Shown: positions 1 to 64,000 of the stretch, piece after piece
Layout of the letters: each line of letters starts with the position of its first letter
How positions within the stretch are numbered: position 1 is the first letter of the stretch
Source: a virus
Lineage: Duplodnaviria > Heunggongvirae > Uroviricota > Caudoviricetes
Reading direction: 5' to 3' (one strand)
IMG/VR virus record: IMGVR_UViG_3300033463_000003
DNA length: 64,000 bases
Translations under genes and position numbers: made by a program
The notes under the pieces: generated by a model
What the model was told of the DNA's origin: nothing
What the model saw: only the letters and a program-made list of their open reading frames with translations
Database searches by the model: none

Positions 1-35
1 ATCGTGAGAGCGTAGTTAATATAGTTTCTTTCACA

Positions 36-812
36 ATGGCTGATGTAGATTTTAATGCAAAGTCAAGAAGAGTTTTAAAAGTTATGGTTGAACTTGAGCC
101 TGGAAAAATTTCAACTCTTATCTTCAACCTTGCAGTTAATTCGGGCACATTAAAATTAAATGAAGATGACATGTGCAAATATAATTCTATCAAAGCTATT
201 GTTGATGAAGCTGAAACTGTTCACGAACAAGAAATTGAAGCTGCGAAGAAAGAAGCTGAAGAACTTAGTAAGCAAAAATTCTTAGAAGCAAAACAAAAAG
301 CTGAAGAACAGGCTGAACTTATCAAAGCAAAGTTAGAAGAAAAGAAATATCAGACTAAAGTTGCCAAGAGCTTAAAGAAGTTAGAGAACTTAAAGCCTGA
401 AGATACAGCAAAATTGTTTAATTGCCCAACAACTTATTATGAATGTTTAGGTTGGATGGCTAAACATACTACTTCAGTTAGGGCCGCAATGCCAGATTAC
501 ATGGAAAAGTGGTTCATTGGTAAATTCGGTGATGTAGATAGATATGTTGTTAATTCAAAAAAGAAAACTTCTGGTGGTTTCGACTATCAATGGGGTTTGG
601 GACTTAAGATTTCATTTGATGAAGCAGTTTCTGGTATCTTAGAGCAAAGAGCGACAAGTCAAAACAAGAAAGTTATTGATAATGTTGCCTTCGTCTGGGA
701 TTTAATTGAAAACTACGGATTCCAATTCGGTAAAACTCAAGATATTGAAAAGATTAGATTAGAAGTTCCAAAACAGTACGTTTCCGATTTTGAGAAAGGT
801 TTGGCGATGTAA
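36..812 (+). CDS. hypothetical protein (258 aa, Lys/Glu-rich coiled-coil N-half)
   Basis: Long ORF in an AT-rich context ending in TAA. No motif recognised. The start may lie upstream of the window because no clear RBS precedes it. Confidence 0.5.
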   Translation: MADVDFNAKSRRVLKVMVELEPGKISTLIFNLAVNSGTLKLNEDDMCKYNSIKAIVDEAETVHEQEIEAAKKEAEELSKQKFLEAKQKAEEQAELIKAKLEEKKYQTKVAKSLKKLENLKPEDTAKLFNCPTTYYECLGWMAKHTTSVRAAMPDYMEKWFIGKFGDVDRYVVNSKKKTSGGFDYQWGLGLKISFDEAVSGILEQRATSQNKKVIDNVAFVWDLIENYGFQFGKTQDIEKIRLEVPKQYVSDFEKGLAM

Positions 813-813
813 T

Positions 814-1227
814 ATGGAAGAAGAGAAAGTTCCAGAAATATTCGTTGAACTGGTAAAAAATGTAATGGAAGGTAAGTCAACTGAATTTGTATTAATTTCA
901 ACTAATGAGATTTATTCAATAACAAGGACCTTCATCAAAGCGACGAAGAAAGTTATCAAGATGTTCCAGAATTTAGTAGATGCAACAGGCTGGTCCTACT
1001 CAAACCAAATTCTGGAAGGTAAACAAGATTTAAAATTATTGCTTGCTCACCTCCAATATAGAAACTGCTTAGAGTTTTATGAAAGAGAACTCAAAACTGC
1101 GAAGTCGATGACCCAAGAATATAGAACATATGTAAGAAGTGGACATATTCTAAAAACATTACTTAATATTCCTCGTTCTGAAGAAGATATGGTTGATTAT
1201 CGTAAGCTTCCGTGGAGCTGGTTCTAA
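814..1227 (+). CDS. hypothetical protein (137 aa)
   Basis: The ATG at 814 immediately follows the TAA of the upstream gene, in frame with track ORF 790-1227. No motif recognised. Confidence 0.5.
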   Translation: MEEEKVPEIFVELVKNVMEGKSTEFVLISTNEIYSITRTFIKATKKVIKMFQNLVDATGWSYSNQILEGKQDLKLLLAHLQYRNCLEFYERELKTAKSMTQEYRTYVRSGHILKTLLNIPRSEEDMVDYRKLPWSWF

Positions 1228-1307
1228 ATTAGACCTTATGACAGATACTGCAATTCCTCCTGCGGTATCTTTTTTTAAAATGACCTGTTTTCGATTCCAA
1301 AATAATT

Positions 1308-1320
1308 AGCTAAATTTAAT
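1308..1320 (+). promoter_or_regulatory. Variant of the TGCTAAATTAT late-class motif (AGCTAAATTTAAT) upstream of the nrd operon, followed by a ~120-nt leader with a hairpin and U-run at 1387-1428
   Basis: Sequence similarity to the 11 TGCTAAATTA sites further downstream. The leader contains aataggtaaatttcaaaatattggattcctattttttt. Confidence 0.35.
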
Positions 1321-1442
1321 ACAGGCGAGGAAGTGGAAAGTTAGTTAGGAAAAATATCTTAGCTGACGAAAATAGGTAAATTTCAAAATATTGGATTCCT
1401 ATTTTTTTATTCACTAATTATTGATGAAAGGAAGAGAAATTT

Positions 1443-1655
1443 ATGATCACATTGTATAGTACTCATTGCCCAAAATGTAAAATTATCGAAATGAAGTTAG
1501 CACAGAAAAAAGTCGATTTCGAAATGGTCGACGACACTGATATTGTAGTAGAAGTGGGCAGAGCTAACCACATATTATCTGCACCGATCCTTAAAGTTGA
1601 TGAGAAGTTTTATGACTTTTCTGGTGCAGTGAAATTCATTAATGAGGTAAAGTAG
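1443..1655 (+). CDS. nrdH: NrdH-like glutaredoxin/thioredoxin-fold redoxin (70 aa)
   Basis: CPKC redox motif at residues 9-12. Small thioredoxin-fold size. Sits immediately upstream of nrdD and nrdG with 1-nt spacing. Confidence 0.6.
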   Translation: MITLYSTHCPKCKIIEMKLAQKKVDFEMVDDTDIVVEVGRANHILSAPILKVDEKFYDFSGAVKFINEVK

Positions 1656-1656
1656 T

Positions 1657-3603
1657 ATGCAAATAAATTTGAAACTTCAAAAAGACTTTGAGAGATCGTT
1701 AACCAATCTTGTAGATGAATTCGGTGAGGATTTCGAAATTCTGAATGGAATCCATGACTCACAGCTAAATTTTAGTGATTTTATTGATGCATTTGTTGAT
1801 AAGAATGTAGGTGATGTAACCATTGATGGTAATGCAAATGCTTCCCACAAGGACATAGCATCACTACTTGCAGAGAAGGGTAAGAGCATCGATAAGCTGA
1901 TCGCGATGAACAAGATCTTCTATGAACTAAAGAAGAAGTATGGGCTTTCCACTGCTAAAGAGTGGCTTAAGACAGAATATCTTGGCGGCTTTTACATGCA
2001 TGACTTTCCTTCAGCTAGCTTCAAGCCTTACTGTTATGCTTACGATCTTAGTAGACTTGCTAAAGAAGGTTTGTTCTTCTTGTCGAACTACAATAATGAG
2101 GGGCCAAAGCACTTAACCACTTTCCTCGACGATGTAATTGAATATATTTCATTTATGTCCAATAGAAGTTCAGGTGCAGTTGGTATTCCAAATATTTTAG
2201 TGTGAACTTTATATTTCTATAAGCACGATGTAGAAACTAACCACATTATCAAAGATAAGGATTACTATTTAAAACAGTGCTTTCAGAAATTTATCTACAG
2301 ACTTAACCAACCGTTCATGAGAGTTGACCAATCTGCTTTCGTTAATGTCAGTATTTTCGATAGAGAATATTATACAGCACTATTTGGTGATTTAATATTT
2401 CCTGATGGTAGCTTCGCGATCGACTACGTTGAAGAATTCCTCGATCACGAAAAGAAATTTATGGAAGTAGTTAGTGAAATTCGACAAGCTAATATGTTCA
2501 CATTTCCGGTACTAACATACAGTTTGCTCTATCAGAATGGTAAATTTGTAGATGAAGAGTTTGCAAGATGGTGTAGCGATCACAATTGTAAGTGGAATGA
2601 TTCTAACTTCTTTGTCGGTAAGGATGTTACTACATTATCCAACTGTTGTAGACTTCTTAGTGATACTTCAAAGCTGAAAGGTTTCTTCAACAGCATCGGT
2701 GGAACTGAATTAAGTATTGGATCGGTAAAAGTAAATACAGTGAATTTAGTTCATATGTTCTACGAGCTTGGCGATGAAATTTCAGAATCGAAATATTTAT
2801 CACTATTAAAGAAAAGAGTATTGCTCTGTTGCAAAGCTTTGGATACAGTTCGTCATATCATCAAGAGGAATACTGAAAAAGGTTTACTTCCAAATTACTG
2901 TGAAGGCGGAATGAGTTTAGACCACCAATATTGCACAGTTGGTATCTTAGGACTTTACGAAGTAATGGATAAATTCGGATACATTAAAACTAATGAGTTC
3001 GGTTTAAAATCTTACAGTGATGAAGGAATCGAATTCGCAGATAAGATCTTCAAGATCATCAATGAAGTTAAAGATAATTTCACTAATGAGAAAGACTACT
3101 CGATGAACATCGAATCAGTTCCTGCAGAAAGAGCTGCGGTGAACCTCTGTGCGAAAGACTCACTCCTCTTCAATGTACATGACTACCCAATGTACAGTAA
3201 CCAATGAATTCCACTAACTGCTAAATGTTCCATCAATGAGAAAATCCGACTCAGCTCGATCCTCGATGAAAAGTGTTCGGGCGGTGCGATCGCGCATATA
3301 AATTTGGAGTCGAATTTCCCAAATAGTGATATGGCCTGAGACATGCTCAATCACATCGCAGAGAAGGGTGTCTTCTACTTCGCATTTAATACTCGTATTA
3401 ATGTGTGCAAAAATGGACATGGCTTCGTCGGAACTGATATCTGTCCTGTATGCGGAGAGCCAGTTAGCGATACTTGACAAAGAATCGTCGGGTTCCTCAC
3501 CCCATCACATGCGTACAGTAAAGAAAGAAAAGTGGAATTTAGTGCTCGCGAATGGTACAACACCGGCGTCATTCATGGTGAAACATCTGTGATCAAGGAT
3601 TAA
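1657..3603 (+). CDS. nrdD: Anaerobic ribonucleoside-triphosphate reductase (class III RNR), about 648 aa, containing four in-frame TGA codons
   Basis: Track ORFs 1657-2205 and 2317-3207, plus the stretch to 3603, share one frame with no TAA or TAG between them. The C-terminus reads NTRINVCKNGHGFVGTDICPVCGEPVSDT-x-QRIVGFLTP, a Zn-ribbon followed by a glycyl-radical RxxGF/Y motif. A CCRL motif occurs mid-protein. TGA codons lie at 2203, 3205, 3328 and 3475. Confidence 0.85.
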
Positions 3604-3605
3604 GT

Positions 3606-4085
3606 ATGATCGTTAAAGATGTAATTCCAGTGGATTTCGTTAACTACAAGGAACCTGCTATGTATGTAGCATTCCCTTACTGTTCATTTAAATGCGATAA
3701 AGAGAATGGTTGTCAACTATGTCATAACTCACAGCTGGTCAGATCTCCCAACATCGAAGTATCTGCGGAAAGATTAGTGGAAATTTATGCCGATGATGCA
3801 AAGCCGATCGCAAATGCATTGGTCTGCTGTGGTCTGGAACCATTGGATAGCTTCCCTGATCTGTTAGACCTAATAGTGGAATTTCGTCACAGCTACGATG
3901 ATCCGGTAATTGTGTACACCGGTTATACCGAAACAGAAGCTGCTACGTATATAGAAGCTCTACAGAAGTTTCCAAATATTATAGTGAAATTCGGAAGGTT
4001 CCGCCCCAACCAACCACATCATGTGGATGAACTGTTGGGAATCGAGTTAGTAAATCCTGAACAATATTCCAAAAAAATATCTTAA
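3606..4085 (+). CDS. nrdG: Anaerobic RNR activating enzyme (radical SAM), 159 aa
   Basis: Cys cluster CSFKCDKENGCQLCHN near the N-terminus. Small phage-type NrdG size. Lies directly downstream of nrdD. Confidence 0.75.
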   Translation: MIVKDVIPVDFVNYKEPAMYVAFPYCSFKCDKENGCQLCHNSQLVRSPNIEVSAERLVEIYADDAKPIANALVCCGLEPLDSFPDLLDLIVEFRHSYDDPVIVYTGYTETEAATYIEALQKFPNIIVKFGRFRPNQPHHVDELLGIELVNPEQYSKKIS

Positions 4086-4120
4086 AAGCCGTTTACAAAA
4101 GCGGCTTTTTTTGTTATAAT
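4085..4120 (+). promoter_or_regulatory. Terminator hairpin (aagccg/cggctt plus U-run) with a TTTACA -35 in its loop, followed 17 nt later by TGTTATAAT
   Basis: aaagccgTTTACAaaagcggctttttttgTTATAAT. This is the first copy of the early terminator-promoter module. Confidence 0.6.
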
Positions 4121-4154
4121 ATATATAGAGAATAAATAATGGGAGGAATTACTA

Positions 4155-4403
4155 ATGAAATTATTTATTATCACAACAGCATCATTAGATGACGACGGAA
4201 ACTTCTACAGCGAGGTTCATAAAGTTTGTAAGACAGAACAAGAAGCTATCGATGAAGTAAGAAGATATCACGAACAAGTATTAACTTACTTCGATAATCC
4301 AGACAGCGACTATGATGATGGAGATAAGGGCTTCGATGTCTGTGAAGAGGATGATATTGGTATTAGACAATACTGCCAAATCAATACTGTCGAAATAAAT
4401 TAA
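4155..4403 (+). CDS. hypothetical acidic protein (82 aa)
   Basis: ORF with a GGAGG RBS, under an early promoter. Confidence 0.55.
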   Translation: MKLFIITTASLDDDGNFYSEVHKVCKTEQEAIDEVRRYHEQVLTYFDNPDSDYDDGDKGFDVCEEDDIGIRQYCQINTVEIN

Positions 4404-4406
4404 ATT

Positions 4407-4440
4407 AGGGGTTTACAAACCTCTTTTTTTGTGGTATAAT
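4407..4440 (+). promoter_or_regulatory. Early terminator-promoter module (aggggTTTACAaacctct hairpin, then TGGTATAAT)
   Basis: Hairpin followed by U-run, with a -35 in the loop and an extended -10. Confidence 0.55.
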
Positions 4441-4462
4441 ATAATTATAAGGAGGACAGTAT

Positions 4463-4927
4463 ATGTCTACAAGATCAAGAATTGGAATTAGAAATCAAAA
4501 TGGAAGTATTACTTCTATTTATTGTCATCACGATGGTTATCCAGACGGAGTTGGTGAAGTTTTATTAAATAATTATAAGACAGAAGAAAAGATTAGACAA
4601 TTATTATCATTAGGAGATTTAAGTTCTATTGGAACTGAACCTATTGACAATCCAAGAGCGTGGGAAAGACCAAAGCTAACAGGAAATATAGGCGATTGGG
4701 CAAAACAGTGGGCAGAAATTAACCCTGATAATATGTGTAACTCATATAGAAGTCGTGGTGAAGATGTGCCAGCAAGAACTAATAGAAATATAAATGGTTT
4801 TCTCAAACTTTCTAAAGATTGTTGGGCAGAATATGTTTATTTATTTGAAAAAGACGGAACTTGGAAAGTTTTAGAATATGGCGGGGAAGATTTTAGACCA
4901 CTTGCGGAGGTTTTAGCAAATGATTAA
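4463..4927 (+). CDS. hypothetical protein, paralog family A (154 aa)
   Basis: N-terminal 70 aa are nearly identical to ORF 13000-13443 (MSTRsRIGIkN...SIYCHHDGYPD). Confidence 0.6.
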   Translation: MSTRSRIGIRNQNGSITSIYCHHDGYPDGVGEVLLNNYKTEEKIRQLLSLGDLSSIGTEPIDNPRAWERPKLTGNIGDWAKQWAEINPDNMCNSYRSRGEDVPARTNRNINGFLKLSKDCWAEYVYLFEKDGTWKVLEYGGEDFRPLAEVLAND

Positions 4928-5076
4928 ATTAGAACTTACAAAAGAAGAAGCCGAAATGTTAGAAAGCTATTTATTCCGAAAACAAGTTAATTTGGAAAAT
5001 AGTAATTTAACCGACTCTAAATGTTACCCGCTTATTTGTAGTATTAGAAAAAAATTAAAAAATAATTAAAAATATA

Positions 5077-5106
5077 TTTACTTTTTATATTAAATATGTT
5101 ATAATA
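5077..5106 (+). promoter_or_regulatory. Early promoter (TTTACT, 17-nt spacer, TGTTATAAT)
   Basis: Match to the early consensus. Confidence 0.5.
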
Positions 5107-5131
5107 ATAATGTAAGTGAGGAGGAAATGTT

Positions 5132-5461
5132 ATGGCAAAAACTTACACAACTTGTATTGGAATGAGAGGCGGAGCAACACGTCGTGGTGGATGTGATGGC
5201 TGTAGAGCTTCAGTCCAAGCTTATGACGGTTCTGTTATTATAGAGAACTGGTATGACAATGAGACATTAAAAGTCAGAGTTTGTTTAGACGAAGGTTCAT
5301 CTTGTTATGGTGATACAGTTTTCACCGGAACTTTTGAAGAGTTCAAAGAAGCAATGCAACTTTTGAAAGACATTAAAGAAAAGAAAGTTTCAGTTACTAG
5401 ACATCGCGAGAAATCTAATAAAATGAAACAATTAGAAAAAATGTTCGGAGGCGCAAACTAA
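5132..5461 (+). CDS. hypothetical protein, paralog family B (109 aa)
   Basis: Paralog of 8350-8682. Shared motifs are GATRRGG and a C-terminal VTVHREKSNKMKQLE. Confidence 0.6.
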   Translation: MAKTYTTCIGMRGGATRRGGCDGCRASVQAYDGSVIIENWYDNETLKVRVCLDEGSSCYGDTVFTGTFEEFKEAMQLLKDIKEKKVSVTRHREKSNKMKQLEKMFGGAN

Positions 5462-5697
5462 TGGAACAAATGACTGTTGGAATGCTTGTTAAATTATTAA
5501 CTCAAGCTTGCTATGCTGATCCAAAAGTTGCCTACAAAAAAATTATTGTAGCAGATGATGAAGAGGGTAATTCATATCACGGAATGTACTATCATCCAAC
5601 AACTGATGCTAAAGACGTTAAAGAAAACCTTGAGTTCAGTAATGGTGTGTATGATACTGATACAGAAAACCCTGATGAGCTTGTAATTCTTGGTTAA
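5461..5697 (+). CDS. hypothetical protein, paralog family C (78 aa)
   Basis: Paralog of 14361-14564 (DDEEGNxYH...YH...E.PxExxILG). The ATGA stop/start overlaps the upstream gene. Confidence 0.55.
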   Translation: MEQMTVGMLVKLLTQACYADPKVAYKKIIVADDEEGNSYHGMYYHPTTDAKDVKENLEFSNGVYDTDTENPDELVILG

Positions 5698-5710
5698 AAA
5701 ATAATTAAAA

Positions 5711-5746
5711 AAGCTGTTTACAACAACAGCTTTTTATGTTATAATA
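5711..5746 (+). promoter_or_regulatory. Early terminator-promoter module (aagctgTTTACAacaacagcttttt, then TGTTATAAT)
   Basis: Hairpin with a -35 in the loop. Confidence 0.55.
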
Positions 5747-5768
5747 TAATAAAGAGAGGTAAAAAGAA

Positions 5769-5996
5769 ATGAATAAAGAATTAGCAGTAAATAAATTCGT
5801 CGATATGATTCAAGCTTCTTGGACTTGGAAAAGATTAACAATGGACGAAAAGAAAAGATTTATGAAGCTTTTAGATTTAGCTATTGAAAGACGTGAAATT
5901 CAAGGAACTTACGAACAAAGATTTTCTACTTTGCATTTAATGTATGACGCATTTTTGCAAGGTTGTCAATATGAACCTATGGGTTGGAGGGAATAA
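5769..5996 (+). CDS. hypothetical protein (75 aa)
   Basis: ORF with RBS. Confidence 0.5.
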   Translation: MNKELAVNKFVDMIQASWTWKRLTMDEKKRFMKLLDLAIERREIQGTYEQRFSTLHLMYDAFLQGCQYEPMGWRE

Positions 5997-5997
5997 T

Positions 5998-6216
5998 ATG
6001 AAGAAAGTAATTAACAAAAGAATCACAGCAAAGATGGTTAAGGTTGGAGCACTTACTCGCGGCGACTATATTTTAACAAAGAATTATTTAGTCGTCCCTG
6101 CTAAGGATTCTTGGAAAGCTCACGAATGGTTAGAGGCTCACGAGTACCCTACTAATGGACAAAATTTAGTTCATAATGGTGAGTTTCAAGTTTCTGTTAT
6201 TTATATAAATAGATAA
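5998..6216 (+). CDS. hypothetical protein (72 aa)
   Basis: ATG at 5998 preceded by ggttggaggg. In frame with track ORF 5944-6216. Confidence 0.5.
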   Translation: MKKVINKRITAKMVKVGALTRGDYILTKNYLVVPAKDSWKAHEWLEAHEYPTNGQNLVHNGEFQVSVIYINR

Positions 6217-6224
6217 AAAACTAT

Positions 6225-6252
6225 TTACTTTTCTTTTTATATGTGTTATAAT
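6225..6252 (+). promoter_or_regulatory. Early promoter (TTTACT, spacer, TGTGTTATAAT)
   Basis: Consensus match. Confidence 0.5.
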
Positions 6253-6280
6253 ATAATTAAGAAAAGAGAGGTAAAACAAA

Positions 6281-6517
6281 ATGACAGTTTATATTGTTAT
6301 TACAAATGACGACTGTGAAGTTAATGGCGAAGTTGAGGGCGTTTTTTCTACATACGAAAAAGCAAGAGAATGCTTTGAAGCCATTAAAGCAGATTGGCAA
6401 CATTGGGTTTACGGCTGTGAATATATTGATACAGAAGAAGATGACTACTACTGTGTCACTAATGAAGATGTTGGCGAATTCTGTGAAGTCAAACTTGAAG
6501 CTCACGACATTAAATAA
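6281..6517 (+). CDS. hypothetical acidic protein (78 aa)
   Basis: ORF with RBS (agagagg). Confidence 0.5.
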   Translation: MTVYIVITNDDCEVNGEVEGVFSTYEKARECFEAIKADWQHWVYGCEYIDTEEDDYYCVTNEDVGEFCEVKLEAHDIK

Positions 6518-6530
6518 AAAAGTTAAAATA

Positions 6531-6564
6531 AGGGGTTTACAAAAACCCCTTTTTATGTTATAAT
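6531..6564 (+). promoter_or_regulatory. Early terminator-promoter module (aggggTTTACAaaaacccctttt, then TGTTATAAT)
   Basis: Hairpin with a -35 in the loop. Confidence 0.55.
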
Positions 6565-6591
6565 TATTATATAAGAAAGAGGTAAAATTTT

Positions 6592-6840
6592 ATGACAAAT
6601 TATACACATATTAACGATTGTTGGGAAGCAATTAGAAAAGCAAAAACTATTGAAGAAGTAGAATCACTTTTTAATACTTTTCCAAGATGGTCTGGAAACT
6701 GGTTTGTTCAAATTGAAGAAAATTCATTTTATGAAAAAGTTTATGTTGTCTATAATACTTATTGGGACAATAATTTAGATCAAGAGGAAACTGAATGTGA
6801 AACTCTTGAAATTGAAGTGCCAGATTTTGAAGAAGAATAA
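6592..6840 (+). CDS. hypothetical protein (82 aa)
   Basis: ORF with RBS. Confidence 0.5.
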   Translation: MTNYTHINDCWEAIRKAKTIEEVESLFNTFPRWSGNWFVQIEENSFYEKVYVVYNTYWDNNLDQEETECETLEIEVPDFEEE

Positions 6841-6848
6841 AAGAAACT

Positions 6849-6878
6849 ATTTACAAATATCATAAAATATGATATAAT
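6849..6878 (+). promoter_or_regulatory. Early promoter (TTTACA, then TGATATAAT)
   Basis: Consensus match. Confidence 0.45.
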
Positions 6879-6910
6879 TATAATAGAGAAAAGATAATAG
6901 GAGGAAAATT

Positions 6911-7240
6911 ATGAAAAAGTACTTAATTCATTTTATGAGCATTGATATGCCATCAGTTGAAGACGATGGTTTGAGTGATGGTTCAAATTTCGGTATTTAT
7001 GAAAAAGTGTTTAACACAAGAGAAGAAGCCGAAAAAGGTTTAGAAGAACTTATGTTAAATGACAAAGCAGAATTAGAAGAATGCTATGGGTTCAATGAAG
7101 AGGAAGAAGATTGGGAACCTACCGTTTATATTGACATTGAAAATGGTAGATATGACCGTAAAGAATTAGTTGTTTATGATAAGTTTGACGCAACTGAAAT
7201 TAACACAACTATTTATGAAATCGTGGAGGTTGAGTTTTAA
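6911..7240 (+). CDS. hypothetical acidic protein (109 aa)
   Basis: ORF with an AGGAGG RBS. Confidence 0.5.
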   Translation: MKKYLIHFMSIDMPSVEDDGLSDGSNFGIYEKVFNTREEAEKGLEELMLNDKAELEECYGFNEEEEDWEPTVYIDIENGRYDRKELVVYDKFDATEINTTIYEIVEVEF

Positions 7241-7512
7241 TGTTTGAAGCAAATACAGAACAATTAGAATTCATCAACAAAAGATATAACGATATTAAAG
7301 AAGATATTTATATCGGAACTGACTACGTTGGCGAGGGAACTGAAATTGTAGACTTCTCTATTGATGACAATGGTAGAGTTACAATGAGTGTTACAGAGTA
7401 TTACTTAAATAATCAGTATGCTATGAGGGAAAGATACCACGAAAGACACCCAAGATTTAAGCCAACAGAGCTTGATTACTTACTTGGAAAGGTAGATACT
7501 CTAAATGCCTAA
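7240..7512 (+). CDS. hypothetical protein (90 aa)
   Basis: ORF whose start overlaps the upstream stop (TAATG). Confidence 0.5.
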   Translation: MFEANTEQLEFINKRYNDIKEDIYIGTDYVGEGTEIVDFSIDDNGRVTMSVTEYYLNNQYAMRERYHERHPRFKPTELDYLLGKVDTLNA

Positions 7513-7649
7513 TGAATTTGTAGAACTTCACAAAGATATTGGGTTAGCATACTTTGTAGATAAGAAAACAAAACAAATAACCTATGTAATGGATATTAAG
7601 AAATTAAATCTTGATAAAGTTAAAGCAGATGGTTTGGAGGTAAAAGTTT

Positions 7650-7868
7650 ATGAGCATTAAATTAAATGAAGTCGCATCAAGCACAATTAAAGCAGTTGGA
7701 TACGACTATGAACATAAGGACCTACACGTTCACTTTGTAAATGGTGGGGAATACTTATATGAAAATGTACCAGCCGAAGTTTATGCAAAACTATTGGAAG
7801 CAGACAGCAAAGGTAGATTCTTGCACGCTGAGGTAATTGGAAAATATAACTACGCAAAATTGAAATAG
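7650..7868 (+). CDS. KTSC-domain protein (72 aa)
   Basis: The pattern I.AVGYD.E...L.V.F.NGG.Y.Y.NVP..VY..L..A.SKGRF matches the KTSC (lysyl-tRNA-synthetase C-terminal-like) domain common in phages. Confidence 0.6.
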   Translation: MSIKLNEVASSTIKAVGYDYEHKDLHVHFVNGGEYLYENVPAEVYAKLLEADSKGRFLHAEVIGKYNYAKLK

Positions 7869-7888
7869 TCATATAATCCTCCTTATAA

Positions 7889-7915
7889 AAGTCCAGGCAT
7901 AAAGCCTGGCTTTTT
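7889..7915 (+). terminator. Rho-independent terminator (aagtccaggc ataa agcctggc tttttc)
   Basis: GC-rich 8-bp stem followed by a U-run. Confidence 0.6.
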
Positions 7916-7964
7916 CTTTTACAATTTTTTATACGAACGGTTCTGCGATCAGAATTTTGAAGTT

Positions 7965-7990
7965 AAATTTCACTGAGTTAGTGAAAAATA
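7965..7990. repeat. Palindromic motif AAATTTCACTgagttAGTGAAA (copy 1)
   Basis: Inverted repeat TCACT/AGTGA flanked by AAATTT. A family with at least 8 members, all in non-coding islands. Confidence 0.6.
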
Positions 7991-8090
7991 CTATAAATTT
8001 ACCCGTGACCGGTAAAAATTCGGATCGAGTAACGGTCACAGTAATGGTTACAGTAACTGTCACGGTTACAGATCATAGCTGTAGCCGTAG
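7990..8090. repeat. GC-rich non-coding segment carrying an inverted repeat GTGACCG...CGGTCAC and tandem GGT(C/T)ACAGTAA / TGTCACGGTTACAG repeats
   Basis: cccGTGACCGgtaaaaattcggatcgagtaaCGGTCACAGTAAtGGTTACAGTAActGTCACGGTTACAG. GTCACAG-like words recur at 13501 and 13640. Confidence 0.5.
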
Positions 8091-8091
8091 T

Positions 8092-8119
8092 AAATTTCAC
8101 TAGAATAGTGTAAAATTTA
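8092..8119. repeat. Palindromic motif AAATTTCACTagaatAGTGtAAAATTT (copy 2)
   Basis: Same family. Lies about 125 bp from copy 1. Confidence 0.55.
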
Positions 8120-8174
8120 TCTGGATCACAGACCGTACAAGAAGTCTATCTTCTAAAAATTATTAAATTAATAG

Positions 8175-8203
8175 TTTACAAATTTATTAAAAGATGTTAT
8201 AAT
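8175..8203 (+). promoter_or_regulatory. Early promoter (TTTACA, 14-nt spacer, TGTTATAAT)
   Basis: Consensus match. A second copy at 8260-8288 lies directly upstream of 8350. Confidence 0.5.
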
Positions 8204-8349
8204 ATTAATAGAGGAAAAGAATTAAATATAAAATTGTTAAAAAAATAATTTAAAAACTATTTACAATTAATTAAATTCGTGTTATAATATTAATGTAAGA
8301 AAGAGTGAACGAACAACACTCTATAATAAAACAGAAAGGAAAAAGGAAG

Positions 8350-8682
8350 ATGTCAAAATTCTATGGAATGGTTGTTGGCAATAGAGGCGCAGCAACACGT
8401 GGGGGAAGTGCTAACTCCGGATTCAAAGCAACAGCACAAAGTTGGGATGGCTCAGTCATCACAAGATTAGATTATGATAATGATAATAACCTCATTGTCA
8501 CAATTGAAATGGAAGAAGGCTCAAGAACTTACGGAGACGTAATGTTTAGAGGAACCTATGAAGAACTTAAAGAAGTTTTTGAAACTGCAAAGCTCATTAA
8601 AGAAAAAAGAGCAAGCGTTACAGTTCATCGTGAAAAATCAAATAAGATGAAACAGCTTGAAAGATGGGGATGGATTAAATAA
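8350..8682 (+). CDS. hypothetical protein, paralog family B (110 aa)
   Basis: Paralog of 5132-5461. ATG at 8350 follows aaaggaag. Confidence 0.6.
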   Translation: MSKFYGMVVGNRGAATRGGSANSGFKATAQSWDGSVITRLDYDNDNNLIVTIEMEEGSRTYGDVMFRGTYEELKEVFETAKLIKEKRASVTVHREKSNKMKQLERWGWIK

Positions 8683-8858
8683 TGAGTAGAACAGTTTATA
8701 TTGTTGTAAAAGATGGTATGATTGTAGATGCTTACGCCGACCATCTTACAGACCTTGTTATTCTTGACCTTGATACTAACTCAGAGGAAGAAGAAAAGAT
8801 CGTTCAAGCTGAGTTAAAGAAAATTCAAGAAAGCAACGATTGCATTGAAATTTATTAG
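8682..8858 (+). CDS. hypothetical small protein (58 aa)
   Basis: Start overlaps the upstream stop (TAATG). Below the ORF-track size cutoff. Open frame ends in TAG. Confidence 0.4.
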   Translation: MSRTVYIVVKDGMIVDAYADHLTDLVILDLDTNSEEEEKIVQAELKKIQESNDCIEIY

Positions 8859-8867
8859 GAGGCAAGT

Positions 8868-9056
8868 ATGGCTATAGTTATTATACTGATAATTGCATTC
8901 TGGTTCTTACCATTACCACTTGCATTACAAATTCTAATGACAGTCTTTGGCAGCTTACATTGCATATTCGCAATAATAAAAGCGTGTGTAAAAGCTTATA
9001 ATAAAACACATGCGCCAAAGAAAACTGGAATTTCAACATTAGATAGATTTCTTTAA
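8868..9056 (+). CDS. small membrane protein (62 aa)
   Basis: Hydrophobic N-terminal half (IVIILIIAFWFLPLPLALQILMTVFGSL). AGGAGG RBS. Confidence 0.5.
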   Translation: MAIVIILIIAFWFLPLPLALQILMTVFGSLHCIFAIIKACVKAYNKTHAPKKTGISTLDRFL

Positions 9057-9074
9057 AAAAATTATAAAAACCTA

Positions 9075-9102
9075 TTTACAAAGTAGGTTTTTTATGTTAT
9101 AA
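9075..9102 (+). promoter_or_regulatory. Early terminator-promoter module (cctatTTTACAaagtaggtttttt, then TGTTATAAT)
   Basis: Hairpin with a -35 in the loop. Confidence 0.55.
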
Positions 9103-9129
9103 TATTATTAGAAAAGAGGTAAGAAACTT

Positions 9130-9444
9130 ATGTTTGAAAATGAATTAAAAAATAAAATTGAATTTGTTAACGAAATTAGCACAGCTTTAACCATTGGGTG
9201 TAGAAATATTGACAGAGCAGAATATGTTATCTTCCAATCAGATAAAAACCCAGAGTGGTATACCGAGTTTGTGGTCATGCACTATAGAGGAGGTGCTATT
9301 CAAGCCAGATACTGCACAGGCAATAGTTGTGGAGCTATCTTTGAGGAAATTGCACAAATGTTATATACATCACAAAAATTCCCACAAGATACAAGGGACT
9401 ACTTAGAGTTTGTAAAAAGAAATTCTAAAATTTTGCAACTTTAG
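9130..9444 (+). CDS. hypothetical protein (104 aa)
   Basis: ORF with RBS. Confidence 0.5.
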   Translation: MFENELKNKIEFVNEISTALTIGCRNIDRAEYVIFQSDKNPEWYTEFVVMHYRGGAIQARYCTGNSCGAIFEEIAQMLYTSQKFPQDTRDYLEFVKRNSKILQL

Positions 9445-9447
9445 TAT

Positions 9448-9474
9448 TTACAAATAAAAAAATATGGTATAATA
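9448..9474 (+). promoter_or_regulatory. Early promoter (TTTACA, spacer, TGGTATAAT)
   Basis: Consensus match. Confidence 0.5.
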
Positions 9475-9498
9475 TATTATAGAGGTGGCAAATGAGCT

Positions 9499-9843
9499 AT
9501 GGAAAAAGAATTAGAATTTACAACCGCAGATCTTGATGATTTAAAAGAACTGGATGAGCTAGACCTTTCTGATGTTCCAAGTCAATATGAATATCAAGTT
9601 TGGTTATTAGGCTATGATGCCAACCAACTTGCTAATGATTATGAATATCAAATTGATTGGTTCGACTCATTTACAGAAGCTAAAAAGTGTTTTGATTTCT
9701 TTGCTGATGTTAAGAATTTAAAAGAAGTATTTACAATTCCAAATGATGTAAAGAATTTAGAACTTAGAATTGAATACGTAGTTACAAGCGATAACTATGA
9801 AGTCAATGAAGAAACATTAGAAACTACTACATTTGTTTTATAA
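9499..9843 (+). CDS. hypothetical acidic protein (114 aa)
   Basis: ORF with RBS (agaggtgg). Confidence 0.5.
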   Translation: MEKELEFTTADLDDLKELDELDLSDVPSQYEYQVWLLGYDANQLANDYEYQIDWFDSFTEAKKCFDFFADVKNLKEVFTIPNDVKNLELRIEYVVTSDNYEVNEETLETTTFVL

Positions 9844-9856
9844 GGAGCAAAAGGTT

Positions 9857-10168
9857 ATGAAAAAAACAAAGTATTTAAACAAAACATTTGACAACAATTG
9901 GACTTGCGTGCACGTTGGTGTTGCAAGCGTTAATGGTGCTTTTTACAAAGGCACAAGAAAAAGAACATTAAGACCTGGCCACAGAAGCTATTACTATCTT
10001 TTTGTCCGTGAAACCTCAGATGGTAAATTCGACAAGATGGTAAGATTAAACTGTGCCCAAGCAGCAAGTGTTTATAGCGGAAAGCAAACCGTTGAGTATT
10101 ATTCAGATAAAAAACAAAACAAAGTTAACCCAGATATTTTAAATAAGGTTGGATACTACTTTATTTAA
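9857..10168 (+). CDS. hypothetical basic protein (103 aa)
   Basis: ATG at 9857 preceded by aaggagcaaaagg. In frame with track ORF 9833-10168. Confidence 0.5.
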   Translation: MKKTKYLNKTFDNNWTCVHVGVASVNGAFYKGTRKRTLRPGHRSYYYLFVRETSDGKFDKMVRLNCAQAASVYSGKQTVEYYSDKKQNKVNPDILNKVGYYFI

Positions 10169-10203
10169 TCTACTGGAGGTAAGATTGAAAGGAGAAAGTT
10201 AAG

Positions 10204-11079
10204 ATGTTACAACAAGTTAAGAAAGATTGTATGTCAGCAGCTTCTAGACTTGGCGACTATCAAGCAATGAGTGTAGATACTTTAGCTGATGGATACTGCA
10301 AAGCTTTAGACGAACAAGATATGGATAATATGGATTCTTATCTTGGTGCTTTAATTTTACGCTTTTGGTATAGAATTAATAAACTTTTACAAGAAAATTT
10401 AAATTATAGCAATGATAGAACCGAATATTTTGACTGGTTAGTTGAGGCTATTAACTATGCTTGTAAATACAGAAAGTGGCAAGACCCAGCAAATAAGGTT
10501 AATGCACAACAATGTATTAATCAATGTATTGCTACAATCAGATTACAACATTATTATGTCAGCAATTTAAAGAAGAATGCTGGTGCTTATGGTAGCATGG
10601 TAAGCTTAGATGATAATGTTGCTGGCGACCCAGATGGCAAGCGCCTTCTTGATACTATTGAATCTGATGAAATTCCAGCAGATCAAGAAAGTCATGTTGT
10701 AGAATACTTGGTGCAATACTATATTAACAACAAGAAACTGGTAGAAGCTATCATCTTAGATAACATTGCGTTCCAAGATTCATATAAACTTACTAAAAAG
10801 GTAGTTAGAACCACAGATGAAGAAGGTAATCCAGTTAAATACCACGAATACTCTTCTAAATTCTGGCCATATAGAGTAGTTCAAGCTTTAAATGCACTTC
10901 CAGATGATTATTTAGAGTATTTTATGGAAAAATATGAAGATGTTGTTCCAGTTGAGTTCGAAGCAGCACTAAATAGCATCAAAAAAGCTAACAATCAGAA
11001 ACTCTATAAGTCAATTGAAAAAACATTGGCTGGCTTACGTGCAAATAAGGAACTTTTAGAGGAATTATTTTACGCATAG
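10204..11079 (+). CDS. hypothetical protein (291 aa). Largest early-module protein, function unassigned.
   Basis: ORF with a strong RBS (aaggagaaag). No catalytic motif recognised. Confidence 0.55.
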   Translation: MLQQVKKDCMSAASRLGDYQAMSVDTLADGYCKALDEQDMDNMDSYLGALILRFWYRINKLLQENLNYSNDRTEYFDWLVEAINYACKYRKWQDPANKVNAQQCINQCIATIRLQHYYVSNLKKNAGAYGSMVSLDDNVAGDPDGKRLLDTIESDEIPADQESHVVEYLVQYYINNKKLVEAIILDNIAFQDSYKLTKKVVRTTDEEGNPVKYHEYSSKFWPYRVVQALNALPDDYLEYFMEKYEDVVPVEFEAALNSIKKANNQKLYKSIEKTLAGLRANKELLEELFYA

Positions 11080-11162
11080 GCAAATTTAGAAAATTTCAAA
11101 CTAAATGTAGGTGTAAAAGCCTACATTTTATTGTATTATATAGTATAAGGTAGGTAAGCATT

Positions 11163-11879
11163 ATGTATTTAGATATATTGGCAGAAGATAGCTATGGAAA
11201 GTATAGCCGTAAGATTGCAGCTATAGCAGATTTGTATACTGCAGTGTATTTTTCTGAAATTTTAGATATTATAAAAAAGGTTGTTAAGAAAGGTACTTAT
11301 GATGAACTCGGTTATTTTATATTGGATCGAGAATACATCAAAAGTCGCACTACAATAGAAGAAGAGGATCAAATTAACTGTGATTCCGTTTTAGCAAGAG
11401 CAGGAATACTTGCCGTTGATGAAAAGAATTTAAATAAGATTAAAGTAGATTTAGAAAAAGCAGTGGCAATTATGATTGATGAGGATCCGAAGAAACTAGA
11501 AAAGCTCGCTAAAGAAATGAAGATTACACGTCAAGCTGCTGCGAAGAATAAACAATTATATATTATTGCTGGACTAAAGAAAGCAATAGTGGAACCTAAT
11601 GCGCAGATGTTAGATGCCTTACGTAATTGGGTTGAAGCAGTTTATGCCAACAAACGTTATCTAACAAAGCGTGCGATCGAAATTTTCCAAGAAACTATTA
11701 GAAAGTATAGTGAAAATTTAAATGTGCAGCTGAAGATTGTTGAGATCGCTACAATAAATGGTTGGACTGATGCTGCTTGGGCTATTAGTAATTTTGAAAG
11801 AGACTACGCTAACAGAACATCACTTTACAAACCAACATCTGAATCTAATGGTAAAACAAAAGCTGGAGTGGAATTCTAA
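11163..11879 (+). CDS. hypothetical protein (238 aa)
   Basis: ORF with RBS (aaggtagg). Confidence 0.55.
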   Translation: MYLDILAEDSYGKYSRKIAAIADLYTAVYFSEILDIIKKVVKKGTYDELGYFILDREYIKSRTTIEEEDQINCDSVLARAGILAVDEKNLNKIKVDLEKAVAIMIDEDPKKLEKLAKEMKITRQAAAKNKQLYIIAGLKKAIVEPNAQMLDALRNWVEAVYANKRYLTKRAIEIFQETIRKYSENLNVQLKIVEIATINGWTDAAWAISNFERDYANRTSLYKPTSESNGKTKAGVEF

Positions 11880-12199
11880 TGAGTGCAAAATATAAAATAA
11901 TAAATGATTTGCATGCGCATCGAAGGAATTTGGTAGGCTGGTTAGTGTTAGAACTCACTATACTAGGAATATTAATAGCTACAATTGCATTGATCTGCAC
12001 AGCCGACTCATCGTTGGGCAATAAAATTCTAATGTCAATACTTACTTCAGTGGGAATTGCAATTATGATCCGGATCGCAGCTGCATCGATCCGAAAGGTG
12101 TATGCTTTAAATATTACACTAAAAGAAATGAAAACTTTAACCGATGAGGAAATTAAATTCTTCTACATCGATACATCTGATAATAATGGGAGTGAATAG
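11879..12199 (+). CDS. membrane protein with two predicted TM helices (106 aa)
   Basis: Hydrophobic segments LVGWLVLELTILGILIATIALIC and ILMSILTSVGIAIMIRIAAASI. Start overlaps the upstream stop. Confidence 0.5.
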   Translation: MSAKYKIINDLHAHRRNLVGWLVLELTILGILIATIALICTADSSLGNKILMSILTSVGIAIMIRIAAASIRKVYALNITLKEMKTLTDEEIKFFYIDTSDNNGSE

Positions 12200-12200
12200 T

Positions 12201-12530
12201 ATGATAGTGAAAGTTTATAACAGAAAAGCTGATCATGATCCAACGCAGCTGCTAGAATCATTAACTAAGGAAACTGATTTAGTGCGAGTTCAAGCATCTG
12301 ATTATCATGAGCCACGTGAAGAAGATTTAGATTTCGAAAGTAGAATTTTATGTGGTGCAGAAACTATAATGTCTGATATTAAGAAGGTGTTGGGTATTGT
12401 AGACTTAGAAATATTTATGAAGCACCACATGTACGATCATGCTTTTGAAAGAGGCGATTTAGTGGAAGTAGATGGCAAACTATTTTTAAAATCTGAAGTT
12501 GGTTATATTCCAGCAGAAATAAAAAATTAA
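12201..12530 (+). CDS. hypothetical protein (109 aa)
   Basis: ATG at 12201 immediately follows the upstream stop. In frame with track ORF 12144-12530. Confidence 0.5.
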   Translation: MIVKVYNRKADHDPTQLLESLTKETDLVRVQASDYHEPREEDLDFESRILCGAETIMSDIKKVLGIVDLEIFMKHHMYDHAFERGDLVEVDGKLFLKSEVGYIPAEIKN

Positions 12531-12548
12531 AAAATTATAAAAAAACTA

Positions 12549-12578
12549 TTTACAAACAACAAAAAACATATTATAATA
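12549..12578 (+). promoter_or_regulatory. Early promoter (TTTACA, then TATTATAAT)
   Basis: Consensus match. Confidence 0.45.
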
Positions 12579-12634
12579 TATATGTAAGATGAATAAAGAA
12601 CTTACAAATATTAATTATAAGGAGCTTATCAAAA

Positions 12635-12916
12635 ATGCAAAAAACAGTTAATCAAGTCAAAAACGCCTACACATTCTATTTACAACCAAAGTTAGGTAAA
12701 ATCTATTCAATGTCAAAAAATAACAATGTTGAATTAGAAGCAATGAAAAGAATTGTTAAGAGTTATGTTAAAGAAGCTAGATACTCTTACCCAGTCAATC
12801 AACTTACCAAATTACAATGGTTCAAAAATACAGTTGATGAAATTGACTCAAAGAAACAATTATACTTCTTCTGTAGAAACTCTGTCCGTAGAGCACAAGC
12901 AACATTAGCAAGATAA
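12635..12916 (+). CDS. hypothetical basic protein (93 aa)
   Basis: ORF with an AAGGAG RBS. Confidence 0.5.
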   Translation: MQKTVNQVKNAYTFYLQPKLGKIYSMSKNNNVELEAMKRIVKSYVKEARYSYPVNQLTKLQWFKNTVDEIDSKKQLYFFCRNSVRRAQATLAR

Positions 12917-12930
12917 TTAAAAACAAAAAA

Positions 12931-12972
12931 GATTGTAAAAGTTGTTTACAATCTTTTTATTTTGCGTTATAA
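12931..12972 (+). promoter_or_regulatory. Early terminator-promoter module (gattgtaaaagttgTTTACAatcttttt, then GCGTTATAAT)
   Basis: 9-bp stem with a -35 in the distal arm, then a U-run. Confidence 0.55.
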
Positions 12973-12999
12973 TATATGTAGAAAAGAGGAATAATAAAT

Positions 13000-13443
13000 A
13001 TGTCAACAAGATGCAGAATTGGAATTAAAAACAAAGATAATACTATTACATCAATCTATTGCCACCACGATGGTTATCCAGATTGTGTGGGTGATACTCT
13101 GGTAAATCATTACACCAACGAAGATAAGATTAGGAAACTTATGGAACTTGGTGATATGAGTTCTTTAGGAAATGAACCTATTGATAATCCAAACGCTTGG
13201 GAAACACCTGGACTATGTGATGACTGGTTTGGAAAGTATAAAGAATTACACCCTGATGATATGTGTGATACTTATAAGTCAAGAGGTGAAGATGTTCCAG
13301 CAAGTATAGACAATAACTTAAAAGAATATCAAGAACGTACCGAGGACAGTTGGGGTGAATATGGTTATATCTTCCAAGATAATGACTGGTATGTGTTTGA
13401 ATACAAAGGCGAAGAATTAAAATTAGTTAAAGATTTATTATAA
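13000..13443 (+). CDS. hypothetical protein, paralog family A (147 aa)
   Basis: Paralog of 4463-4927. Confidence 0.6.
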   Translation: MSTRCRIGIKNKDNTITSIYCHHDGYPDCVGDTLVNHYTNEDKIRKLMELGDMSSLGNEPIDNPNAWETPGLCDDWFGKYKELHPDDMCDTYKSRGEDVPASIDNNLKEYQERTEDSWGEYGYIFQDNDWYVFEYKGEELKLVKDLL

Positions 13444-13469
13444 AGGGGTTTGTAAAAACCTCTTTTTTT
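13443..13469 (+). terminator. Rho-independent terminator (aaaggggtttgtaaaaacctcttttttt). A second hairpin with U-run follows at 13482-13528.
   Basis: Stem-loop followed by a U-run. Confidence 0.55.
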
Positions 13470-13525
13470 ATTTTATAAAAAACATCGGAACTAAAAATTT
13501 GGTCACAGATCTGTTCCGGATTTTT

Positions 13526-13550
13526 TATTTTCACTGAGCTTAGTGGAATT
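13526..13550. repeat. Palindromic motif TTTTCACTgagctTAGTGgAATTT (copy 3)
   Basis: Same family. Confidence 0.55.
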
Positions 13551-13650
13551 TGCCTGCATCGTACGGGATCTGCGCATGCGACTGCTGTGCGAATGCTTGT
13601 AAGTTTTTGTTAAATGCCTGCACAGCCTGTACATCGGTGTGACAGCTACA

Positions 13651-13676
13651 GCAAATTTCACTAGACACTAGTATAA
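13651..13676. repeat. Palindromic motif AAATTTCACTagacaCTAGTatAAAA (copy 4)
   Basis: Same family. About 125 bp from copy 3. GC-rich DNA lies between the two, with the duplicated word tgcctgca. Confidence 0.5.
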
Positions 13677-13733
13677 AAACTTATAGGATGTCACCCCCCC
13701 TGGATGTACATGAAGTTTATTCCAAAAACCTGT

Positions 13734-13761
13734 TTACATTTTTGTGCACATATGTTATAAT
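13734..13761 (+). promoter_or_regulatory. Early promoter (TTTACA, spacer, TGTTATAAT)
   Basis: Consensus match. Confidence 0.5.
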
Positions 13762-13792
13762 ATTAATAGGAAGAAAGAAGGTAATAAAAATT

Positions 13793-14044
13793 ATGAAGTA
13801 TGTAAATAATGGAAAAACTTATGATGTTGAAGAAGTTAATTTAATGGGTGCAATTATAAACGTTAATGGAACTTCTATCACAGACTTTCAAAAGATGTAC
13901 GAACTAACTGGCGATAAAATGCTTTATGGAAATGGTGGTTATACAGTATTTGTTGGGAGCGATGAAATCTACTATGACACATTCGAGCAAGCTTATGATT
14001 GTGCCATGAATAAACAAAAAGATACTTTTTGGTTGGAGGACTAA
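13793..14044 (+). CDS. hypothetical protein (83 aa)
   Basis: The ATG at 13793 lies downstream of the promoter. Track ORF 13688-14044 begins upstream of the promoter, so the internal ATG is preferred. Confidence 0.5.
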   Translation: MKYVNNGKTYDVEEVNLMGAIINVNGTSITDFQKMYELTGDKMLYGNGGYTVFVGSDEIYYDTFEQAYDCAMNKQKDTFWLED

Positions 14045-14048
14045 TTAT

Positions 14049-14300
14049 ATGAAACTAAATAAAAAACAAAAAGAGTTCTTATTTGAAAAGTACTATGTTA
14101 CTGCCAAAGTCTTAGATGCTTGTGTTGAAGATGGTTGGCAAAACTACTTTATTAAATGGTTTAATTGGGAATTAAAAACTGAATTAGACCAATATGGTTT
14201 TCATAGACTTTATTTAAAAGATAAAGATGATGGAACTATTGAATATACAATTGGTTTAAACTTCCATGACAATGATTTAGAATTGTTAAAAAGTTTATAA
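14049..14300 (+). CDS. hypothetical protein (83 aa)
   Basis: ORF closely coupled to the upstream gene. Confidence 0.5.
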   Translation: MKLNKKQKEFLFEKYYVTAKVLDACVEDGWQNYFIKWFNWELKTELDQYGFHRLYLKDKDDGTIEYTIGLNFHDNDLELLKSL

Positions 14301-14307
14301 AAGCTAT

Positions 14308-14335
14308 TTACAAATTAAAAAAGTTAGACTATAAT
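14308..14335 (+). promoter_or_regulatory. Early promoter (TTTACA, spacer, gacTATAAT)
   Basis: Consensus match. Confidence 0.45.
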
Positions 14336-14360
14336 ATAAATAGAAAGAAGGTAAGAAGGA

Positions 14361-14564
14361 ATGAATACACTTACAGTTAAAGAATTATTAGAATTATGTA
14401 AAGAACAAGTTGCATTAGGTAATGGTGATAAAAAGATACTATTATCAAATGACGACGAAGGTAATGGTTATCATGAATGCTTCTATCATTTTACAGAGGA
14501 TGTAGCAGGTAATGATATGTGGGGCGAAATTGAACACCCAGAAGAGTATATTATTTTAGGCTAA
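14361..14564 (+). CDS. hypothetical protein, paralog family C (67 aa)
   Basis: Paralog of 5461-5697. Confidence 0.55.
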   Translation: MNTLTVKELLELCKEQVALGNGDKKILLSNDDEGNGYHECFYHFTEDVAGNDMWGEIEHPEEYIILG

Positions 14565-14577
14565 GGAGGATTTTACA

Positions 14578-14742
14578 ATGGATGAAACATATACAATTAT
14601 CGTAAAACGCCAAGGCAAAAAAGATATGATTAGAAAGGGCTTAGATAAACTAAATGCTTCTATAATTCCGGCAGAATTACAATTAGCTTTTCCAAAAGCA
14701 TTTAAATCGGGTTATATGAGTGTAATAGTTTTAAAAGAATAA
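14578..14742 (+). CDS. hypothetical small protein (54 aa)
   Basis: AAGGAGG RBS 7 nt upstream. Below the track size cutoff. Confidence 0.4.
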   Translation: MDETYTIIVKRQGKKDMIRKGLDKLNASIIPAELQLAFPKAFKSGYMSVIVLKE

Positions 14743-14744
14743 TT

Positions 14745-15167
14745 ATGACGTACGAAGAAATACAATACAATAAAGAAAGAATAACAGTTAATAGAATAGT
14801 TATACTAGCTTTAGAGTACTTGCAAGAAAAGAAACATTTAAAACTAGATGTACAACAAATTGAGTCTATGCCAGGATACGGACCTATGGACCCACTATCT
14901 ACTTTTTACATTCTAACTATTCAATACACACCAGACCAACCTCCTATCGGTGTTGCAACTTGGGATGCCATTCGACATATTAGAGTAATGTTGTCTAGTA
15001 GTTATTTTGACCCACACCCAATGCCTGATGACTCTGATGTATTAAGAACTTTATATGGTAAAGTAGATAATACTAAGTATACTATATTAAGACTTGTTGA
15101 AAAAATTTATCAGGGCATTAAACCTTATATCACAAAACCTAAGTGGCAAGAATTTAGTTTTGATTAA
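14745..15167 (+). CDS. hypothetical protein (140 aa)
   Basis: ORF. Confidence 0.5.
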   Translation: MTYEEIQYNKERITVNRIVILALEYLQEKKHLKLDVQQIESMPGYGPMDPLSTFYILTIQYTPDQPPIGVATWDAIRHIRVMLSSSYFDPHPMPDDSDVLRTLYGKVDNTKYTILRLVEKIYQGIKPYITKPKWQEFSFD

Positions 15168-15175
15168 AAAAACTA

Positions 15176-15204
15176 TTTACATTATTTAATAGATATGTTA
15201 TAAT
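15176..15204 (+). promoter_or_regulatory. Early promoter (TTTACA, spacer, TGTTATAAT)
   Basis: Consensus match. Confidence 0.5.
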
Positions 15205-15228
15205 AATAATGTAAGGAAGGTAAGTAAT

Positions 15229-15552
15229 ATGAAATTAAGTAATTATCATCAAACATTAAAAGCAAGAGGTTATAAAGTTCGTGAGTTGAGCGAATATCAA
15301 GGAATTAATGTGTTTGAAAAAGAGCACAAATTTAATAAGATAGTTTGCACAGTCGTTAAAGATACTCATGGTAAGGGAGTTGAAATGACATTCAATATCT
15401 ACCCAACATTAACGACACCAAAAGATATGGTTGAATTTAAGGAGCAAGAGTTTGATAGAAGTTATCTTGTTAAAGAAGCGACTGTTATTCATCAAGCCTT
15501 TGAAGAATTAAAAACTCTTAAATCACCAAAGCACGTTCATTACTTTAATTAA
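15229..15552 (+). CDS. hypothetical protein (107 aa)
   Basis: ORF with an AAGGAAGG RBS. Confidence 0.5.
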   Translation: MKLSNYHQTLKARGYKVRELSEYQGINVFEKEHKFNKIVCTVVKDTHGKGVEMTFNIYPTLTTPKDMVEFKEQEFDRSYLVKEATVIHQAFEELKTLKSPKHVHYFN

Positions 15553-15566
15553 GGAGGTAAAGAAAG

Positions 15567-15713
15567 ATGAGCCAAAGTGTTGTTGCCGTTGAAATCGAAA
15601 ATGTTATGGGGTTCAAGCCAAATATGGAAGCAGTTGAAACTATAACTTGGTTTAAAAATAATAATCCTTATATGGAATTAAAACAAATTATTGAAGATTA
15701 TTATTTGTGATAA
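15567..15713 (+). CDS. hypothetical small protein (47-48 aa). The open frame ends in TGA followed immediately by TAA.
   Basis: AGGAGG RBS. The tandem TGA-TAA at 15708-15713 is the only in-frame TGA seen in the early module. Confidence 0.4.
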
Positions 15714-15736
15714 CGTTTAATTAAATAAACAAAAGG

Positions 15737-15774
15737 AAAGATAACGTTTAATATAACTGACGTTATCTTTTTTT
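15737..15774 (+). terminator. Rho-independent terminator (gataacgt...acgttatc plus a U7 run)
   Basis: 8-bp stem followed by a U-run. Confidence 0.6.
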
Positions 15775-15845
15775 ATTATTTACATTTTTGTTGGAATACA
15801 TTATAACGAAAACATGATTCAGATGATTGATCAGATTCATCAATT

Positions 15846-15869
15846 ATCACACTGAGCTAGTGAAATTTA
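15846..15869. repeat. Palindromic motif TCACACTgagCTAGTGAAATTT (copy 5)
   Basis: Same family. Sits in an island containing GATC palindromes (catgattcagatgattgatcagattcatc). Confidence 0.5.
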
Positions 15870-15892
15870 GAAAGCTGTAAATCCGATCACAT

Positions 15893-16222
15893 ATGTCAAC
15901 ACCAAACTTTTTTGACAAACTTCGTCATAATTTTTCCGGATCGACATCTGATTGGATTTATAACATCGTAGCTTTTAGTGAATTTAGTGAAGAATTATTC
16001 CGATCGTACGATGTTGTAACGATCTGTTGTTGTGCTAAATTACATGTACGAGGTTACAAATTTACGATGTATAGAATAATGTTAGTGAAAAAAGATTCAA
16101 CACCACAGCTAATTGAGGTCTGTGAATCTGAACTGGCGGCAGAAAAAGCACTGGAAAACTTTAAAGCTGCATTCCCAAAGCAGATCAGAACCGGTGAGTT
16201 TACAGTTTATATTGAAAAATAG
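15893..16222 (+). CDS. hypothetical protein (109 aa)
   Basis: Long ORF but no convincing RBS. Lies just after the repeat island. Confidence 0.4.
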   Translation: MSTPNFFDKLRHNFSGSTSDWIYNIVAFSEFSEELFRSYDVVTICCCAKLHVRGYKFTMYRIMLVKKDSTPQLIEVCESELAAEKALENFKAAFPKQIRTGEFTVYIEK

Positions 16223-16258
16223 CACAAGAAAAATTTGTGTTATTTTTTTATTTTCTTA

Positions 16259-16287
16259 TTTACAAATGTTTTAAATAATGTTATAAT
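16259..16287 (+). promoter_or_regulatory. Early promoter (TTTACA, spacer, TGTTATAAT)
   Basis: Consensus match. This is the last copy of the early class. Confidence 0.5.
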
Positions 16288-16311
16288 ATATATGTAAAGA
16301 GGAAAAGATAA

Positions 16312-16494
16312 ATGAACAAAGTATTAAGATTATTATTGGCAATTATATTAACACCTATTATTATGATTTGGAATGTAATAACAGTTGGTATTGTAGCAGT
16401 CATTGGGTTTATTGTTGGAGTTATTAAAGGTTCGGCAAACACAATTGATAGAGTTATAGATGGACCAAAAGAAACAATGGAGGTAAATGAATAA
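16312..16494 (+). CDS. small membrane protein (60 aa)
   Basis: Two hydrophobic helices. AGAGG RBS. Confidence 0.5.
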   Translation: MNKVLRLLLAIILTPIIMIWNVITVGIVAVIGFIVGVIKGSANTIDRVIDGPKETMEVNE

Positions 16495-16700
16495 TGAAAA
16501 GATGTTGTATTTGTGGTTGTATCATTGAAAGTCCTATGGGTGAAAACAATCCTGAAGGTGCTTGTTGGAAAACTGAAACTGGTGATATTGTAGAAGCAAC
16601 GTTTGAACCAACTGATGTATGTTGTAATGAATGTAATACCAGATATGTTATTCCAGGTAGAATATATAAATTAAATAAAGTTAAAAGAGGCGAAAAATAA
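16494..16700 (+). CDS. Cys-rich Zn-ribbon-like protein (68 aa)
   Basis: CCICGC near the N-terminus and CCNEC later. Start overlaps the upstream stop. Confidence 0.5.
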   Translation: MKRCCICGCIIESPMGENNPEGACWKTETGDIVEATFEPTDVCCNECNTRYVIPGRIYKLNKVKRGEK

Positions 16701-16783
16701 ATCGCTTCTTTTTTATTTACAAACACCAAAGAATATGTCATCATGATGATGTAGCTGCACATGATCAGGAATTTAAATATGCT

Positions 16784-16808
16784 TTTAGTGAAATTTAGTG
16801 GAAGCTTT
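16784..16808. repeat. Motif TTTTAGTGAAATTTAGTGG (copy 6, left end of the GATC-rich island)
   Basis: Same family. The word agctttca follows it here and also follows copy 7. Confidence 0.5.
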
Positions 16809-16880
16809 CAGATGAATTCAGAACTGTGATCATGCATTTGTGTTACCATGATCTGTGGAATGATCGATCCGATGCATAGT

Positions 16881-16908
16881 AAATTTCACTGAACTAGTAA
16901 AGCTTTCA
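16881..16908. repeat. Palindromic motif AAATTTCACTgaaCTAGTaAAG (copy 7, right end of the island)
   Basis: In inverted orientation relative to copy 6. The two copies bracket about 75 bp that contain six GATC sites. Confidence 0.5.
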
Positions 16909-17033
16909 TTATTATAAATCCTGATCACGGAACGTACATAGAAAAATAATCTTCTTTTTTTATTACACCAATATAAAATAAAATAGTCGTTGTTGTATAA
17001 TATAATAGATTTAAAAACGAGGTAGTATTGCTT

Positions 17034-17333
17034 ATGGAAAAGCATTATAAGATTTTACAGTTAAGAGACTTACAGACACCATACATCTGGCGCAGTTACA
17101 GCCGAGCATTGGATAACAACTTTTCACTAGAAGATTATGATGTTGTTTACGATGCGCACATTGATGTAGATGAATTTGAAGATGATGAACAAACACTAGA
17201 TAGACTTTGGGTGATGTTTAATATGGATCATCCAGGTGACTTTGAAGGTAGGTCTATGTCAGTGAGCGATATTATAGAGTTTGACGATGCTACATATTAC
17301 GTTGACTCTGTTGGTTTTAAAAAGATAAAGTAG
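17034..17333 (+). CDS. hypothetical acidic protein (99 aa)
   Basis: ATG at 17034 after an RBS (acgaggtag). Upstream lies ttgtTGTATAATAT. The track ORF started at a TTG codon at 17028. Confidence 0.5.
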   Translation: MEKHYKILQLRDLQTPYIWRSYSRALDNNFSLEDYDVVYDAHIDVDEFEDDEQTLDRLWVMFNMDHPGDFEGRSMSVSDIIEFDDATYYVDSVGFKKIK

Positions 17334-17344
17334 AGGTAGATGTT

Positions 17345-17674
17345 ATGATCATGATTATCAATAAAGTATATGACCAAGATTTAGTGAACTTGTTAGGATG
17401 TACAGACTTACCAACATTCATCAACAAGTCAACTGAAGAAATAGAAGAATACATTGACACACATGAATTACGCAGATCGAATCTAATTCCTGTTGTTTAT
17501 ACTTATAGTGGAAAGATGTTAGCAAGCGTTGATGCTACAGCAGTCGGTAAGGTACTTGGTCTGGATTATAAAATTAAAGAAGAAGATACACTAAGCACAG
17601 TTACAAATTTAAAAGCGGTAGCTTACATGGATCCAGATGTTGTGCCGATGAATAGTTTAGTAAGAATGATTTAA
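17345..17674 (+). CDS. hypothetical protein (109 aa)
   Basis: ORF. Confidence 0.5.
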   Translation: MIMIINKVYDQDLVNLLGCTDLPTFINKSTEEIEEYIDTHELRRSNLIPVVYTYSGKMLASVDATAVGKVLGLDYKIKEEDTLSTVTNLKAVAYMDPDVVPMNSLVRMI

Positions 17675-17704
17675 AAATATATTATGTAAAGGAGCGAAGA
17701 TAGA

Positions 17705-18040
17705 ATGTTAAGTTTAGAAAAAGAAAATAGTTGGTTAATTAATTTTTTAAAAGAGTCAGGATACAGAAGAATAAAGTCAGACGATTCAGATAGCATATTA
17801 TATTTTAAAAGCTTTAGTGATGAAACTCGTGTTGGCGGCGGCGTTATGGTCTACTCTAACATAAAAGAAAATAGAGTTAAAGTTATGGCAAAATATCCAG
17901 CTAACTTAAACTTCGAACTTGGATATACTACTGCAGAAGATGTCGAGAACTATTTACAGCTAGTTCGTACGATCAGCTGGGATATAAATGCAGAAGTATA
18001 TAGAGTAGTGAACAGTTGTAATAGAAGACTTGTGGAATAG
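17705..18040 (+). CDS. hypothetical protein (111 aa)
   Basis: ORF with an AAGGAG RBS. Confidence 0.5.
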   Translation: MLSLEKENSWLINFLKESGYRRIKSDDSDSILYFKSFSDETRVGGGVMVYSNIKENRVKVMAKYPANLNFELGYTTAEDVENYLQLVRTISWDINAEVYRVVNSCNRRLVE

Positions 18041-18065
18041 AATAAAGAATAAAATAAAAGAATAA

Positions 18066-18098
18066 AGAGCATATATAGAAATGTATATGTTCTTTTTT
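18066..18098 (+). terminator. Rho-independent terminator (agagcatatata gaaa tgtatatgttct tttttt)
   Basis: Stem-loop followed by a U-run. Confidence 0.55.
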
Positions 18099-18227
18099 AT
18101 TACCCGTTTTAAAGCATAGATGGGCATATATAAACACCTATGTCTATATTTTAGTAGTATATATAGGCTTTAAAAGTAGAAGATAGGCTATAGATCTGGC
18201 ATATATAAGCTAAAAAAGGCCTATACT

Positions 18228-18245
18228 GGACTAGTGAAAAAACCC
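18228..18245. repeat. Half-motif gGACTAGTGAAAAAA (copy 8)
   Basis: Partial member of the same family. Confidence 0.35.
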
Positions 18246-18420
18246 ATATTTTTGGAGCAGGGGGGTACTTTTCTACGCCTCACTGACTGAGCAAGAGAGA
18301 GCCCCTTTTTCATACGCGCCCGCGCCTGCACGCATGTATGTATACGTATAAAGTGAGTAGCAAAATGAATAGCAAGATTTTATGGCTTTTACTGTATAAT
18401 ATATTAAGGAGCTTTTATAT

Positions 18421-18630
18421 ATGCGATTAGAAGATGGAACTTTATATGTAAATAAAAAAGAATATGACTTAGTTAGAAGATGGAATTGGATAGCTAGTCC
18501 TTATAATGCAGGCTTATATCTATATCATCATTTAAAGCGTGAAGGTATTATTATGGAATGGAATGCAATTTTCTTTAGGGATATTTACATGGCGTTTAGA
18601 AGAAAGAAAGTTATTATAGAGGAAATTTAG
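18421..18630 (+). CDS. hypothetical protein (69 aa)
   Basis: ORF with an AAGGAG RBS. A TGTATAATAT promoter lies at about 18395. Confidence 0.5.
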   Translation: MRLEDGTLYVNKKEYDLVRRWNWIASPYNAGLYLYHHLKREGIIMEWNAIFFRDIYMAFRRKKVIIEEI

Positions 18631-18631
18631 T

Positions 18632-18844
18632 ATGGAAGTATATATTGTTATTCATAGAGCGACAGAAATTATTTATACGAACTCAGATGATTGGGATGAC
18701 GATGATAATGACTATGAAGTTGAAACTGATCATGTAGAAGCAGTTTTTATTAGTAAGGATAAAGCTGAAAAATATATTAAAGAGCATGAAGATGAATGCT
18801 ATGCTTTAGATTATCTTTTTGTTGAGGAATGGAAGGTAGAATAA
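18632..18844 (+). CDS. hypothetical acidic protein (70 aa)
   Basis: ORF. Confidence 0.5.
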   Translation: MEVYIVIHRATEIIYTNSDDWDDDDNDYEVETDHVEAVFISKDKAEKYIKEHEDECYALDYLFVEEWKVE

Positions 18845-18846
18845 TT

Positions 18847-19350
18847 ATGGAAAAACTAAAACTTTTAAAAGACTATATGGATGATGTGGCTATTGGCTGT
18901 GTGTTTACATTTATGTTTGATGTAGATGAAGAGCATGATGATAATGGCTGACTGCATCAATATTCTTGTAATAGCTCTGAAGATTTTGTTGTTAAATATG
19001 GAACTGTTAAGCAGCATATATTAACTGACTATTATGTAGAAAGAGTTAATACTATCCATTCTTCTAACGACCAGGGAATTGATGAAGTTCTTATTCTTGT
19101 CGATAAAAAGAAATATGACTATGATAATGAACCTGTTACTTTTACTCCTGTCCAACATAAAATAATCAATAAATATTACGCTGCCACTTCTGACGTCTTA
19201 GTTGGTAATGCTGTTATTATGGATACTGGCAGCGGTTGGAATGCTATGGAAGAAATTGTTTCAAGAATTAATAAGTTAAGCCCCGAAGATAAGAATAAGA
19301 TTAGAAGTATCTTTTTAGGCTATAACTATAAGAAATATGTAAAGGATTAA
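18847..19350 (+). CDS. hypothetical protein (167 aa) containing one in-frame TGA at 18946
   Basis: The frame stays open from the ATG at 18847 through the TGA to the TAA at 19348. This is the first TGA-containing gene after the early module. Confidence 0.5.
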
Positions 19351-19354
19351 TTAT

Positions 19355-19873
19355 ATGCCAAAAGTAGATTTAACGCTTAAAAATGCAAATGAATTAAATA
19401 TTGACTTATCTTCTTTTCATAGGCCAGATTATAAGTGGAAGAATTATTATATTGAGGATACAGAGCAAAACTTATTATTCTTAGTTCCTTCTTATCTTAA
19501 ATATGGTGTTATTGTTTTAGACTTAACTCTTGCCAAAGCTGCTTCATTTACTACTAAGGATGGGGCTGTTCATATGCTAAAAGATTATGCCTGGGGTATT
19601 TCTTCTAATGTAAGGCGAACTAATTATCCTAAAACGACCGTAACTGATAGAAGTATTAAATGTGGAAGAAGGACTATTTTACTTAATTCTATTCTTCTTG
19701 ACCATAATGAAATAATTGACCCAGAAGGAAGATATGCTATTACTCACTTAAATGGCAATACTTATGATAATCGTTTATGTAATCTTGCCTGGGGAAACTT
19801 AAAAGAAAATAATAATAAAAAATATACTGCTGGGATTTCTGAAGTTAAATATCCTTTCAAAACCTGGTGGTAG
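19355..19873 (+). CDS. HNH homing-endonuclease-like protein (172 aa)
   Basis: ITHLNGNTYDNRLCNLAWGNLKEN matches the HNH_3 motif (H-x-N-G-x-x-x-D-N-R-x-x-N-L). Confidence 0.55.
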   Translation: MPKVDLTLKNANELNIDLSSFHRPDYKWKNYYIEDTEQNLLFLVPSYLKYGVIVLDLTLAKAASFTTKDGAVHMLKDYAWGISSNVRRTNYPKTTVTDRSIKCGRRTILLNSILLDHNEIIDPEGRYAITHLNGNTYDNRLCNLAWGNLKENNNKKYTAGISEVKYPFKTWW

Positions 19874-19905
19874 AGCGTTGTATAATATATTGAGGTAATT
19901 TGTTT

Positions 19906-20823
19906 ATGAGCCAATGGACACATATTAGAGGTGGACTTGAATTAGTCAGCACCCCATACGAAATGAAGAAAATGCCTAAATCTTTAGTTGAGCCAAAAAG
20001 AGAAGACTTTGAAACTGATGAAGCTTTTGAAGAAGCTCATGATAAGTATAGATGGGAAGAAAGAAAGCTTTACTATTTTCCATACCCAGAAGAACAATTT
20101 AAACTTTCTATGCCACTCCCTGCTACTACATATACTTGGCATGGAAAAGATAGAAAGAATAGAAAAGAGCATAAGAGTATTGATTTTAGAGCTTATATTT
20201 ATTCTTTACCACGTGCTAGAAAGTATATTGAAGAGGCCTTTAAACTTATGCCACAAGGTGAATTAGGCTTTAGATATTCAGTGGACCAAAAAGTTTATGA
20301 CAGCAGCTCTTCTTCAAGCGGCTTCTGGATGCCTTGTGAATATAAAGCTTATCAAGATGCTATTACAAGAATGTATAAGCATGAACATTATTGGAGTAAT
20401 TATACTTATGAAGATTTACGTAAGTATTTCTATATTGATGAAGAATGCTCAGTTGATAATGTTAACCATATTTTAATTGGTATTAGAGACGATATTAGAT
20501 ATTGCTCTGCCACTGATGTTCAAGAAGGCTTAGAAAAAGTTTTTAAGTATTTTGAAGATAATGGTATTAGTGTTGAAGATGGTTATTTAGAGTGGCAAGA
20601 TGAGTATGATCCAGACCATATTTATGCTTGGAGAAATAGTAGGCTAAGTTTTGGTATTAGTCATCAATTTATGACTTTAGATAAAAAAACTAATAAAGTT
20701 ATTCATTCTAAAACATGGGCAGTCAAACGTGATGAAAATGGCAAAAGAATGCATGACGAAAACTGGAATGATATTTGGGAAGTAGCCGAAAAAGATGGCC
20801 CATATTTTGATAAAGAGGACTAA
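19906..20823 (+). CDS. hypothetical protein (305 aa)
   Basis: ATG at 19906 downstream of a TGTATAATAT promoter. The track ORF started at a TTG codon at 19900. Confidence 0.55.
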   Translation: MSQWTHIRGGLELVSTPYEMKKMPKSLVEPKREDFETDEAFEEAHDKYRWEERKLYYFPYPEEQFKLSMPLPATTYTWHGKDRKNRKEHKSIDFRAYIYSLPRARKYIEEAFKLMPQGELGFRYSVDQKVYDSSSSSSGFWMPCEYKAYQDAITRMYKHEHYWSNYTYEDLRKYFYIDEECSVDNVNHILIGIRDDIRYCSATDVQEGLEKVFKYFEDNGISVEDGYLEWQDEYDPDHIYAWRNSRLSFGISHQFMTLDKKTNKVIHSKTWAVKRDENGKRMHDENWNDIWEVAEKDGPYFDKED

Positions 20824-20880
20824 AACTACTGTTTTTCTATTGTATATTATAGTAAGAGTATTGAAAGGAAAAATTAAAAA

Positions 20881-22167
20881 ATGATTAGAGCACTATTATT
20901 TGTATTATTCTTCATTCTTTTATTTGGAGCTATTGGATTAGCTATTTTCTTTGGCGTCAAAGTTTATAGAAAAAATGTTGATGCCGTAGATGATATTAGA
21001 AATATTAAATCTAAATATGAACATAACTCCTGGGGAATGTCAAAAGAAGAAAAAGCACAAGCACAAGCACAATGTGAATTAGCAATTAAAGATTATAAAG
21101 CGGCTCACCCAGTTAGAAAAGGTGGATTACTTGCTGCTATTATTACTTCTGTTGCTATGCTTGGTTTAGTTATTACAATTCCTGGTTCATTCCATCAAGT
21201 TGAAGCTGGTACTTATTCTGTCGTTAAAGAAGTTGGTAAAATTGTTGATATTCGTACTCCTGGTACATACTTTGATTTCTATGTCACCAGAAAATATGAA
21301 ACCTATGATGCAACAGTTCAACAAGTCAAGATTAATACAGCAGCATATTCACATGATGCTCAAACAATGGACCTTGAAGTTTATCTTCAATACCAAATTC
21401 AATTAGATAAACTTATTGTAAAAGATGATAAAGGAAATATTATTCAAACAGAAGGTATTGCTGGTAAATATGTAACTATTGAATCTTTACAAGCACGTAT
21501 TGAAACACAAACTATCGAAAAAACAAAAGCTGTTATGTCTGCAGAGCATTTTTATGATAAAGATCCAGAAACAGGCCTTTACCCAATAAATGATTTTGCA
21601 ATGACAGGTGAAAATATTATTAGACACAGAGCTGACGTTTCTAATAAAGTTTCAGAAGTAGTTAGAGCTGCTATTGGTGATGATTATTATGTTATTGTTC
21701 AAGATGTTGTTTTAACTAATATTGATTTCACAGATGAGTTTGAAAAGTCTGTTGAAAATAAAGTTATTGAAGAACAAAATAAGATTGCAGCAGAAACAAA
21801 AGCAGCTGCAGAAGCAGAAGTTGCTAAAATTAAAGCTGAGGCAGAAAAAACTGTTGCTGAAATTGAAGCTGAAAAGAAAATTATTGAAGCAAATGCAGAT
21901 GCAGCGGTTGTTAAAATTGCAGCTGATGCTGCTGCTAAAGCTACTGTTGCTCGTATTGTTGAGTTAGCAAGGACCGTTGGTTTTACAGTTAATGAAACAG
22001 AAACTGGTTATGAAATTATATTTGATGCAATTCATACAGAAGAAATGTTTAAATCTATTGTAGAAGATTACATTAAATATCTTGAATACCTTGAACAATG
22101 GAATGGCGAGCTCCCACAAGTTGTTGCTGGTGATGATGCTGTTAGTATTATTGTTCCTAATAATTAA
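20881..22167 (+). CDS. SPFH/band-7 (prohibitin/flotillin/HflK-like) membrane protein (428 aa)
   Basis: N-terminal TM helix. The SPFH core reads VEAGTYSVVKEVGKIVDIRTPGTYF...VQQVKINTAAYSHDAQTMDLEV. This is followed by DFTDEFEKSVENKVIEEQNKIAAE and an Ala/Glu/Lys coiled coil, as in HflK/C. Confidence 0.65.
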   Translation: MIRALLFVLFFILLFGAIGLAIFFGVKVYRKNVDAVDDIRNIKSKYEHNSWGMSKEEKAQAQAQCELAIKDYKAAHPVRKGGLLAAIITSVAMLGLVITIPGSFHQVEAGTYSVVKEVGKIVDIRTPGTYFDFYVTRKYETYDATVQQVKINTAAYSHDAQTMDLEVYLQYQIQLDKLIVKDDKGNIIQTEGIAGKYVTIESLQARIETQTIEKTKAVMSAEHFYDKDPETGLYPINDFAMTGENIIRHRADVSNKVSEVVRAAIGDDYYVIVQDVVLTNIDFTDEFEKSVENKVIEEQNKIAAETKAAAEAEVAKIKAEAEKTVAEIEAEKKIIEANADAAVVKIAADAAAKATVARIVELARTVGFTVNETETGYEIIFDAIHTEEMFKSIVEDYIKYLEYLEQWNGELPQVVAGDDAVSIIVPNN

Positions 22168-22187
22168 TAGTTAAAAATCTTATAATT

Positions 22188-22214
22188 AAAGCACTTTTCT
22201 AAAAAGTGCTTTTT
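22188..22214 (+). terminator. Rho-independent terminator (aaagcactttt ctaa aaagtgcttttt)
   Basis: Perfect 11-bp stem followed by a U-run. Confidence 0.65.
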
Positions 22215-22220
22215 ATTTTA

Positions 22221-22231
22221 TGCTAAATTAA
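22221..22231 (+). promoter_or_regulatory. Late-class motif TGCTAAATTAA, followed by a 145-nt leader
   Basis: One of 11 TGCTAAATTA sites. Confidence 0.45.
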
Positions 22232-22376
22232 ACAATATTTCCATGTTGCGACATGCGAGTATGCTGAGTTTAGACATTAGTATTAGGCCTGTCCGCCTAA
22301 GGCATTACTTGTGGGATTGCCACGAAAAACTGAATTGTTTTTTCTTTACTGCGGTAAGGATAGAAAGGCGAAACTT

Positions 22377-23246
22377 ATGAAAAAGTTTTTAAAATCATTG
22401 TTAGTACTCTTCGCTGCGGCAGGACTAACAGGTTGTAGTTTGTCAGATATTACTAGTAAATTTCATAAATCAGAAGAACCAACCTCAGAAGTTCAACCAT
22501 CAGAAGAAGCACCATCATCAGAAGAACAACCTTCTGAACCATCACAACCATCAGAGCCATCTGAACCAAGTGAACCATCTGAACCAAGCGAACCAGAGAC
22601 AGATCCAGTTTTAGTTTCTATTTCTGTTAGTGGTGAATTTAAAGTTGTATATAAAGTTGGTGAAGAATTTAGCTCAGAAGGTATCGTTGTTACTGCACAC
22701 TTTGATAAGGGTGAAGATCAAGATGTTTCATCTGAAGCATCATTTAGTGGTTTTGATTCATCAGCAGTTGCAGAAGAACAAGCTATTACTGTCTCATTTG
22801 AGGGAAAAGAAGCATCATTTATTATCAGTATTGTAGCACATTCTATTGAAGAAATTGTTGCGGATATTGAATCATCATTTGGTGTATCATTTACTGAAGA
22901 TGCTGGTGAATACTTCGCTGGATTCTATCGTGCAGCAAGTTCTGCTGATGCTGAAGCTTACCCAGACAATGCAGATGAAAACACTCTTTTAAGTATTGCT
23001 AGCTTTGTTGCTTCATACTGTCCAGAATATTTAGTTGTTTATGACTATTGGTTTTATGATGGTATTGTAACTTTAGAAATGGCAGATGAAGAAAAGAAAG
23101 AGCATGATTTCTGGGGTGATGAAGATGGTTCAACAGCTCTTGAAGCCTATTTACTTAATGAAGATTCATCAATTTTTATTGATATCATTGCTTACTGCTA
23201 TAATGGCTATCCATGTTTTGGAATTGATATCTACTCACTTATTTAA
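22377..23246 (+). CDS. Lipoprotein with a Pro/Ser/Glu repeat linker (289 aa)
   Basis: Signal peptide MKKFLKSLLVLFAAAGLTGC with an LTGC lipobox. (SEP) repeats. RBS ggataGAAAGG. The track ORF started earlier at 22311. Confidence 0.65.
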   Translation: MKKFLKSLLVLFAAAGLTGCSLSDITSKFHKSEEPTSEVQPSEEAPSSEEQPSEPSQPSEPSEPSEPSEPSEPETDPVLVSISVSGEFKVVYKVGEEFSSEGIVVTAHFDKGEDQDVSSEASFSGFDSSAVAEEQAITVSFEGKEASFIISIVAHSIEEIVADIESSFGVSFTEDAGEYFAGFYRAASSADAEAYPDNADENTLLSIASFVASYCPEYLVVYDYWFYDGIVTLEMADEEKKEHDFWGDEDGSTALEAYLLNEDSSIFIDIIAYCYNGYPCFGIDIYSLI

Positions 23247-23325
23247 TTAGAAAAGTACTAACAAGCAAAAAGTCTATCTTTTATAGGGTAGGCTTTTTAT
23301 TTTTCAGCTTATATTTGCTAAATTA

Positions 23326-23336
23326 TTTGATAGTTC
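23326..23336 (+). promoter_or_regulatory. Late-class motif TGCTAAATTAT
   Basis: Motif family. Confidence 0.45.
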
Positions 23337-23362
23337 GAGTTTAAAGAAAAGGAAAAGTAGCT

Positions 23363-25912
23363 ATGACAAAATTTAAACCAGGTGATGTAGTAAGAATAGA
23401 GCCAAAATGATTAGACGTTGGTGAAGATCCTAATACTGATTATATTGTATTAGAAGATTTAACTGATGAAGTTTTTGCTGATGGCAGAGTTAAAATAATG
23501 ACAAAAGCTGAAAATATGGTTTTCCCATCTGTTTCAGAAGTTTCTTATGATATGGTTTATAAAATTGGTCATGTTAATATTGGCGCTGATGGTTTAACTG
23601 AAGATGTTAGACTTACATTAGATCCAAGTATTCATAATGGTGAAGAATTTTTTGAACCAATGGATATTAATATAGAAAATGCTCGTATTATTTATGAAAA
23701 TGTTAAAAAAGGCTATGATAAGATTGTATTAGTTGCTCTTGAAAGTGGCCCAAATGATTTATTCAAAAAAAGAAAAGCACTTTCTTGGCTTTTAATTGCT
23801 ATTGTTTTAAAATTTGATCATGTTATTGCTTTATTAAAAGAGTTTATGCTAAATGAACTTAACATTTCTTTAGATGAACTAAAAAGGCTTATTAAAGAAT
23901 GTACTCATGATAAAGCAATTACAGATAGACTTGTTGAGGTTAAACATGCTATTTTTGGTGAGCCTCTTGAAGATGAAGAAGATACTAGCCAAACACAACA
24001 ACCAACCCAACAAAGTAGCGGTACAAAAGCTGCTAATGCTGGTGTAACAAATATGGGGGTTGATCCAAGTAAAAACTTCTGTAGACTAGTTGTTTATGAT
24101 GATGGCTATAGTTATCCAGTAAGACGTCATTTATATGTTAGCAAAAAAGTTGGTAATACTTATGCTATTACAGTTGGTGGTTCACAATTAGCACCAAGTC
24201 ATGACTGGTGGGATGAGCCATTATTTGATAGCTTGCCACAAGCTTTAAATTTTATTCATAATGTAAATCAAACTAACATTAAAACTGTAGTTGATACTCG
24301 TAATTTTAAATATAATGTTACAAGCAAGCCAATTGATTTAGGTTATAGGGATGCAAATGGAAATAAAGTTCAAATTGTTGATTTAAGTGATTCTGTTTTA
24401 GTTGATACTGCTTGTGGTCCAGCTTATATTCAACGTAAAAATAAAAAATGTGTTGAAAGTTTAACTGAAGAGCTTTGGCCAAAAGAACATAATGAAACAA
24501 CTGTAGAATATTTTGAAACAAACGAAGTTATGAAAGCAAAAGTCAAAGATTGGCTTGCTGCTGAAAAGCCTTGTGAATACCAAATTGAAAATATTCCAGA
24601 AGATTTAACCTGGGAAGAAGTTATTAATGCTTATAAAGAAGGCAAAGAACCAAGGGGCGGATTACATCTTGACACTGAACCAAGGGAATATGTTTGGCAA
24701 AGAGCTGGCGAGTTATATTATTTACAAACAGGTGAATTTTTAGACGCCGACTTTGAAAGAGTATATAAAGAAAAAAGAACTGACCTTCAAACACCAGAAG
24801 AAAAAGTTGAAGGCGAAAAAATGTTAATGATAACTAAGCCAGGTATTCCCGAAGATGAAGCCGCGGTTGAAGAACCAGTAGAAGAGACTTTGGTAGAAGC
24901 TAAAGAAGAAAACTTAGAAGAAAAAGTTAGAAAAATTGTTAAAAGTTTCTTTAGTGAAGATAAATCCAAAATGAGCATCTTAGAATATGATAATGGCTAT
25001 GATGGATTTGTTGAAACTTTTGGCGAAGATGAAAATGGGCATCATGATGTAATTGATTTTGGTGTTTTTACCTATAATGATTTGTCAGATGAAGATATTG
25101 AAAAAGGTAAACCTGTTATTACTTTCTTACTTTCAGGTGGCTTAAATGGTTCAGGGGACTGAAAAGATTATTTAAGTGATATCTCAGATTTATTTAAAGA
25201 ATTTGAAGATAAATTAAATTTACATGCTATTATTTATAAAGCTAATACTGATATTGCTGATGATGTTTGAACTGCTGAAGTTTTACTTTACATTGATAGA
25301 GATGAAGTTAAAGAAAGTCTAAATGAAGACTTAATTGTTGTTGAGCCTTTTGAAGCTAAGGAAAAATTAGAGGAAATTAAAGCTCAAATTGAAGAAGCTA
25401 AAGACTGAAAAGTCCGCAAAAACCTATTAACTTTAATGAATATCTATTTATTCCAAACAATCTATGAAGCAGATCATCAAGAAGAAAGAAATTGTAATAT
25501 CAATAAAGATGAATGGGATGAATACTCTGATTGGCACACAGAACAGGCTGAAGAACTTTATGATGAACACCCAGAACTTGAAAAAGAAGATAAAGAAAGA
25601 GAAGCTAAAATTGAAGCCTCTATGGAAGATGCTGGTTCAGAAGAAACTGAAGAACATGAAGAATTAGAAGAAGATTTAATTTCAGACTATAATTATGCAG
25701 TTTGGTGTGAGGCTGGTTATGAATTCTGTTTCTACATCTTATCTAAAGCAAATTCTGAGCTAGAGGCAGAAAAAGAAGTCAAACAAGCTCACCCAGAATA
25801 TGATGTCTATTGGGCTAGAGCATTAACACCTGAAGAAAAGGCCACTAATAAGATTTTAGAAGGTGTTGGTAGCCTCACAGAAATATATAATGATTTAAAT
25901 GAAGGGAAATAA
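23363..25912 (+). CDS. Large acidic hypothetical protein (about 850 aa) with four in-frame TGA codons
   Basis: Track ORFs 23498-25162 and 25436-25912, plus the intervening stretches, share one frame with no TAA or TAG between them. ATG at 23363 preceded by ggaaaag. Confidence 0.6.
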
Positions 25913-25915
25913 TTT

Positions 25916-26323
25916 ATGGATTGGCAAACAGGATTAGCAATAGGGGCATTAGTTGTATCAATTGCATCAGCAGTATTTACATTTATATCTGCAATTAGGG
26001 TTGCGAAGATAAGTCATGTTAAAGATTTACATGAGTATGAAAAGAAAATCACTTATTTTGAGCTTCAATTTAAAGATGAAATGTGGCTATATGATTTATT
26101 TAAAAATGATGAATTCCACAAATATAATTATAAAAGTCAAAAAAGAATTTTAAAGTGGTGGAAAAAATATCAAGAAACTCATCCAACTATTTTATTAGAT
26201 AAAGAAGTAGAGTTTAATAAGCATTTAATTAGTATGTGTATCGGCCCAGAAGCTATTATGAAAAAAGAAAAAGAGCTTAAAGATAAAGAAAAAGGTAAAG
26301 ATGACGGCTCACTTGACTGGTAG
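25916..26323 (+). CDS. N-terminally membrane-anchored protein (135 aa)
   Basis: TM helix LAIGALVVSIASAVFTFISAI. C-terminal half rich in Lys and Glu. Confidence 0.5.
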   Translation: MDWQTGLAIGALVVSIASAVFTFISAIRVAKISHVKDLHEYEKKITYFELQFKDEMWLYDLFKNDEFHKYNYKSQKRILKWWKKYQETHPTILLDKEVEFNKHLISMCIGPEAIMKKEKELKDKEKGKDDGSLDW

Positions 26324-26328
26324 GAAAA

Positions 26329-27015
26329 ATGATTAGTAATATTGTTTGAAATGATTATGAAATGCATGATTTTTTTGCAGAGTGTGCTGAATATGTGCAA
26401 GAAAATATTGCAAAAAAGTTTAATATTAAGCTAGAATTAAAAGATATTCGTGATAGTGTTTCATGAAGTCAACTTACAGCTTATGTTGCAATAAATGATA
26501 CTGATGTTTTATTATGCTCTATTACTTATGCTAGCTTAGAAATAAAAACAGGTATTAAGTCAGATAGTCTAGTGCTTAATTTAGATAATATGCCAGCTGC
26601 TGCAAGAGCAAGTTTAAAAGATTTTGTCTGTGGTAAGATTTGGGAGGAAGTAAAGCATAGTCAAGAGTTATGACGAGTTATATTTAATTTAATCAGGAAA
26701 AATTGGAACCACCAAGTTATAGCTAGAATGTGTGATACTTGTGCTGATATTATTTATAACAATCGTGGTATTAATGTTAATTATGCAAAGCTTGGTTTAG
26801 AAGATGACGGTTATGAAGCTTTCTTTGCAGTTGATTCAGATATATTTATGGTGCCACTTCATTATGTAGATATTGTAATGGCTATCTTTCCAGATGTTCA
26901 AGTAGAAGATGACTTAGTTTGATTTGATGAAATTGACTTAAGTTCATTAACTAAAGAACAACAAATATCATTAGGTAAATATATAATTCAAGCCATCTGA
27001 ACAATCTTAAAATAA
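26329..27015 (+). CDS. hypothetical protein (228 aa) with five in-frame TGA codons
   Basis: One frame stays open from the ATG at 26329 to the TAA at 27013. It incorporates track ORF 26728-26922. This is the highest TGA density in the window. Confidence 0.5.
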
Positions 27016-27088
27016 TAAAAATTGTTAAAAAAGGTATACAAAAATAAGGTATATCTTTTTTATTTTATTGTATAATATTATGGATATT

Positions 27089-27244
27089 ATGACCCCAAAA
27101 GAAAGATTAATTAGATACTTTAATTTATCAAGCAGACGTTCAAAATTAACAGTGGACGAATTTCATGAACTACTACATTTGGAAGAAGCTTTAGTAGATG
27201 ATATAGATGAATTAATAAAATTGCAAAGGGAGGACAAGCAGTAA
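27089..27244 (+). CDS. hypothetical small protein (51 aa)
   Basis: Downstream of a TGTATAATAT promoter. Its stop overlaps the next ATG. Confidence 0.35.
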   Translation: MTPKERLIRYFNLSSRRSKLTVDEFHELLHLEEALVDDIDELIKLQREDKQ

Positions 27245-27654
27245 TGGATGCATCAAAGAAAATAGAATTAGAGCTAAAAGATGTATATCAAATGCTTATA
27301 AGTGAGTGCAGATATGGCTATACAAGAAATAACCATTTAATGCCTTCTGGGGCGTACGATAAAGTTAAAAGAATAATTCCACAAATGTATAAAGTAGATA
27401 AAGAATATGCTATTTATACACTTAAACAGATTTGTGAAGAATGTATTACAGATGAGCTTGATTGGCATTTTTATGATAGCCCTGACGATGAATTTAATAA
27501 TAAAGCTGAATCAATTGAGTTTATTAAATGGTGCTTTGATTATATATATGCAAATACTGCAGATTTTGATAAAGATTGGAAGCCGTATTGTTTAGATAGA
27601 TTTGAAGCTAATTTAGAAAAAGGAAGTTGTAATAAAAAGAGGTATAGAAATTAA
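27244..27654 (+). CDS. hypothetical protein (136 aa)
   Basis: ORF with an AGGGAGG RBS. Confidence 0.55.
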   Translation: MDASKKIELELKDVYQMLISECRYGYTRNNHLMPSGAYDKVKRIIPQMYKVDKEYAIYTLKQICEECITDELDWHFYDSPDDEFNNKAESIEFIKWCFDYIYANTADFDKDWKPYCLDRFEANLEKGSCNKKRYRN

Positions 27655-27685
27655 AAACTATGCCTCTTTATTTTATCATTTAAAC

Positions 27686-27696
27686 TGCTAAATTAT
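27686..27696 (+). promoter_or_regulatory. Late-class motif TGCTAAATTAT
   Basis: Motif family. Confidence 0.45.
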
Positions 27697-27709
27697 ACAG
27701 GGTATTTAT

Positions 27710-28825
27710 ATGAGTAATTTTAAATATATACAAAATAATCAAACTAAGGATATAGCAGACTTATTAATTAATTCAAGCACATATTGGTATCCAAAAGTAA
27801 CATATTCTGGATATTCTCCAGCAATACAAGCTGTAGCACCATGCACTTCAAATGGCTGGGAGCAATACGATAATCTTTCAAATTATGGTTATAGCTATTC
27901 ACCAGATGCAAATAATGGAAGATTTATAAAAAAAGGTTATATACCAACATTTGTAGGTGAGGATACAAGTTCTGGTTCAGGCGCTTGATATAGCACAGGT
28001 CGTAATGATGTATATTTGCTAACTGTAGCATCTGATTCTTCATATATAAATATACATGCTAACTATACAGGCATTGATACAAAAATTACAGCAAATAGAT
28101 TTAGGGATGGCGTTGTTCCAAAAAGAATGATATTAATGCTTCAGGGTGCCGGTGGTGGAGGCGCTTATGGTGAAAAGGATACATATGATTCTTATCCAGG
28201 TAATGGCGGTGGCGCTGGAGCTTTTTGTGTTGTTGTTATTTCTACTAATCCTGGTGAAGCATATACAATAGTTGTTGGTGAAGGTGGTGCAGGTGGGTGA
28301 AGCCCAAAATCGGGTGGAGATTCTTATATACAACTTAATAATGGAACAGTTTTAGTTAAGGCTGGTGGCGGTGCTGCTGGTGGTAGTGGTGGAAGCTATT
28401 CAACACCAAATGGTGAAAATGGCTATTGATGACATTTGCCAAGTAAACGTGTTGGTAGCGATGGTACATTTACATATAATGATTCTTGCTATAATGGAGC
28501 ATCTGGTGGTAATGGTGGTTATCCTAGTAATCCACTAACTTATGGGCAGCAAGGTGGCAGTAGGGGGACTGTTACAACTTATACTAGTTTTGCTGATGAA
28601 ATTAAACATAAGTCATTAACCTGAACATATGTAAATTTTGCTAGCCCAAGTGGCGGAGCCGCTAGTGGCGGTGGCGGAGGAGCATCATCATTTATTGGCC
28701 AAGGCGGTGCTGGAGGCGGAACAGGTCAAGATGCCCCAGGATATGGCGCTGGAGGCGGTGGCGGCGGCTTTGGTGATTATAAAGGTGGCCGTGGTGGTAA
28801 TGGTTGATTTGCATTATATTACTAA
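27710..28825 (+). CDS. Glycine-rich repeat protein (about 371 aa) with five in-frame TGA codons
   Basis: Track ORFs 27710-27988, 28016-28300 and 28436-28624 share one frame and continue to the TAA at 28823. Repeated G-rich blocks include QGAGGGGAYG, PGNGGGAGAF, GEGGAGGW, GQGGAGGGTG and GAGGGGGGFG. Confidence 0.6.
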
Positions 28826-28880
28826 TAAAAATAACTAAAAGAAGTCTGAAATATGGCTTCTTTTTATTGTATAATATAGT

Positions 28881-29147
28881 ATGAAGGTTTATTGTTATAA
28901 TATTAAGTACCAAGGCAAAGAAGCTATTATAAGTATTTCTGGGCCTAATGCATTACAAGGCTTTGCAGAAAATGGATATATTAATTTTTATAATAATGAA
29001 ACTGCACCAAAAAGTTTAGAAGTAGATGTTAGTCTATCTAATAATTGGTTGGATAATTTAATAGATACAGAAGAAAAAATAAAGGCTGTTTTACAGGAAG
29101 AAACAGGCTTAACAATACAAACATTTAACTATATTGTAAAGGAGTAA
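28881..29147 (+). CDS. hypothetical protein (88 aa)
   Basis: ORF downstream of a terminator and a TGTATAATAT promoter. Confidence 0.5.
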   Translation: MKVYCYNIKYQGKEAIISISGPNALQGFAENGYINFYNNETAPKSLEVDVSLSNNWLDNLIDTEEKIKAVLQEETGLTIQTFNYIVKE

Positions 29148-29154
29148 GTAAAAT

Positions 29155-29307
29155 ATGTATTATGCATGTTTAGAATTCAAGCCAGAAAAGCATAGTCCTA
29201 ATGGCAGAAGAATAATGAAAGTCAGATTTAATAAGCGCCAAGAAGCCCGTGATTATATTTCAGAAAACTTTAATCCAGAAATTCATACAAAATGTTGGAC
29301 AGAATAG
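29155..29307 (+). CDS. hypothetical small protein (50 aa)
   Basis: AAGGAG RBS. Below the track size cutoff. Confidence 0.35.
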   Translation: MYYACLEFKPEKHSPNGRRIMKVRFNKRQEARDYISENFNPEIHTKCWTE

Positions 29308-29318
29308 GAGCATATAAA

Positions 29319-29699
29319 ATGAGAGACCCTAAAAGAATTGACGTAGTTTTACAAGAAATTAGTAATATTTGGCACAAGTATCCAGACTTGAGATTAGGCC
29401 AGCTTATTGGTAATGTTTTAGAAGGCCCAGCTTTATACTATGTTGAAGATGATGGATTAATTCAAGCTCTTAAAGATATGTATAATCAAGAAGAAATTCT
29501 AGTTAAGTTTGATGAAGAAGCATATATTTGGGATTTAGTTAAAAGAGATCCTGAAGAAATTGGATTTATACTACAAGCCAAAACATTTGAAGAATATGTA
29601 GCAACCTACACAGATATTGGTGGAAAAGCTGAAGATGCTGTTTATAATGAGCATGAGTATAATTCTATTAAAGCATTTTTTGGAAAAGAAAGCAAATAA
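29319..29699 (+). CDS. hypothetical protein (126 aa)
   Basis: ATG at 29319 after an AGGAG RBS. In frame with track ORF 29292-29699. Confidence 0.5.
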   Translation: MRDPKRIDVVLQEISNIWHKYPDLRLGQLIGNVLEGPALYYVEDDGLIQALKDMYNQEEILVKFDEEAYIWDLVKRDPEEIGFILQAKTFEEYVATYTDIGGKAEDAVYNEHEYNSIKAFFGKESK

Positions 29700-30109
29700 T
29701 GTTAGAATATAAAGAATTAAACTTAAACCCAAATAATGAGCATTCAAATGACTGTTCAACAAGAGCTATTTGTTATTGCTTAAAATTACCGTGGGAAACA
29801 GTCCATAAGCAACAAGAAGAATTAGCTGAGGAAATAGGTAAAGTTTATAGCACTGAATTTCTATTTAATGATGGTATGGTAGTAAATGAGCTACTAATAA
29901 GATATGGTTTTGAGTATTATAAAATTGAGCCTATTGAGCTAATTAACTTTGATACAGTGATTAAAAAAATGGGCTTTCCAGAAAATGCTGTATTTATTTG
30001 TTGGTCAAGTTTAGGCGGGCATGTAGTTGCTGTAGACGGAAATTATTATATTGATAATGTTAATAGAGGCTATTTAGAGGTTGATAGCTTCTATGTAAAA
30101 GTATTATAA
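29699..30109 (+). CDS. Putative papain-like (C39/CHAP-like) cysteine peptidase (136 aa)
   Basis: N-terminal NDCSTRAICYCL (candidate catalytic Cys) and C-terminal GGHVVAVDG (candidate His). Size and Cys-then-His order fit a C39/CHAP-like fold. Weak inference. Confidence 0.35.
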   Translation: MLEYKELNLNPNNEHSNDCSTRAICYCLKLPWETVHKQQEELAEEIGKVYSTEFLFNDGMVVNELLIRYGFEYYKIEPIELINFDTVIKKMGFPENAVFICWSSLGGHVVAVDGNYYIDNVNRGYLEVDSFYVKVL

Positions 30110-30146
30110 AAAGGAAGTATATAAAATAAGCTACTTCCTTTTATTT

Positions 30147-30157
30147 TGCTAAATTAT
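30147..30157 (+). promoter_or_regulatory. Late-class motif TGCTAAATTAT preceded by a terminator hairpin (30113-30140)
   Basis: Motif family. Confidence 0.45.
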
Positions 30158-30173
30158 ATGTTGAGGTACTGAA

Positions 30174-30956
30174 ATGAAGGAACTATTAGAAAATATTGAT
30201 TTTAATAGAGTATATGATAATTTGTCTAATATTTTTAATGCCAAGATTTTTCCACTAACTGAGGCAGCTGGAAAAGGCAAATATTGGGCTAGACAGTTAG
30301 ACCCAGAATTTTTTAATTACGAAGTTTATTATAGTGAGCAGGATGCCGAAAATGATTTAGCTTGGTTTGGTGGCAATCGCGATTATAGGGATATCAATGA
30401 AGATTTACGCAAGGATATTGCTAAAGCTCTTGAAGATATTTACTATGATATTGATAATCGTGATAATGGTGATCCTGATGCAGAATCAGATTATGAAATA
30501 GTTAATTATTATTTTCATATGCCGAATAGAAATGAAGTACCTAAAATTTATATTCCGAAGATTGTAGCATTGGCAGAAGAATATAGTACATGTCGTTCAC
30601 AGGATGAAAATGAAGTACTTGCCGAAGCATTATCACTTAAATATGGTAAAAGATTTGTTACTGGCACAATTCGTGGAAATAGTCAAAGTGATTGGATGGA
30701 TTATATTTGCCCAGCAGGTTTAAATGTAGATTATATTGAGGCTGTATTTTTTGCAACTGGCACAGAGTTTGCAATAACAGAAGATAGATATGAAACTGAA
30801 CCAGATTGAAGTGAAGCTAATACATTTACAGCATATACTGATGAGTGGAGTGATACAGGTTTAGTGACATTTGTTGCAGATGAACTCGGATGCTTCCCAG
30901 AAGATGTTGTTGTAATGGTCCTTGAAGATTACCGTGGTGAATACAGAATACTTTAA
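30174..30956 (+). CDS. hypothetical protein (260 aa) with one in-frame TGA at 30807
   Basis: Track ORF 30174-30809 continues in frame to the TAA at 30954. Confidence 0.5.
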
Positions 30957-31070
30957 TTAAAAAAATAATATTAAAAATAATGCCTTTTTGTAGGCATTTT
31001 TTTATTTTTTATATTATTATTGTATAATATAATGAGTATAAATTTATCGGCAAAAAGGAGTTTATATTAG

Positions 31071-31409
31071 ATGAAGAAAAAGAAATTATCATATGTTTTT
31101 ACCGATGAGGAAAAAGAAATATTAGAAAAAGCAGACTTTATTAGATTTAAAGTATTCTTATATGAATTTGGAAAAACTTTAGGTAGTGAAATTATTTTAT
31201 TAGATAATGATACTGTAAATATTGATGGTGAAATTTTGAATGCAGATCAATTTGAGGAGTATTTAAATAAAATAACATTTGAAACAGGTATTGGAGTTAA
31301 TGATTTTAAGCTTGATGGCTACTTAGAGGATGAAGAAACAGATGGCTTTGATGCTGACTATGATGAAGATGGTTTTAGAAAAGATGGCCCAGTTAAATAT
31401 GATGCTTAG
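31071..31409 (+). CDS. hypothetical acidic protein (112 aa)
   Basis: ORF with an AAAGGAG RBS. Confidence 0.5.
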   Translation: MKKKKLSYVFTDEEKEILEKADFIRFKVFLYEFGKTLGSEIILLDNDTVNIDGEILNADQFEEYLNKITFETGIGVNDFKLDGYLEDEETDGFDADYDEDGFRKDGPVKYDA

Positions 31410-31418
31410 GAGGTAAGT

Positions 31419-32477
31419 ATGAGTGACAAGAAAAATTTAGATTTAGCAAAATTAAAAGCTGATGACGAATTTTATACCTCTTTTGTTGATATTGTAACAG
31501 AGTTATCACATTGGCTTCATAAATTAAAAGGTAAAAGAATAATATGTCCTTGTGATTTTAAGCCAACACCAACAGTTTCTTCTATTACAATTGACTTTGA
31601 GGCTGGTAAATTTTTTATTAATTCAGTACATAAAAAATCAAAGGTAGAATATGTATCTTTATTTGATGCATTTCCTATTGATGATAATATAAAAACAGAA
31701 GTATCAAAAAGCAAAATCCGTGAAATTTTAGCTAATCAGGAAGTAGTTAATTTTGTTAATTATTTATGGGCAGTTGGAAAAGAGGCTGGCATCAAATCAA
31801 TTACGGCCTCTGGGTATGATATTAAAACAAGGCTAGGAATAAGCTTTGATGATGTTGATTATAGTAAGTATGATATGGTTATTACAAATCCGCCATTTAG
31901 TTTATATAGCTCTTTCACTGAAGCTGTCATTGAAGAAAATCCGAACATTGAATTTATCTTAATTGCTCCATTTATGAATAGAGTTGCACCTTGTGTAGCA
32001 ATTCCTCTTATGGAGCGTAGAGCCTATTTAGGTTATGGTCGTCATCTTGCTATGAATTTCAATAATCCAACTGGTGGTAAAGGTAAGAAAGTTGCAGTTG
32101 ACTGGATTGTTAGCTGGCCAGATGCACAAGATGAGCTAGATAAAACTGTCATAGCAACAGGACGAAAATATGACAATTCATCATATAAAACAATGCCTTA
32201 TATGACAATGAAAGATGGAACAAAGCCACTTAAAATTAAATCTATTATAGATATTCCAGATGATTATGATGGTTATATGTTTACATCAGTTGCAGTATTA
32301 GATAGATTAAGTTATAAAAATTTTGACTGGATTTGCACAGGTTGTAAAAAATATTTTAATAAAGAACACCCAGAATTAAACCCATTTGCACATAAAGTTA
32401 GTAATGAAATGATAGGATACGGAACAGAAGATAGCTGTTTCCATGGAATCCTATTTAAAAGAGTATCTAAAAATTAG
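31419..32477 (+). CDS. N6-adenine DNA methyltransferase, HsdM/Eco57I-like (352 aa)
   Basis: DEFYTSFVDI (GxFYTP-like motif) and VITNPPFSLY (motif IV NPPF). No cognate restriction or specificity gene recognised nearby. Confidence 0.55.
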   Translation: MSDKKNLDLAKLKADDEFYTSFVDIVTELSHWLHKLKGKRIICPCDFKPTPTVSSITIDFEAGKFFINSVHKKSKVEYVSLFDAFPIDDNIKTEVSKSKIREILANQEVVNFVNYLWAVGKEAGIKSITASGYDIKTRLGISFDDVDYSKYDMVITNPPFSLYSSFTEAVIEENPNIEFILIAPFMNRVAPCVAIPLMERRAYLGYGRHLAMNFNNPTGGKGKKVAVDWIVSWPDAQDELDKTVIATGRKYDNSSYKTMPYMTMKDGTKPLKIKSIIDIPDDYDGYMFTSVAVLDRLSYKNFDWICTGCKKYFNKEHPELNPFAHKVSNEMIGYGTEDSCFHGILFKRVSKN

Positions 32478-32492
32478 GTATTCTTTTTTTAT

Positions 32493-32503
32493 TGCTAAAT
32501 TAT
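32493..32503 (+). promoter_or_regulatory. Late-class motif TGCTAAATTAT
   Basis: Motif family. Confidence 0.45.
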
Positions 32504-32519
32504 GCGAGGTATTTTTAAT

Positions 32520-33197
32520 ATGCTTGCAACTTATGAAGAATTAGATGGAAATAAATCATTTGAATATTTATTAAATGCACCACTTTCTAATGTTTCTTTT
32601 ATTGAACATTTATCTGATATTTCACAGCATTCTTCAATATCTTGTGCAAAAGAGTACTTAGATATTATTTGTCCAAGCATGTCAATTGAAAACCAAATTT
32701 TGGCTTTTGCAAAGTTATATGGTAAAGTATCACAACAAGAAGCTGGCCGTTGTAATTTTATAATAAAGTTTTTGTTTTTACTTAATTGCTTAAACAAGCT
32801 TAATATTAAAATTAGAGGCAATGGAGATTTAGTAGTTACTTCAAGTAAAACTAATAGATCATATGCTTTAACTGAACGTGGAATTGTGATTGATAAGCAT
32901 GGTACAATTTATTTTGTTTTTACTAATAATAATGCAAATACACCAGAAATTAAAACTGCTTTTATAACATTTAATTTGCCATCAGAAGAAACATATAATT
33001 ATCTTGAATTAAAAGATTTAAATTCTGAGCTATTAAATGCTCGTGTTGAAATGGTTTCATATTTAACAACTAATGAAAAGGATAGTATCTTAGATTTAAA
33101 TTATTCATCTATTATTTCTAACTACTCTAAATTAAATCAGTTAAATTCACAAATTATTAAACATTTGGTTACTGAAACAGTTGAGTCAGTTGCTTAA
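32520..33197 (+). CDS. hypothetical protein (225 aa)
   Basis: ATG at 32520 (gcgaggtatttttaatATG). In frame with track ORF 32502-33197. Confidence 0.5.
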   Translation: MLATYEELDGNKSFEYLLNAPLSNVSFIEHLSDISQHSSISCAKEYLDIICPSMSIENQILAFAKLYGKVSQQEAGRCNFIIKFLFLLNCLNKLNIKIRGNGDLVVTSSKTNRSYALTERGIVIDKHGTIYFVFTNNNANTPEIKTAFITFNLPSEETYNYLELKDLNSELLNARVEMVSYLTTNEKDSILDLNYSSIISNYSKLNQLNSQIIKHLVTETVESVA

Positions 33198-33202
33198 TTA
33201 TT

Positions 33203-33213
33203 TGCTAAATTAA
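33203..33213 (+). promoter_or_regulatory. Late-class motif TGCTAAATTAA
   Basis: Motif family. Confidence 0.4.
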
Positions 33214-33262
33214 ATAGCAAATTGATAATAATATCAATTAAAAACTTGTAAAGGAGTAAATT

Positions 33263-33604
33263 ATGGATTGGATTACAACAGTTAATGGGTTAATCGCTTT
33301 AATTACTGGTTTAGTTGGATTAATCGGTACTGGCATTGGTGCATTTTTTGCAATTAAGAACTTCATCAAAGCTACAAAAGAAAAATCCGCTAAAGAAATC
33401 TGGGCTCTTATCATGGAAATTGCTGATGCTGCAATGAAAGATGTTGAAAAGTCAACTTTAAAAGGTGCAGCTAAGAAAGAAGCTGTTATCAGTGCTGTTA
33501 AAGAAGGCTGTAAAGCAGCAGGTGTTGATTTAGGACCATTTATTGACCAATTAGGCGAATATATTGATCAAACCATTTCATTCGTTAATGGAATGACAAA
33601 ATAA
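33263..33604 (+). CDS. Small membrane protein, holin-like candidate (113 aa)
   Basis: N-terminal TM helix (LIALITGLVGLIGTGIGAFFAI) followed by a charged tail. No endolysin identified nearby, so the lysis role is speculative. Confidence 0.35.
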   Translation: MDWITTVNGLIALITGLVGLIGTGIGAFFAIKNFIKATKEKSAKEIWALIMEIADAAMKDVEKSTLKGAAKKEAVISAVKEGCKAAGVDLGPFIDQLGEYIDQTISFVNGMTK

Positions 33605-33628
33605 CGATAAAATATTGATAATTAAAAT

Positions 33629-33656
33629 AGGACTATAATAAAGTCCTATTTTTTTA
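33629..33656 (+). terminator. Rho-independent terminator (taggacttt attat aaagtccta ttttttt)
   Basis: Stem-loop followed by a U-run. Confidence 0.55.
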
Positions 33657-33679
33657 TACTTTGATTTATCTTAAAAATA

Positions 33680-33690
33680 TGCTAAATTAT
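33680..33690 (+). promoter_or_regulatory. Late-class motif TGCTAAATTAT
   Basis: Motif family. Confidence 0.45.
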
Positions 33691-33724
33691 TTGAGTTTAG
33701 TCTAATAAAAAAGGAGTTTTGGTC

Positions 33725-34189
33725 ATGCGTGATATGTTCATCAATTATGATAATGATTGCAATAAAAAAATTAAACCTCATCAACCAATTACGCCATTTG
33801 ATAAACCAAAAATATTAGAAAGCACTGATGATATTTCAATTGCTTATGATAAAAATGGAAATGAAATCGGAATAAAGGTGAAGCATAATACTGCTTTTAC
33901 TTTATTTTTATATCTTGATGGTTGGAATGAAGAAGAAATTGATGAAGTCGTTTTAGGTAGCACAATTGTTCTTAAAGTATTTGACTTAGTTCCAAAGTTA
34001 GTCTTTAGTAAAGCTATTCCAGCCGAAGAAATTTATGATGTTGAGTCAAACTATTTAATGATACCAATTTCTTATGACGAAGCTCATATGTTAGATATAG
34101 ATTCATATAGAATAAATATAAGTTTAAACTGGGGACAATTTAGTTATGAATTATATACTGAATCCAATGGTTTACTTATTGTAAGATAG
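33725..34189 (+). CDS. hypothetical protein (154 aa)
   Basis: ATG at 33725, 8 nt after AAGGAG. Confidence 0.5.
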   Translation: MRDMFINYDNDCNKKIKPHQPITPFDKPKILESTDDISIAYDKNGNEIGIKVKHNTAFTLFLYLDGWNEEEIDEVVLGSTIVLKVFDLVPKLVFSKAIPAEEIYDVESNYLMIPISYDEAHMLDIDSYRINISLNWGQFSYELYTESNGLLIVR

Positions 34190-34201
34190 AGGGAGTTTAC
34201 A

Positions 34202-34888
34202 ATGGACGAATTAAGAATTAAATCCATATTGGGAATTAGCCCAAGGCATAAGCCACGTAAACTAACTGTTATTACTCGTGGTGCAACAGCTAAGTTAGAG
34301 TATGTTTTAACTGATAAGTGGTTTTCATTTGAGACATTAGAGCAAGTAACATATTCATTTAAACAAAGAACAAGATTACTTTGGTATAATATGTTTATCT
34401 ACTTATTAAAAACAGAAGATACAACAGTAGATGAGTATAAAACATATTATAAAAATGTCACTCCAATAGAACCTGGAAGCAGACAATGTAATGCAGAATT
34501 AGTTTTAGACCCAGTATCAAATCCAAAACAAGCTAACTATTATGAAGTAGTTGATATAACAGATGGCCAAAATGATTTATACTATTTAATTGATGACCAT
34601 TTCTATTATACTGATGATGGTGAAAGAGAATATATTACATTTGTATTTTCATCTGAAGAAACAGAGACATTTTCACCAACTGAACCTGGCGCTGAAGTTA
34701 AGTTTGAAATTGCATTAAGATTTAATACAGACAGCCATGTAGAATTAACTAATAAAGACTCAGTTATTATAGATCCGCAACCACCACTAATAGTTGCAGA
34801 TAGCTTATATAGCAGAGTAAATTCAGATGGTGATTGTTGTAGTGATGATACTGATATGGTAGTATCAACATCACGACTTGTTGGATAA
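34202..34888 (+). CDS. hypothetical protein (228 aa)
   Basis: ORF with a GGGAG RBS. Adjacent to the tail-fibre genes. Confidence 0.5.
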   Translation: MDELRIKSILGISPRHKPRKLTVITRGATAKLEYVLTDKWFSFETLEQVTYSFKQRTRLLWYNMFIYLLKTEDTTVDEYKTYYKNVTPIEPGSRQCNAELVLDPVSNPKQANYYEVVDITDGQNDLYYLIDDHFYYTDDGEREYITFVFSSEETETFSPTEPGAEVKFEIALRFNTDSHVELTNKDSVIIDPQPPLIVADSLYSRVNSDGDCCSDDTDMVVSTSRLVG

Positions 34889-34902
34889 AAAGGAGTTAGA
34901 AT

Positions 34903-37900
34903 ATGTCAGAACTTTATACAAAAACAAAGTGGATAAATAATAGAACAAAACTCAGTGCTAAAAACATGAACCATATTGAGGATGGCATTGAAAGAGTTGC
35001 TGAAGAAATTGAAAGTATAGAAAGTCAACATCAACTTCATACACATCCTAATAAACAAATTTTAGACCAAATTCAAGTACCTCTTACTACTGGATTAGCA
35101 GAAAAATATGATAGTTATGAAGGGCAAATTGAAGAAAAGTCAGCTGTTTCTGTTTCCGAAACTGGCGAATCTGAGACTAGTGTTCAATATATTACAATTG
35201 ATGGTGTTGAATATAAATTAGCTGGTGATATTGCAGAAAATTATGAAGAATTAGATAATGTTTCTTTAAATGCAATCACAGCTACAGGCGTTTATAAAAT
35301 TATTAATGCAAAAGATGTTCCAGAATATACATCTACTTCTGGTATTTTAAATGCAACTAAATTATCAAATGATCAAACAGCACAAGATTGGTTATCAACA
35401 ACTAACCGTGCAGTTAGAATTTTTGATGAAACAAGTGTTGGTTTAAAATTCTATGTTAATAATGAAGTAGTTCCACAAGGTGAAGTTTTATTACCACTTG
35501 GTGGAACATATGAATTACATGGTGATTTATTAGGCCATATTATTATTGGTGAAGGCGAATTAACTGCCAATAATAGAACAAAAATTATTCTTAATGGTGT
35601 TAATATTCAATCATATAACTATGAATCTTGTATTGAATATACTTCTGAGGCAAGTAAATTAATTGTTGAAATTGCTGATAATTCTAAGAACTACTTAGTT
35701 GCTGGCGTTGAGGGTGAAACTGGTGATAATGACAAAGGTGCGCTTCACTCAGAAAATAATTTAGTTTTAACTGGTGTTGGCTATTTAACAATTATTAATG
35801 CAAAGGGTCATGGTATTAAAGCTTCAGAGCTTGTTATTACTGGAAATCCTTATGTTTATTTAGATACAAATCATGATGCTGTTCATGGTGGTAAATTATT
35901 AAAGATTGCTGGCGGCTACTTTGTAGTTCATGGAGCTAATGATGCATTTAGTGGTTCAGCTGGTGGTAATAATGATGGTAAAGTTTTAATTCTTGGTGGT
36001 GAATATAACATCGTATCATGTAAAGAAGCTGCTTTTGAAGGTAAGTCAGCTAATGGTATTAAAAAAGTATTAAATTCTACTATTACATTTGGTGAAGGCT
36101 GCAATAAATTATTTAACGCAAGTAATGCAAATGAAGGATATGAATTTAAAGTTTTTGAAGGATTAAATACAATTACTAATAATTCTAGTAAAACTTATGA
36201 GGAAGTCAGTTTAGCTGAGGCTGTTGGTTTACCGTATCTTTATGAATATGGTGAAGAACCAGTTCAAATTACTGCTTCTGTAACAACTTTAGATCCAAGC
36301 TCTGATAAAGAATATGTAATTAAAGGTAATTGGACAGGTAAAAAACTTATTACTGCACCAGCTTCTGGAGTTAAAGTTGATTTCAGAGTCAAGGATTTAT
36401 ACTATGAATCAGAAGATGCAGAAGATCTAGAAGCATTTATTACACATACTAATGATAAACGTATTAAATTTAGTATTGATGAATTTAACTTAGCTTATAT
36501 TAAAAAAGCTGCTGGTTCATGTATTACTACTGCCAAGAACTTACAAGTTAAAGGCAAAGGTGATTTATTCCTATCTTGTACAAATGGTGAAGCTATTTCA
36601 GCACCTAATGGCTATACAGTTTTAGGTGGTGATGGTATTAGAAGTATTAAAGGTAGTGCTTCTGGTATTACAACTTCAAGCTTACGTTTAGGTGAAGACC
36701 CAGATGACGTTGATGAAAAATTTGATACTCCAAGTAAACGTGGTGTAAGTGATACTGCTGCATATATTATTGAAAATACTCAAGATATTACTCTAACAAA
36801 TACAGAAGAGCTAATTACATATAAAAATCAAATTATTGCTACACAATATATGACTGGCGCAGTAATTTTAGGTACAATTCAAGCTGCCAATGTTGAAAGT
36901 GCATTAGTTGTTCAATCTGGTGATGTATTACAAAAAGAAGGGGAGCCATACCCAAATACTGCATTAGTTTATGGTATGCCTTCTGGCTTAATTATTGCTG
37001 GTGATGCTCATACATATATTGAACCAAGTGCAGAAGAGCTTGATGGTGAAGTTCCAGATATTGAAGAAGCAGCCGGTAGTGATTGGATTGTTTATCGTGG
37101 CGATGGTTATACAAAAGAAGAAGTAGATACTAAGTTTGTTCCAAAAACAGAATATAATGCTTTACTTGCTAAGCTTGATGCTATTGCTCCAAGAGCAGTT
37201 AATTTTAGTTATAGATTATTAGACCCAACACAAGGTATTAAGAAAACTAATTTATCATTTGCAGATGTTGTTGATGAAAGTGGTGAAGAGCCAGTTATTA
37301 AGTCTGCAATTAGTAATTTAACTATTTATAAATATGCTTGTCCAGAAGAAATTGAAGATGAAGCAGAACAAGCCCATAAATATTTATCAAGTGGTGCTCC
37401 AATTTATGCACGTGATGGTGATAAAGGCTATGTAGCTATTGATAAAACAGGGCAAGTTAACTTTATTCCTGAATTTACAGAAGAGTTTGCAAGTGGCTAT
37501 GTGTTACAACCAGTAGTTACACCTGCAGATGGGTATAATAATTTTAAAACACAATGGAATACTGGAATTCCAGGACTTTACCGTTTTACAAAAGTTAATT
37601 CTGATTTAGATGTTGAATTACATGCTGTTAAAGAGTCAGAAATGCCAGCACATGTATTAACATATAAGCTTAGAGCTCCAGTTGATTATCCAATTGATAA
37701 AGTACCATACCCAACTATTTTCCGTGGTGCAGACCATCTTGAAAAATATGTTAAATATGGCCCAGGTGCAACACTTCAAGGCGCCTATAACACATTAGAT
37801 GAGTCATTAATTAGTGGCTGTGCTTTAGTATTACCACAAGAATATGAAACAGTTACTATTGATAATGTTGATTATCATGAATGGACTATTATTGATAGAG

Positions 37901-38493
37901 CTTATGATGATAATAATGGTTTACCATCAGCTGATACTTCTGGTGATTTATGTGCAAGCTATGTTAGATTTGATGGTGAAATGTTACCAAGTTATGTCGT
38001 ATCAGTATCAGCAACTGGTAGCTATAATAAATTAAATCCACCAAAAGCAGGACAACCATGCTATAAATTAACAAAAGTGATAGGTGATGTTACTATTATT
38101 GCAACTGTTATATATGATCCAGAGCCAGTTAGTTTAACTTTTGTTAATAATACAAATTATGCAATAGAATTCAAAGATACAGATGGTACACATGCGATAA
38201 CTGAATCAATGCAAATTAAAGGTATTGATGATTTTAAGTTTACAATTGCCCATAACTTGGGTGATGAAGCTAAAACGCATGATCCTGCAATTACATCTGT
38301 AGTAATTGGCGGTGATGAACTTGGTATTACTGCAAGTAAAACGGATAAAACTAAACCAATTTATTATTCTGCATCTAAGAAAAAAGATGAGTGTACTATT
38401 TGGAAAGAATTTATTGATATTGCTCATGGTAATATTATTATTACAGTTAATGAAACTGCAATTAAGCAGCCAGAAGAGCCAGTTGGTGAATAG
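34903..38493 (+). CDS. Tail fibre / receptor-binding-like protein (1196 aa)
   Basis: The N-terminal KWINNRTKLSAKNMNHIEDGIERV resembles the conserved N-terminus of tail-fibre proteins in Gram-positive phages. Long, beta-rich, Gly/Asn/Thr-rich body. Confidence 0.55.
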   Translation: MSELYTKTKWINNRTKLSAKNMNHIEDGIERVAEEIESIESQHQLHTHPNKQILDQIQVPLTTGLAEKYDSYEGQIEEKSAVSVSETGESETSVQYITIDGVEYKLAGDIAENYEELDNVSLNAITATGVYKIINAKDVPEYTSTSGILNATKLSNDQTAQDWLSTTNRAVRIFDETSVGLKFYVNNEVVPQGEVLLPLGGTYELHGDLLGHIIIGEGELTANNRTKIILNGVNIQSYNYESCIEYTSEASKLIVEIADNSKNYLVAGVEGETGDNDKGALHSENNLVLTGVGYLTIINAKGHGIKASELVITGNPYVYLDTNHDAVHGGKLLKIAGGYFVVHGANDAFSGSAGGNNDGKVLILGGEYNIVSCKEAAFEGKSANGIKKVLNSTITFGEGCNKLFNASNANEGYEFKVFEGLNTITNNSSKTYEEVSLAEAVGLPYLYEYGEEPVQITASVTTLDPSSDKEYVIKGNWTGKKLITAPASGVKVDFRVKDLYYESEDAEDLEAFITHTNDKRIKFSIDEFNLAYIKKAAGSCITTAKNLQVKGKGDLFLSCTNGEAISAPNGYTVLGGDGIRSIKGSASGITTSSLRLGEDPDDVDEKFDTPSKRGVSDTAAYIIENTQDITLTNTEELITYKNQIIATQYMTGAVILGTIQAANVESALVVQSGDVLQKEGEPYPNTALVYGMPSGLIIAGDAHTYIEPSAEELDGEVPDIEEAAGSDWIVYRGDGYTKEEVDTKFVPKTEYNALLAKLDAIAPRAVNFSYRLLDPTQGIKKTNLSFADVVDESGEEPVIKSAISNLTIYKYACPEEIEDEAEQAHKYLSSGAPIYARDGDKGYVAIDKTGQVNFIPEFTEEFASGYVLQPVVTPADGYNNFKTQWNTGIPGLYRFTKVNSDLDVELHAVKESEMPAHVLTYKLRAPVDYPIDKVPYPTIFRGADHLEKYVKYGPGATLQGAYNTLDESLISGCALVLPQEYETVTIDNVDYHEWTIIDRAYDDNNGLPSADTSGDLCASYVRFDGEMLPSYVVSVSATGSYNKLNPPKAGQPCYKLTKVIGDVTIIATVIYDPEPVSLTFVNNTNYAIEFKDTDGTHAITESMQIKGIDDFKFTIAHNLGDEAKTHDPAITSVVIGGDELGITASKTDKTKPIYYSASKKKDECTIWKEFIDIAHGNIIITVNETAIKQPEEPVGE

Positions 38494-38513
38494 AAGTAGC
38501 GAGGTAAATAAAT

Positions 38514-40433
38514 ATGCCATTTAAAAACACAGTTGAAAACTTAGCAGCCTTTAAAGCAGAGGCTGTTACTAAGAGTACAGAGCAAACAATTCCTTCTAAA
38601 AAAACTTTTACAAATACAATTACTTTTGATGATAATATTTTAGTAAGAGGTAATTTAGTAAGTGAAGGCGGTTTTGAAGTTGGAATTGAGGATCTTTCTA
38701 CTGCTTCAAATTTAGAAAATGATTTAGGAAATGCTTCTGTTATTCAAAAAAATATTGCTTTAGATAGTGTTACTTGGGAGTCAGATGATGAAAATGTTGC
38801 TACAGTCGACAGCCATGGTAATATTTTAGCAGTTGGCCCAGGTACTGCTACAATTTCAGCTACAAAAATTGAAGATAATGTTATTTATCAAGGAAGCTGC
38901 GATGTTACAGTTTCTATACCAAATTCTCCTTTGTTTAATAGTGTTGTTCCATCAGAAACAATCTTATATACATTAGATGGAAGCCTTCCTGGAACTGGTA
39001 GTGCTTATGCTACAGAAAATACTGCGACTCAAGATGGAATTACTTGGAAAGTCCAAGGAAATGTTACTACAAATCCATGGCGTATTGGTGGTAAATCATT
39101 AACAGAAGAAAATAGGGTTGTATATTCAACTGGTCAGATTTCAGGAACTATTGCAAAAGTTTCTGTTGCTCATGGAAATTTCTTTGGTTCATCTTCTAAA
39201 GTAGTTATTCACAGTTTAACTTTAATTGTAGCACAAGATGCTGATTTCCAAAATGTTTTATATACAGAAACAAGCTATTCAATTTCAGCAAATTCTACAA
39301 GCAACTTTATTTGCCCACAGAGTACTATTGAGGAAGAGTATTGGACAAATGCTTATTATAAATTAATTTATGTAATTAGCATTAATACAGCTACTAATAG
39401 CGGTATTGAATTAAATAGTGTTACTTTCTATGAAGGTTATGAATATATCCCAGCAACAGGTATTGAACTAGATATTAGTCAACTTACATTAATGGAAGGT
39501 ACAGAAGCTCAACTTACCGCAACAGTTTCCCCAGTAGATGCTTCAAATAAAAATGTATTATGGAGCAGCGCTGACCCATCTGTTGCTACAGTAAGTGCAA
39601 GTGGTGTTGTTACAGGCCTTACAATTGGTGATACAAGTATTACCGCTACATCACAAGATGGCGGATTTACAGATGTTTGTTCAATTACTGTTACAGATCA
39701 AGCATTTGATGAATTAAAATTAAATGCTTCGAGTATAGATATTCGTGTCGGTAAAACTTACAAATTAAAAGCATATTATAATGTTAAAAATATTGCAACT
39801 GGTGATTCTGCTATTGCTTTAGGCCGTGGTAATACTATTCATAATAATATGGCATTTGCCTATGGTGATTGCTTAGAATCAACAGCCGATGGTCAAACTT
39901 TATTTGGTAAATATAATAATTTAGAATCAACAGCTAAGTTTGTTATCGGTAATGGTACTGATACTGATCACAGAAGTAATGCTTTTGAAGTTCATTTAGA
40001 TGGAAGAGCAACAGTAGGTGCTAATCCAACACAAGATAAAGATGTTGCTACAAAAGAATATGTAGATGAAAATAAAGGAACCAAGCTTTATAGACATCAT
40101 TTTGATATTGTAGTTGGACATCTTGATTTACCTTTAATTCCAGAAGGTACTGCTGCTTTTATTAATGTAAATGCATTATCAACAAGTGGTGAAGAATGGG
40201 AAACATTAAGTGAATTAGATGGTGGTGGATTTATTGTATCTGCTTTTGGAACTATTCCAAATGTATATGATTATATTTTTGAATTAAAACTTTATTATAA
40301 TACATTAAATACTTTATTGCTAAATATTCATGATTTAACAGATAATACAGTTAAAGCAGTTACAATTACTACTGTTAATAATGGACAAACTCCTAGCACA
40401 TTTGAATTACAGGATGGTGTAACACCACTTTAG
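38514..40433 (+). CDS. Structural protein with Big_2 (bacterial Ig-like) domains and a fibre-like C-terminus (639 aa)
   Basis: Two segments match Big_2: VTWESDDENVATVDSHGNILAVGPGTATISATK and VLWSSADPSVATVSASGVVTGLTIGDTSITATS. The C-terminal motif is GANPTQDKDVATKEYVDE. Confidence 0.55.
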   Translation: MPFKNTVENLAAFKAEAVTKSTEQTIPSKKTFTNTITFDDNILVRGNLVSEGGFEVGIEDLSTASNLENDLGNASVIQKNIALDSVTWESDDENVATVDSHGNILAVGPGTATISATKIEDNVIYQGSCDVTVSIPNSPLFNSVVPSETILYTLDGSLPGTGSAYATENTATQDGITWKVQGNVTTNPWRIGGKSLTEENRVVYSTGQISGTIAKVSVAHGNFFGSSSKVVIHSLTLIVAQDADFQNVLYTETSYSISANSTSNFICPQSTIEEEYWTNAYYKLIYVISINTATNSGIELNSVTFYEGYEYIPATGIELDISQLTLMEGTEAQLTATVSPVDASNKNVLWSSADPSVATVSASGVVTGLTIGDTSITATSQDGGFTDVCSITVTDQAFDELKLNASSIDIRVGKTYKLKAYYNVKNIATGDSAIALGRGNTIHNNMAFAYGDCLESTADGQTLFGKYNNLESTAKFVIGNGTDTDHRSNAFEVHLDGRATVGANPTQDKDVATKEYVDENKGTKLYRHHFDIVVGHLDLPLIPEGTAAFINVNALSTSGEEWETLSELDGGGFIVSAFGTIPNVYDYIFELKLYYNTLNTLLLNIHDLTDNTVKAVTITTVNNGQTPSTFELQDGVTPL

Positions 40434-40487
40434 TTAATAATATACTAAAAATACTGTTATAATAATAAATAAAAATATTTATAAAAA

Positions 40488-40514
40488 TAGGCATCTAATT
40501 AAAGATGCCTTTTT
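40488..40514 (+). terminator. Rho-independent terminator (aggcatct aatta aagatgcct ttttatt)
   Basis: Stem-loop followed by a U-run. The late motif TGCTAAATTAT follows at 40545-40555. Confidence 0.6.
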
Positions 40515-40575
40515 ATTATTTATGGCTTAATAATTGCTAAATTATATGAAATCTTTGGATTAAAGGAGTTAATTT

Positions 40576-40941
40576 ATGGCAGCATTAAATAATATTGTAG
40601 TAATTAACCGTGGTGATACATTCTCATTTGATTTAACTATTAATGATTGTAGCGCACCAGAAGGTAGATATATATTAAAAGATGATGATGTTTTATATTT
40701 TGGTTTAATGGACCCACATCAACTTTTTGAACATGCTTTAGTTAAAAAAAGATATACAAAAGATGATACAGATGATGCTGGTAATTTAGTTATTACATTA
40801 AAGCCAGAAGATACTATAGATTTATGTCCTGGCGTATATTATTATGCTGTTAAACTACATAAGCTTACTGATAATGAAGAAGAATATGTAGATGAAGTTA
40901 TTACTGTAATTAATAAGACTAAATTTATTATTAATGACTAG
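40576..40941 (+). CDS. hypothetical protein (121 aa)
   Basis: ORF with an AAGGAG RBS. Confidence 0.5.
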   Translation: MAALNNIVVINRGDTFSFDLTINDCSAPEGRYILKDDDVLYFGLMDPHQLFEHALVKKRYTKDDTDDAGNLVITLKPEDTIDLCPGVYYYAVKLHKLTDNEEEYVDEVITVINKTKFIIND

Positions 40942-40955
40942 GAGGAGTACTAATA

Positions 40956-43900
40956 ATGATTGGAAAAATAAATAAAAATTCAACATCTATTAGTGGAACA
41001 ATCAATAGTACAGCTCCTAGCACAGGGTCAGTAACTTCTGCAGCTGGTGGTACTAGTGATCATAAAAGATTAGCAAATAGAAGTGCTGCTGATCAACACC
41101 CTATTAGTGCTATTACTAATCTTCAAGATATTTTAGATAGTAAAGCAACTAAGGTTGAACTTGATGAGTTAAAAGCTCAATTAACAGAGAAAAGAGCCAA
41201 GGGCTTATACTATGATTTTAATAGTACTTTTGCTAAAAAGCCATACTGATATTTAGTTTCTGAAGTTGATTCTGAAACAGGCCAAGGAATTCCTGGCGAC
41301 GATGGTAGATATATTGTTTCTGGCCCATATGACCTCGGCCAAGGCGGCGGAGGCGGTGGTTCCGGTGGTGGTATTACTACTGTTACTTTAGTTAACCGTG
41401 ATCCTGAAACAAGTGAGTATTTATGGCCTACTGCTGTTGCTATTGGAGCAGATGTTAATTTAAAAGTTTATTGGTCATCAAAACGTGACGAAGATCCAAC
41501 TGGTAACGGCACGATGTTTGTTTATGTAAATGATATTTTAGTAGAAAAAAAGAATACAAAACAAGGACTTTATGAATGTAATGTTTCTAACTATTTAATA
41601 TCAGGAGCAAATAAAATTGAATTTAAAATTCAAGATGCTTATTCTACAACTAAAAATTTAATTGGTACTATTAATGCTGTTTCTCTTAAACTAACTTCTA
41701 AATTTGAAGATGATACTATTTTAACAGGCCTATTTACATATACCTATATTCCAGTAGGCGATGTTTTAAAATTAGTTCATTTTATTGTTGATGGTGTAGA
41801 AATTGGTGTTGATCAAGTAAGAACCTCTAATGAACAATGTACAAGAGTTTTTCAACCAATGAGTCATGGTTCACATACATTAGAAGTTTATTTTACTGCA
41901 GAAATTGATGGCGATTTTGCAGAATCTAACCATTTAAAGTATGATTTAATTGCTGCAGCATATGGTAATACTACTCCAATTATTGCTTCTACATTCCCAG
42001 CTCAAAGTGAGCAAGAGCAATATGTTGCATATAATATTAAGTATCGTGTATATACCCCAACTGCTGATGGTGGTCATAAAAATACATCTATTGTTAAATT
42101 ATTTATAGATGGTCAACAAGTTGGAAGTGACCTTTCAGTTAATACAAGTTGGCAAAACTGAGAAATTATTCCAACAGTTGTTGGCAATCACATTTATACT
42201 ATTCAAACTGGTTCAGTACAAAGAATTTTTAATGCACATGTTTTTGAAAGTACAATTAATGTTCAGCCAATTGAAACAAGCCAAGTTTTATATTTAACAA
42301 CATCAGGAAGAAGTAATGCAGAAGCATTAGAATCAAGAGTTGTTTGGGAAGATGCTGCACATGATATTCATTGTAATTTAACTGGTTTTAACTGGTCAGC
42401 TAATGGCTGGTTATCAGATAGTACAGGCACAACTGTTTTAAGACTTTCTGGTGATGCTCGTGTTGAAATTCCATATCAACCATTCTATAAAGATGTTCAA
42501 CAAACAGGTAAAACAATTGAAATTGAATTTGCCACATCAGATGTTAAGAAGTATGAATCTCGTATTCTTGAATGTTTAACAGGTGGTGATTCTTTAACTT
42601 ACTCACAAGCACTTGCTGGTGAAGATGATAGAGCACATTATTTTACTGTTACAGATGTTAATAGTGAAAAGTTTGTGCAAGCTGTTAGAGGTGATCATAG
42701 AACATACTTATTCTTACATGATGGAACTAACTGGACATTAGATGGTGAAGTTGTAGATTTAAGCCAAGATAATATTTATGGTATTTCAATTAGAATGGAA
42801 GATCGTGCTGGTGGAACACCTAGTGAATACTTTATTGAAGGTGATAGAATTACTGTTGCTTACTTAGTTGTTGGCCGTGGTATTTATATTACACCTCAAC
42901 TAGCTAAGTTCCAATCTCAATTATCCGCATTATCTACACAATATAAAGAAAATGAAAGAGTTTATTTAACATTTGTTATTGAAAAACGTGCTGAAAATAG
43001 ATTAATCTATATGTATATTAATGGTATTATGTCTGGTGTATCAGTATATCCATTAGGTGATACATTTGAACAAAACCCAGCTGCTAATATTATTTTAGGC
43101 AGCAATGATGCTACATTAGATATTTATACTATTCGTATTTATGATAACTCATTAAATAGAAAACAAGTTGTTAATAACTGGATTGCTAGTATGCGTGATC
43201 CACAAACAAGAGCCGCTTACTATCAAGAAAATGATAACTTTAATCCAGAAACAGGAAAAGTTGTTATTAGTAAAATCCCAAGTAAAACTCCTTACATGGT
43301 TTTAACTGGCCCAGAATTACCAGGATTTAAGAAAGATAAAAAACTTGTTGACGTTGAGTTTGTTTATCCAGGTAGTGATGAAAGATACTTTACTGCTCCA
43401 CAAGCACAAATTGACGTCCAAGGTACTTCTTCACAATATTATTATAGAAAGAACTTTAAAATTAACTTTAAAGAAGGTTTTTATGATATAGATAAAGAAT
43501 ATCATGAAAAATATAAGCATATTCCACCACTATCAAAGAAAGAAAAGAAGTTTACATTTAAGGCTGACGTTGCATCTTCAGAAGGTGCTAATAACGTTCA
43601 ATTAGTTAGATACTTTGAATTAACTAAAAACTGGCTAATGCCTGCTGAAAAAGATCAAGATGCTGATGATACTGCTGATGGATACTTAACAAAAGATAGA
43701 ATTCGTACTGGTATTGATGGTTTCCCAATGATTATGTTCCACAATAATGGTGCTGAAACATATTTCTATGGAAAGATGAACTTTAATAATGATAAAGATA
43801 ATAAGAGCACCTTTGGTTTTAGTGATGGTGATGAATGTTGGGAATTTGTTAACAATACTACACCATTAGTTTTATTTGAAGATGATGATTTATCAAATTG

Positions 43901-46900
43901 GCAAATAAGCTTTGAATCAAGATATCCAGAAGAATATGGTGAAGATGATCATGCTTATGGTACAAAGCCAGGCGAATTAGATAAGCTTCAAGCAGTAATG
44001 TCCTGGGTTGTTTCAACAAAGCGTTTACCAACAGATAGCGATGAAGAAAAAGCTAGAAAATTACAAAAGTTTAGGGATGAATTTGAAGATCATTTTAATT
44101 TACAATCTTCATTATTTTACTACTTATATACAGAATTATTCTTAATGGTTGACTCTCGTGCTAAAAACGCGATGTTAGCTTACTTAAAATCACATACACC
44201 AGGTGATAAAGGAAACAGATGGTTCTGGCTCCCATACGATATGGACACTGCAATAGGTACTAACAACGAAGGTTTATTAGTATTTAACTATGATGCTGAA
44301 GATACTGATATTGTTAATGGTGCTAACGTTTACAACGGCCAAGCTTCTGTTTTCTGGAATAACTTACGTGATGCTTTCCCAACTGAACTAAAACAGCTAT
44401 ATAGAGACTTACGTTCAGGCGCTGCTGGCGGTGATATGAAGTGGTCATATGATAATATTGAAAAATTATTTGAAGATCATCAAAGCTATTGGTCTGCATC
44501 TATCTTTAATGAGGACTCATATACAAAATATCTTGAACCATTAATTAATAATAATGATGCCACTTACTTAGGTATGGCACAAGGTTCAAAAGAAGAGCAA
44601 CGTAAATGGTGGTTGTGGAATAGATTTAGATATTTAGATAGTAAATATAGAACTGGTGATGCACAAGATCAGTACATTATGCTTCGTGCTTATGCTAGGG
44701 ACAATCTTGTTGTTACACCATATATTAACTGTTATGTTACGGGCGTTTTTGACCAAGTTAAAGATGAATCAATGGTTACAGTTGATGCATTAAAAGATAC
44801 TGCATATACAATTGTTCCACCTGAAACATGGGACCCAGCACGTATGGGCTCTGGTGGTTCTGACTCTGTTGTTGCTATTTATTCTGCTGATTTATTAAGA
44901 GATGTTGGTGATTTATCAGGATTTAAGCTTGGTTATGCAGACTTTTCACGTGCAACAAAACTTCAAAGATTACAAATTGGTTCAACTGCCCCAGGATATA
45001 CTAATAATAAACTAGAAACGCTTAACGTTGGTAATAACCACTTACTTACATATCTTGATGCTAGAAACTGTTCAGCACTAGGAACAGGTGATACTAAGAT
45101 TGTTGACCTTTCTAACTGTAATAGTATTGAAGAAGTTTACTTTGATAATACTAATATTCAAGGTGTTATGTTCCCTGTTGGTGGTAACTTAAAGAAAGTT
45201 CATTTACCAGCTTCTATTACTGACTTAACAATTAGAAGTCATCCAAATCTTAATGAATTAAAATTATATGGAACAGATAACTTAACATCAGTTTGGCTTG
45301 AAGATATTCCTTCTTCAAGTATTTCAGCTGTTGAAATTATCAGTGCAATGGATGAGGGTGCAACTGCTCGTTTAATTAATATTAATGAAACTATTGATTC
45401 AGTTGAAACTCTTGAAAATTTCTATGATAAGCTTTGGACTATGAAAGGTAAAGATAACAAAGGTGATACTACAGACAAAGCTCAAATTACAGGTATTATC
45501 AATCTTTCACAATTAACTAATATTTCATATGCTGACTGGGTTAGATTATCTGCTATGTTCCCAGAAGTTGAAATTAGAGGCAATATTATTTGTAATGTTA
45601 ATTTCTGGAATGATGATGTTTTATATGCAACAAGAAATGTTATACTCGGTCGTGCCGCTGTTGCACCAGAAATGCCATCACGTACACCAACAGCTCAATA
45701 TTACTATACATTTGCTGGTTGGGATGGCGATTTTAGTACAGTAACTCAGGATTTAGATATTCATGCTACCTATGATGAACATATTCAAGTATATCATATT
45801 ATTTTTGATGTACGTTCAGAAGTAATTGAGCTTGAGCAAGATACATTTGATTTAGAATATGGTTCAGCAATTCCAGAGCCAGTTATTATTCAAGAGACTA
45901 TCCCAGAAGGTGTCAATTTCTTAGGTTGGCATACAGCTAATAATGACCTAGTTGATTTTAATACAATTACTGTATCTGGAGATATTATTAATTTCCCAGA
46001 GACCAAGAATATTATTATTTCTGCCCGTTGGCAAGATGAAAATGCTCCATTAGTTACATTATCACGTATTTCATATAATAAATTTGCATATAGAGCTACT
46101 GATAACTTAGGTATTGTTGCTTATGCAATTACAGATAGCGAAGTATTAACACCAATTGATGAAAGATGGCATTTAATTACTTCTACAACATTGTATGAAG
46201 GTGAACATACAATTAATGCTACTGGTGATTATTATTTCCATGTTAAAGATGATCAAGGTAATACATCATGGGCAAAAATTACAGCATATGAAGTTAATGT
46301 AATTCAAAATATTAATAATGAATTTGATAGTTCTACTAATATTATTCAAGTTACATATTCAGAACAAGCAGATTTAAGTAATCAATTTACAACGGTTTTT
46401 GCACTTTCTGGCACAAAATTATATATAGATGCAACAAATGATTCACATTATGAAAATTTAAGCTTAAAACATAATGCAGCAGTTGTTAACATTGGTGATT
46501 CTATAACTGTTAACCAAACAATTGTTATTATGGCAAGTGTTACACCAAAAGTATATCGTGTTACATTTGATATTAATTTACCACAAGCTTTAATTGAATC
46601 CTTAACCGAGGAACAAATTGAAGCAATGACTCCATGGCCACAAGATGTTATTTATAAGCATAAAGTTATTGAGCCAGAACCACAATCATTAAATGGCTAT
46701 ATTCTTGATGCATGGAAAACAATTGATGATGAATTATGGAGCTTTGCATCTAATGTAATTTTAGGTGCTCTAACATTGTATGCTGTTTGGGCAGAGTACT
46801 CAGACCCAACAACTATTGTTATTGATACAACTGAAGAAAATCAAGAAGTTCATATTAATTTATGGCAAGAAACTGCAATGGCTGTAAAGGTTGTTTGGGG

Positions 46901-48233
46901 TGATAATACCGGTGAGCAAGCAATCAATGAAGCTGGTGGTGTTACATTTACACACACATATTCTGATGCTAATACATATTCTATTCAAGTTTATAGATAT
47001 GCAGGAAATTATCATTTAGGTTGAAACTTTGATACACCAGCAGTACAACCAATTAATATTGTTTCTGATGTTATTTTTGCTTTTGATGTCGCTTATACAA
47101 ATCCAGGTGCATTTAGAGGTGCAACACATCTTAGTACAATTCGACTAACAAGATTTATGACTAAGATTGCAGACAGTACTTTTGAAGATTGTACTGGAGC
47201 CGTGTCATTTGATGGCGGAACTTATAATATTCCAAATTCAATTCAAAATATCGGTGGTCGTGCTTTTGCTGGTTGTACAGGCTTAACGAGAGTTACATTG
47301 CCAAGTAAACTTCAAGTGTTAGGTGATAACGTATTTAGAGGATGTACAAATCTTACAAATATTACATTTTCTAACGAATGTACATTAGCTAAAATTTCAG
47401 CTTATGCCTTCTATGGATGTTCAAGTTTATCCACAATAAATATTCCAGGCAGTGTTACAACTATTGGTGAAAATGCTTTTGGAAACTGTATAGCTTTATC
47501 AGAGCTATATTTAGGCACAAATGTTACAACTATTAATTCAGAAGCTTTTGCTAACTGTTCTTCATTAGAATATATTACTATTATGGCCCCACATATGATT
47601 ACTATGGATAGAGACTGCTTCTATGGTTGTTCATTATTAGAAACAGCTGGCCCAATTAGTGGTAATTATAATATTAAATTTGGTTGGACACAAGTAATTC
47701 CAGCTAATGCATTTAACGTATCATATGCTGCTGCATCTGCTTTACGTTCAATAACTTTACCATTAACTATTGAAGAAATTGGTGATAATGCATTCTATGA
47801 CTGCCAATACTTAAATAGTATTAATTATGTTGGTAGTACATATGATATTAATATTTTCCCAAATAGCTTACGTATTATTGGTAATAGCTGTTTTAATGGC
47901 TGTGCATCACTTCAAAATATTACTATCCCATCTAGCGTAGAATCAATGGGTGATAGTGTATTTAGAAGTTGCCGTGGCTTAACAAGAGCTTATTTATATT
48001 TAGCAAGTAGTAGCCATAAGATTGATTCACCACTATGTGGTTGGTTCTATAACACAAGATTTATTACACAACCAGATGGTTCACAAGTACAGCAAATTGA
48101 AATTCATGTTCCAAATGATATTACAGAGGGACAAGATGACCTTTATTACGGTGCATATTGGAACTGTCATATTTATGATGGTACTTCCCAACCACCAACA
48201 ATTATAATGCTTGCGTATATAAGCGACCTATAG
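40956..48233 (+). CDS. Giant structural / host-interaction protein (about 2425 aa) with three in-frame TGA codons. Contains a Gly-rich N-terminal region, a CotH-like kinase-fold domain and C-terminal BspA-type leucine-rich repeats.
   Basis: Track ORFs 40956-41249, 41514-42161, 42675-47024 and 47157-48233 all lie in frame 0. The inter-ORF stretches of 264, 513 and 132 nt contain no TAA or TAG. TGA codons are at 41250, 42162 and 47022. SRAKNAMLAYLKSHTPGDKGNRWFWLPYDMDTAIG resembles the CotH catalytic region. The C-terminal region carries repeats of the form G(C/N)xxLxxIxIPxSVxxIGxxAF(xxC), as in BspA-type leucine-rich-repeat proteins. Confidence 0.7.
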
Positions 48234-48257
48234 AATTTAGTATAGTGAGGTAAAATT

Positions 48258-48461
48258 ATGATAATTAATATTATTCAAACAATTACAAATGTCCTTGATA
48301 ATAATCGTACAGTATTAAGAACATTTTCAACAGAAACTTATGAGCTTACTCCTGAAAAAGGAAAAGCAATTAAGAATATTTCAAATGGCCGAATTTATAC
48401 TGCAACTGTTAATATTGGAACAAAGGGAAATTTAAAAAATTACATTGAAATTGATTTATAA
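48258..48461 (+). CDS. hypothetical protein (67 aa)
   Basis: ORF with a GTGAGG RBS. Confidence 0.45.
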   Translation: MIINIIQTITNVLDNNRTVLRTFSTETYELTPEKGKAIKNISNGRIYTATVNIGTKGNLKNYIEIDL

Positions 48462-48497
48462 AATTAAAATGTATAATATTAAGGTGAGGAAATTACT

Positions 48498-49106
48498 ATG
48501 CCAAGAATGCCAATAGTTACTCCCAAAGATGATAGAATTCAAGAAAAGCCAAAGGCTGTTCGCCCTGTTAATCCAGTACAGCCACCTAAAAAAGAATTCC
48601 ATAGGGATAATACATCAGTTTATATTCAACCAGTTGACTTTGATTTAAAGTTAAAAGTTTTAGCTGAAGATACTGCTAGAACTTATTTGCCTTTAGATTT
48701 TGATAACAACTCAGAAATTGAGCAAAAAACAGCTGAAGAGCTAGCAGATACAGCTTATATTTTTGTTGATAATAATGGAAAGCCAACTAAGGTTTTGGCA
48801 ACCTCTGTTTTAAGAACATTTATTAAATGAAACGATTTAGCAGATAGCACAAAAACAAGAATTCAGCAAGCTATTGATATAGCTATTGAATCAAATAAGC
48901 TTAAAGCAGGTGATAATATTACTATTGAAAATAATATTATTAGTGCTAATATTGGTGTAGCCTCACTTAATGGCAAAATTGGTAGTATAACATTATCAGC
49001 AGAAGATTTAAATGCTTATACAAAAGATAAAGTTTATACAAAAGATGAAACACAAGATATTATTAATAATTTAATTATAGAAGTAGATGGAGGACGAATT
49101 GAATAA
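48498..49106 (+). CDS. hypothetical tail-associated protein (202 aa) with one in-frame TGA at 48828
   Basis: Track ORF 48498-48830 continues in frame to the TAA at 49104. Confidence 0.5.
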
Positions 49107-49107
49107 T

Positions 49108-49779
49108 ATGAGTAATACTATTAGAATTGATGTTGTTCAACTAAAGCGTGGCAATAAAGCAGATTTAGAGCGTGTCCTCCGTGGCATACTTAAACCAGCA
49201 GACGGTGAACCAATTTTTGAAATAGATACAGGCAAACTTAAATTTGGTGATGGTATTCATAACTATGTAGACTTAGAATATTTTAGAACTGGTGATATTC
49301 AAGTTGCTGATGCTTTAAATGGCCAAATTTTAACATATGATGCCGCCCAAGCAAAATGGGTTGCAAGTAAGTTTGCAGATAATAAAAGTATTGAGTATAC
49401 TGAAAATGGCTTACAAATTGCAGGTTTTAATACTCCTGCTGCCCAACAAGGTTATGGACCGATTGTTAATGAAGATACTATTAACTGGCAAAAAGTTGTA
49501 ACAGATGAAACACTAAATGCAAAAGTTCAACAAGCAGATAGTGCAGCATATCAAGCTGGTCAAGCTGCAGCAAGTGCATTTTCTTCTGCTGAAAATGCAA
49601 ATCGTTCTGCAGGTCAAGCAGAACAATTTAGAGACGCAACTGCACAACTTATTAATGATAAATTCTGGTTTGGCACAAGAGCAGAATATGAAACAGAAGT
49701 TATTGGTCAAAATCAATTACATGAGGGAACAATATATTTTATTCGTGATTATGATTGGATTGATTTCCCAAATAACTAA
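49108..49779 (+). CDS. Tail-fibre protein with a conserved N-terminal fibre/hyaluronidase-type domain (223 aa)
   Basis: KRGNKADLERVLRGILKPADGEPIFEIDTGKLKFGDGIHNYVDLEYF matches the N-terminal signature shared by many Gram-positive phage tail fibres (R..T...W...NP.L..GE.G.E.DT.K.K.GDG...W..L.Y). Confidence 0.55.
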   Translation: MSNTIRIDVVQLKRGNKADLERVLRGILKPADGEPIFEIDTGKLKFGDGIHNYVDLEYFRTGDIQVADALNGQILTYDAAQAKWVASKFADNKSIEYTENGLQIAGFNTPAAQQGYGPIVNEDTINWQKVVTDETLNAKVQQADSAAYQAGQAAASAFSSAENANRSAGQAEQFRDATAQLINDKFWFGTRAEYETEVIGQNQLHEGTIYFIRDYDWIDFPNN

Positions 49780-49797
49780 TAAAAAGTAAGGTATTTT

Positions 49798-50310
49798 ATG
49801 AGCACAAGAGATCGAATTGGTAATAATAAAGCTAGAGTAGGCACTCTTGTTGATGGAAGTTTGGAAAGCAAATTACATTTAATTTTAGGCTCAACTACAA
49901 TATTAAATGGTTCACAGCTAGTATATGACTTGCATCAACAAGTTTTTAGAAATGGAGTTTTACCATTAGACCTTGAAACTGGTGGCCCAAATGATGAACT
50001 TTTGCCAGAGTACAAGTGTAATTGATATCCAGGCAGTATTACATATGGTGTTGTATTAGATAATGATGCACCAGTATATAGTTCAGAGGATGAAACAAAT
50101 AGACAATATTTAGGTACAGTTCAAAAATTTAGGGAAGGTAATAATATTGAAGAATCTATTGTTAGAATTTATACTGTTTTAGACGGAATAAATACAAACC
50201 ATACTTGGCAACAAAAAATGAATATTTATTATAAAATTAGGATGCATGATGGCACAATTGGTTATATTAATTCTTTATTAATTAATAAAATTGTGTATAA
50301 AGATTGCTAA
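49798..50310 (+). CDS. hypothetical protein (170 aa) with one in-frame TGA at 50023
   Basis: Track ORF 49798-50025 continues in frame to the TAA at 50308. The stop overlaps late motif TGCTAAATTAT at 50304-50314. Confidence 0.5.
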
Positions 50311-50345
50311 ATTATTTGATAACATAGAGATCAAGGAGAAGTAAA

Positions 50346-53300
50346 ATGTCAGCTAATAACTTTAAATTAACACTTGACACAATTGCTCCAGTCGGTAGCT
50401 TTGTTTTAACTGACTGAGGTGATAACGAAACAATATATATAAATACTTCAAAGCAGCTTTCACTTAATAAAGGTGATGCTTCTTTCATGAAAATTTGGTA
50501 TGATGGATCAGCATCAACTTCTACAATTCCATCAACATATGGAAATAATACCACATTAAACTGGATTCCAGCTGCTGCAACATATACAATGTCATTCCAT
50601 GCAGATGGTGAATATTATTGCCATGTTGCTTTTATGGATGATGTTGGTAATATTTCATCAGTCGCACATTCAAAGGAAATTATGTATGAAACACAACGTC
50701 CTACATTTGTTACTGTAGATAATAAATTGCAGTTTTATGCATATGATTTAGATGATACTGATACAACAAGAAAATATTTATATACAAATAGTGCCACATT
50801 TGGTTTTCACTTTAAAGTTGCTGATACAGGTACTACACAATCATTAGTTGACCATGTTGTGCTTAGAGGTAATTTTACAGGCAGTCCAAAGACTTTATCA
50901 GGTAGTGATATTAATTCTTCTGGTGAACCTGCAAGTACATTAAATCTTACTTTTACTTCTGGTGCGACACATGGTGAGCAAATTATTTATGGTGATGTCT
51001 ATGATAAAGCTGGCAACCATCTTGCTTCAGAAGTTTCTACATCAATTATTTATGACCCAGATCCTGTTGGAGCTAACCTTGCTTTACAAAAGAATGGTAG
51101 TGCATTAGCTCAATATATTAATGCTGCTAATAATAGTTTTGATGTTGTTATTACACTTCAAGATGGTGTTGACCCAGATTCAGCAGTTGACACAGACGTT
51201 GTTGGATACAAATATTGGGGTGGTTTAACAGGACACACTTCTGAACCATCTACTTGGACAACTTGGCCAACGACTTCTGGTACTGCCAATACAAGTGTAA
51301 CACTTTCAAGTCAATCATTTACAACAGGTGATGAAACAAAGAGTGTTTATGCAAAAGTTATTGATAGAGCTGGCAACATTACAAGCTTAGGCCCAATCAC
51401 AAGAGTTTATGATAATACAGCCCCAGCTGATACCCCATCTACTCCAACTGCTACAAGTAATGATATTTGGGTTGGCCAAACTAATCCTTCATCACCAGCT
51501 AACCGTAGTAATACTGATACAATTGCTAATGGTAATGGTACAATAAATAGTACAACTGTTTACTTCTATGCCACAGATGCTACAGCAGGTGTTGCTTCAG
51601 TTGCATTTATGTGTAACTCAACTAACTTTGCTTCAGGCACACACTGCTATGATGCAACAGCTCCATCTTCTGGTAATGTTTGGTCTGGTAGCTGGACATT
51701 TAAAGGCCCAGGTGCAACAGGTGCTACAACAGGTGCAGTTGTTGGTACAAATACTGTTACAATGCGTATTACTGATAGGGCTGGAAACTATCGTGATTAT
51801 TCAGTTACTATTGTCGTTGAAAACTCGTTTACAATTGATTCATTAACAATTACAGGTCATGAATTATATTCTAATATCTTTAATTACAGTAGAGCAAATA
51901 GTGCTTTAGGTGCTACATTTGTTTGTACTGATCTTCCAACATCAAGTTGGGATACATATTATGCTTGGATTGATACCACAGCAAATAATACTACAGCTGC
52001 AGGTAATGCAAGAACTTGGGCATCTAGTGGTGGTACAAGCCAAGTTGTAGCAAATAATTTAATTAATAAGTCACTTGCAGATAATGCAACAAATTATTTA
52101 CATATTAAAGCTGTTAGTAAAACAGGCTTAGTCGCATATAAACATGCAACATTTACAATTGATTCTATTGCTCCAACATTATCAGCAAGTATTTCAAGCA
52201 CAAGTACATCTTCAAGAACTAATACAATTGTTGTTGCTGGTTCTGGTAGTACTTATGATAATGCTGGTGGTGTAGGCCTTGATTGTATTAAGATTGCTGC
52301 AAAATCTGGCACATCATTACAAACAGGTGCTATTGACTGGACAAATTATACTGCAGGTAATTATACAGTAACATTATCTTCATCAACACAAGATGGAACT
52401 TATGGTGTTATTGTATATCTTCGTGATAAAGCAAATAATAGCACATCACAAGAGCTTACATGGGAATATGATAAGACTGCCCCAGCAGTTGCTGTTGATG
52501 GCTTGGTATTAAAAGAATCAGATGGAACTACTGGTAAAGTTTCACCAACTGCTATTAATACAGTTAGAGCTCAAATTACATTTGCATCACCAGATGCTAC
52601 AGATGATGAAAATACTCTTTGGTATAAGATTTATGGTGATATTGCTACAACAGCTAGTGGTGCTGCAATTACTGAATCTAATGCTGAATGGGTACCATTC
52701 CATACAGATAATACTAACTTAGCAAATGGTGAACAAGCAAGAATTTCAGCTACAACTACAATTACAGAAATATTCTATTGTACAGCAGCTGTTACCGGTA
52801 CTGATGGTGATACTAAGACTATTAGAGTTAAGTTAAAAGATAATGCTGGAAATATTTCATCAGAAGCAACAGCATCCTTCATTTATAACCCAAGAAGAGC
52901 TGAGTTGTTTATTTCAGAGGTATCACACCCAAGAATTAGCTGCTCACATATTAAACGTAAAACAACAAGTGGCGGCAACGTAGTTGATGAAAGTAATATT
53001 ATTATTGACTATGATGATAGTAGTAGTACAACAGCAGATAGATACACAATTGAGGACTATGCAGATGTTGTTGCATTTAAAGTAAAATCAGGTGAAACTG
53101 GTAATGGCCAAACAATTGTTGAATGGAAAGTTGCTGCTTATACAACTTATCCAAGCTCAGATGTTTCAGGTGAAACAGTTACTGCAATGACAAAACGTAA
53201 TGGTTCATACTCAACAACTGGCTATAGTAATACCATTGCAGGTGGTACAAAAGTATGGCACGTTGTTATTGATGGCCAAGATTATAGAACTGCTTTAGGT

Positions 53301-53408
53301 GGCAGTGCATCTACAAATAAAGATGGCCTTCATTATATTGTTGTATTTGGTAAGAACCAAGCTGGCTTATGGTCATTAGCTGGCACAGTCACTGAAATTG
53401 ACTGGTAA
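50346..53408 (+). CDS. Large Thr/Ser/Gly-rich structural protein, probable tail fibre or appendage (about 1020 aa), with one in-frame TGA at 50415
   Basis: ATG at 50346 after an AAGGAG RBS. In frame with track ORF 50487-53408 with no other stop between. Repetitive beta-rich sequence. Confidence 0.6.
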
Positions 53409-53492
53409 TTATTAAAAGTATAATTGACAAGTTATGGTCGATGGCTAATTTGAACGGCCATCGACCATTTATTTAAAAGTAAAGGAGCTTAT

Positions 53493-55184
53493 ATGGCAAC
53501 ACGTCCAACAATAACATATTCAAATGTTAAACATAAAGTAATTGGTGGCGTTTCAGGCGGAAATTTTACATATAATGATGAGGATATTTCTGTCCTTTTT
53601 AATGGTGGTGTTGGCGGAAGTACATCGTATAAAGTTTCTTGTAATTCACCATTTAACCAAATAACAGGACAATTTACATCTAGTATTGCTTTAACAAGAT
53701 TTGAAATAAGAGTTAATCCAATAGAGGAAGAAGAATATGGACCAAATATTGGCAATTTAGTTTGTATGGAGCTTGGTATTTCAGCCAATACAGCTAAATC
53801 ATTTTCATTTACTATTTCAACATCTACTTTTAATGGAAGCCCCACTAACACATATAGAGTTTGCTTATTATCGCAAGCGCAATCCGATTATACATGGGAT
53901 TATACAGCATTATTTATGGTTATTAATAATTCATTTACTGACCTTTATAAAGAAGTAGAGTACCTTAGTTTTAGTCGTGATAGTAATCCATGTTGTATAG
54001 ATACAGGTGTTACTATGCAAAAAACTTATTCTATAGAAACAGCTATGGAACTTACAAATACTTCAGGTGATAATCAATTCTTATTTAGTGATAGATCCAG
54101 CAGTGGTGGTTATTTCCATGTTTATGTTGCGCCATCAAGATTTGCTACATATCAGTCGCCAAATGTTGGTACTATTACTATGGCATTAAACCAAAAATAT
54201 ATATTTAGAAAAGTTGGAACAAGCTGTTATGTAGATAGCACTTATTATGGTGAATCTGGGACAAGCACTCAGACAACACGAACTTTATTAATTGGTTGTG
54301 TTGATTCTACGACAAATACTCGTGGTTTTTATGGAAAGTGCTATTATTTTAAAATTTATGATGCTAATAAATCACTTCTTAGATGTTTTATACCTTGTGT
54401 TAGAAAAAGTGATTCAGTACCTGGAATGTTTGATACTGTTAATGAAGTATTTTATCAGAATACAGCTAGTGGCTCATTTACAGCTGGCCCAGAAATAGAA
54501 TTACCGGCAGCATATCAAGAAATAGAGTATCTTGAATCAACAGGATCACAATATATTAATACTGGTTTTATTCTTGATTTTAATACTAGAGTTGTTTGTG
54601 ATATGGCTTTAACTTCCCAAACAACTGGTATAATGTTGTGGGGCGCAATCGGTTCAACACCAAATATATTAGAATATTCTTGCTATGTAAACAGTAGTAA
54701 AATAAGGCCATATTTTCAGGTAAATAGCTCAACATATTATCAATTTTATTCTGATACCTTACTAACAAATCAATTAATACATATTGATTTTGATGTTAAA
54801 CCAGATAAACAACAAATAGTAACATCACAGGGTAGTAATGCTTATACATATGATAAAACATTTAATTTAACAACTTCTAATACATCTGACCATAATATGT
54901 TTATTTTTGCTTCTTCTACAAATAGTGGTGGTGTAGGTTGGCCAGGTGCATCAAAGTTATATAATATGAAAATATATAAAAATGATGAACTTGTTAGATA
55001 TTTTATTCCATGCTATAGGAAATCAGATAGTAAGCCAGGATTATATGACCTAGTAAATGATGTTTTTTATGTAAATCAAGCAAGTGGTACTGAATTTACA
55101 ATGGGGCCAGCTTGTGAAAATATGCGTTCAGTTAATGCTTATGAAAAGTTTGTTCCAACAGGTGCAGACGGATTTGCTGTTTAG
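53493..55184 (+). CDS. Tail-fibre-like protein (563 aa) carrying two copies of a ~40-aa module also found in 59480-63196
   Basis: CFIPCVRKSDSVPGMFDTVNEVFYQNTASGSFTAGPE and RYFIPCYRKSDSKPGLYDLVNDVFYVNQASGTEFTMGP. Confidence 0.55.
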   Translation: MATRPTITYSNVKHKVIGGVSGGNFTYNDEDISVLFNGGVGGSTSYKVSCNSPFNQITGQFTSSIALTRFEIRVNPIEEEEYGPNIGNLVCMELGISANTAKSFSFTISTSTFNGSPTNTYRVCLLSQAQSDYTWDYTALFMVINNSFTDLYKEVEYLSFSRDSNPCCIDTGVTMQKTYSIETAMELTNTSGDNQFLFSDRSSSGGYFHVYVAPSRFATYQSPNVGTITMALNQKYIFRKVGTSCYVDSTYYGESGTSTQTTRTLLIGCVDSTTNTRGFYGKCYYFKIYDANKSLLRCFIPCVRKSDSVPGMFDTVNEVFYQNTASGSFTAGPEIELPAAYQEIEYLESTGSQYINTGFILDFNTRVVCDMALTSQTTGIMLWGAIGSTPNILEYSCYVNSSKIRPYFQVNSSTYYQFYSDTLLTNQLIHIDFDVKPDKQQIVTSQGSNAYTYDKTFNLTTSNTSDHNMFIFASSTNSGGVGWPGASKLYNMKIYKNDELVRYFIPCYRKSDSKPGLYDLVNDVFYVNQASGTEFTMGPACENMRSVNAYEKFVPTGADGFAV

Positions 55185-55210
55185 TTAAATAAATATATAA
55201 AAAATAATAT

Positions 55211-55240
55211 AAAACTCCTGCTATTGAGCTGGAGTTTTTA
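55211..55240 (+). terminator. Rho-independent terminator (aaactcc...ggagttttt). The late motif TGCTAAATTAT follows at 55249-55259.
   Basis: Stem-loop followed by a U-run. Confidence 0.55.
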
Positions 55241-55289
55241 TTTATATTTGCTAAATTATATGAGTTTTCGGACAAGGAGAGCACAAATT

Positions 55290-55790
55290 ATGGCAGAATA
55301 TCTAAGTAGTTTTGCAGGAAAAGAAGTTGATAGAGCAATTAGCAAGCTAAAAAACTGGGCGGCTGCTGGTTTTGATGCAAGCTTAGCAAATATGACCACC
55401 ACAGATACCTATGATACTGTTACTATTAATAGTGCTACTTATGCTGTACTTTGGAAAGTTGCTCCTACAAGCTCAAATACAGTATATGGTATTGGATTAA
55501 GCACAACCACTGGTGCTATTTATCAAATTAAGTCTACAAATGGCACAAAAACAGCCGTCGCATTAGATACTGATACAAAGACTACTGCTGCATCTGCTAA
55601 TAGTGATAATAAATTATTCTTAATTGGTAGAACACAACAAAGCTCAACTGGTGATACAACATATTCAAATACTCAAGTATATGAAACAGCTGGCACATTA
55701 AATGCAACTAAGTTTACAGTTGATGCAGCACATACTGGCGGTACAATCCAATATAATACTACAACAGGATGTATAGAAATTATATGCTAG
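55290..55790 (+). CDS. hypothetical structural protein (166 aa)
   Basis: ATG at 55290 after a GGAGAG RBS. In frame with track ORF 55224-55790. Confidence 0.5.
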   Translation: MAEYLSSFAGKEVDRAISKLKNWAAAGFDASLANMTTTDTYDTVTINSATYAVLWKVAPTSSNTVYGIGLSTTTGAIYQIKSTNGTKTAVALDTDTKTTAASANSDNKLFLIGRTQQSSTGDTTYSNTQVYETAGTLNATKFTVDAAHTGGTIQYNTTTGCIEIIC

Positions 55791-57841
55791 CAGATTTTAT
55801 CGTAGAAAAAGATAAGCTTATTCTAAGGAATTTGAATAAAAATGGTGCAGCTTTAGATGTTTGGTCATCAGGCAGCTCAAGCTATAATTTTTATAATGTG
55901 CCATATGAAACTCCTGTAGTATTAGACCATTATTACTACCAAAGATTTACATATAAATTTACTACAACTAATCAATCACCAACTTGATCACAATTTTATA
56001 TTCAAGGCGGTATGAGGGGTGGTCCAAATATTTCTAATCCGGTAGCTGGAACAGAGTATACAGCAAGTGGTATTCAAACAGTATCTATTACAAGTCCAAG
56101 CTATACTATTACTTCTGGTACTTTATATAATGGCCCAGGTGGTGCAATTAGTGGTGTATCAGCTCAAGCAAAAAATGTTCTAATTTATGATGTTACAATT
56201 TTAAGAACATATTTAAGAGCCCTAGGTATTGCTACAACTGATTCAGCAATTAAAACATGGTGTGATAATAATTTAGTTTATGTTCCACCATATACTGATT
56301 ATGATATTTCAAACCTTCTTACAAATGATGCTACAAATAAAGTATATATAAAAGAAGGGCATATTATTGCAAATAACTTTATTGAATGTGATGGCATGAA
56401 ATACTATTCATATAATAAAAACTTAGATAATTATTTTGATGAAAGTTTATCTGGTGTATCAGTATATAATAATTCTGGTAATGGAACTGTTACTCATACA
56501 CGAATTTCTGCTGAAACACAAGATTCACCATTTCTTGGAAAACACCCATATATTCTACAAATTACTACAAATGGGACAGCCAGTCCTGGTGCAGGCGGGC
56601 TAGTTTTATACCACCAGTCAGCGGCCAATAAAATATTTGTAGAAAAAATTGTGGCAAAAATTCCAGTTGGCTATACATTAAATTGTTACTATAATCCACA
56701 AGGTGATGGCGCTTCAATTGGATTTATTTCCTCCCAAGCTGGAACAGGTGATTGAGCTGAGTATACTGTGCTATATAAGTGTGGTTCAAGTGGTTCATTT
56801 TCAAGCGGCGGGCATCTTGCATTAGTAGCAAATAGTGGCTATAGTAATACCTCAGTTACTTGGTACATTGCATATGCTAATAACTGTGATATTACTGATA
56901 AAGAATACCTAAAATATTATACTGCTATGCCAGACACTTATAGATTTAAAGATGGAAATATATATGATACAAAATTTGATACAGTAAATTTATTTCCAAA
57001 TGGTGATGCAAGTGACCAGACAATGCCTTTACCATCAGGCTGGACTTATGATACCGAAGATTATGCTGGAAATGCAAAGTGTTCAATTGTTCAACCAGTT
57101 AATGCAGCTGCAGGCACATTTGATGTATTTATGCCAATAGATCCAACAGCATTATATAAAGTTTCTTATTGAGTAAAAACAACCGGGGATATGTCAAGTT
57201 TTTTAACAGCTATATATTTATATGCTTCAAATAAAACCACTCAAATTGTTCACGCTAATTCTCAGTATGTTTATGGCACAAAGACAAAATTAGCCCAAGA
57301 TTTAGTAAGTGGGGCAACAGAAGTATATCTTAATTCAGTCTCAAATTGGACTATTAAGAGCTGGTCATCTTTAGGGATCAGAAATAATGAATATAATTCA
57401 ACTTATAATGATATATTAACTTATGATAATGGTTCAGGTGGTATTGTTGGTGCTGTAGATACCACAAATAAAAAAATCACTCTTACAAAAGCTTATTCTG
57501 GTAATACAATAGCTACTGGTAAAACTGTTGTAGAAAGCTTTGATGGTAGTAATCATCCATACCCAATTAATAAAAATATGTTGCCAACTGATAACACATG
57601 GAAGTATGTTGAAGGTACTTTCGGAAAAGCTAATACTTTATCAGATGGTCAAGCAAATTCTGGTGGCTCAACTTGGCAAGGTATTCCAGCAGTGGTTAGA
57701 TATATAAAGCTAACACCAAATTTATATAAAAATACAAGTACAGCAGCAATTAAATTTTCAGATATAAGAATAGAACAAATAAGTAATTCAGCAGGTCATA
57801 GATACGAAAAAAAGATAGCATTTAAAAAACATTCAGTATAA
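55769..57841 (+). CDS. Tail-fibre-like protein (about 690 aa) with three in-frame TGA codons. Exact start uncertain (55769 or 55784).
   Basis: Track ORFs 55769-55987, 56012-56755, 56768-57172 and 57191-57841 all lie in frame 2 with only TGA between them. Confidence 0.55.
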
Positions 57842-57856
57842 TAAGGAGAAAAAAGT

Positions 57857-59436
57857 ATGGCAACATTAGGTGATACCACGGTAACTAGTCTAAATGTACT
57901 AAATACAACTACAACAAATAAAATAAGTGCACCAACATCTGATGGTGGCTCTACTTTTGGTTTGGGCTCTAATGGTCAACTATTAAAAACAAATGGAACA
58001 ACTATTTATTGAGGTGCTATTAAAAAAACAGACTTACCATCTCTTACAGCAAGTGATGTTAGTGCATTACCAGCTAATACAACATACCTTGAAAGTATTG
58101 TATCTACTAGTGGTGATAAATCCTGGACATTAACTAATTCTTTAAATACTTCGTGATTGATTCCAAAAGATGGACATAAGGTCAGTTTTAAAGATAGTAG
58201 CGGAAATAATATTTTTACTGTATCTTCATTTAATGATGTAGTAATAAAAGAAGGCAGTAACATTATTATTACAGAAGGCACTAATGGAACTGCAGTTATT
58301 TCAGCAGATTTCACTAATAACTTAGCTCCAGCCTATAGTGCATCTTCTACTTATTCACTTGGTGCAAAAGTTATTTATAATGGACAACTTTACAAATGTA
58401 CTACAGCTATTTCTACAGCAGAAGCTTGGAATAGTGCTCATTGGACAGCTATTAAAGTTTCTAATGGATTTGTTGATTTAGATTCAACACAAACTATTTC
58501 TGGGGCTAAGACATTTGATACATCGGGTAGTATCAATACAAATGTTACTATTTCCGGTGGTTTTGGTGGTCAATCCGGGTATGAATCAGACGCTATTGGA
58601 GGCTTGATGCTTACAGGTGCAGCAAGTGGAATGTATGGAAAAGCAACTTTATTATTAGCTCATGCTAGTGCCAGTTCTTCTGCCTCTAGCCCAGTGAAAG
58701 TATATTTACCAAATGAAACAGGTACTGTCGCTTTAAAAAATATTGATAATAATTTTAGTGCAAAACAAACATTTTTTACTGGTATAGGTATTGACAATGA
58801 TACTTCCAGCCAATATCCACTTAATATTGAAAAAAGTGCTACATTTAAATTAAAAGCAACGGCTGCAGTTGCTACAAATTATAATACTGAGTATGATTTG
58901 CAAAATAATTACTTAATACTCAAACATGTATCATCTTCAGCCGATTCCTATTTACAATTTCCACAAGGAAAAGGAAGCGTATCTGGAAGTACTATTACTT
59001 ATGCAACTCTTGCAACAACTGATGACATTACTAATGCCTATTGGGCAAATGTAAAAGTTTCTACTAGTAGTTCGACTTCAACCAGTCCAACTTTTGGTAC
59101 CGCTACTATAGGGTCTCTTGGTTATGCTCAAATCTATGCCTATGAAAACTCTAATTCAACTAATTCTGCAGTTATAAAAGTTATATCTGGCAGCACTACA
59201 GCAAGAGCATTATATATACAACCATATGGATCAGCTGGCAGTGCTTCAAATACTGGTAGTGTAATTATTGGTGGAGCTGTTGAATCTTCCCCAAATAATG
59301 ACTATAAATTAAGAGTGGTTGGCAATACCGCAGCCTCTTCTCTTACATTAATAAATGTTGATGGTAGTATGAATTGAAGTGCAAAAGCAACAATGTCCTA
59401 TGACACAACAAATGAGTGTATAAAATTCACATTCTA
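57857..59436 (+). CDS. Tail-fibre-like protein (526 aa) with three in-frame TGA codons
   Basis: ATG at 57857 after an AAGGAG RBS. In frame with track ORF 58157-59377. Continues through the TGA at 59375 to the TAA at 59434. Confidence 0.55.
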
Positions 59437-59479
59437 AAATTTTAATGTATAATAAAAAGTAAAGGATAGATTATAAATA

Positions 59480-62400
59480 ATGGCATTATTAGCTTGGTTT
59501 CCATTAAATAATTCAATAACAAATTTAGGTGAAAATACTTTTACTATTACTTCACCTTCTTTTACTGGTGCTGTAAATACAGGTGGAACTGGGAAAACAG
59601 CCACTTATTGCGGTAGTTTTTCTACTGTATCTGGTGCAGCACAATCATATTTATCATCAGAAACTATTTCATTAAAAAGCACAGATCCGATTTCTATTTT
59701 TTGCTGAGTTAAAATGAATAGCTTTAATATGATAAATGATGGTGCATATTTAAATGGGCTTGTATCAAATCATAATCATGGGCATAATAGCGACCATGGC
59801 TCTGGTTTTGGCCTTAATTTAAGAAATGATGGAAGCAGTTTTAGAGTAAGTATTTCAACATCACATACTAGTGGTAGAACTTATTCTACTTATTATGGCA
59901 ATACTACTTTTGGAACTGGTGAATGGCATCACGTTGGTTTTACATATGATGGCACCAAGATTAGGCTTTATTTAGATGGAAATTTAGATGGAGAGTCTTC
60001 TTTTACTTCTTCTTATAATTCAAATAACCCAATTGGTCTAGCCTGTTGGTCTACTGGCTTTTCTGATTATGGAAGTGAATGTTGCCTTCAAGATGTAAGA
60101 GTTTATAATCATGCTTTATCAACAAAAGAAATAAAAAATCTTGCAAGAGGTTTAGTTGTCCACTATGATTTTGAAGATATTTATGAGCTTGTTGATTGTG
60201 TAAATTTTTTCACTCTCTTTACTGACGCTGGAACTCTTGATACTCTACCAGCTACACCTGATTATAATTCATTTGTATTAGAGGTTAATGCTACTAACGC
60301 TGTTCCAAGTTCAACTTCAGCCCGAACTTTTATTATTTGTAATGGAACGGTTACATTAAGTGGTAGTTCTGGCGGTGTGTTTGTTATAATGCCTATATTG
60401 TCACCAACTTGAGGTATTTATGTAAATGGTAATGGATATTATGGCTACTATGATGGAACTAATTATGTAGATACTAGTATTTTAGCTAGTTCAGGTAAAG
60501 CAATAATTACATATAATTATACAACTCATATTTTAACAGTAAACAATTATAGTGTTAACGTTTCATTTAGTAGCAAGCCAAATGGGCTTATGCCATGTGC
60601 TAGTAGAATTGCATATGTAACAAGTACTACATCTATTAATATTTATAGTTTAAAATTTTTTGATAGCAATAATAAGTTAGTGAGTGCTTATTTACCTGCA
60701 ACTAGCCATACTGATGGTACAATTGGCCTATATGATAGAATTACTAACAAATTTATTACATCGCAATTAGATATACTTTCAGCAAATACTCAAGCTACTC
60801 CAGCAAAGATTCAAACAAAAATTGTACCTGATATTAGTGGTAATTGCTTGCATGGACAGTTTAATGCTTCAACTTCATTTGTTAGTGATACAGCAATAGG
60901 AACAAAAGCTGCCTCATGTGCTTCAACAGGCATTATTACACCAACATTACCCGTATTTACACAATATACTATTTCTATGTGGTTTAAGCTTGGGGCAACT
61001 GGTACTATGCCACTTGGTTCAAATACTTTAACAGCACAAAATACATCTTTTTACTGCTATGGTGATAACTCTTGAGCATATACAACAAGTGCAGGTTGGC
61101 AAGAAAAGTATTATAATCATAATGGTGGTGCTGTTTCTACCAGCAATTGAGTTCATTGGGTAGCAACATATGATGGAACCAATACTAAAATTTATAGAAA
61201 TGGTGTGTTAGAGGGAACAGATGCTGTTACAACAGCTGGAGCCACTGTTAACTTCCCACAAATTTCAGTTGGCTATGGGTATAATGGTTCTTCTTATTGG
61301 TCAACACAAAAAATTGCAGATTTTAGACTTTATGCAACAGCTTTATCAGCTGATGATATTTTAGAGCTATATAAATGTAGAGGAATAATTGATAAGGCTG
61401 GCAATATTTATAGTGATAGTAGTATACCTGGTAGTGAATTTACTATTACAAAAAAGGGCATTGCAACTATTGATGATTATACAAAAGGCGGTAGTATTGC
61501 CAAAATTGCAGGAAGCAAATATACTCGCCTTGAATATATTGAATCTGTTAATGGATCAGCATATATTAATACTAATTATATTTATAGTAATAGTGCAACC
61601 GATAATGCTAGAATAGTTGTTGATTATACACCAGTGACACTATCTGATGATGGTACATACTATAAATATCGTGTTAGTGGTTCATATAATGGCGAGCCTT
61701 ATAGAGCAATGATTTTATATGGTACTCCTGCAACTGCTGAACAATTAAGACTTGGTAATGGTGCAGGTGATTATCCAGTTTTAGTATCAGGAAATGCTTT
61801 TCATCCAGCCGCTGGGACAAGATATTTAATGGATTTGACAGCTAAAGGTGGTGTTGTCTCTGGCACAGTTAATGGTGTAACAGCATCTGGTACGTATTCA
61901 GGAACAGTTTATAGTAATAGGCCATATTTAATTTTTGCAAATAATGAAAACGGAACACCAGGATACTATGGTAGATTTAGACTGTATAGTTTTAAAATGT
62001 ATGACTGTGATAAATTAGTTAGAGACTTTATTCCAGTTAAAAAAGGTACTGCTGTAGGATTATATGATTTGGTTGAGGGCAAATTTTATAGCAATGCAGG
62101 TGCAAATTCATTTACTGCTGGCCCAGAAATAGGGAGTTTAAATGCCATTAGTTGTAACAATTTTTATGATGATGGTGGTGCCGCTATTGCAACACATAAT
62201 TTATTAGCAAATAAGTTAATAAAAAATAATATTACTGTTGTTTTAAACACAGGTGTTAATAGTATTGTAGTAACTAAAACAGATTTAGATGGTGGGCAAT
62301 CAACTCAAACATTTATATCAAATGGAACATGCTCAAGTGCAATTAATTATCCATATGCATGGACAGCTAGTGCTAAATCATCTTATTCAGTATATCCAAG

Positions 62401-63196
62401 TAGTGGTAGCGGCTATTTTCATAATGGTGAATATACTGTTATTTCACCAACCGCAACAAGAAAGACACAAACAATTACTATATCATTACCAACTAATGTA
62501 GCATCTGTTACATTAACTTATTATAATGCCTCTGAAACATCAACAACAACTACCTTTACTTCAAATGGTTCAGTTACAGCAGCTCAAGGCTATACCTATT
62601 CATGGACAGCAAAACCAGCTCGTGGGTATTCTTTAAGCTCATCAAGTGGAACTGGTACTGTTTCTACAGTAGCTATAACAGTACCATCAACAACTGCTAC
62701 AGCTTTAACTGCCTACACAATGGCATTTACAAGTAATACATACTGCTCTTGGGATAGTAGTACTTCTGCAACAATATATTCTGGTGAGTATTTAGAGGTT
62801 AGTACTCTTGCACTTGGTACCATACTTAAGCCTTATGTTTCTTGTAAGAGCGATTCAAGTAGTAGTGCAACTACTTATTGGACAAGACAGGTTACATTAG
62901 GAAGTGAAACTGGTTATACATACTCATTTAGTAATTTCTATCAGGGAACTTCTAGTTCAGGCACTGTTTTATCATCTAGTACATATGATGGTAGTTTTAC
63001 AAATATTTATGCTTATACTACAAGGACACAAGAATGTTCAAGTTATAATGTTTGTACGGGCCGTACAATTTGTGGTAATAACATTATAATTTGTGGATCC
63101 AGAACCATTACATGCCCAACTAGAGGTATATGCACTAAGGATGTACTCAGCAATGGTGATGACTTAGATAATGAGTGGGAAGAACATATTATCTAA
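59480..63196 (+). CDS. Multi-domain LamG/ConA-like lectin-fold fibre protein (1238 aa) with four in-frame TGA codons and a Cys-rich C-terminal tail
   Basis: Track ORFs 59480-59707, 59714-60412, 60590-61075 and 61205-63196 all lie in frame 2. LamG_3 signatures ISIFC(TGA)VKMN...GEWHHVGFTYDGTKIRLYLDG and TISMWFKLG...VHWVATYDGTNTKIYRNG. The C-terminus reads CTGRTICGNNIIICGSRTITCPTRGIC. Confidence 0.65.
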
Positions 63197-63229
63197 AAAT
63201 AATTGTATAATATAATTAAGGTAAATAGT

Positions 63230-64000
63230 ATGCAATTTGTATTTCAGATAACTTATAACTGTAATCTTAGATGTGAGTATTGTTACCAGCCAAAAACTAA
63301 GCATAAGGTTCTTAAAAAAGAAGAAGCTTTTGAATTTATTGATGAGTGGTTTAAATACTATATTACAGATGAATCAAAAATATTTTCAGTGTATATGGCT
63401 AAACATGATAAGCCAGAATCTTACACCTTAAATTTCTTTGGCGGTGAACCATTACTATATCCAGAGCTACTTATGGATATAATAGATTACTTTAAAGAAA
63501 GCTGTATAAAAAATAATTTAGAGCGTCTATGGGATAATACTTCTATTGTTTTTCAGACAAATGGAACTTTAATTCAAACACCTAATGTATTAGCCTTAAA
63601 AGATAAATATAAAGATCGTATTATCTGGCACATTACTTTTGAAGGAACAGCAGAGTGTCAGGATGCAAAAAGAAAATTTGCAGATGGTAGTGGTTCTTAT
63701 AGTATTATTAAAGATAATTTGGACTATCTTATAGAAGAATATAATGACCCAGAATTAAAACGCTTTCCAGATAAGCTTACTTTTACTCCTGAAACTGTGC
63801 CATTAATATTATCAGTTACAAAAGCATTAATAAAAATTGGTTATCACTATGTTGGGTTAGACTATGATTCAACAATACAGATTAATGAAAAAGAATCTGA
63901 AGAGTATTATCAAGCTTTATGCCGAGCAATTGATTATATAGTTGATAATAGAGTTAGACTTTATCCACGTCATTTTGGTTATACTTATAATAATACAACA
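63230..64000 (+). CDS. Radical SAM enzyme, anSME/SPASM-maturase-like (3'-truncated at the window end, at least 257 aa)
   Basis: ITYNCNLRCEYCYQ (CxxxCxxC at residues 11-18, as in anaerobic sulfatase-maturating enzymes and peptide-modifying rSAMs). NFFGGEPLL SAM-binding motif. Its own TGTATAATAT promoter at about 63206. Not in the ORF track because no stop lies within the window. Confidence 0.6.
   Translation, partial: MQFVFQITYNCNLRCEYCYQPKTKHKVLKKEEAFEFIDEWFKYYITDESKIFSVYMAKHDKPESYTLNFFGGEPLLYPELLMDIIDYFKESCIKNNLERLWDNTSIVFQTNGTLIQTPNVLALKDKYKDRIIWHITFEGTAECQDAKRKFADGSGSYSIIKDNLDYLIEEYNDPELKRFPDKLTFTPETVPLILSVTKALIKIGYHYVGLDYDSTIQINEKESEEYYQALCRAIDYIVDNRVRLYPRHFGYTYNNTT

Follow-up and report, generated by a model that had tools for sequence, protein, structure and literature searches.

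Elements that combine an early promoter with a stem-loop are known from the T4-like myoviruses RB49/phi1, T4/PST and KVP40/nt-1, where they are called promoter-early stem-loops, or PeSLs (PMC2839356, PMC4122927). Their promoter activity, terminator activity and formation of mini-circles were shown experimentally (Arbiol et al. 2010, PMC2839356). The T4/PST PeSL promoters follow TTTACW-N17-TAYWAT (Comeau et al. 2014, PMC4122927), the nt-1 stems follow A3-4G3-loop-C3T3-4, and degraded half-PeSLs, with a -35 box and a stem and no -10 box, are found near indels (PMC4122927). The early "uber" promoters of T4 carry UP, -35, TGn and -10 elements (Hinton 2010, PMC2988021). In addition, T7 class II terminators act as Escherichia coli promoters (bioRxiv 10.64898/2026.02.12.705533), bifunctional terminator-promoter elements have been engineered in yeast (PMC10298055), and a recycling and genome-streamlining rationale for combined terminator-promoters has already been discussed in the literature.

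Here, we analyzed a 64,000-nucleotide stretch of DNA (the window) from an uncultured phage of rumen metagenomes. Like PeSLs, its early cassettes combine a stem-loop terminator with a sigma-70-type early promoter, together with AT-rich DNA upstream and a Shine-Dalgarno site and start codon. Both are repeated between the genes of a hyperplastic region rich in ORFans, both carry the indels and replacements between close relatives, and both occur as degraded half-elements; some PeSL subclasses also have a stem-loop overlapping the -35 box. The agreement extends to TTTACW-N17 promoters and A3-4G3-loop-C3T3-4 stems. This match indicates a known mechanism in a new lineage and not a new mechanism, and an earlier note on this DNA overstated the case in calling the architecture unusual, as stem-loop/early-promoter cassettes of T4-like phages were published in 2010 and 2014 (PMC2839356, PMC4122927). 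However, the rumen phage is not T4-like, its promoter spacer is also the U-tract, and its hairpins are limited to two registers around the -35 box, whereas those of RB49/phi1 PeSLs are commonest between the boxes or over the -10 box. Moreover, PeSL activity and mini-circles rest on experiment, whereas their equivalents here, promoter activity and termination included, are predicted from sequence, as are early timing and the recombination mechanism. As in the T4 uber promoters, four polymerase recognition elements meet in one promoter, and many copies precede small early genes, which would serve to out-compete host promoters; an overlapping terminator is not a defining trait of T4 early promoters as a class. 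The T7 class II and yeast elements likewise place termination and initiation in one short DNA element, but the former are hairpin-independent and the latter synthetic and eukaryotic, whereas the rumen cassettes interleave a class I hairpin terminator with a canonical bacterial promoter.

The host is probably Gram-positive-like, judging from the GGAGG-type Shine-Dalgarno sites and the TRTG-type extended -10 boxes, and the NrdD closest to that of this phage belongs to Clostridium phage c-st (40%). The host-takeover module of Bacillus phage SPO1, as reportedly described by Stewart et al. in 1998, compactly groups some two dozen very small genes, whose functions are not known, into about a dozen short operons that each have a strong sigma-A early promoter and a strong Shine-Dalgarno site. 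It resembles the rumen-phage early module in its small genes, short operons and strong promoters. We know of no report of SPO1 early promoters within terminator hairpins, and no sequence relation between SPO1 and the rumen phage was found.

A repeated predicted promoter in the early module

We counted 16 matches to TTTACA-N15-19-TATAAT in the window, where 0.52 would be expected by chance and none of 100 shuffles gave more than 2; 15 of the 16 matches lie on the + strand between 4092 and 16287. When TTTACT or one -10 mismatch is permitted, this strand and interval hold 18 promoter sites, all of them intergenic; no such sites lie ahead of genes in the remaining 47 kb of the window. In each cassette, an A-tract precedes TTTAC(A/T), and a 17-nt spacer then leads to TGnTATAAT and, further on, to a Shine-Dalgarno site. 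The extended consensus is AAAAA.cTaTTTACAaa...TaTGTTATAATAT, and most of the 18 promoters have TG at -15/-14 plus the string TGTTATAATAT. The spacer had been described as exactly 17 nt, which is true of 17 promoters, the exception being 9447 (15 nt to TATAAT). The Shine-Dalgarno site and ATG follow the promoter at a distance of 20 to 35 nt (57 nt at 12549), and a direct-repeat search recovers the cassettes as direct-repeat families of 64 to 70 nt.

The module comprises about 35 small genes in about 18 short predicted transcription units of one to four genes each, close to the one to three first proposed. Its ORFs have almost no family matches, and nearly all are without known homologues; the window contains the paralogous gene pairs 4463/13000 and 5132/8350. 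Outside the early module TGA encodes Trp, making this a TGA-recoded phage.

Hairpins around the -35 box

A stable hairpin around the -35 box followed by a T-run was observed in 6 of the 18 cassettes (Table 1); two other promoters have a separate upstream terminator, and ten have none. The earlier note had described about 17 elements of one design, of which the repeated promoter is real and the hairpin is confined to these six. Likewise, of its nine checked hairpin sites six were recovered, and 6225, 13734 and 16259 are without a hairpin over the -35 box. Its view that nearly every unit is both insulated and re-initiated by one element of about 40 bp therefore fails, ten promoters being without any terminator.

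Table 1. Promoter cassettes, terminators and partial cassettes of the early module
Element	Coordinates	Strand	Features	Hairpin MFE (kcal/mol); shuffles as stable
Fused, type A	4084..4120	+	Hairpin 4084-4109 (AAAAGCCGTTT/ACAA/AAGCGGCTTTT), T7; -35 TTTACA at 4092; -10 TATAAT at 4115-4120; TGn	-12.8; 0/300
Fused, type A	4407..4440	+	Hairpin 4407-4424 (AGGGGTT/TACA/AACCTCT), T7; -35 at 4412	-7.8; 16%
Fused, type A	5708..5745	+	Hairpin 5708-5735 (AAAAAGCTGTT/TACAAC/AACAGCTTTTT); -35 at 5717	-11.6; 0/300
Fused, type A	6527..6564	+	Hairpin core 6530-6551 (AAGGGGTTT/ACAA/AAACCCCTT), T-run; -35 at 6536	-11.8
Fused, type A	9066..9103	+	Hairpin 9066-9092 (AAAAACCTATTT/ACA/AAGTAGGTTTTT); -35 at 9075	-9.5; 1.3%
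Fused, type B	12926..12973	+	14-bp hairpin 12926-12958 (AAAAAGATTGTAAA/AGTTG/TTTACAATCTTTTT), T-rich tail; DNA z-score -7.3	-12.6; 0.7%
Adjacent, non-overlapping	15737..15807	+	Terminator hairpin 15737-15770, T7; promoter TTTACA-N17-TATAAC 15779-15807, weaker, reads into non-coding element E3	
Adjacent, not embedded	16214..16287	+	AT-rich terminator-like hairpin 16214-16248; promoter 16259-16287, 11 nt apart	
Promoter only	5077..5105	+	TTTACT-N17-TATAAT, TGn	
Promoter only	6224..6252	+	TTTACT; no hairpin, though listed as one in the earlier note	
Promoter only	6850..6878	+		
Promoter only, "empty"	8175..8203	+	Shine-Dalgarno-like AGAGGA, then no ORF; 85 nt to next cassette	
Promoter only	8260..8288	+	Precedes genes 8350-9056, which it would drive	
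Promoter only	9447..9475	+	Atypical spacing: 15 nt to TATAAT or 17 nt to TAATAT	
Promoter only	12549..12577	+	TGn absent; leader 57 nt	
Promoter only	13733..13761	+	No hairpin, though likewise listed; sole palindrome (site 13734) is 6-bp GTGCAC in spacer	
Promoter only	14307..14335	+		
Promoter only	15176..15204	+		
Half-cassette	7893..7923	+	Strong terminator CCAGGC/ATAAA/GCCTGG, T-run, TTTACA (7918); no -10	
Terminator hairpin	11103..11150	+	Loop GTGTAAAA resembles degraded -35; weak -10-like TATTAT after; probably a decayed fused cassette	
Half-cassette	13442..13472	+	Hairpin AAAGGGGTT/TGTA/AAAACCTCTTT, T7; no -10; loop has TTTGTA in place of TTTACA; stem closely like those at 4407 and 6530	
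Half-cassette	16683..16721	+	Terminator 16683-16712, T-run, TATTTACA (16714); no -10; repeat family D5	

Hairpins were evaluated by RNA minimum free energy (MFE) in a 48-nt window against flank shuffles of unchanged A/T composition. In five of the six, the hairpin is more stable than at least 98.7% of these shuffles, and the other 12 cassettes fold no better than shuffles. The weakest of the six, at 4412, has the canonical form of a 7-bp stem followed by T7; it is non-significant by energy alone, which counts against a terminator. A run of five to seven T directly follows each of the six. The -35 box had been placed in the loop or the distal arm of the hairpin. In five cassettes its TTT lies in the stem and only ACA(A) in the loop, and in the type B cassette the entire hexamer (12945) does lie in the 3' arm. 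In the modal geometry, the loop spans +3 to +6 and the clamp ends at +13, followed by TTTTTATGT and then TATAAT.

The fused design also occurs in related rumen-phage contigs, with hairpin-overlapped promoters in 7/17 (L054), 8/13 (L076), 5/14 (L001), 5/10 (L017) and 4/10 (L033) cases. The core idea of an early module of repeated strong sigma-70-type promoters, some of them terminator-fused, holds and is reinforced by this recurrence. Among 30 non-identical hairpin cassettes there are 17 different 4-nt clamps, every one paired with its complement, and two compensatory pair changes separate the cassette L054:11837 (GGCTA/TAGCC) from its ortholog L076:8825 (GCCCA/TGGGC). Under one strict rule and an identical promoter pattern, a terminator overlaps 34 of 85 promoters in array-bearing loci and 2 of 131 in unrelated IMG/VR loci (Fisher P = 4e-14), counts that are non-independent because the array-bearing loci are partly related.

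Possible roles of the fused cassettes

These observations make it probable that the cassettes are strong early promoters, one third of them terminator-fused, and that they also act as recombination linkers, in a hyperplastic module of the host-takeover type. Every unit would open with a copy of one cassette of about 70 bp, whose UP-element-like A-tract (-46 to -38), TTTAC(A/T), 17-nt spacer, TGnTATAAT, short leader and strong Shine-Dalgarno site suggest a maximal-strength promoter for host primary-sigma RNA polymerase. In one third of the cassettes, a GC clamp of 4 to 5 nt would have been added on either side of the -35 box, so that the A-tract, the -35 box and the spacer could double as a canonical intrinsic terminator: the A-tract would become its 5' A-arm, TTTACAAA the stem top and loop, and the T-rich spacer the U-tract. 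The hairpin would fold in the RNA of the upstream transcript and form no part of the downstream mRNA, sigma would read duplex DNA, and termination would release the upstream transcript in the spacer, at about -16 to -12 relative to the next promoter. Since the RNA hairpin would end one unit and the same DNA start the next, a single 40-bp element may suffice, with no additional intergenic DNA. Given the 12 of 18 cassettes without a hairpin, the fusion appears to be optional and not the organizing principle.

An unlikely alternative is that the overlap itself was selected, either as a coupled hand-off that recycles the polymerase or as a cruciform that makes promoter strength supercoiling-dependent. 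E. coli RNA polymerase in vitro is retained on DNA after intrinsic termination and re-initiates at nearby promoters in 37-55% of termination events (PMC6978380), and such recycling would be favored by combined terminator-promoters, as a 2026 preprint suggests. Release is predicted to occur inside the next promoter, and the clamp-to--10 distance of type A has a mode of 9 nt; however, phasing varies, the type B stem being 13 to 18 nt from the -10 box, and recycling operates across hundreds of base pairs and has no need of overlap. Two thirds of the promoters are without a hairpin, with core promoters that match equally well, and genome compaction accounts for the overlap without coupling. The earlier note's idea that promoter strength could depend on the cruciform state or on upstream read-through finds no support in the data. 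As single-stranded DNA, the arms have folding energies of -6 to -12 kcal/mol in five of the six fused cassettes, but stems of 7 to 14 bp, largely A:T, with loops of 3 to 6 nt are marginal for extrusion at physiological supercoiling.

The A-tract and the T-tract belong to the promoter consensus and supply 4 to 5 of the stem pairs, and the 4412 hairpin is no better than its own shuffles, which leaves a small chance that the hairpins are by-products without a terminator role, arising from chance A/T pairing or serving as a DNA-level recombination or protein site or as a 3'-end stabilizer. For PeSLs, it was speculated that a recombination protein may target the stems (PMC2839356), but the stem sequences vary, which speaks against a sequence-specific protein site. 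The constant complementarity of the 17 clamps, the compensatory substitutions between orthologous cassettes, the stability of five of the six hairpins relative to shuffles and the rarity of hairpins in unrelated copies of the promoter pattern (2/131) all argue against a by-product, as do the at least five T straight after every hairpin, the defining feature of intrinsic terminators.

It is very improbable that the motif serves a phage-encoded sigma factor or RNA polymerase, or that it acts at a middle or late stage. In favor of this reading, the -35 box is TTTACA and not TTGACA, and two larger early proteins, of 291 and 238 aa, lack a functional assignment. Against it, the UP / -35 / 17 nt / TGn / TATAAT match covers 11 of 12 core positions and both accessory elements, which is how T4 early promoters for unmodified host polymerase are built (PMC2988021), and TTTACW is the -35 box of T4/PST PeSL early promoters (PMC4122927). 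The genes served are small ORFans without in-frame TGA, as expected if they are translated before recoding sets in, and no sigma or RNA-polymerase domain was detected among the window proteins scanned.

Gene order and mosaic junctions

The window shares homologous genes with L054 and with L001, but their order is scrambled. The cassettes could also be homologous-recombination linkers, since near-identical repeats flank every gene block, and promoter-plus-ORF modules would be swapped, inserted and deleted at them. The 6527 cassette is a mosaic junction with L129 and L131, to which the window is 99.4-99.7% identical from the ATG at 6592 towards the right, with no relation towards the left. L076 has an additional gene between two cassettes where its L054 counterpart has one chimeric-looking cassette. 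In six junctions from partly related contigs, four breakpoints fall inside cassettes (P about 0.003), which could just reflect selection against junctions within genes. Four GATC-rich non-coding repeats are also present.

The predicted early promoter array and its genes

The pattern TTTACA-N15-19-TATAAT has 16 matches in the 64-kb window, 15 of them on the + strand from 4092 to 16287. When the window was shuffled with its dinucleotides preserved, the mean was 0.52 matches and the maximum 2, so the repeated promoter proposed by the earlier note stands far above chance. Once TTTACT or one mismatch in the -10 was allowed, 18 sites were found in 4092-16287, all of them intergenic on a simple gene map, and the relaxed pattern gave no comparable sites in the gene upstream regions of the rest of the window. 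A repeat search of the window returned these cassettes as families of 64- to 70-nt direct repeats with subfamilies. Aligned on the -35, they share, in order, an A-tract at about -46 to -38, cTa, TTTACA, aa, a T-rich spacer end, TGT, TATAAT, AT, and an AGAGG or GGAGG Shine-Dalgarno sequence with an ATG 20 to 35 nt on (57 nt at 12549). A primary-sigma promoter was defined by a -35 hexamer, a spacer of 17 ± 1 nt, TGn, a -10 whose second base is A and sixth base T, and an A-rich proximal UP subsite. The -35/-10 core matches 11 of 12 positions at 14 sites, TG is present at 11 of those 14, and an A-tract consensus lies upstream; every sequence feature of a primary-sigma promoter with an UP element and an extended -10 is thus present. 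The stretch at 8175-8259 is an "empty" cassette, with a full promoter and a Shine-Dalgarno-like AGAGGA, no ORF, and the next cassette 85 nt downstream, and may be the footprint of an ORF deletion.

The array serves about 35 early genes of 47 to 291 aa, grouped in units of one to four genes. The few early proteins that were scanned gave almost no family matches, only KTSC and one PHROG of unknown function. Two pairs of early genes are paralogous, 4463-4927/13000-13443 and 5132-5461/8350-8682, with 74% nucleotide identity over 211 nt and 68 nt, respectively; PHROG 1987, of unknown function, is the match for the first of these families, and the related rumen-metagenome contig L001 carries a homologue of it.

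Outside the early module, the reading frames indicate that TGA is a sense codon, most likely for Trp. The nrdD gene (1657-3603) forms a single frame across its four in-frame TGAs (2203, 3205, 3337, and 3475), and its product aligns over the full length with NrdD of Thermotoga maritima (4COI, E = 4e-151), whose residues opposite the four TGAs are W, W, F, and Y. Several table-11 coding gaps likewise become ORFs when only TAA and TAG are taken as stops. A reading of the split nrdD as a pseudogene or an intron-containing gene was dropped in favor of TGA as Trp. The 35 early genes contain 49 TGG codons and zero in-frame TGA, and they end in TAA (29), TAG (5), or, in one case, TGA with TAA directly after. 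ARAGORN, run on the whole window, found no tRNA, a suppressor tRNA included. Borges et al. reportedly described, in 2022, recoded phages whose early genes are readable in the host code. The TGA-free early genes of the window fit the known picture in which the early genes of recoded phages stay readable by the host (PMC11210395).

Hairpins over the -35 box

Next, the segment from -25 to +23 around each -35 was folded and compared with versions in which the flanks were shuffled and the hexamer was retained. In 6 of the 18 cassettes, a hairpin wraps the -35 and is directly followed by a T-run (fused cassettes), while the remaining 12 did not fold above the shuffles; two cassettes have an adjacent upstream hairpin and 10 are promoter only. 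The T-runs of the six fused cassettes lie at about 4110-4114, 4425-4431, 5736-5740, 6552-6556, 9088-9093, and 12954-12958. The earlier note had given about 17 cassettes a hairpin with the -35 in its loop or distal arm, an observation that is confirmed in part: a hairpin over the -35 is present in these six and absent from the other 12, and three of the nine coordinates checked in the note (6225, 13734, and 16259) carry no hairpin over the -35. Energy alone is a weak test, with 8.8% of arbitrary 48-nt windows in the window folding at -9.5 kcal/mol or below. Therefore, we relied on these shuffles, on a control of unrelated loci, and on a strict hairpin-plus-T-run rule (a stem of 6 or more pairs with 2 or more G:C, a 3- to 8-nt loop, and 5 or more T within the next 8 nt), which selects the identical six cassettes in the window. 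The hairpin at 4412 is weak in energy but has a clean 7-bp stem followed by T7. With an intrinsic terminator taken as a GC-containing hairpin followed by a U-rich tract (at least 5 of 8 nt, transcribed strand) and located 3' of a gene, the six fused hairpins and six stand-alone or adjacent ones are predicted intrinsic terminators; the G:C content of their stems is modest, at 2 to 4 G:C pairs.

Coordinates of hairpins, terminators, non-coding repeats, and TGA-read-through regions in the window
Feature	Position	MFE (kcal/mol)	Equally stable shuffles
Hairpin at -35	4092	-12.8	0/300
Hairpin at -35	4412	-7.8	16%
Hairpin at -35	5717	-11.6	0
Hairpin at -35	6536	-11.8	0.3%
Hairpin at -35	9075	-9.5	1.3%
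Hairpin at -35	12945	-12.6	0.7%
Terminator adjoining promoter, upstream, without overlap	15737-15770		
Terminator adjoining promoter, upstream, without overlap	16214-16248		
Half-cassette (terminator plus TTTACA or TTTGTA, no -10)	7893-7923		
Half-cassette (terminator plus TTTACA or TTTGTA, no -10)	13442-13472		
Half-cassette (terminator plus TTTACA or TTTGTA, no -10)	16683-16721		
Terminator with loop GTGTAAAA, then weak -10	11103		
Non-coding repeat E1	7926-8160		
Non-coding repeat E2	13481-13725		
Non-coding repeat E3	15801-16060		
Non-coding repeat E4	16726-16945		
Further TGA-read-through region	23363-25912		
Further TGA-read-through region	26329-27015		
Further TGA-read-through region	27710-28825		
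Further TGA-read-through region	40956-48233		
Further TGA-read-through region	55769-63196		

The fused cassettes fall in two registers. Type A, at five sites in the window, consists of A4-5, a 4- to 5-nt clamp, TTT-ACA(A)-AA, the complementary clamp, T5-7, and (A)TGT-TATAAT. Its outer 5' arm is the A-tract of the promoter and its U-tract is the T-run of the spacer, while the top of the stem is formed by TTT from the -35 and the AAA behind it, which leaves ACA(A) as the loop. In type B, represented in the window by 12945 and frequent in relatives as TTTACTTTTTT, the 3' arm is the -35 itself, paired with an AAGTAAA-like sequence upstream. Since the type A clamp ends at +13, with nine bases (TTTTTATGT) between it and the -10, release of the upstream RNA would fall around -16 to -12 of the promoter that follows, and the hairpin, lying upstream of the next start site, would be absent from the downstream mRNA.

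Neither megablast with 4000-16400 nor tblastn with a 554-aa protein of the window gave a match in the phage collection; therefore, relatives were sought by an IMG/VR pattern scan, a protein scan, and an exact-protein look-up. The two scans recovered rumen-metagenome contigs with equally dense arrays, in which hairpins, at a criterion of -7 kcal/mol, accompany 7/17 promoters in L054, 8/13 in L076, 5/14 in L001, 5/10 in L017, and 4/10 in L033. Pooling and de-duplication left 30 different hairpin cassettes (22 type A and 8 type B), in which 17 distinct 4-nt clamps occur, always opposite the complementary sequence. Because these 30 had been chosen for folding, a covariation count among them would be circular, and orthologous pairs and an external control were used instead. 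At the orthologous positions L054:11837 and L076:8825, within a collinear alignment that is 84.6% identical, the clamps are GGCTA/TAGCC and GCCCA/TGGGC, respectively, which amounts to two compensatory pair changes. For the external control, the strict rule was applied to all promoter-pattern copies in the other viral loci compared, those with at most two copies each. An overlapping terminator was found at 34 of 85 promoters in array-bearing loci versus 2 of 131 in control loci (Fisher P = 4e-14, indicative only, as the array loci include relatives of one another and L129 is in part a copy of the window). Overall, the clamp complementarity, the compensatory changes, and the control argue that the hairpin is a selected, recurrent, yet optional addition to the promoter.

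PeSL-type cassettes and probable module exchange

Promoter-early stem-loops (PeSLs), known from T4-like phages, are composite terminator/promoter motifs in genome regions that are hyperplastic and rich in ORFans. Each consists of a sigma-70-like promoter and a stem-loop, with an AT-rich tract upstream and a Shine-Dalgarno sequence plus start codon at the 3' end, and PeSLs fall into five subclasses by the position of the stem-loop, overlap with the -35 among them (PMC2839356; PMC4122927). Their promoter and terminator activity was shown by lacZ fusions, and mini-circles arise by recombination between PeSLs (PMC2839356). The T4/PST consensus is TTTACW-N17-TAYWAT, the stems of phage nt-1 read A3-4G3-loop-C3T3-4, and "degraded" PeSLs with a -35 and a stem but no -10 lie near indels (PMC4122927). 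T4 early promoters combine UP, -35, TGn, and -10 elements (PMC2988021). Literature searches for terminator hairpins that enclose a -35 box returned nothing direct.

The sequence-level features of the PeSL are matched in the window phage, the stem-loop in some of its cassettes. The sigma-70-like -35/-10 pairs are repeated and intergenic with about 17-nt spacing (18 sites, 16 exact), with an AT-rich tract upstream and a Shine-Dalgarno sequence and start codon 3'; the stem-loop lies over the -35 or next to the promoter in part of the cassettes (six and two of 18, with 10 promoter only). The setting is hyperplastic and ORFan rich (35 genes, their order scrambled in relatives), and indel or replacement junctions lie at cassettes (window versus L129/L131 and L054 versus L076, a small sample). 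Details such as the TTTACW -35, stems built of A-run, GC clamp, and T-run, and the presence of degraded half-elements are shared as well. Unlike in the published cases, the hairpin is limited to two registers around the -35, with the spacer as the U-tract. In addition, the published carriers are all T4-like (Straboviridae), whereas the window phage is not: window segments gave no nucleotide or protein match in the phage collection, the closest NrdD is the one from Clostridium phage c-st (40%), and the Shine-Dalgarno sites are Firmicute-like. However, a T4-like carrier is where PeSLs were described and not part of the PeSL mechanism. By its sequence, the window cassette is a PeSL-type element, an already known kind, in a new lineage. 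PeSL-type cassettes would thus also occur outside the T4-like phages that infect Gram-negative bacteria, since an unrelated, uncultured, stop-codon-recoded group of rumen phages, with hosts that are probably Clostridia-like, shows the same solution. The finding lends support to the view that large lytic phages in general shuffle accessory genes by means of repeated promoter/terminator linkers.

Comparison with the relatives located several junctions. By exact-protein look-up, the window is 99.4 to 100% identical to the rumen-metagenome contigs L129-L132 to the right of 6592. Against L129 and L131, identity begins at the ATG at 6592, just 3' of the fused cassette at 6530 (window 6511-6592 versus L129 6313-6389 and L131). 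The alleles of this cassette differ (GGGG/CCCC against AGGG/CCCT), as do the leaders, and to the left of 6592 the window is unrelated to L129/L131, with a different nrdD/nrdG allele and different early genes. As judged from this alignment, a large module has been replaced, with the junction inside the fused cassette. L076 has an extra gene between two cassettes, at 1734 and 2439, where L054 has a single one (5304) whose left flank matches L076 1734 and whose right flank matches L076 2439; two more L054/L076 junctions lie in cassettes or at most 16 nt away. In total, four of six junctions fall inside the cassette footprints, which cover about 13% of the sequence (binomial P ~0.003, from a small sample). 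Moreover, homologous single-gene segments lie in scrambled order between the window and L054 or L001.

The best explanation, and in our judgment a likely one, is that the cassettes are early host-sigma promoters with in-promoter termination that also provide homology for module shuffling. Host primary-sigma polymerase would fire all cassettes early and, where a clamp is present, the upstream transcript would end inside the next promoter, so that units would be insulated without extra intergenic length; the repeated cassettes would supply the homology. The earlier note's interpretation is supported in part, as regards an array of repeated promoters of which some are fused to predicted terminators; its view that nearly every early unit is both insulated and re-initiated by one element does not hold, with the hairpin in 6 of 18 cassettes. 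The fused cassettes would also be useful as short natural parts, with insulator and promoter predicted within 40 bp and stems of many different sequences to choose from. They are, moreover, a clean natural test-bed for whether terminator-promoter overlap favors polymerase recycling.

It is rather improbable that the -35-wrapping terminator was selected, beyond compaction, as a termination-to-initiation hand-off or a structure-dependent device. A polymerase releasing the upstream RNA in the spacer would already be loaded on the next promoter and would re-initiate after sigma rebinding; polymerase recycling has been observed in vitro (PMC6978380), and combined terminator-promoters have been proposed as sites for it (bioRxiv 10.64898/2026.02.12.705533). 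Nevertheless, the phasing differs between type A and type B, two-thirds of the promoters have no hairpin, and recycling operates across hundreds of base pairs, which together make a dedicated coupling device unlikely. If the hand-off were true, successive early units would fire as a relay on a limited pool of captured host polymerase, tuned by the hairpin or cruciform state. That the hairpins are a pure by-product is countered by clamps that change by compensation and by the 2/131 of the unrelated-loci control. Finally, a phage-sigma or late promoter is countered by the textbook consensus and by the genes served, which are ORFans free of TGA.

Non-coding repeats and other parts of the window

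The early region also contains four non-coding repeats (E1-E4), diverged copies of 220 to 260 bp with about 54% column identity, each just 3' of a terminator or half-cassette. They have in common the inverted boxes TAGTG(A/G)AATTT ... AAATTTCACTA, 82 to 97 nt apart, the local palindrome TTTCACTGAG-TAGTGAAA, and TAGTGAAATTT; GATC is eightfold enriched in them (13.2 versus 1.6 per kb elsewhere). A coding function was ruled out by stops in all six frames. Rfam at gathering thresholds gave no match in the whole window, E1-E4 included, an nhmmer profile of the repeats found nothing in 128 loci, and an IMG/VR scan for the inverted-box pattern returned unrelated matches only. RNAalifold recovered the conserved inverted boxes only, with no covariation, and folding was significant only in E1 (z = -5.95; z = -1.2 to -2.3 for E2-E4). 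A protein-binding or iteron array, origin-like DNA, and an early non-coding RNA are the candidates for E1-E4.

Analogous GATC-rich non-coding stretches were seen in relatives (L033 4260-4640, L054 ~13250-13600, and L076 10020-10330), in which a TAGTG(T)GAA motif ((T)CTAGTGTGAA, AATTTAGTG) recurs several times as direct repeats. The L076 stretch begins directly 3' of a perfect TTTACA-N17-TATAAT cassette promoter, a position from which it is probably transcribed early. In the window, a 380-bp non-coding gap at 18040-18420 is of a type unlike E1-E4 and unrelated to them; it holds, in order, a terminator, a locally GC-rich stretch (GGGGGGTAC...GAGAGCCCC...CGCGCCCGCGCCTGCACGC), and a -10-like TGTATAAT.

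Beyond the early region, an EcoRI-like adenine methyltransferase is encoded at 31419-32477, and 34903-63196 holds genes for very large surface-type proteins with Cthe_2159 carbohydrate-binding, Big_2, BspA-type LRR, and Listeria-Bacteroides repeat domains. One contig carrying a window protein belongs to the 0.2- to 1-Mb class, which suggests a jumbo phage.

Follow-up and report, generated by a model that had tools for sequence, protein, structure and literature searches.

Non-coding islands between the early gene cassettes of TGA-recoded large phages carry conserved anchor motifs that may be protein-binding DNA sites

The palindromic sites in a 64,000-nucleotide stretch of the phage record IMGVR_UViG_3300033463_000003 (the window) are conserved anchors of non-coding modules that form a family not described before and lie in the gaps between early cassettes of uncultivated, TGA-recoded large phages. 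This large, uncultivated phage reads TGA as Trp; contigs with one of its proteins are up to about 273 kb long. Comparison of the sequences suggests that the palindromes most likely bind a protein. We give a probability of roughly 0.4 to the more specific reading that the anchor arrays are DNA sites for a sequence-specific protein acting at a distance on the neighbouring early transcription units. Among the readings offered by a preliminary description of this DNA (operator pairs with looping, origin or partition iterons, ends of MITE-like insertions), the first is the best supported, through the conservation of the anchors, their constrained spacing and the position of the downstream site, 80-115 bp 5' of the next -35 element.

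Table 1. Islands, anchor sites and flanking transcription signals of the window
Feature	Position	Strand	Details
Intrinsic terminator	7893-7917	+	Terminator scan, sequence; closes upstream cassette (KTSC-domain gene 7650-7868)
Island I1	7918-8172	+	Non-coding; 4 GATC sites; core 7990-8091, GC 0.42
Anchor site I1A	7965-7989	+	AAATTTCACTGAGTTAGTGAAAAAT; sole perfect 7+7 palindrome
Anchor site I1B	8092-8116	+	AAATTTCACTAGAATAGTGTAAAAT; 127 bp after I1A, 83 bp before -35 element
Sigma70-type early promoter	8175-8203	+	TTTACA-N17-TATAAT with TG extension; next after I1; second copy at 8260-8288
Intrinsic terminator	13442-13465	+	Terminator scan; after gene 13000-13443
Island I2	13473-13730	+	Core 13552-13652, GC 0.53
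Anchor site I2A	13526-13551	+	TATTTTCACTGAGCTTAGTGGAATTT; 6-base spacer
Anchor site I2B	13653-13679	+	AAATTTCACTAGACACTAGTATAAAAA; 127 bp after I2A, 80 bp before -35
Sigma70-type early promoter	13733-13761	+	Next cassette after I2
Head promoter	15779-15807	+	TTTACA-N17-TATAAC (family D5); immediately 5' of I3
Island I3	15808-16066	+	5 GATC sites; called ORF 15893-16222 overlaps
I3 anchor site	15845-15868	+	TATCACACTGAGCTAGTGAAATTT
I3 tandem half-site doublet	15971-15992	+	GCTTTTAGTGAATTTAGTGAAG; type as at 16781
Intrinsic terminator	16683-16712	+	Terminator scan
Head promoter-like element	16716-16744	+	TTTACA-N17-CATCAT with TG extension
Island I4	16745-16990	+	6 GATC sites
I4 tandem half-site doublet	16781-16810	+	GCTTTTAGTGAAATTTAGTGGAAGCTTTCA; not a palindrome
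I4 anchor site	16881-16908	+	AAATTTCACTGAACTAGTAAAGCTTTCA
Island I5	18100-18385	+	Different element: GGCATATATA / TATATAGGC repeats, one right half-site, GC-rich tail
I5 half-site	18221-18239		CTATACTGGACTAGTGAAA; right half only; AAAACCC next

Each island follows the terminator that closes one early cassette and precedes the sigma70-type early promoter that opens the next (Table 1). No site overlaps a promoter, and most early promoters are without an island. Seven islands were aligned: in six of them 80-115 bp separate the downstream site from the -35 that follows, and the seventh (L127f) has no clear -35. Scanning and inspection showed that about a quarter to a third of the islands start with a promoter-like element, whose conserved form is TTTAC(A/T)-N17-(TG)n-TAnnAT (15779 and 16716 in the window, and 11554, 10480 and 9906 in L153, L154 and L174, respectively); the head promoter of I3 is itself conserved in L153 at ~10590. 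Early promoters in the window also come as compact modules, at least 15 in number and several with a terminator hairpin inside, and each promoter/terminator junction of the early region is a plausible site of homologous recombination (family D1).

The claim that the islands are non-coding held, also with TGA read as Trp: four of the five have no JGI gene calls, and no convincing ORF was found in them under code 11, code 4 or TAG read-through. The exception is I3, whose called ORF has no Shine-Dalgarno sequence. The description of the islands as GC-rich applies to the cores between the sites, with values up to 0.40-0.53, and not to whole islands, which reach 0.31-0.41 against 0.32 for the window; ordinary intergenic spacers in the window have 0.15-0.25. 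I5 showed no significant local similarity to I1-I4, and elements similar to it occur in L153 (11870-12140) and L174 (10940-11300).

All eight sites listed earlier are present, at or within 2-3 bases of the positions first given (I2B had been placed at 13651). The inverted-repeat core TTTCACT...AGTGAAA is perfect only at 7968-7986, the remaining palindromes having 1-3 mismatches and spacers of 5-7 bases. Pairs said to be about 100-125 bp apart measured 127 bp in I1 and I2 and 97-100 bp in I4, and the sequence reported to trail both I4 copies, AGCTTTCA, was found after each. The exact 10-mer AAATTTCACT/AGTGAAATTT occurs six times in the window against ~0.6 expected from composition, and all six copies fall inside I1-I4, which make up ~1.6% of the window (2.06% for the five islands together). 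One-mismatch 10-mers (26 versus 17.3 +/- 4.2) and palindromes with up to three mismatches (39 versus 33) are at background level. Because the exact 10-mer is enriched and confined to islands while looser matches are at background, the site family is real but small.

Five related metagenomic phages have the same kind of island and five other marker-gene relatives have none; the island-bearing relatives are ~46-50% identical in the marker protein where this was measured. The only invariant across lineages is a directional core, yTAGTGr, and the module core is written more fully as yTAGTGrAA; in six genomes every site has the core on the coding strand. In the window lineage it is often extended to a 19-25 bp imperfect palindrome, AAATTTCACT-N5-AGTGAAATTT; the palindromic partner never occurs alone, the core of L154 is not palindromic at all, and the partner is a lineage-specific addition. 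A 10-13 bp core is identical or nearly identical in the window, L127, L153 and L155, the remainder of the islands being poorly alignable, and the core is under clear purifying selection. Counterparts of I1 at its gene junction were found in L127 (5345-5655, with the I1B stretch TAAATTTCACTAGA.TAGT identical), L155 (3515-3725) and L153 (1160-1400), and the I2 head box ATCGGAACT is common to L127 11665-11920, L155 9050-9410, and L153 9355-9470 and 1160-1400. The motif varies by lineage (TAGTGAAATTT; CCTAGTGGAAA; TTAGTGGTTTT) with a constant architecture, a drift as would be expected if the site co-evolves with a binding protein.

Each island has one to several anchors, up to four in most and seven in a long L153 gap that includes an I5-like element. 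The distance from one anchor to the next is mostly 95-128 bp (range 65-128; 127, 128, 108-111, 94-99, 76-80, 89 and 121 bp over all lineages, with outliers of 65 and 69 bp) and shows no clear phasing with the helical repeat. The sites are arranged as inverted pairs, mostly with a 5-base spacer, as tandem doublets 8-10 bp apart, and as single sites. The DNA between anchors is not conserved in sequence, as in I1 and I2 with their identical spacing and unrelated interiors, but is constrained in length and composition, with GC above ordinary spacers. Interiors are enriched in perfect loopless palindromes over their own dinucleotide shuffles (z = 7-9), and TGTACA, CAGCTG, GTAC and GATC are 22, 12, 10 and 7 times as dense as in the surrounding loci. 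This enrichment is a property of double-stranded DNA and not of RNA hairpins.

In favour of protein sites, the motif is strongly conserved between these relatives while the surrounding island sequence diverges. We infer a protein that recognises one half-site per subunit, which would explain why single, inverted and tandem arrangements all occur; this flexibility fits such putative half-site recognition. The bound protein would bridge or wrap segments of ~100-128 bp and could influence, at a distance, the early terminators and promoters on either side, for instance in the shut-off, timing or insulation of early transcription. The operator reading had to be corrected in that the sites do not overlap promoters, the core is directional and in L154 non-palindromic, and a search of ~30 early proteins for helix-turn-helix or ribbon-helix-helix folds identified no DNA-binding protein. 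The sole protein family co-occurring with islands is that of window 15229-15552 (five of five island-bearing versus none of five island-free loci); a structural search with it gave no significant match, and its divergence does not track the motif variants. Against the protein-site reading, a core restricted to the coding strand, with a partner never alone, is not expected of a purely symmetric DNA site, and the islands may be transcribed, since a quarter to a third start with a promoter-like element. The lack of overlap with promoters, the small share of early promoters that have an island and the lack of clear helical phasing also count against it.

The main rival, which we consider unlikely though worth weighing, is an RNA-leader role. 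Transcripts started at weak head promoters, or reaching the islands by terminator read-through, would contain them as long 5' leaders or non-coding RNAs. The anchor in such RNA, yUAGUGrAA and often a hairpin of 5-7 bp, would serve to bind a protein or an RNA or to direct processing; one example would be antitermination of the put or nut kind, by which RNA polymerase gets past the many downstream terminators. The coding-strand core, the conserved head promoters, the GC-rich cores in an AT-rich genome and the path from island to next gene without an intervening terminator are consistent with it. So are the fold of I1, which as RNA is one long imperfect hairpin (single-sequence z = -4.7), and the four islands at the KTSC-gene junction, which keep their stems while the loops vary (GAA, GAG, GCG, GAAG). 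However, I2, I3 and I4 (z = -0.9, +0.1 and -1.95) do not fold significantly better than shuffles, RNAalifold predicted no pairs for 22 anchor-to-anchor units, which show no consensus structure or covariation, and Rfam and tRNA searches gave no matches. Moreover, most islands directly follow a strong terminator without a promoter of their own, downstream-type sites keep a C.A mismatch in the stem, and enrichment of perfect loopless palindromes is not a signature of RNA structure.

It is improbable that the islands are selfish repeats, that is, MITE-like or BOX/Correia-like (formerly) mobile elements with the palindromes as ends, tolerated at terminator/promoter junctions. In favour of this reading, anchors are inverted in I1, I2, I4 and L127c, the whole of I1 is a long imperfect hairpin, and the homologous islands I2 and L127c lie beside different genes. 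In L153, moreover, the homologues of the I1-flanking genes are ~108 bp apart without an island, and in L154 the KTSC gene is followed after 75 bp by the next gene, also without one. The MITE reading is nevertheless not supported. Lineages ~50% identical in protein keep islands at the same junction. Copies within one genome match only over the 10-25 bp motif, which excludes recent spread; no target-site duplication was visible on inspection, all copies lie at terminator/promoter junctions and none within a gene or at an arbitrary position, contigs 99.4-100% identical showed no insertion polymorphism, and the tandem multi-anchor arrays and the clear purifying selection on the core also count against it.

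Replication-origin iterons or a partition centromere, with arrays bound by an initiator or a ParB-type protein, are very unlikely. In favour of this reading, the sites recur, are in part palindromic and cluster with GATC, their half-site equals what we take to be the P1 parS box A heptamer, ATTTCAC, and the sopC centromere of F is a tandem repeat array with embedded palindromes; the conserved neighbour gene 11163-11879 has a weak PHROG match to an O-like replication initiator (E = 0.005). However, there are four to seven separate islands per 15-20 kb and not one locus, no ParB or initiator domain was detected among the scanned proteins, GC skew does not switch anywhere in the region, and the ~100 bp spacing is unlike that of known iterons (~20 bp) or sopC (43 bp).

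We likewise give very little credence to recombination sites analogous to integron attC that shuffle early cassettes. The resemblance is that the sites are imperfect palindromes whose ends are conserved while the 65-128 bp centre varies, and that all have one orientation at cassette boundaries; cassette content between conserved genes also varies by genome, with the islands at the boundaries (an island at L153 8202-8423 stands where the window has 3.1 kb of cassettes). Only some boundaries have islands, though, no attC-type core (GTTRRRY) or recombinase was seen, and any promoter/terminator junction here is already plausible for homologous recombination. Mimicry of a host CRISPR repeat, as a solitary RNA anti-CRISPR unit or mini-array, is largely refuted: despite an early non-coding, hairpin-forming palindrome of ~20-25 nt and a presumably superficial likeness to the Cas12a repeat (AAUUUCUACU...GUAGAU), a search of 185,579 species genomes for pairs of copies with CRISPR-like spacing gave 18 loci, none of them an array and none from a plausible host, and the 95-128 bp period and degenerate copies are unlike CRISPR arrays.

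Among known systems, lambda nut and HK022 put are similarly directional, hairpin-containing elements along co-directional early operons punctuated by terminators, but here no conserved RNA fold, boxA-like element or N-like protein was identified, and many islands are 3' of terminators rather than of promoters. T4-type PeSL (promoter-early stem-loop) cassettes are also repeated regulatory units, bordering small early genes in a part of the genome that varies strongly, whereas the islands come in addition, as 200-350 bp inserted between terminator and promoter, occupy only a minority of the boundaries and have their own anchor motif. Correia, BOX, RUP and REP/BIME repeats, the last of which bind gyrase or IHF, are likewise short, non-coding and intergenic, with inverted termini, some long hairpins and positions near terminators or promoters; unlike them, the islands show no near-identical copies, target-site duplication or recent mobility, and unlike MITE-like repeats they are limited to one phage clade and to terminator/promoter junctions. 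The OB operators of RK2 KorB and ParB-parS sites are palindromes of 13-16 bp, some 80-190 bp or more from the repressed promoters, and share with the anchors the distance from promoters, the many sites per replicon and the presumed box A half-site; the anchors differ in their directional core, non-palindromic in one lineage, and in their 95-128 bp arrays, and no ParB or KorB domain was detected in the window. The C1 repressor of P1 has many dispersed asymmetric 17-bp operators; some of them form incomplete palindromes as pairs, and the DNA loops between operators. These operators overlap or adjoin the promoters under their control, while the anchors are 80-250 bp upstream, within islands of their own that have a ~100-bp periodicity and palindrome-rich spacers, and no repressor was identified; in both, a multi-copy family extends over a large phage genome as single sites or inverted pairs, with an asymmetric half-site for each subunit of a protein whose binding is here putative.

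The preliminary description of the window had reported eight palindromic sites confined to five GC-rich non-coding islands (I1-I5). In this sequence, which is phage-like, has a GC content of 32% and carries every gene on the + strand, we located all eight sites, and the reported positions were right to within 2-3 bases. The palindromy held in part: a perfect TTTCACT-N5-AGTGAAA was found at 7968-7986 only, while the other sites carried 1-3 mismatches or spacers of 6-7 bases. The site at 16781 is a doublet of half-sites in tandem, and that at 18221 has the right half only. Many of the motif copies in the islands, here called anchors, are half-sites or tandem doublets and not full palindromes, and the spacer measured 5 bases in about 8 of 12 full sites and 6-7 bases in the remainder. 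The exact 10-mer AAATTTCACT/AGTGAAATTT occurred six times in the window, against about 0.6 copies predicted from base composition, and all six copies lay inside four islands, which together cover about 1.6% of the window (all five islands, 2.06%). Window scans with relaxed patterns showed that 10-mers with one mismatch (26 versus 17 +/- 4) and palindromes with up to three mismatches (39 versus 33) were at background. Because the exact 10-mer is enriched in the islands and the relaxed matches are at background, the palindrome family is real but small, and its strong signal is a core of 10-13 bp. The spacing between the paired sites is the same in I1 and I2, at 127 bp, and both copies in I4 are indeed followed by a shared AGCTTTCA. 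The DNA between sites is GC-rich (0.40-0.53), but the term does not fit whole islands, at 0.31-0.41 against 0.32 for the window; ordinary intergenic spacers in the region have 0.15-0.25. Overall, the observation was partly confirmed and its interpretation partly supported.

Small ORFs are arrayed across the region of 4-19 kb, each with a near-consensus sigma70-type promoter and with intrinsic terminators between them; the early promoter TTTACA-N17-(TG)TTATAAT is present there in at least 15 copies. In each case the island is placed with a terminator upstream and the next sigma70-type promoter downstream. TGA occurs in frame four times in the NrdD gene (1657-3603), each time at a conserved position, and the gene runs on through all four; in-frame TGA codons, 1-6 per ORF, are also present in many late or structural ORFs (for example 3552-4085, 23363-25912, 27710-28825, and 40956-48233). 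The phage reads TGA as a sense codon, probably for tryptophan. For this reason the islands were rechecked with code 4 (TGA = Trp) and with TAG read-through, and neither of these readings, nor code 11, gave a convincing ORF in them. Their non-coding character also agrees with the JGI gene calls, which are absent from four of the five. The exception is I3, overlapped by a called ORF (15893-16222) that starts inside the island without a ribosome-binding site; only the C-terminal part of this ORF, from about 16067, resembles a real small protein.

Standard-code ORF lists split the TGA-containing genes, and in-frame TGA is nearly absent from the early cassettes at 4-19 kb. TGA is read through likewise in NrdG of the fetched metagenomic contig L138. 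The GC-rich block at 28.1-28.8 kb was rejected as an island, being a glycine-rich ORF (27710-28825), presumably a fibre or structural protein, with GGAGGG repeats, six in-frame TGA codons and the highest GC content of any block in the window (0.62); a further GC-rich spot lies at 41251-41450. The 329-bp gap at 5441-5769 was also rejected, being a small gene. The early promoter modules (families D1/D4, window 4073-16296, at least 15 copies) are highly similar, with TTTACA-N17-TGTTATAAT, and in several of them the hairpin of the terminator just upstream carries the -35 element in its loop. The modules are similar to the promoter-early stem-loop cassettes of T4-type phages, and shuffling of cassettes is likely to use them as substrates. 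Comparison with contigs L001 and L003 revealed a recombination breakpoint at 6511-6775, with 38 differing positions inside it: downstream of 6775 both contigs equal the window, and upstream of the breakpoint they are unrelated to it, with NrdD/NrdG genes there in L001. HNH homing-endonuclease-like genes were found at 19355-19873 in the window and at 7208-8035 in contig L127. The L127 gene, which contains repeated HTH modules, has no counterpart in contig L135, although the two contigs are collinear elsewhere; its absence there suggests a mobile insertion.

Coordinates of the islands and of other non-coding elements in the window and in fetched contigs
Feature	Sequence	Coordinates	Strand
Island I1	window	7918-8172	+
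Island I2	window	13473-13730	+
Island I3	window	15808-16066	+
Island I4	window	16745-16990	+
Island I5 (I5-like element)	window	18100-18385	+
I5-like element	L153	11870-12140	
I5-like element	L174	10940-11300	
Promoter/non-coding/terminator unit	L125	12205-12620	
Promoter/non-coding/terminator unit	L130	7510-7948	
Promoter/non-coding/terminator unit	L130	20180-20497	
Promoter/non-coding/terminator unit	L138	11844-12273	
Promoter/non-coding/terminator unit	L138	17381-17735	
Promoter/non-coding/terminator unit	L140	6583-7020	
Promoter/non-coding/terminator unit	L140	18127-18374	

Contigs with identical proteins (L001-L004) were 99.4-100% identical across the islands and give no independent information. 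Among GenBank phages, megablast, tblastn, and blastn found no relatives and matched only generic-promoter similarity, and scans of IMG/VR with two DNA patterns and two flanking proteins likewise gave no relatives, only chance matches; the clade is missing from that collection. A pattern scan of the JGI metagenomes yielded three loci, two of them useful (L133 and L135). The 291-aa protein encoded at 10204-11079 has 1218 homologues, on contigs of up to 223 kb. Of six relatives fetched through this marker gene, L127 (50% identity) bears six islands with the same motif and the same terminator-island-promoter placement, and the other five (L125, L130, L136, L138, and L140) are without islands. The family of the 107-aa protein encoded at 15229-15552 comprises only 49 clusters, and all loci fetched through this protein bear islands: seven in L153, four in L155, four in L154, and 5-6 in L174. 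A copy of island b of L127 was found in L135. Certain subtypes, such as the ATCGGAACT head and the block after the KTSC-domain gene (7650-7868, upstream of I1), are common to several genomes, and, being shared, they seem to be older than the separation of these lineages. The island family belongs to an uncultivated clade of large TGA-reassigning phages, which in size and coding is similar to the clades of recoded large phages named in bioRxiv 10.1101/2021.08.26.457843. The phage, Rfam, and IMG/VR resources searched yielded no counterpart of the family; the literature check covered stop-codon recoding only.

Across these lineages, the sole element common to all sites was yTAGTGr, on the coding strand, within three motif variants (TAGTGAAATTT, TAGTGGAAA, and TAGTGGTTTT). 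The core is TAGTGAAATTT in the window, L127, L153, and L155, often with the inverted partner AAATTTCACT-N5 upstream; it is CCTAGTGGAAA or CTTAGTGGAAA in L154, without a palindromic partner, and GCTAATTAGTGGTTTT in L174. A half-site in minus orientation never occurred without a plus-orientation partner, and plus half-sites often stood alone. The gaps between successive plus-strand cores were 127, 128, 108-111, 94-99, 76-80, 89, and 121 bp, with outliers of 65 and 69 bp; tight anchor doublets are 8-10 bp apart, and the units of L174 measure 115-118 bp. Anchors are inverted in I1, I2, and I4, each anchor being itself palindromic, and form direct repeats in I3, in island d of L127 (L127d) and in all L154 islands.

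The DNA between anchors could not be aligned from island to island. Measured against dinucleotide shuffles of each sequence, it was rich in perfect short palindromes (z = 7.1 for 4-mers, 9.1 for 6-mers, and 7.8 for 8-mers), and its density relative to the surrounding loci was 22-fold for TGTACA, 12-fold for CAGCTG, 10-fold for GTAC, and 7-fold for GATC; all six copies of CTGGCCAG lay inside islands. Of seven aligned islands, six have the downstream site 80-115 bp ahead of the next -35 element and the seventh (L127f) is without a clear -35; upstream sites are situated about 200 bp before the -35 element. Partly by inspection, a promoter-like head with a weakened -10 (TATCAT, TACGAT, CATCAT, or TATAAC) was recognised in about a quarter to a third of the islands, and some of these head elements are kept between genomes. 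No island ends in a terminator.

We read the islands as DNA-level protein-binding arrays, with a probability of roughly 0.4. A protein would recognise one half-site per subunit and bridge or wrap the segments of about 100-128 bp between anchors, and the bound complex would influence, from a distance, the early transcription signals on either side. We infer such binding, looping, and regulatory effect because a short core is under strong purifying selection in freely drifting DNA, because inverted, tandem, and single arrangements are all tolerated, because spacing is constrained, as are the length and composition of the interiors, though not their sequence, because loopless palindromes are enriched, and because the motif drifts by lineage while the architecture is unchanged.

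As for the binding protein, about 30 early proteins of the roughly 273-kb genome were compared with Pfam and PHROG, and no DNA-binding domains, HTH and RHH included, were detected in them. The family of the protein encoded at 15229-15552 was present in five of five island-bearing and in none of five island-free loci, a test only partly independent because this protein had itself served to retrieve three of the five positive loci. Its AlphaFold model was confident (pLDDT 88.5) and had no significant PDB neighbour, the best match having E = 0.14. The L154 homologue is 74% identical and accompanies a different motif, whereas the L127 homologue is 48% identical and accompanies the same one; with divergence not tracking the motif variants, the protein was rejected as the determinant of motif specificity.

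The main rival to protein-binding arrays is a role at the RNA level, as a leader, processing or antitermination element. This reading, doubtful on balance, stays alive because of the strict strand bias of the core and the head promoters on some islands, and four islands that share one gene junction keep a small CACTA/TAGTG stem with variable loops. However, I1 alone folded better than its shuffles (z = -4.7, compared with -0.9 for I2, -1.95 for I3, and +0.1 for I4), no island had an Rfam match beyond chance (gathering threshold and E <= 5), and the tRNA search was negative. RNAalifold on 22 anchor-to-anchor units predicted 0 pairs, which is weak negative evidence given the poor alignment. We also consider, as an unlikely proposal, a cis-acting module in which directional anchors about one persistence length apart (95-128 bp), with palindrome-rich flexible DNA between them, would assemble either a wrapped or looped nucleoprotein complex or a protein-independent antitermination RNA. 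Such a module would insulate, time or topologically manage the dense, strong, co-directional early promoters of TGA-recoded jumbo phages, and if true, it would have no described counterpart.

The suggestion of MITE-like ends was not supported, and a MITE or Correia-like mobile element is improbable: the copies share at most 16 bp, inspection of I1, I2, and I4 showed no flanking direct repeat (target-site duplication), and the islands of L001-L004 are identical, with no insertion polymorphism among these close contigs. Every copy lies at a terminator/promoter junction, and lineages with a protein identity of about 50% keep islands at the same junction (L153f and L127d; I1, L127a, L155a, and L153a). 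The corresponding junction is without an island in L153 (2229-2337) and L154, and it is only between relatives at about this protein identity that presence or absence differs. The pattern shows ancient gain and loss, not recent mobility. Replication-origin iterons or a parS centromere are very improbable; their sole support is a weak O-like match for 11163-11879, and there are 4-7 islands per 15-20 kb and not one locus beside an initiator or ParB gene. Recombination sites of an attC-like kind are also very improbable, as no island contains a GTTRRRY core and no integrase was seen in the window. A mimic of CRISPR repeats is hardly credible: a scan of 185,579 species, with one genome per species, in which the stems had to be exact, the loop 5 bases long and the period 55-85 bp, found 18 loci with two copies at array-like spacing, 0 arrays and 0 plausible hosts.

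Hairpins of TTCCACT-N5-AGTGGAA, paired at a distance of about 85 bp and with several pairs per contig, were seen in L156, L157, L162, L165, L169, L172, and L173. These contigs are WOR-3 and Saccharibacteria MAGs, that is, unrelated bacteria; the pairs are superficially like the L154 motif variant and are an uncharacterised repeat family. We take CACTAGAG to resemble T7/SP6-type promoters, and the 5-bp stem with a 3-base loop to resemble N4 hairpin promoters. Phage RNA polymerase promoters were rejected, since spacing and loops disagree with them and the window showed no gene for a phage RNA polymerase. Among Firmicute regulator boxes, CodY, Rex, CIRCE, cre, Fnr, and LexA presumably do not fit the half-site arrangement either.

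I5 showed no significant local similarity to the other islands. It consists of GGCATATATA / TATATAGGC repeats, followed by TAGTGAAAAAACCC and a very GC-rich stretch of about 100 bp, and lies upstream of a conserved 69-aa gene (18421-18630). I5 is a separate conserved element, with similar elements in L153 and L174, and it looks iteron-like or like a structured RNA. In the island-free relatives, we observed units composed of a promoter, 200-300 nt of non-coding DNA and a terminator. Each has several CCTCC or CACCTCCTTTC motifs, which are identical to the 16S rRNA 3' end (anti-Shine-Dalgarno), and the units are candidate small RNAs. A CCTCCTT(TCTA) box stands directly before the terminator preceding I1 in the window (7878-7886), and likewise in L127 and L155.

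Large uncultivated gut and rumen TGA-reassigning phages are known only from sequence, and to our knowledge nothing is known of their early-gene control. In their observed anatomy, conservation, and distribution, the islands are a solid, testable, clade-wide cis-element, concrete and conserved, which lies in the host-takeover region and has clear lineage variants. The binding partner, once identified, would reveal a regulator of the early programme, and the motif could serve as a sequence marker of the clade. DNA wrapping or RNA antitermination, if true, would represent a new regulatory architecture in phage biology, and a conventional operator array would be a useful but ordinary annotation. 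The islands are most probably phage operator or iteron arrays of a variant kind, unusual in their architecture. The anchors do not overlap or abut -35/-10 elements in the manner of lambda-, P22- or TP901-1-type operators, and the half-site ATTTCAC is, we presume, the same as P1 parS box A. The nearest analogues are probably the asymmetric C1 operators scattered over phage P1, together with the operators of KorB or ParB, which act 80-190 bp or more from promoters.

Follow-up and report, generated by a model that had tools for sequence, protein, structure and literature searches.

UGA read as tryptophan in a large tailed phage, with recoded, probably later genes beside a putative early, promoter-marked block free of TGA

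When genes are called with the standard code on the 64,000-nucleotide stretch of Caudoviricetes DNA analysed here (IMG/VR record IMGVR_UViG_3300033463_000003; hereafter the window), nrdD and one third of the late genes are broken into fragments by in-frame TGA codons. Two questions arise from this locus: how these codons are read, and why they are found in some genes while a whole block of neighbouring genes is free of them. The window comes from the genome of a large phage of virulent type. Identical or related contigs measure 204–273 kb (about 32% GC), and an identical NrdD (P0001) is encoded on a 273,303-bp JGI contig. These phage contigs probably come from rumen or gut. A blastn search of INPHARED returned no close relative, the best protein match in that database being the NrdD of Clostridium phage c-st (40%). 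Terminase and capsid genes were not found in the window, nor was a terminase in the flanks retrieved, which include 19.7 kb of upstream sequence taken from an IMG/VR contig identical over positions 1–127 of the window. An exact 48-mer had no occurrence in IMG/VR, and two metagenome scans gave no match.

The choice of genetic code mattered greatly between 18.8 and 64 kb. Under code 4, late fragments fused, so that 56 ORFs predicted with code 11 became 39, coding coverage rose from 0.853 to 0.960 and the longest ORF grew from 1409 to 2425 aa, whereas the 4.1–18.8 kb block was left virtually unchanged (40 ORFs with code 11 versus 41 with code 4; coverage 0.820 versus 0.826). Over the whole window, coverage by ORFs of at least 80 aa went from 0.76 to 0.875. 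TAA or TAG terminates every one of the approximately 78 called genes, and the sole TGA at a gene end is directly followed by TAA. Counting this TGA-TAA tandem (at 15708), there are 38 in-frame TGAs; past those inside genes, the frame continues without TAA or TAG. Every TGA position named in the initial annotation is present in the sequence, and the read-through that it proposed holds. Its figure of at least 15 genes was nevertheless too high: 13 solid genes contain in-frame TGA (nrdD and 12 beyond 18.8 kb), and a count of about 17 requires that short ORFs of doubtful status be accepted or that nrdG be started further upstream. Besides nrdD, an SNF2 helicase gene, located upstream, also contains TGA.

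Several observations support read-through of these codons rather than gene splitting. A start codon preceded by a Shine-Dalgarno sequence lies within 15 codons 3' of the TGA at only 1 of the 38 sites (background 1.7%). Furthermore, in a relative with 91% identity in NrdD, TGA is kept at three of the four nrdD sites and at that of the SNF2 gene. The gain in coverage and the absence of any gene terminated by TGA alone lead to the same conclusion.

The identity of the inserted residue is best seen in nrdD (1657–3603, + strand), which encodes a 648-aa anaerobic ribonucleotide reductase recognized by both PHROG and Pfam NrdD matches. This protein reaches full length only if TGA is read through at 2203, 3205, 3337 and 3475; its essential C-terminal part, with the zinc finger and the glycyl radical, lies beyond the first three of these codons and contains the fourth. 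The four alignment columns are occupied by W/W/F/Y in the standard-code NrdD of Thermotoga (4coi) and among 120 close homologues they hold W/W/W/(Y or W); Gly never occurs in them. Across 45 related IMG/VR loci, TGG stands at three of the positions and the fourth is mostly Tyr. More generally, comparison of orthologous genes put TGA opposite TGA in five cases, opposite TGG in 15 and opposite some other codon in five, TGA and TGG being interchanged between near relatives.

A second case is the 1238-aa protein encoded at 59480–63196 (+), with two Laminin_G_3 domains (Pfam), which TGAs at 59705, 60410, 61073 and 61148 (aa 76, 311, 532 and 557) cut into five pieces. Homologue alignments place W at residue 76 in 17 of 19 cases and at residue 557 in 6 of 14; the columns of residues 311 and 532 are variable, and it is only at residue 532 that Gly is encountered (3 of 13 alignments). 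The initial annotation had seen in the internal duplication of the LamG domain a direct decoding test centred on 59705. Its outcome, Trp, agrees with the homologues, but the copy-to-copy alignment is ambiguous by one column: when the two copies were aligned with MAFFT and TGA masked, both informative columns fell one position off, which makes the test suggestive only. Counted from the shared TYDG motif, residue 557 coincides in position with W149 of copy 1, the LamG Trp that is conserved and encoded there by TGG. Homologue alignments are a better guide to this protein than its internal duplication.

Taken from sequence comparison, these results show that UGA is translated as Trp, as had been proposed, and never acts as a terminator, i.e. 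that the phage uses genetic code 4. Code 25, in which TGA specifies Gly as in phages of Absconditabacteria and Gracilibacteria, is ruled out by the Trp or aromatic residues found at the TGA columns of standard-code homologues, and selenocysteine is rejected as well. That the TGAs might be real stops, in which case the late genes would be split, degenerate (pseudogenes) or wrongly assembled, or else codons for Gly or selenocysteine, has nothing in its favour beyond the face value of a standard-code gene call, and has practically no chance of being correct given the lack of ribosome-binding sites and starts after the TGAs, the essential part of NrdD located downstream, the aromatic columns, the TGAs conserved in the 91%-identical relative and the very varied contexts of the 38 sites.

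The distribution of TGA is far from uniform. Between 4101 and 18846 (+), about 38–41 short genes, rather than the roughly 45 initially annotated, form a block that reads alike under either code. Its proteins are mostly ORFans, among which are two phrog_1987 paralogues. This block holds 56 TGG codons and one in-frame TGA, which is, as previously noted, that of the tandem at 15708–15713; this tandem closes the gene at 15567–15713 and leaves a near-identical product under both codes, so that TGA is used neither as a sense codon nor as a sole stop. The tally of 1 TGA to 56 TGG differs significantly from the 33 to 171 of the late region (Fisher p = 0.003; p = 0.0004 with 15708 taken as a stop), and the difference sharpens once the upstream promoter blocks are added (1/90 versus 43/209; p = 1.3e-5). 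Out of frame, TGA is equally common (frame +2: 64 per 1000 codons in the early block versus 70 elsewhere). The equivalent block of a relative (L054) is also free of TGA.

Independently of TGA, this early class appears to be marked by host-type promoters. We detected 16 near-identical sigma-70-type sequences, TTTAC(A/T)-N14-(TG)n-TATAAT, between 4092 and 16287, whereas shuffling gave an expectation of 0.18. They are all on the + strand, and the remainder of the window contains no match. Each lies 20–40 nt 5' of a Shine-Dalgarno sequence and ATG, and several have their -35 hexamer within the loop of a terminator-like hairpin. The same motif recurs in L051, the upstream contig, as well as in three relatives (L054, L035 and L003). 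'Early' and 'late' accordingly designate putative temporal classes, whose basis is the promoter motifs only.

From 18847 to 64000 (+), the late and accessory region comprises 35 genes, all ending in TAA or TAG, of which 12 carry in-frame TGA. With 33 TGA versus 171 TGG, TGA accounts for 16% of the Trp codons and TGG, at 84%, is the majority codon, as the initial annotation had stated. Its partition into TGA-free early and recoded late genes thus holds for the early avoidance and fails as a clean split, since about two-thirds of the late-region genes are without TGA, including a holin-like gene and those of a 1196-aa and a 639-aa protein. Usage is patchy and significantly heterogeneous, with TGA/TGG counts of 15/23 at 23.36–28.83 kb, 1/33 at 28.9–40.9 kb and 16/95 at 40.96–64 kb. 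The most TGA-rich cluster (23363–28825, +; Gly_rich_2 and phrog_863 matches) encodes an acidic 849-aa protein with four TGAs, a 228-aa protein (5 TGA versus 2 TGG) and a protein rich in glycine that resembles a tail fibre (6 versus 2). Searches of IMG/VR found no relatives of the 849-aa protein, nor of a radical-SAM gene. Further downstream, a single frame of 2425 codons without TAA or TAG (40956–48233, +), whose product contains BspA-type LRRs together with Listeria-Bacteroides repeats, is divided by TGAs at 41247, 42159 and 47022, which bears out the four pieces described initially, as the positions given above bear out the five of the LamG gene. The long TGA-free stretch reported within it is real, but runs over 1620 codons (42162–47021) rather than the 1449 aa placed at 42675–47024. 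At 55769–59437 (+), two proteins resembling fibres are encoded, one of 690 aa and a second of 526 aa with a CBM_5_12 domain; there are three in-frame TGAs in each.

These genes are associated with another motif, TGCTAAATTA, found in eleven copies between 16033 and 55258, all on the + strand (11 matches versus 0.87 expected), and within the window only from 16 kb onward. Ten of the eleven copies (22221, 23316, 27686, 30147, 32493, 33203, 33680, 40535, 50305 and 55249) lie 15–50 nt 5' of late-region genes, and we consider TGCTAAATTA a candidate phage-specific middle/late promoter. The relative L054 displays the same pattern of promoters and TGA. A terminator-like hairpin (1243–1270, +) followed by TAGCTAAATTT (1305–1316), a variant of the late-type motif, stands ahead of nrdD; together they would separate an nrdD–nrdG unit from the two early-promoter blocks that flank it and make it a transcription unit of its own.

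Most likely, the host belongs to the Clostridia and uses the standard code. Indirect evidence for this is that the nearest cellular NrdDs are Clostridial (72–73% identity) with genes that end in TGA, and that promoters as well as Shine-Dalgarno sequences show the Firmicutes type. A Mollicute-like host whose own code 4 is simply shared by the phage would account for the absence of TGA stops in any gene and for the lack of a phage suppressor tRNA in 84 kb. Such a host is, however, very improbable. Mollicutes and their phages do read UGA as Trp, but this code is owned by the host and used genome-wide, TGA making up most Trp codons of code-4 Mollicutes. Here, by contrast, TGA represents 16% of the Trp codons where it is used at all and 0 against 56 TGG in the promoter-defined early block, so that the contrast with Mollicute usage drawn in the initial annotation stands; the gating of late translation that it added is inferential. 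Besides, with a host genome of only about 1 Mb, a phage of 200–270 kb would be of implausible size, standard-code Clostridia supply the nearest cellular NrdDs, and relatives of the lineage carry their own tRNA(UCA) among the matches listed.

The reading that we favour, with a probability of roughly three in four, is that host-type early promoters drive code-neutral early genes, and that the later UGA-Trp genes are expressed under a phage decoder, which amounts to a translational lock. After infection, host RNA polymerase would transcribe the 4.1–18.8 kb block and similar upstream blocks from the 16 strong sigma-70/extended -10 promoters of the window and their counterparts. Devoid of TGA as sense codon or stop, the early genes would yield correct products as long as UGA is still taken for a stop. 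Later genes (among them nrdD, the SNF2 helicase gene and the fibre- or adhesin-like genes) lack early promoters and would instead have TGCTAAATTA ahead of them; about a third of them, with 1–6 UGA-Trp codons each, would yield a full-length product only once a UGA decoder is active. The net effect would be a lock on a subset of middle and late genes, superimposed on the switch in promoter class; as two-thirds of the late-region genes are without TGA, this lock would cover only part of them.

The decoder would most likely be a phage tRNA with a UCA anticodon, possibly accompanied by RF1 or TrpRS, encoded in the other ~190 kb of the genome. The search for such a tRNA or a release factor, suggested initially, was negative in 84 kb of phage sequence: ARAGORN and Rfam, even at E <= 1–5, found no tRNA gene in the window or in the 19.7 kb that precede it, nor did 22 kb of the closest relative yield one, and neither RF1 nor TrpRS was seen in the window and upstream sequence. 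A pattern scan of IMG/VR did reveal, among the matches listed, a tRNA(UCA) in two distant relatives that share genes with the lineage (L070 and L098), and an acceptor-less tRNA-like element in another relative (L146). A variant that we judge quite doubtful is that the code switch is itself physically tied to the promoter-class switch, genes behind the host-type TTTACA-N17-TATAAT promoters staying strictly code-neutral, UGA-Trp occurring only in units behind TGCTAAATTA and the strongly TGA-enriched genes (23.4–28.8 kb, 55.8–63.2 kb and nrdD) forming a decoder-dependent class, or else that UGA is decoded without a canonical phage tRNA(UCA), for instance by an acceptor-less element like that of L146 or through a modified host tRNA-Trp or RF2.

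The most serious competitor to the translational lock invokes constraint instead of regulation. A UGA-reading tRNA would have been gained by chance or for unrelated reasons, AT-biased mutation would then have turned TGG into TGA wherever tolerated, and early genes would be free of TGA because they are translated before the decoder is made, with no function in timing. The patchy use of TGA in late genes, with no tie to an obvious functional class, its absence from the holin-like gene, the persistence of TGG at 84% and the rapid flips between both codons (three between NrdDs 91% identical) all agree with this scenario. In addition, the function of nrdD usually belongs to the early or middle stage, and half of its Trp codons are TGA, which counts against a lock on late genes. 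Nonetheless, TGA at 6 of 8 Trp codons in gene 27710 and 5 of 7 in gene 26329 exceeds what drift at 16% would usually yield (permutation p = 1.5e-4). As constraint and regulation lead one to expect an identical pattern in the sequence, present data do not separate the two; we regard constraint as possible though not probable.

The phage thus belongs with the stop-codon-recoded phages of Borges et al. (10.1101/2021.08.26.457843), and the phenomenon is already known. That report describes large TGA-recoded phages with recoded late genes and depleted TGA stops, a suppressor tRNA being detectable in only about 35% of code-4 genomes. UGA is read as Trp in our phage as in the Jade, Sapphire and Agate clades of that report, for which hosts among standard-code Firmicutes or Bacteroidetes are predicted. 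Other shared traits are recoded codons in several late modules (along 130–210 kb genomes in their case), variable use in DNA-metabolism genes, loss of TGA as a stop and close relatives that differ in code. Unlike those phages, ours shows no code-change module (tRNA-UCA, RF1, TrpRS) in 84 kb. Only size (204–273 kb contigs) and Firmicutes affinity fit the Jade clade, the window having no terminase for placement. Code-neutral blocks coinciding exactly with a repeated host-type promoter, as here, were not met in the part of Borges et al. available to us. TAG-recoded (code 15) crAss-like and Lak phages likewise have early genes compatible with the standard code, and late genes for structure and lysis carrying a reassigned stop, served by their own suppressor tRNA and sometimes a release factor; they differ in reading TAG as Gln, in their Bacteroidetes hosts and in their unrelated genomes. 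Alternative coding has been reported in 8.75% of rumen jumbo phages (PMC13037316).

What is known of recoded phages is left unchanged by the present finding, whose practical consequence is that code 4 is needed for gene calling. The new element is the array of 16 putative promoters confined to the TGA-free block, late genes having a different motif. Two separate timing markers, repeats of a host-type promoter and full avoidance of TGA, thereby coincide on one strand of 64 kb. The promoter motifs provide direct handles for reporter assays and transcript data, and the locus could serve as a convenient test case for the known hypothesis that recoding locks late genes until the phage decoder is expressed.

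The window has a GC content of 32%, and nearly every gene lies on the + strand. When only TAA and TAG are counted as stops, this strand is tiled by approximately 78 genes, all of which terminate with one of these two codons. In-frame TGA codons occur in nrdD (1657-3603, + strand, four TGAs) and in 12 solid genes past 18.8 kb, which start at 18847 (one TGA), 23363 (four), 26329 (five), 27710 (six), 30174 (one), 40956 (three), 48498, 49798 and 50346 (one each), 55769 and 57857 (three each) and 59480 (four). The recoding of in-frame TGA noticed in the initial annotation is confirmed with small numerical corrections, the coordinates quoted there being all correct. Gene calling by block, the comparison called for there, gave the same picture for the early block (4.1-18.8 kb) with code 11 (TGA as stop; 40 ORFs, coverage 0.820) and code 4 (TGA as Trp; 41 ORFs, coverage 0.826), whereas between 18.8 and 64 kb the change from code 11 to code 4 took the ORFs from 56 to 39, the coverage from 0.853 to 0.960 and the longest ORF from 1409 to 2425 aa. 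No capsid, portal or terminase gene was found within the 64-kb window.

NrdD provides the best test of decoding, because standard-code homologs exist. When its four TGAs are masked, it can be aligned over its whole length to Thermotoga maritima NrdD (PDB 4coi; E = 4e-151), where W, W, F and Y stand opposite the masked positions; the corresponding columns of 120 close homologs from databases are W, W, W and Y/W. Compared on DNA, and thus independently of the translation table, 45 IMG/VR loci carry TGG at three of the TGA positions and TAT, TAC or TGG at the fourth. Three TGA/TGG flips already separate two NrdDs that are 91% identical and, over all orthologous genes common to the nearest relatives, TGA stands opposite TGA five times, TGG 15 times and another codon five times. 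The assignment of TGA to Trp is thus supported by NrdD columns that are Trp or aromatic and by orthologous codons that are mostly TGG.

Glycine (code 25) is excluded, since the nrdD TGA columns are never Gly; in the LamG protein, Gly was found only at the variable column of residue 532. Real stops are likewise excluded: only one of the 38 TGAs has a start codon with a Shine-Dalgarno sequence within the next 15 codons, no more than background. In NrdD, the first three TGAs all precede the zinc-finger and glycyl-radical part, which itself contains the fourth. Selenocysteine is also excluded as the meaning of TGA. Separately, some close NrdD homologs (P0011, 983 aa; P0022, 1025 aa) carry intein/LAGLIDADG insertions (PF14890, PF14528), and nrdD of Clostridium phage c-st (2937 nt, approx. 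980 codons) matches in two pieces.

A second test, proposed from an internal duplication in the LamG protein (59480-63196; TGA at residues 76, 311, 532 and 557), was right in spirit. At residue 76, the site initially singled out, W stands opposite in 17 of 19 alignments with 16 homologs, and at residue 557 in six of 14; residues 311 and 532 fall in variable columns. Counting from the common TYDG motif places residue 557 at the position of W149 (TGG) of copy 1, the conserved LamG Trp. However, MAFFT with TGA masked displaces both LamG columns by one, and we therefore take the duplication as supportive only.

The early block contains 56 TGG codons, its sole in-frame TGA being the TGA-TAA tandem at 15708, versus 33 TGA and 171 TGG in the late block (Fisher p = 0.003; 0.0004 when 15708 is treated as a stop). 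Out-of-frame TGA is as common in the early block as elsewhere; the depletion is therefore specific to the reading frame. As none of its genes has TGA as sole stop, the block is neutral between both codes. A promoter scan retrieved 16 near-identical TTTAC(A/T)-N14-TGn-TATAAT sites, all on the + strand between 4092 and 16287 (0.18 in shuffles) and none elsewhere in the window, each followed after 20-40 nt by a Shine-Dalgarno sequence and ATG. The consensus is that of a classic host sigma-70/sigma-A promoter with an extended -10 element. Several of the sites (4084-4109, 4407-4424, 5708-5735, 6530-6551, 9066-9095) have the -35 hexamer TTTACA within the loop of a terminator-like GC hairpin, whose T-tail doubles as the promoter spacer; they resemble compact fusions of a terminator with a promoter, placed between consecutive early units. 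The encoded proteins are short ORFans, which are typical of early host-takeover genes. Two paralogous genes (4463-4927 and 13000-13443), each directly behind an early promoter, match phrog_1987 (E approx. 1e-35).

An IMG/VR contig (L051) whose overlap with window positions 1-127 is identical supplies 19.7 kb of upstream sequence, where the early promoter motif recurs in two blocks (window -12759 to -4511 and -559 to -152). The genes of both blocks are TGA-free, and outside them TGA is found in a 1608-aa acidic protein (five) and an SNF2 helicase (one). Pooled TGA/TGG counts are 1/~90 in promoter-block genes and 43/209 in all others (p = 1.3e-5). In the nearest relative, ENA WILK20 scaffold_108 (203,636 bp; NrdD 91% identical), the layout is the same: five nrdD TGAs, then a TGA-free array of small genes, and the early promoter motif. 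The upstream contig also shows, 5' of the SNF2 helicase, a very AT-rich stretch with many AAGCTTA(T) repeats (L051 ~15390-15790; window -4350 to -3950), followed by scattered GC-rich repeats like GTACGTGCGC (window -3550 to -1300); this region could be an origin of replication or an array of binding sites. By sequence reading only, two putative RNA-repair or tRNA-related enzymes are encoded near the window: an RtcB-like ligase of this phage at L051 7016-8194 (window -12723 to -11545) and a Thg1-like enzyme at 4035-4829 of the relative L052.

Past 18.8 kb, the distribution of TGA is patchy. It is present in just 12 of the 35 genes, and its use is significantly heterogeneous (permutation p = 1.5e-4), the sub-blocks 18.85-23.3, 23.36-28.83, 28.9-40.9 and 40.96-64 kb containing 1, 15, 1 and 16 TGA against 20, 23, 33 and 95 TGG. 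Thus, 'module-specific' recoding, as first proposed, describes the early block well but is too simple for the rest. The motif TGCTAAATTA occurs in 11 copies, all on the + strand (16033-55258; 0.87 expected), ten of them just 5' of late-region genes, which suggests a candidate phage-specific middle/late promoter; it is also present upstream of a gene in L052 (around position 240). Its variant TAGCTAAATTT (1305-1316) lies between a terminator and the nrdD-nrdG unit, an arrangement that would explain why nrdD uses TGA although placed between two early blocks. A third motif, TTGTATAATA(T), an extended -10 element without obvious -35, precedes several late-region genes (20840, 27068, 28867, 31020, 48470, 59446, 63203) and could mark a middle class.

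The late-region proteins resemble fibres, adhesins and carbohydrate-binding proteins (BspA LRR, Listeria-Bacteroides repeats, Laminin_G_3, Big_2/3, CBM_5_12, Mtd_N, Cthe_2159, Gly_rich_2), accompanied by a holin-like protein, a methyltransferase and an HNH endonuclease. The major tropism determinant N-terminal domain (Mtd_N, E = 9e-9) belongs to the protein at 49087-49779; Mtd is the variable target of the diversity-generating retroelement in Bordetella phage BPP-1, and the window contains no reverse transcriptase. The gene of a radical-SAM enzyme with a 4Fe-4S cluster domain (63203-64000) is truncated by the window's right-hand boundary; no relatives of it were retrieved from IMG/VR or the JGI metagenome collection.

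The closest cellular NrdDs (72-73% identity) come from Clostridia (Eubacteriales, Hominicoprocola and Lachnospiraceae genomes, 45-48% GC). In these loci nrdD itself stops at TGA, as do approximately 40% of the genes; these genomes therefore use the standard code. Taken with promoters of the Firmicutes type and strong Shine-Dalgarno sequences, the nearest NrdDs provide indirect evidence of a host among standard-code Clostridia. Searches of the window, of the 19.7 kb upstream and of 22 kb of the nearest relative yielded neither a tRNA nor a tRNA-like sequence, even with Rfam at permissive thresholds. A tRNA(UCA) pattern scan of IMG/VR had kin of this phage among the matches listed. L070, which belongs to a 223-kb contig of the sample that also yielded the relative L004, encodes a tRNA(UCA) approximately 300 nt downstream of a 56%-identical homolog (1721-2329) of window gene 27244-27654; in the code-4-like contig L098, a tRNA(UCA) adjoins a tmRNA; and L146 (NrdD 62% identical) carries, 3.3 kb upstream of nrdD, an acceptor-less tRNA-like element with a UCA anticodon (10711-10767, - strand; Rfam tRNA positions 8-63 only, 43.6 bits, no ARAGORN call). 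Kin of this phage therefore encode UGA decoders. Window gene 27244-27654 also has a paralog 40 kb upstream (L051 6528-6968; window -13211 to -12771), and odd tRNAs, assigned by ARAGORN to tRNA-Phe with anticodon AAA, are found within the tRNA arrays of several large contigs of phages, among them a relative (L052 145-216; L063 2181-2253; L089 49-121).

According to Borges et al. (bioRxiv 10.1101/2021.08.26.457843), TGA-recoded large phages (Jade, Sapphire and Agate clades) infect standard-code Firmicutes/Bacteroidetes and have lost TGA as a stop; recoded codons are spread over several late modules and used to a varying extent in genes of DNA replication, and the code can differ between close relatives. 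A suppressor tRNA is detectable there in only 35% of code-4 genomes, and Jade phages carry a code-change module (tRNA, TrpRS, RF1) upstream of the lysis cassette. According to a 2026 survey, 8.75% of rumen jumbo phages show alternative coding (PMC13037316). The window phage is exactly the kind described by Borges et al. The interpretation that TGA means Trp, that the early block is code-neutral and that the pattern reflects phage recoding rather than Mollicute usage is supported. A gating mechanism has precedent and is plausible here; the recoding may have evolved as a timer or may simply constrain the early genes. What this window adds is that code-neutral blocks coincide exactly with a repeated host-type promoter, and that a separate motif class stands before the recoded units.

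Follow-up and report, generated by a model that had tools for sequence, protein, structure and literature searches.

A single TGA-recoded gene and its neighbourhood

Positions 40956..48233 (+) of the window, the whole 64,000-nucleotide stretch of phage DNA analysed here, hold one gene encoding a 2,425-aa, 271-kDa product (pI 4.7) when its three in-frame TGAs are translated as Trp (Table 1). Frame 1 of this interval contains three internal stops in all, each of them TGA, and ends with TAG at 48231. A GGAGGAG ribosome-binding site located 8 nt 5′ of the ATG at 40956 adjoins the stop codon of a 121-aa companion gene, which is 69-73% identical to its counterparts in the close relatives L002, L004 and L005 and has homologues directly 5′ of the CotH-core gene in L001, L023 and L059; its product is possibly a chaperone or connector. 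Upstream of this pair lie a terminator-like hairpin and a repeated motif, the other copies of which precede the genes that begin at 23345 and 50328.

The neighbouring genes are tail- or fibre-like and weakly annotated, comprising Big_2/'major tail protein' PHROGs, a Cthe_2159 beta-helix and an Mtd_N-domain protein encoded 850 nt downstream of the giant gene. Because no tape measure, baseplate/hub, capsid or terminase gene was recognised in the 64-kb window, assignment of the gene to a tail module rests on its homologues and on these neighbours. In prophage L001, the tape measure, distal tail protein, Prophage_tail, DUF859 and a 116-aa gene are followed by the CotH-core gene and, further on, by endolysin and holin genes. 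The order in Hankyphage p00 is tape measure, baseplate hub, minor tail protein and then the CotH-core homologue with a variable repeat of a DGR. A search of the window for DGR template/variable repeat pairs at least 40 nt long was negative, and no reverse transcriptase was present among the window ORFs scanned.

Table 1. Coordinates of the features in and immediately 5′ of the giant gene
Feature	Position	Strand	Residues	Remarks
Terminator-like hairpin	40489..40510	+		8-bp stem, T-run; ends the upstream transcription unit before the small-gene/giant-gene pair
Repeated motif ATTGCTAAATTATxTGA...AAGGAG	40528..40568	+		3 copies; candidate late promoter/leader (putative function)
Companion gene	40576..40941	+	121 aa	phrog_1084, no assigned function; directly 5′ of the giant gene
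N-terminal region, putative tail attachment	40956..41336	+	first ~127	motif DQHPISAITNLQDIL; short coiled-coil-like stretch
In-frame TGA no. 1	41247..41249	+	98	Trp in all four or five collinear relatives
Gly-rich hinge GQGGGGGGSGGG	41337..41372	+	128-139	predicted disordered
Three tandem Ig/FnIII-like beta-sandwich domains	41373..42290	+	~140-445
In-frame TGA no. 2	42159..42161	+	402	Trp in all close relatives
LamG/ConA-like jelly-roll region	42303..43175	+	~450-740	approximate boundaries
CotH-like atypical kinase-fold domain	43347..44711	+	798-1252	span of the family HMM match
DSRAKN	44151..44168	+	D1066...N1071	putative counterpart of CotH catalytic loop D228...N233
YDMD	44235..44246	+	D1095, D1097	putative counterpart of CotH metal-binding WD251YD
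Beta-sandwich and internal leucine-rich-repeat solenoid	44712..45635	+	~1253-1560	last part of the conserved core
Variable stalk, Listeria-Bacteroides (Flg_new) repeats	45753..46805	+	~1600-1950	Pfam PF09479, E 4e-9 to 4e-11
Small PKD-like beta domain, weak assignment	46818..47021	+	~1955-2022	Pfam PKD E 0.03-0.08, sub-threshold
In-frame TGA no. 3	47022..47024	+	2023	sense codon, variable position
BspA-type LRR_5 array, putative distal receptor-binding tip	47079..48155	+	~2042-2400

The original prediction that the four standard-code ORFs form one protein was upheld by the relatives. In-frame TGA codons occur at positions where homologues have conserved Trp, and TGA is not used as a stop. The collinear full-length relatives (L004, 2,373 aa; L002, ~2,439 aa; L005, 2,348 aa; P0121/L085, 2,382 aa) all possess Trp at aa 98 and 402, and the latter position is also Trp in 67 of 80 distant homologues, with F, Y or S in the remainder. 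At aa 2023 these relatives have K (L004), either N or a gap, as alignments differ (L002), V (L005) and Q (P0121/L085), and their reading continues uninterrupted through conserved flanking sequence. Reciprocally, the collinear relatives have TGA codons elsewhere, and these pair with Trp; in the L005 orthologue, 23 out of 28 TGAs pair with a Trp of the window protein. The NrdD encoded in the window behaves similarly: in alignment with T. maritima NrdD, two of its four TGAs fall on invariant Trp, one on Phe and one on Tyr. Together, these alignments confirmed at the sequence level that the low-GC (32%) phage decodes TGA as Trp (genetic code 4). A search of the 64-kb window for a suppressor tRNA for TGA found none; in the literature, such a tRNA is present in only 35% of TGA-recoded phage genomes (for recoded phages, see Borges et al. 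2021).

Under the standard code the locus would instead hold four separate genes (97, 215, 1,449 and 358 aa), and their apparent fusion would arise only because genuine TGA stops had been read through. Such a reading is compatible with the standard-code ORF list, which yields four ORFs with an ATG or GTG start each, and with the lack of a detected suppressor tRNA in the window. However, relatives have uninterrupted homologous protein across the gaps from each TGA to the next start (264, 513 and 132 nt), the reciprocal TGA/Trp alignment extends to NrdD, and standard-code orthologues are single ORFs of mostly 1,600-2,480 aa. In addition, the ATG at 47157 (aa 2068), the start forced on a standard-code gene call, cuts an LRR repeat begun at ~aa 2051. 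Homology across the gaps, the Trp alignment, the split repeat and the single-ORF orthologues effectively refute the four-gene reading, to which we give next to no credence.

Domain architecture and the CotH-like kinase-fold domain

The N-terminal ~127 aa gave a sub-threshold match to Pfam PTR 'phage tail repeat like' (E 0.006) and a match to phrog_33936, and may serve as an anchor; inspection of the sequence itself shows nothing resembling a signal peptide or membrane anchor at the N-terminus. A Gly-rich region had been placed at the N-terminus: the Gly run is real and is kept in the family consensus, but it does not form the N-terminus, as ~127 residues come before it. The Ig-like region expected to follow was borne out, since the AF2 model of aa 99-401 (pLDDT 88.6) showed three beta-sandwiches in tandem, for which Foldseek returned RbmA, SGBP-B, complement MG domains and RTX adhesin repeats. 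The LamG-like assignment is based on the all-beta start of the core model, Laminin_G_3 on relatives, a BFVD match named 'Concanavalin A-like lectin/glucanase' and Wu 2018.

Support for a CotH assignment at the level of sequence was marginal. A Pfam scan of the full-length protein at E≤0.1 did not list CotH, and neither sequence nor profile search found a PDB match. A 600-aa fragment exceeded the PF08757 cut-off marginally (25.7 against 23.8 bits, E 1e-5), the match covering profile positions 156-262 of 322 alone, and a precomputed PF08757 match exists for 34 of the best 120 homologues. The AF2 model of the core (pLDDT 89.3, pTM 0.88) confirmed the predicted CotH fold, the top two Foldseek matches in the PDB being B. 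cereus CotH 5JD9/5JDA (E 6e-10 and 1e-9, probability 1.0, target TM 0.63-0.65) and the match after them having an E of 7.5e-3. By this model and these matches, the CotH-family signature picked out beforehand (SRAKN...PYDMD) sits in a genuine CotH-fold domain.

The original prediction had asked for a check of conserved active-site Lys/Asp residues; the catalytic-type Asp/Asn/Asp residues proved to be conserved. In 81 homologues sharing 35-50% identity, D1066, R1068, K1070 and N1071 of the DSRAKN motif and Y1094, D1095 and D1097 of YDMD do not vary, and the QGTSS...KN and KADxxSSEG motifs are likewise invariant. Both hhalign and hmmsearch paired D1066/N1071 with D228/N233 and D1095/D1097 with D251/D253 of CotH, in alignments that are statistically weak (hhalign probability 5%). 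The sequence aligned is one we take to be that of B. subtilis CotH, judging by its 362-aa length and the occurrence of D228 and D251 in the expected motifs alone. In CotH, the D228Q variant is catalytically dead and the D251A variant inactive (PMC7821199). The Bacillus spore-coat kinase (PF08757; 5JD9/5JDA) and the window domain thus appear to have in common both the fold and aligned catalytic Asp/Asn and metal-binding Asp residues, whereas their identity is ~10% and the window domain has insertions of ~100 aa. Bacillus CotH is a 42-kDa stand-alone enzyme, while the window domain is embedded in a 271-kDa putative fibre; a kinase on an extracellular fibre would be without ATP.

The assignment of the last part of the core is based on model secondary structure and on Foldseek matches to SDS22 and TLR8. 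The C-terminal BspA-type LRR array that had been proposed was borne out by PF13306, which matched 3 stretches (E 2.7e-56 and 3.9e-60; scores of 189-202 bits, the cut-off being 27.7 bits). Among relatives, identity falls from 70-88% in the core to 30-46% in the LRR_5 tip, the least conserved part of the protein. By analogy, the tip would bind a receptor.

A family of giant proteins with a conserved core

The conserved core recurs in ~1,950 cluster representatives (50% identity), mostly of 1,600-2,900 aa, from prophages of Clostridia, Bacteroidales, Chryseobacterium, Coriobacteriia and others. The window protein carries the collinear core (Ig-like, LamG, CotH and internal LRR) in one ORF longer than 1,600 aa and matched phrog_14959 (a 2,494-position profile) with an E of 7e-103. 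The fusion of CotH and LRR had been regarded as unusual, which among phages it is not: LRR_5 is the commonest C-terminal module (29/56 genomic members, with DUF6273 in 20/56), it is found in 28 of the best 120 database matches, and the family is published, no fewer than four papers having already recorded giant CotH-containing phage proteins (Wu 2018; Roux 2020; Benler 2021; Macadangdang 2024). The window protein is a further member of a large family that had been noticed before but not studied, representing a non-DGR, LRR-tipped, code-4 example.

Giant CotH/Laminin_G_3 proteins akin to the window protein have been described as category f1 (Wu 2018), PC_00012 (Roux 2020) and Bacteroides 'domain group 3' (Macadangdang 2024), and as phrog_14959 and phrog_24896. 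Like the window protein, the published DGR targets of this type exceed 2,000 aa, belong to phages or prophages and have CotH motifs beside carbohydrate-binding and LRR motifs. Published accounts of them focus on a hypervariable C-type-lectin tip, whereas the window tip is a non-diversified BspA-type LRR, which is commoner in the genomes sampled. A DGR-diversified C-type-lectin tip is not universal in the family and is absent from the window protein.

The tail fibre of Hankyphage (Bacteroides phage p00, BK010646.1) is, like the window protein, encoded by a giant single ORF (6,738 nt, 2,245 aa); in Hankyphage this ORF lies in the tail module. It has the same core, 85% of the 921-aa core being covered by tblastn at 26% identity, and it matched the family CotH HMM (E 1.4e-64) with the QGTSS, VDQRAKN and YDGD motifs kept. 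The two differ in their C-termini, that of Hankyphage being a DGR variable repeat with the reverse transcriptase and template repeat downstream and that of the window protein an LRR_5 array, and also in genetic code, which is standard in Hankyphage and code 4 in the window phage. The Hankyphage homologue has been called a tail fibre and is actively diversified, and mass spectrometry detected 5 of its peptides in PEG-precipitated particles (PMC12135933).

More distant likenesses were also found. Predicted structures of Bacillus phage G gp353 and of the crAss-like proteins cr52_1 ('internalin-like'), cr124_1 ('spore coat protein-like') and cr272_1 matched the core model (E 7e-31 to 2e-10), and in tblastn gp353 additionally aligned to 88% of the core at 25% identity; these proteins are distant from the window protein in sequence, come from other phage lineages and are likewise uncharacterised. 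BspA-type surface proteins share the C-terminal LRR_5 array, but BspA is bacterial and secreted. Mtd of Bordetella phage BPP-1 is a functional analogue in that a phage fibre has a variable binding module at its distal end, as may hold for the window protein and its tip, yet Mtd is a small C-type-lectin trimer without homology to the window protein.

Proposed role of the protein and its kinase-fold domain

A role in the virion and in host interaction is the best-supported reading, and we consider it probable that the gene encodes a modular tail-fibre/adhesin of a code-4 phage, built from a conserved core and exchangeable C-terminal binding modules. The core of the family would run from an N-terminal anchor and a Gly hinge through three Ig-like domains, a LamG-like domain and the CotH-like kinase fold to the internal LRR; beyond it, LRR_5, DUF6273 and Flg_new modules appear to be swapped among members, some of which, such as Hankyphage, have a DGR variable repeat. 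The protein would be synthesised in the cytoplasm together with the conserved 121-aa partner encoded in the same operon, presumably late in infection. Judging from the gene order of homologues, the N-terminal ~127 aa would dock the fibre to the tail tip or baseplate, and the Ig, LamG and LRR domains would form an extended stalk. By analogy with the DGR-diversified tips of homologues, the fast-evolving Flg_new/PKD/LRR_5 solenoid may bind a host surface receptor and set the host range. The central CotH-like domain most likely still binds nucleotide and metal and transfers phosphate, because the catalytic Asp/Asn and the Asp-x-Asp are kept in every homologue examined, although this is the step in which we have the least confidence. 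If so, it would more likely act on components of the phage or the host envelope, while the phage assembles or adsorbs, than as an injected signalling kinase. Unlikely as it stands, though compatible with the strict invariance of the catalytic motifs over some 2,000 divergent clusters of the family, is the specific proposal of an active virion-borne phosphotransferase whose target would be part of the host envelope, a phage protein assembled along with it or the fibre itself, and whose action would be needed for adsorption or fibre maturation; if true, the resident enzyme of this tail fibre would be a kinase, as opposed to the usual glycan depolymerase or esterase.

The CotH-like domain could also be a catalytically silent scaffold or ligand-binding (lectin/adhesin-like) module in a protein that is purely an adhesin, in line with a proposal made for fungal CotH invasins; this possibility deserves serious weight even if we doubt it. 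A tail fibre acts outside the cell, where ATP is absent, binding-type domains (Ig, LamG and LRR) flank the CotH-like domain on either side, and the CotH proteins of Mucorales are surface invasins. Against a silent module, the active-site residues and motifs are invariant in the 81 homologues and are kept in the Hankyphage protein even at ~26% core identity, as is typical of a maintained active site.

Two further readings would take the protein away from the fibre. The window protein, or a processed CotH fragment of it, could enter the host as a eukaryotic-like Ser/Thr kinase and reprogram host signalling, as Roux et al. suggested for DGR-target cluster PC_00012 (10.1101/2020.04.01.020958); its catalytic motifs are intact, and phage kinases for host takeover exist (Benler 2021). 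We regard such entry as improbable for a multi-domain 271-kDa protein with adhesin-type repeats and a diversified or variable tip of the sort usual in external receptor-binding proteins. A component of the tail fibre is favoured over an injected effector by the Hankyphage homologue and by the gene position, which in L001 and Hankyphage is among tail-fibre genes and not among ejection or early genes. We know of no processing site or ejection signal. It is highly improbable that the protein is instead a moron product, displayed or secreted as an adhesin by the infected or lysogenic cell. The BspA-type LRR_5 and Flg_new repeats are indeed typical of bacterial surface proteins; however, the N-terminus lacks a signal-peptide-like or membrane-anchor-like sequence, the operon is shared with structural-looking neighbours, the place after the tape measure and hub genes is conserved in L001 and Hankyphage, and the homologue was detected in Hankyphage particle preparations.

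Standard gene calling breaks the 271-kDa putative fibre of this TGA-recoded phage into fragments, and many such pieces are present in public protein sets. Another member of its family is the tail fibre of Hankyphage, a phage common worldwide, and the puzzle is one for the family as a whole, namely a kinase-fold domain, its active site intact as judged by sequence conservation, amid fibres. To this the window member adds a non-DGR, LRR-tipped, code-4 case, and it raises no new question.

Reading frame of the giant gene and recoding of TGA

Translation of frame 1 across the giant gene (window 40956-48233, + strand) meets three internal stops, every one a TGA (41247, 42159 and 47022, corresponding to aa 98, 402 and 2023 of the product), and terminates at a TAG at 48231. 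Under the standard code, the same stretch is listed as four ORFs (97, 215, 1,449 and 358 aa) separated by apparently non-coding gaps of 264, 513 and 132 nt, so four separate genes would be the alternative to the single ~2,425-aa ORF of the original prediction. The window has a GC content of ~32% and holds nearly all of its long ORFs on the + strand; with TGA taken as sense, adjacent fragments join into long ORFs throughout. By our own estimate from base composition alone, the probability that 2,425 successive codons with neither TAA nor TAG occur by chance in such AT-rich DNA is negligible.

Homologues were collected with aa 700-1560 as query, which returned 1,254 sequences. In local alignments spanning aa 402, this residue is Trp in 67 of 80 distant homologues and Phe, Tyr or Ser in the remainder. 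The relatives encoded by loci L004 (2,373 aa), L002 (~2,439 aa; both 55-56% identity) and L005 (2,348 aa, 58%) are collinear with the giant protein over its full length; P0121, the 2,382-aa protein of locus L085, is likewise collinear (65.5%) and already a single product in a public collection. Both aa 98 and aa 402 are W in all of these, and aa 2023 is K in L004, N (in some alignments a gap) in L002, V in L005 and Q in P0121, with no interruption of the frame and with both flanks (YxLG-x-xFDxPAV) kept. In the reverse comparison, 23 of the 28 in-frame TGAs of L005 align to Trp of the window protein, all seven TGA sites of L002 and L004 at which every relative aligns match W, and the relatives' TGAs fall at positions other than those of the window gene. 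The window NrdD (anaerobic ribonucleotide reductase) has four in-frame TGAs, two of which align to invariant Trp residues of T. maritima NrdD (4COI), one to Phe and one to Tyr. A scan of IMG/VR with peptides across the aa-2023 junction found no relatives, and the junction was settled through the exhaustive search and loci fetched via homologous proteins.

Comparison with homologues, close relatives and NrdD thus provides five independent lines that agree in reading the TGAs as Trp within one uninterrupted frame. Continuity has two further supports: Met2068 (ATG 47157) lies downstream of ~aa 2051, where the LRR_5 repeats start (GAFRGATHLSTIRL...), so that a separate 358-aa gene would begin within a repeat, and in standard-code genomes each orthologue occupies one ORF, mostly 1,600-2,480 aa long. 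The four-gene reading is effectively refuted, and the predicted read-through is confirmed by the relatives' Trp residues, the continuity of their frames and NrdD. TGA-to-Trp recoding is established in gut phages (Borges et al., 10.1101/2021.08.26.457843), including Zeta crAss-like phages (PMC12386605).

Code 4, in which TGA is read as Trp, is also used outside the late genes, as in NrdD, and Aragorn detected no tRNA, suppressor or other, over the entire 64-kb window. The giant gene uses 39 TGG and 3 TGA codons and its L005 orthologue 8 TGG and 28 TGA, so the degree of recoding differs sharply between close relatives.

Domain order and the CotH-like domain

The domains of the giant protein are listed in the table together with other features of the window. 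The C-terminal BspA-type array foreseen in the original prediction was recovered as LRR_5, and the Ig-like or carbohydrate-binding-like region of that prediction was modelled as three tandem beta-sandwiches, for which Foldseek matched the AF2 model to RbmA, SGBP-B, complement MG domains and RTX-adhesin repeats.

Domains of the giant protein (aa) and further features of the window (nt)
Feature	Position	Remarks
N-terminal region	aa 1-127	sub-threshold, weak 'phage tail repeat' match
Gly run	aa 128-139	G-run retained in family consensus; predicted disordered
Ig/FnIII-like beta-sandwiches, three in tandem	aa ~140-445	AF2 model pLDDT 88.6
LamG/ConA-like region	aa ~450-740	
CotH-like domain	aa 798-1252	
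Beta-sandwich and internal LRR solenoid	aa ~1253-1560	
Flg_new repeats	aa ~1600-1950	
PKD-like domain	aa ~1955-2022	weak
BspA-type LRR_5 array	aa ~2042-2400	E 2.7e-56
NrdD	1651-3603	
~70-nt intergenic units	4073-16303	at least 11 copies, ahead of a string of small genes
SPFH/Band-7 protein	20878-22167	accessory gene
ATTGCTAAATTATxTGA...AAGGAG motif	23309-23349, 40528-40568, 50298-50338	3 copies
Gly-rich protein	27692-28825	371 aa; GAGGGGA/GGGGGG runs; 6 in-frame TGAs
EcoRI-type adenine methyltransferase	31410-32477	accessory gene
Cthe_2159 protein	34900-38493	1,197 aa; carbohydrate-binding beta-helix domain, E 3e-23
Mtd_N protein	49087-49779	230 aa; downstream of giant gene
170-aa ORF	49783-50310	
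Five consecutive large ORFs	50328-63196	~1,020, 563, 690, 526 and 1,238 aa
Radical-SAM protein	63203-64000	accessory gene, severed by window end

At the sequence level, evidence for CotH is marginal, the domain being detectable only by fold comparison and, marginally, by the Pfam HMM. A Pfam scan of the full-length protein at E<=0.1 did not list CotH; a 600-aa fragment scored 25.7 bits against the 23.8-bit cut-off, with one third of the profile covered, and PDB searches with the fragment sequence and an 81-sequence profile returned chance matches only. At the level of the predicted fold the evidence is clear. For aa 640-1560, the AlphaFold model based on the 81-sequence alignment (pLDDT 89.3, pTM 0.88), has the B. 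cereus CotH kinase structures 5JD9 and 5JDA as its best two PDB matches (E 6e-10 and 1e-9, probability 1.0, target-normalised TM 0.63-0.65), and the third-best match has E 7.5e-3.

Across the 81 homologues, which share 35-50% identity, D1066, R1068, K1070 and N1071 (DSRAKN) and Y1094, D1095 and D1097 (YDMD) are invariant, as are residues of the N-lobe motifs QGTSS..Y..KN and K-x-D...E. The hhalign and hmmsearch alignments, both statistically weak, agree in pairing D1066 with D228, N1071 with N233, D1095 with D251 and D1097 with D253 of a B. subtilis CotH sequence checked only by its 362-aa length and by D228 and D251 standing in the expected motifs. D228Q and D251A are published inactive CotH mutants (PMC7821199). 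The HMM match, the top structural matches and the invariant Asp/Asn/Asp residues all bear out the CotH assignment of the original prediction, and we conclude from model and alignments that the domain is a genuine, divergent CotH fold with a maintained active-site signature.

An HMM search of the window for a second CotH domain found none. In L085 (17983-22168) the Mtd_N gene is followed by one encoding a second protein with a CotH domain (1,179 aa); at this place the window contains just the 170-aa ORF, which is 35% identical to the final ~140 aa of the L085 protein and apparently a remnant or stand-alone C-terminal module.

Gene neighbourhood and probable relation to the tail

In prophage L001 a tape measure is followed by distal tail protein, Prophage_tail, DUF859, a 116-aa gene and then the CotH-core gene, with endolysin and holin farther on. 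The homologue in Hankyphage (Bacteroides phage p00) is a 6,738-nt gene directly behind the tape measure, baseplate hub and minor tail protein, and carries at its 3' end the variable repeat of a diversifying system (DGR). It has been named a tail fibre and undergoes active diversification, and five of its peptides were detected in PEG-precipitated particles (PMC12135933). Around the giant gene stand the Cthe_2159 beta-helix protein, a Big_2 protein matching the PHROGs 'major tail protein / Ig-domain structural protein', the Mtd_N protein and a further five large proteins that look like fibres. In the 64-kb window we recognised no tape measure, hub, capsid, portal or terminase gene, and most neighbouring ORFs have no PHROG or Pfam match. 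Judged by homology, this context points to the tail. Close relatives are 70-88% identical in the core versus 30-46% in the C-terminal third, a gradient as would be expected for a receptor-binding tip on a conserved shaft.

The start of the giant gene is clearly marked: a GGAGGAG site 8 nt 5' of ATG 40956 overlaps the stop of an upstream 121-aa gene, ahead of which stand a terminator hairpin and a repeated motif. The giant gene (product 271 kDa, pI 4.7) lies in an operon with this small conserved partner. Close relatives share the partner at 69-73% identity, and loci L001, L023 and L059 have a homologue of it immediately 5' of the CotH-core gene. As a universal partner the 121-aa gene was rejected, jackhmmer having found a homologue in only 6 of the loci; it would be a lineage-restricted partner at best.

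Several other observations concern the surroundings of the gene. Each copy of the ATTGCTAAATTATxTGA...AAGGAG motif stands directly 5' of a large late or structural gene, and the motif is a candidate for a late promoter or leader. Each ~70-nt unit contains a ribosome-binding site, a promoter close to the sigma-70 consensus (GTTTACAA-N17-TGTTATAAT) and either a short GC-rich hairpin or a T-run, and the series looks like an early-gene array read by host RNA polymerase. The Gly-rich protein weakly matches a 'tail fiber assembly' PHROG. The Cthe_2159 gene lies two genes 5' of the giant gene and in the same place in L002, L004, L005 and L085; its product weakly matches a hypothetical protein of crAss-like phages cr272_1 and cr273_1. 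A weak match of one neighbour to a crAss-like phage is insufficient for lineage assignment. In the tropism determinant of BPP-1, Mtd_N forms the N-terminal domain. The five large ORFs are barely annotated in databases, the proteins at 53424 and 59477 each repeat a motif of the type R.FIPC.RKSD..PG(L/M)(Y/F)D.VN..FY.N...FT.GPE, and together with the giant gene the five look like a battery of alternative fibres.

L005 (CAVBGZ010000007.1), the nearest relative among genomes, is a 47.7-kb contig that GTDB/GenBank assigns to a Waltera intestinalis MAG. It showed no standard-code ORF of at least 400 aa in the 21 kb examined, read cleanly in code 4 and is a recoded phage contig; as a host clue its binning is weak evidence, which may reflect a Lachnospiraceae host or an artefact. 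L001 is a standard-code prophage with a family member of 1,396 aa, and its reverse transcriptase (RVT_1, 16294-17478) lies ~2 kb 3' of a separate DUF6273 gene, which suggests a DGR with its target separated from the CotH-core protein in that lineage.

The family and the proposed role of the CotH domain

An exhaustive search with the CotH domain yielded 1,949 cluster representatives with E<=1e-3, of which 619 reach E<=1e-30; the representatives are mostly 1,600-2,900 aa long, and reference genomes contained 166 loci encoding relatives. These belong to Oscillospiraceae, Lachnospiraceae, Acutalibacteraceae and Bacteroides/Tannerellaceae, and further to Chryseobacterium, Coriobacteriia, Synergistaceae and one Mollicutes MAG; predicted viral structures that share the core include Bacillus phage G gp353 and proteins of crAss-like phages. 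Searching 50,697 GenBank phage records with the giant gene by blastn gave no match. The C-terminal extension of 56 complete genomic members carries LRR_5 in 29, DUF6273 in 20 and Flg_new in 5, and LRR_5 is present in 28 of the best 120 of the 1,254 database matches. An LRR_5 tip is therefore common in the family, and the premise that its fusion to CotH is unusual fails; the original prediction stands as to the single protein, CotH and LRR.

Giant CotH proteins have been described as DGR category f1 (~2,000 aa, CotH and Laminin_G_3; Wu et al. 2018), as PC_00012 with a 2,284-aa example (Roux et al. 2020), as phage proteins noted by Benler et al., and as Bacteroides domain group 3, with more than 2,000 aa and CotH, carbohydrate-binding and leucine-rich-repeat motifs (Macadangdang et al. 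2024). In PHROGs v4 the family appears under phrog_14959 and phrog_24896, with no function given. The window protein differs from the described DGR members in that its gene is in code 4 and its tip is a BspA-type LRR_5 array, whereas theirs is a DGR-diversified lectin; a search of the window for a template/variable repeat pair found none.

The analysis shows the single ORF, domain order, conserved active-site motifs, conservation gradient and operon. In the mechanism that we propose, the N-terminus would dock to the tail tip, the Ig, LamG and LRR regions would form an extended stalk, and the distal LRR_5 tip would bind the receptor. The CotH domain, its catalytic motifs being retained in a divergent fold, may still bind nucleotide and metal and pass phosphate to some substrate. 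The same divergent fold could instead serve as a silent scaffold or in ligand binding, which we consider possible, if rather doubtful, beside the invariant active-site residues. That the domain is an injected signalling kinase seems very improbable for a protein whose gene context points to the tail. The giant protein is a further member of a family that is already known, is widespread and is functionally uncharacterised, and for the family as a whole the literature has already raised the question of which role a kinase fold plays in a tail fibre.
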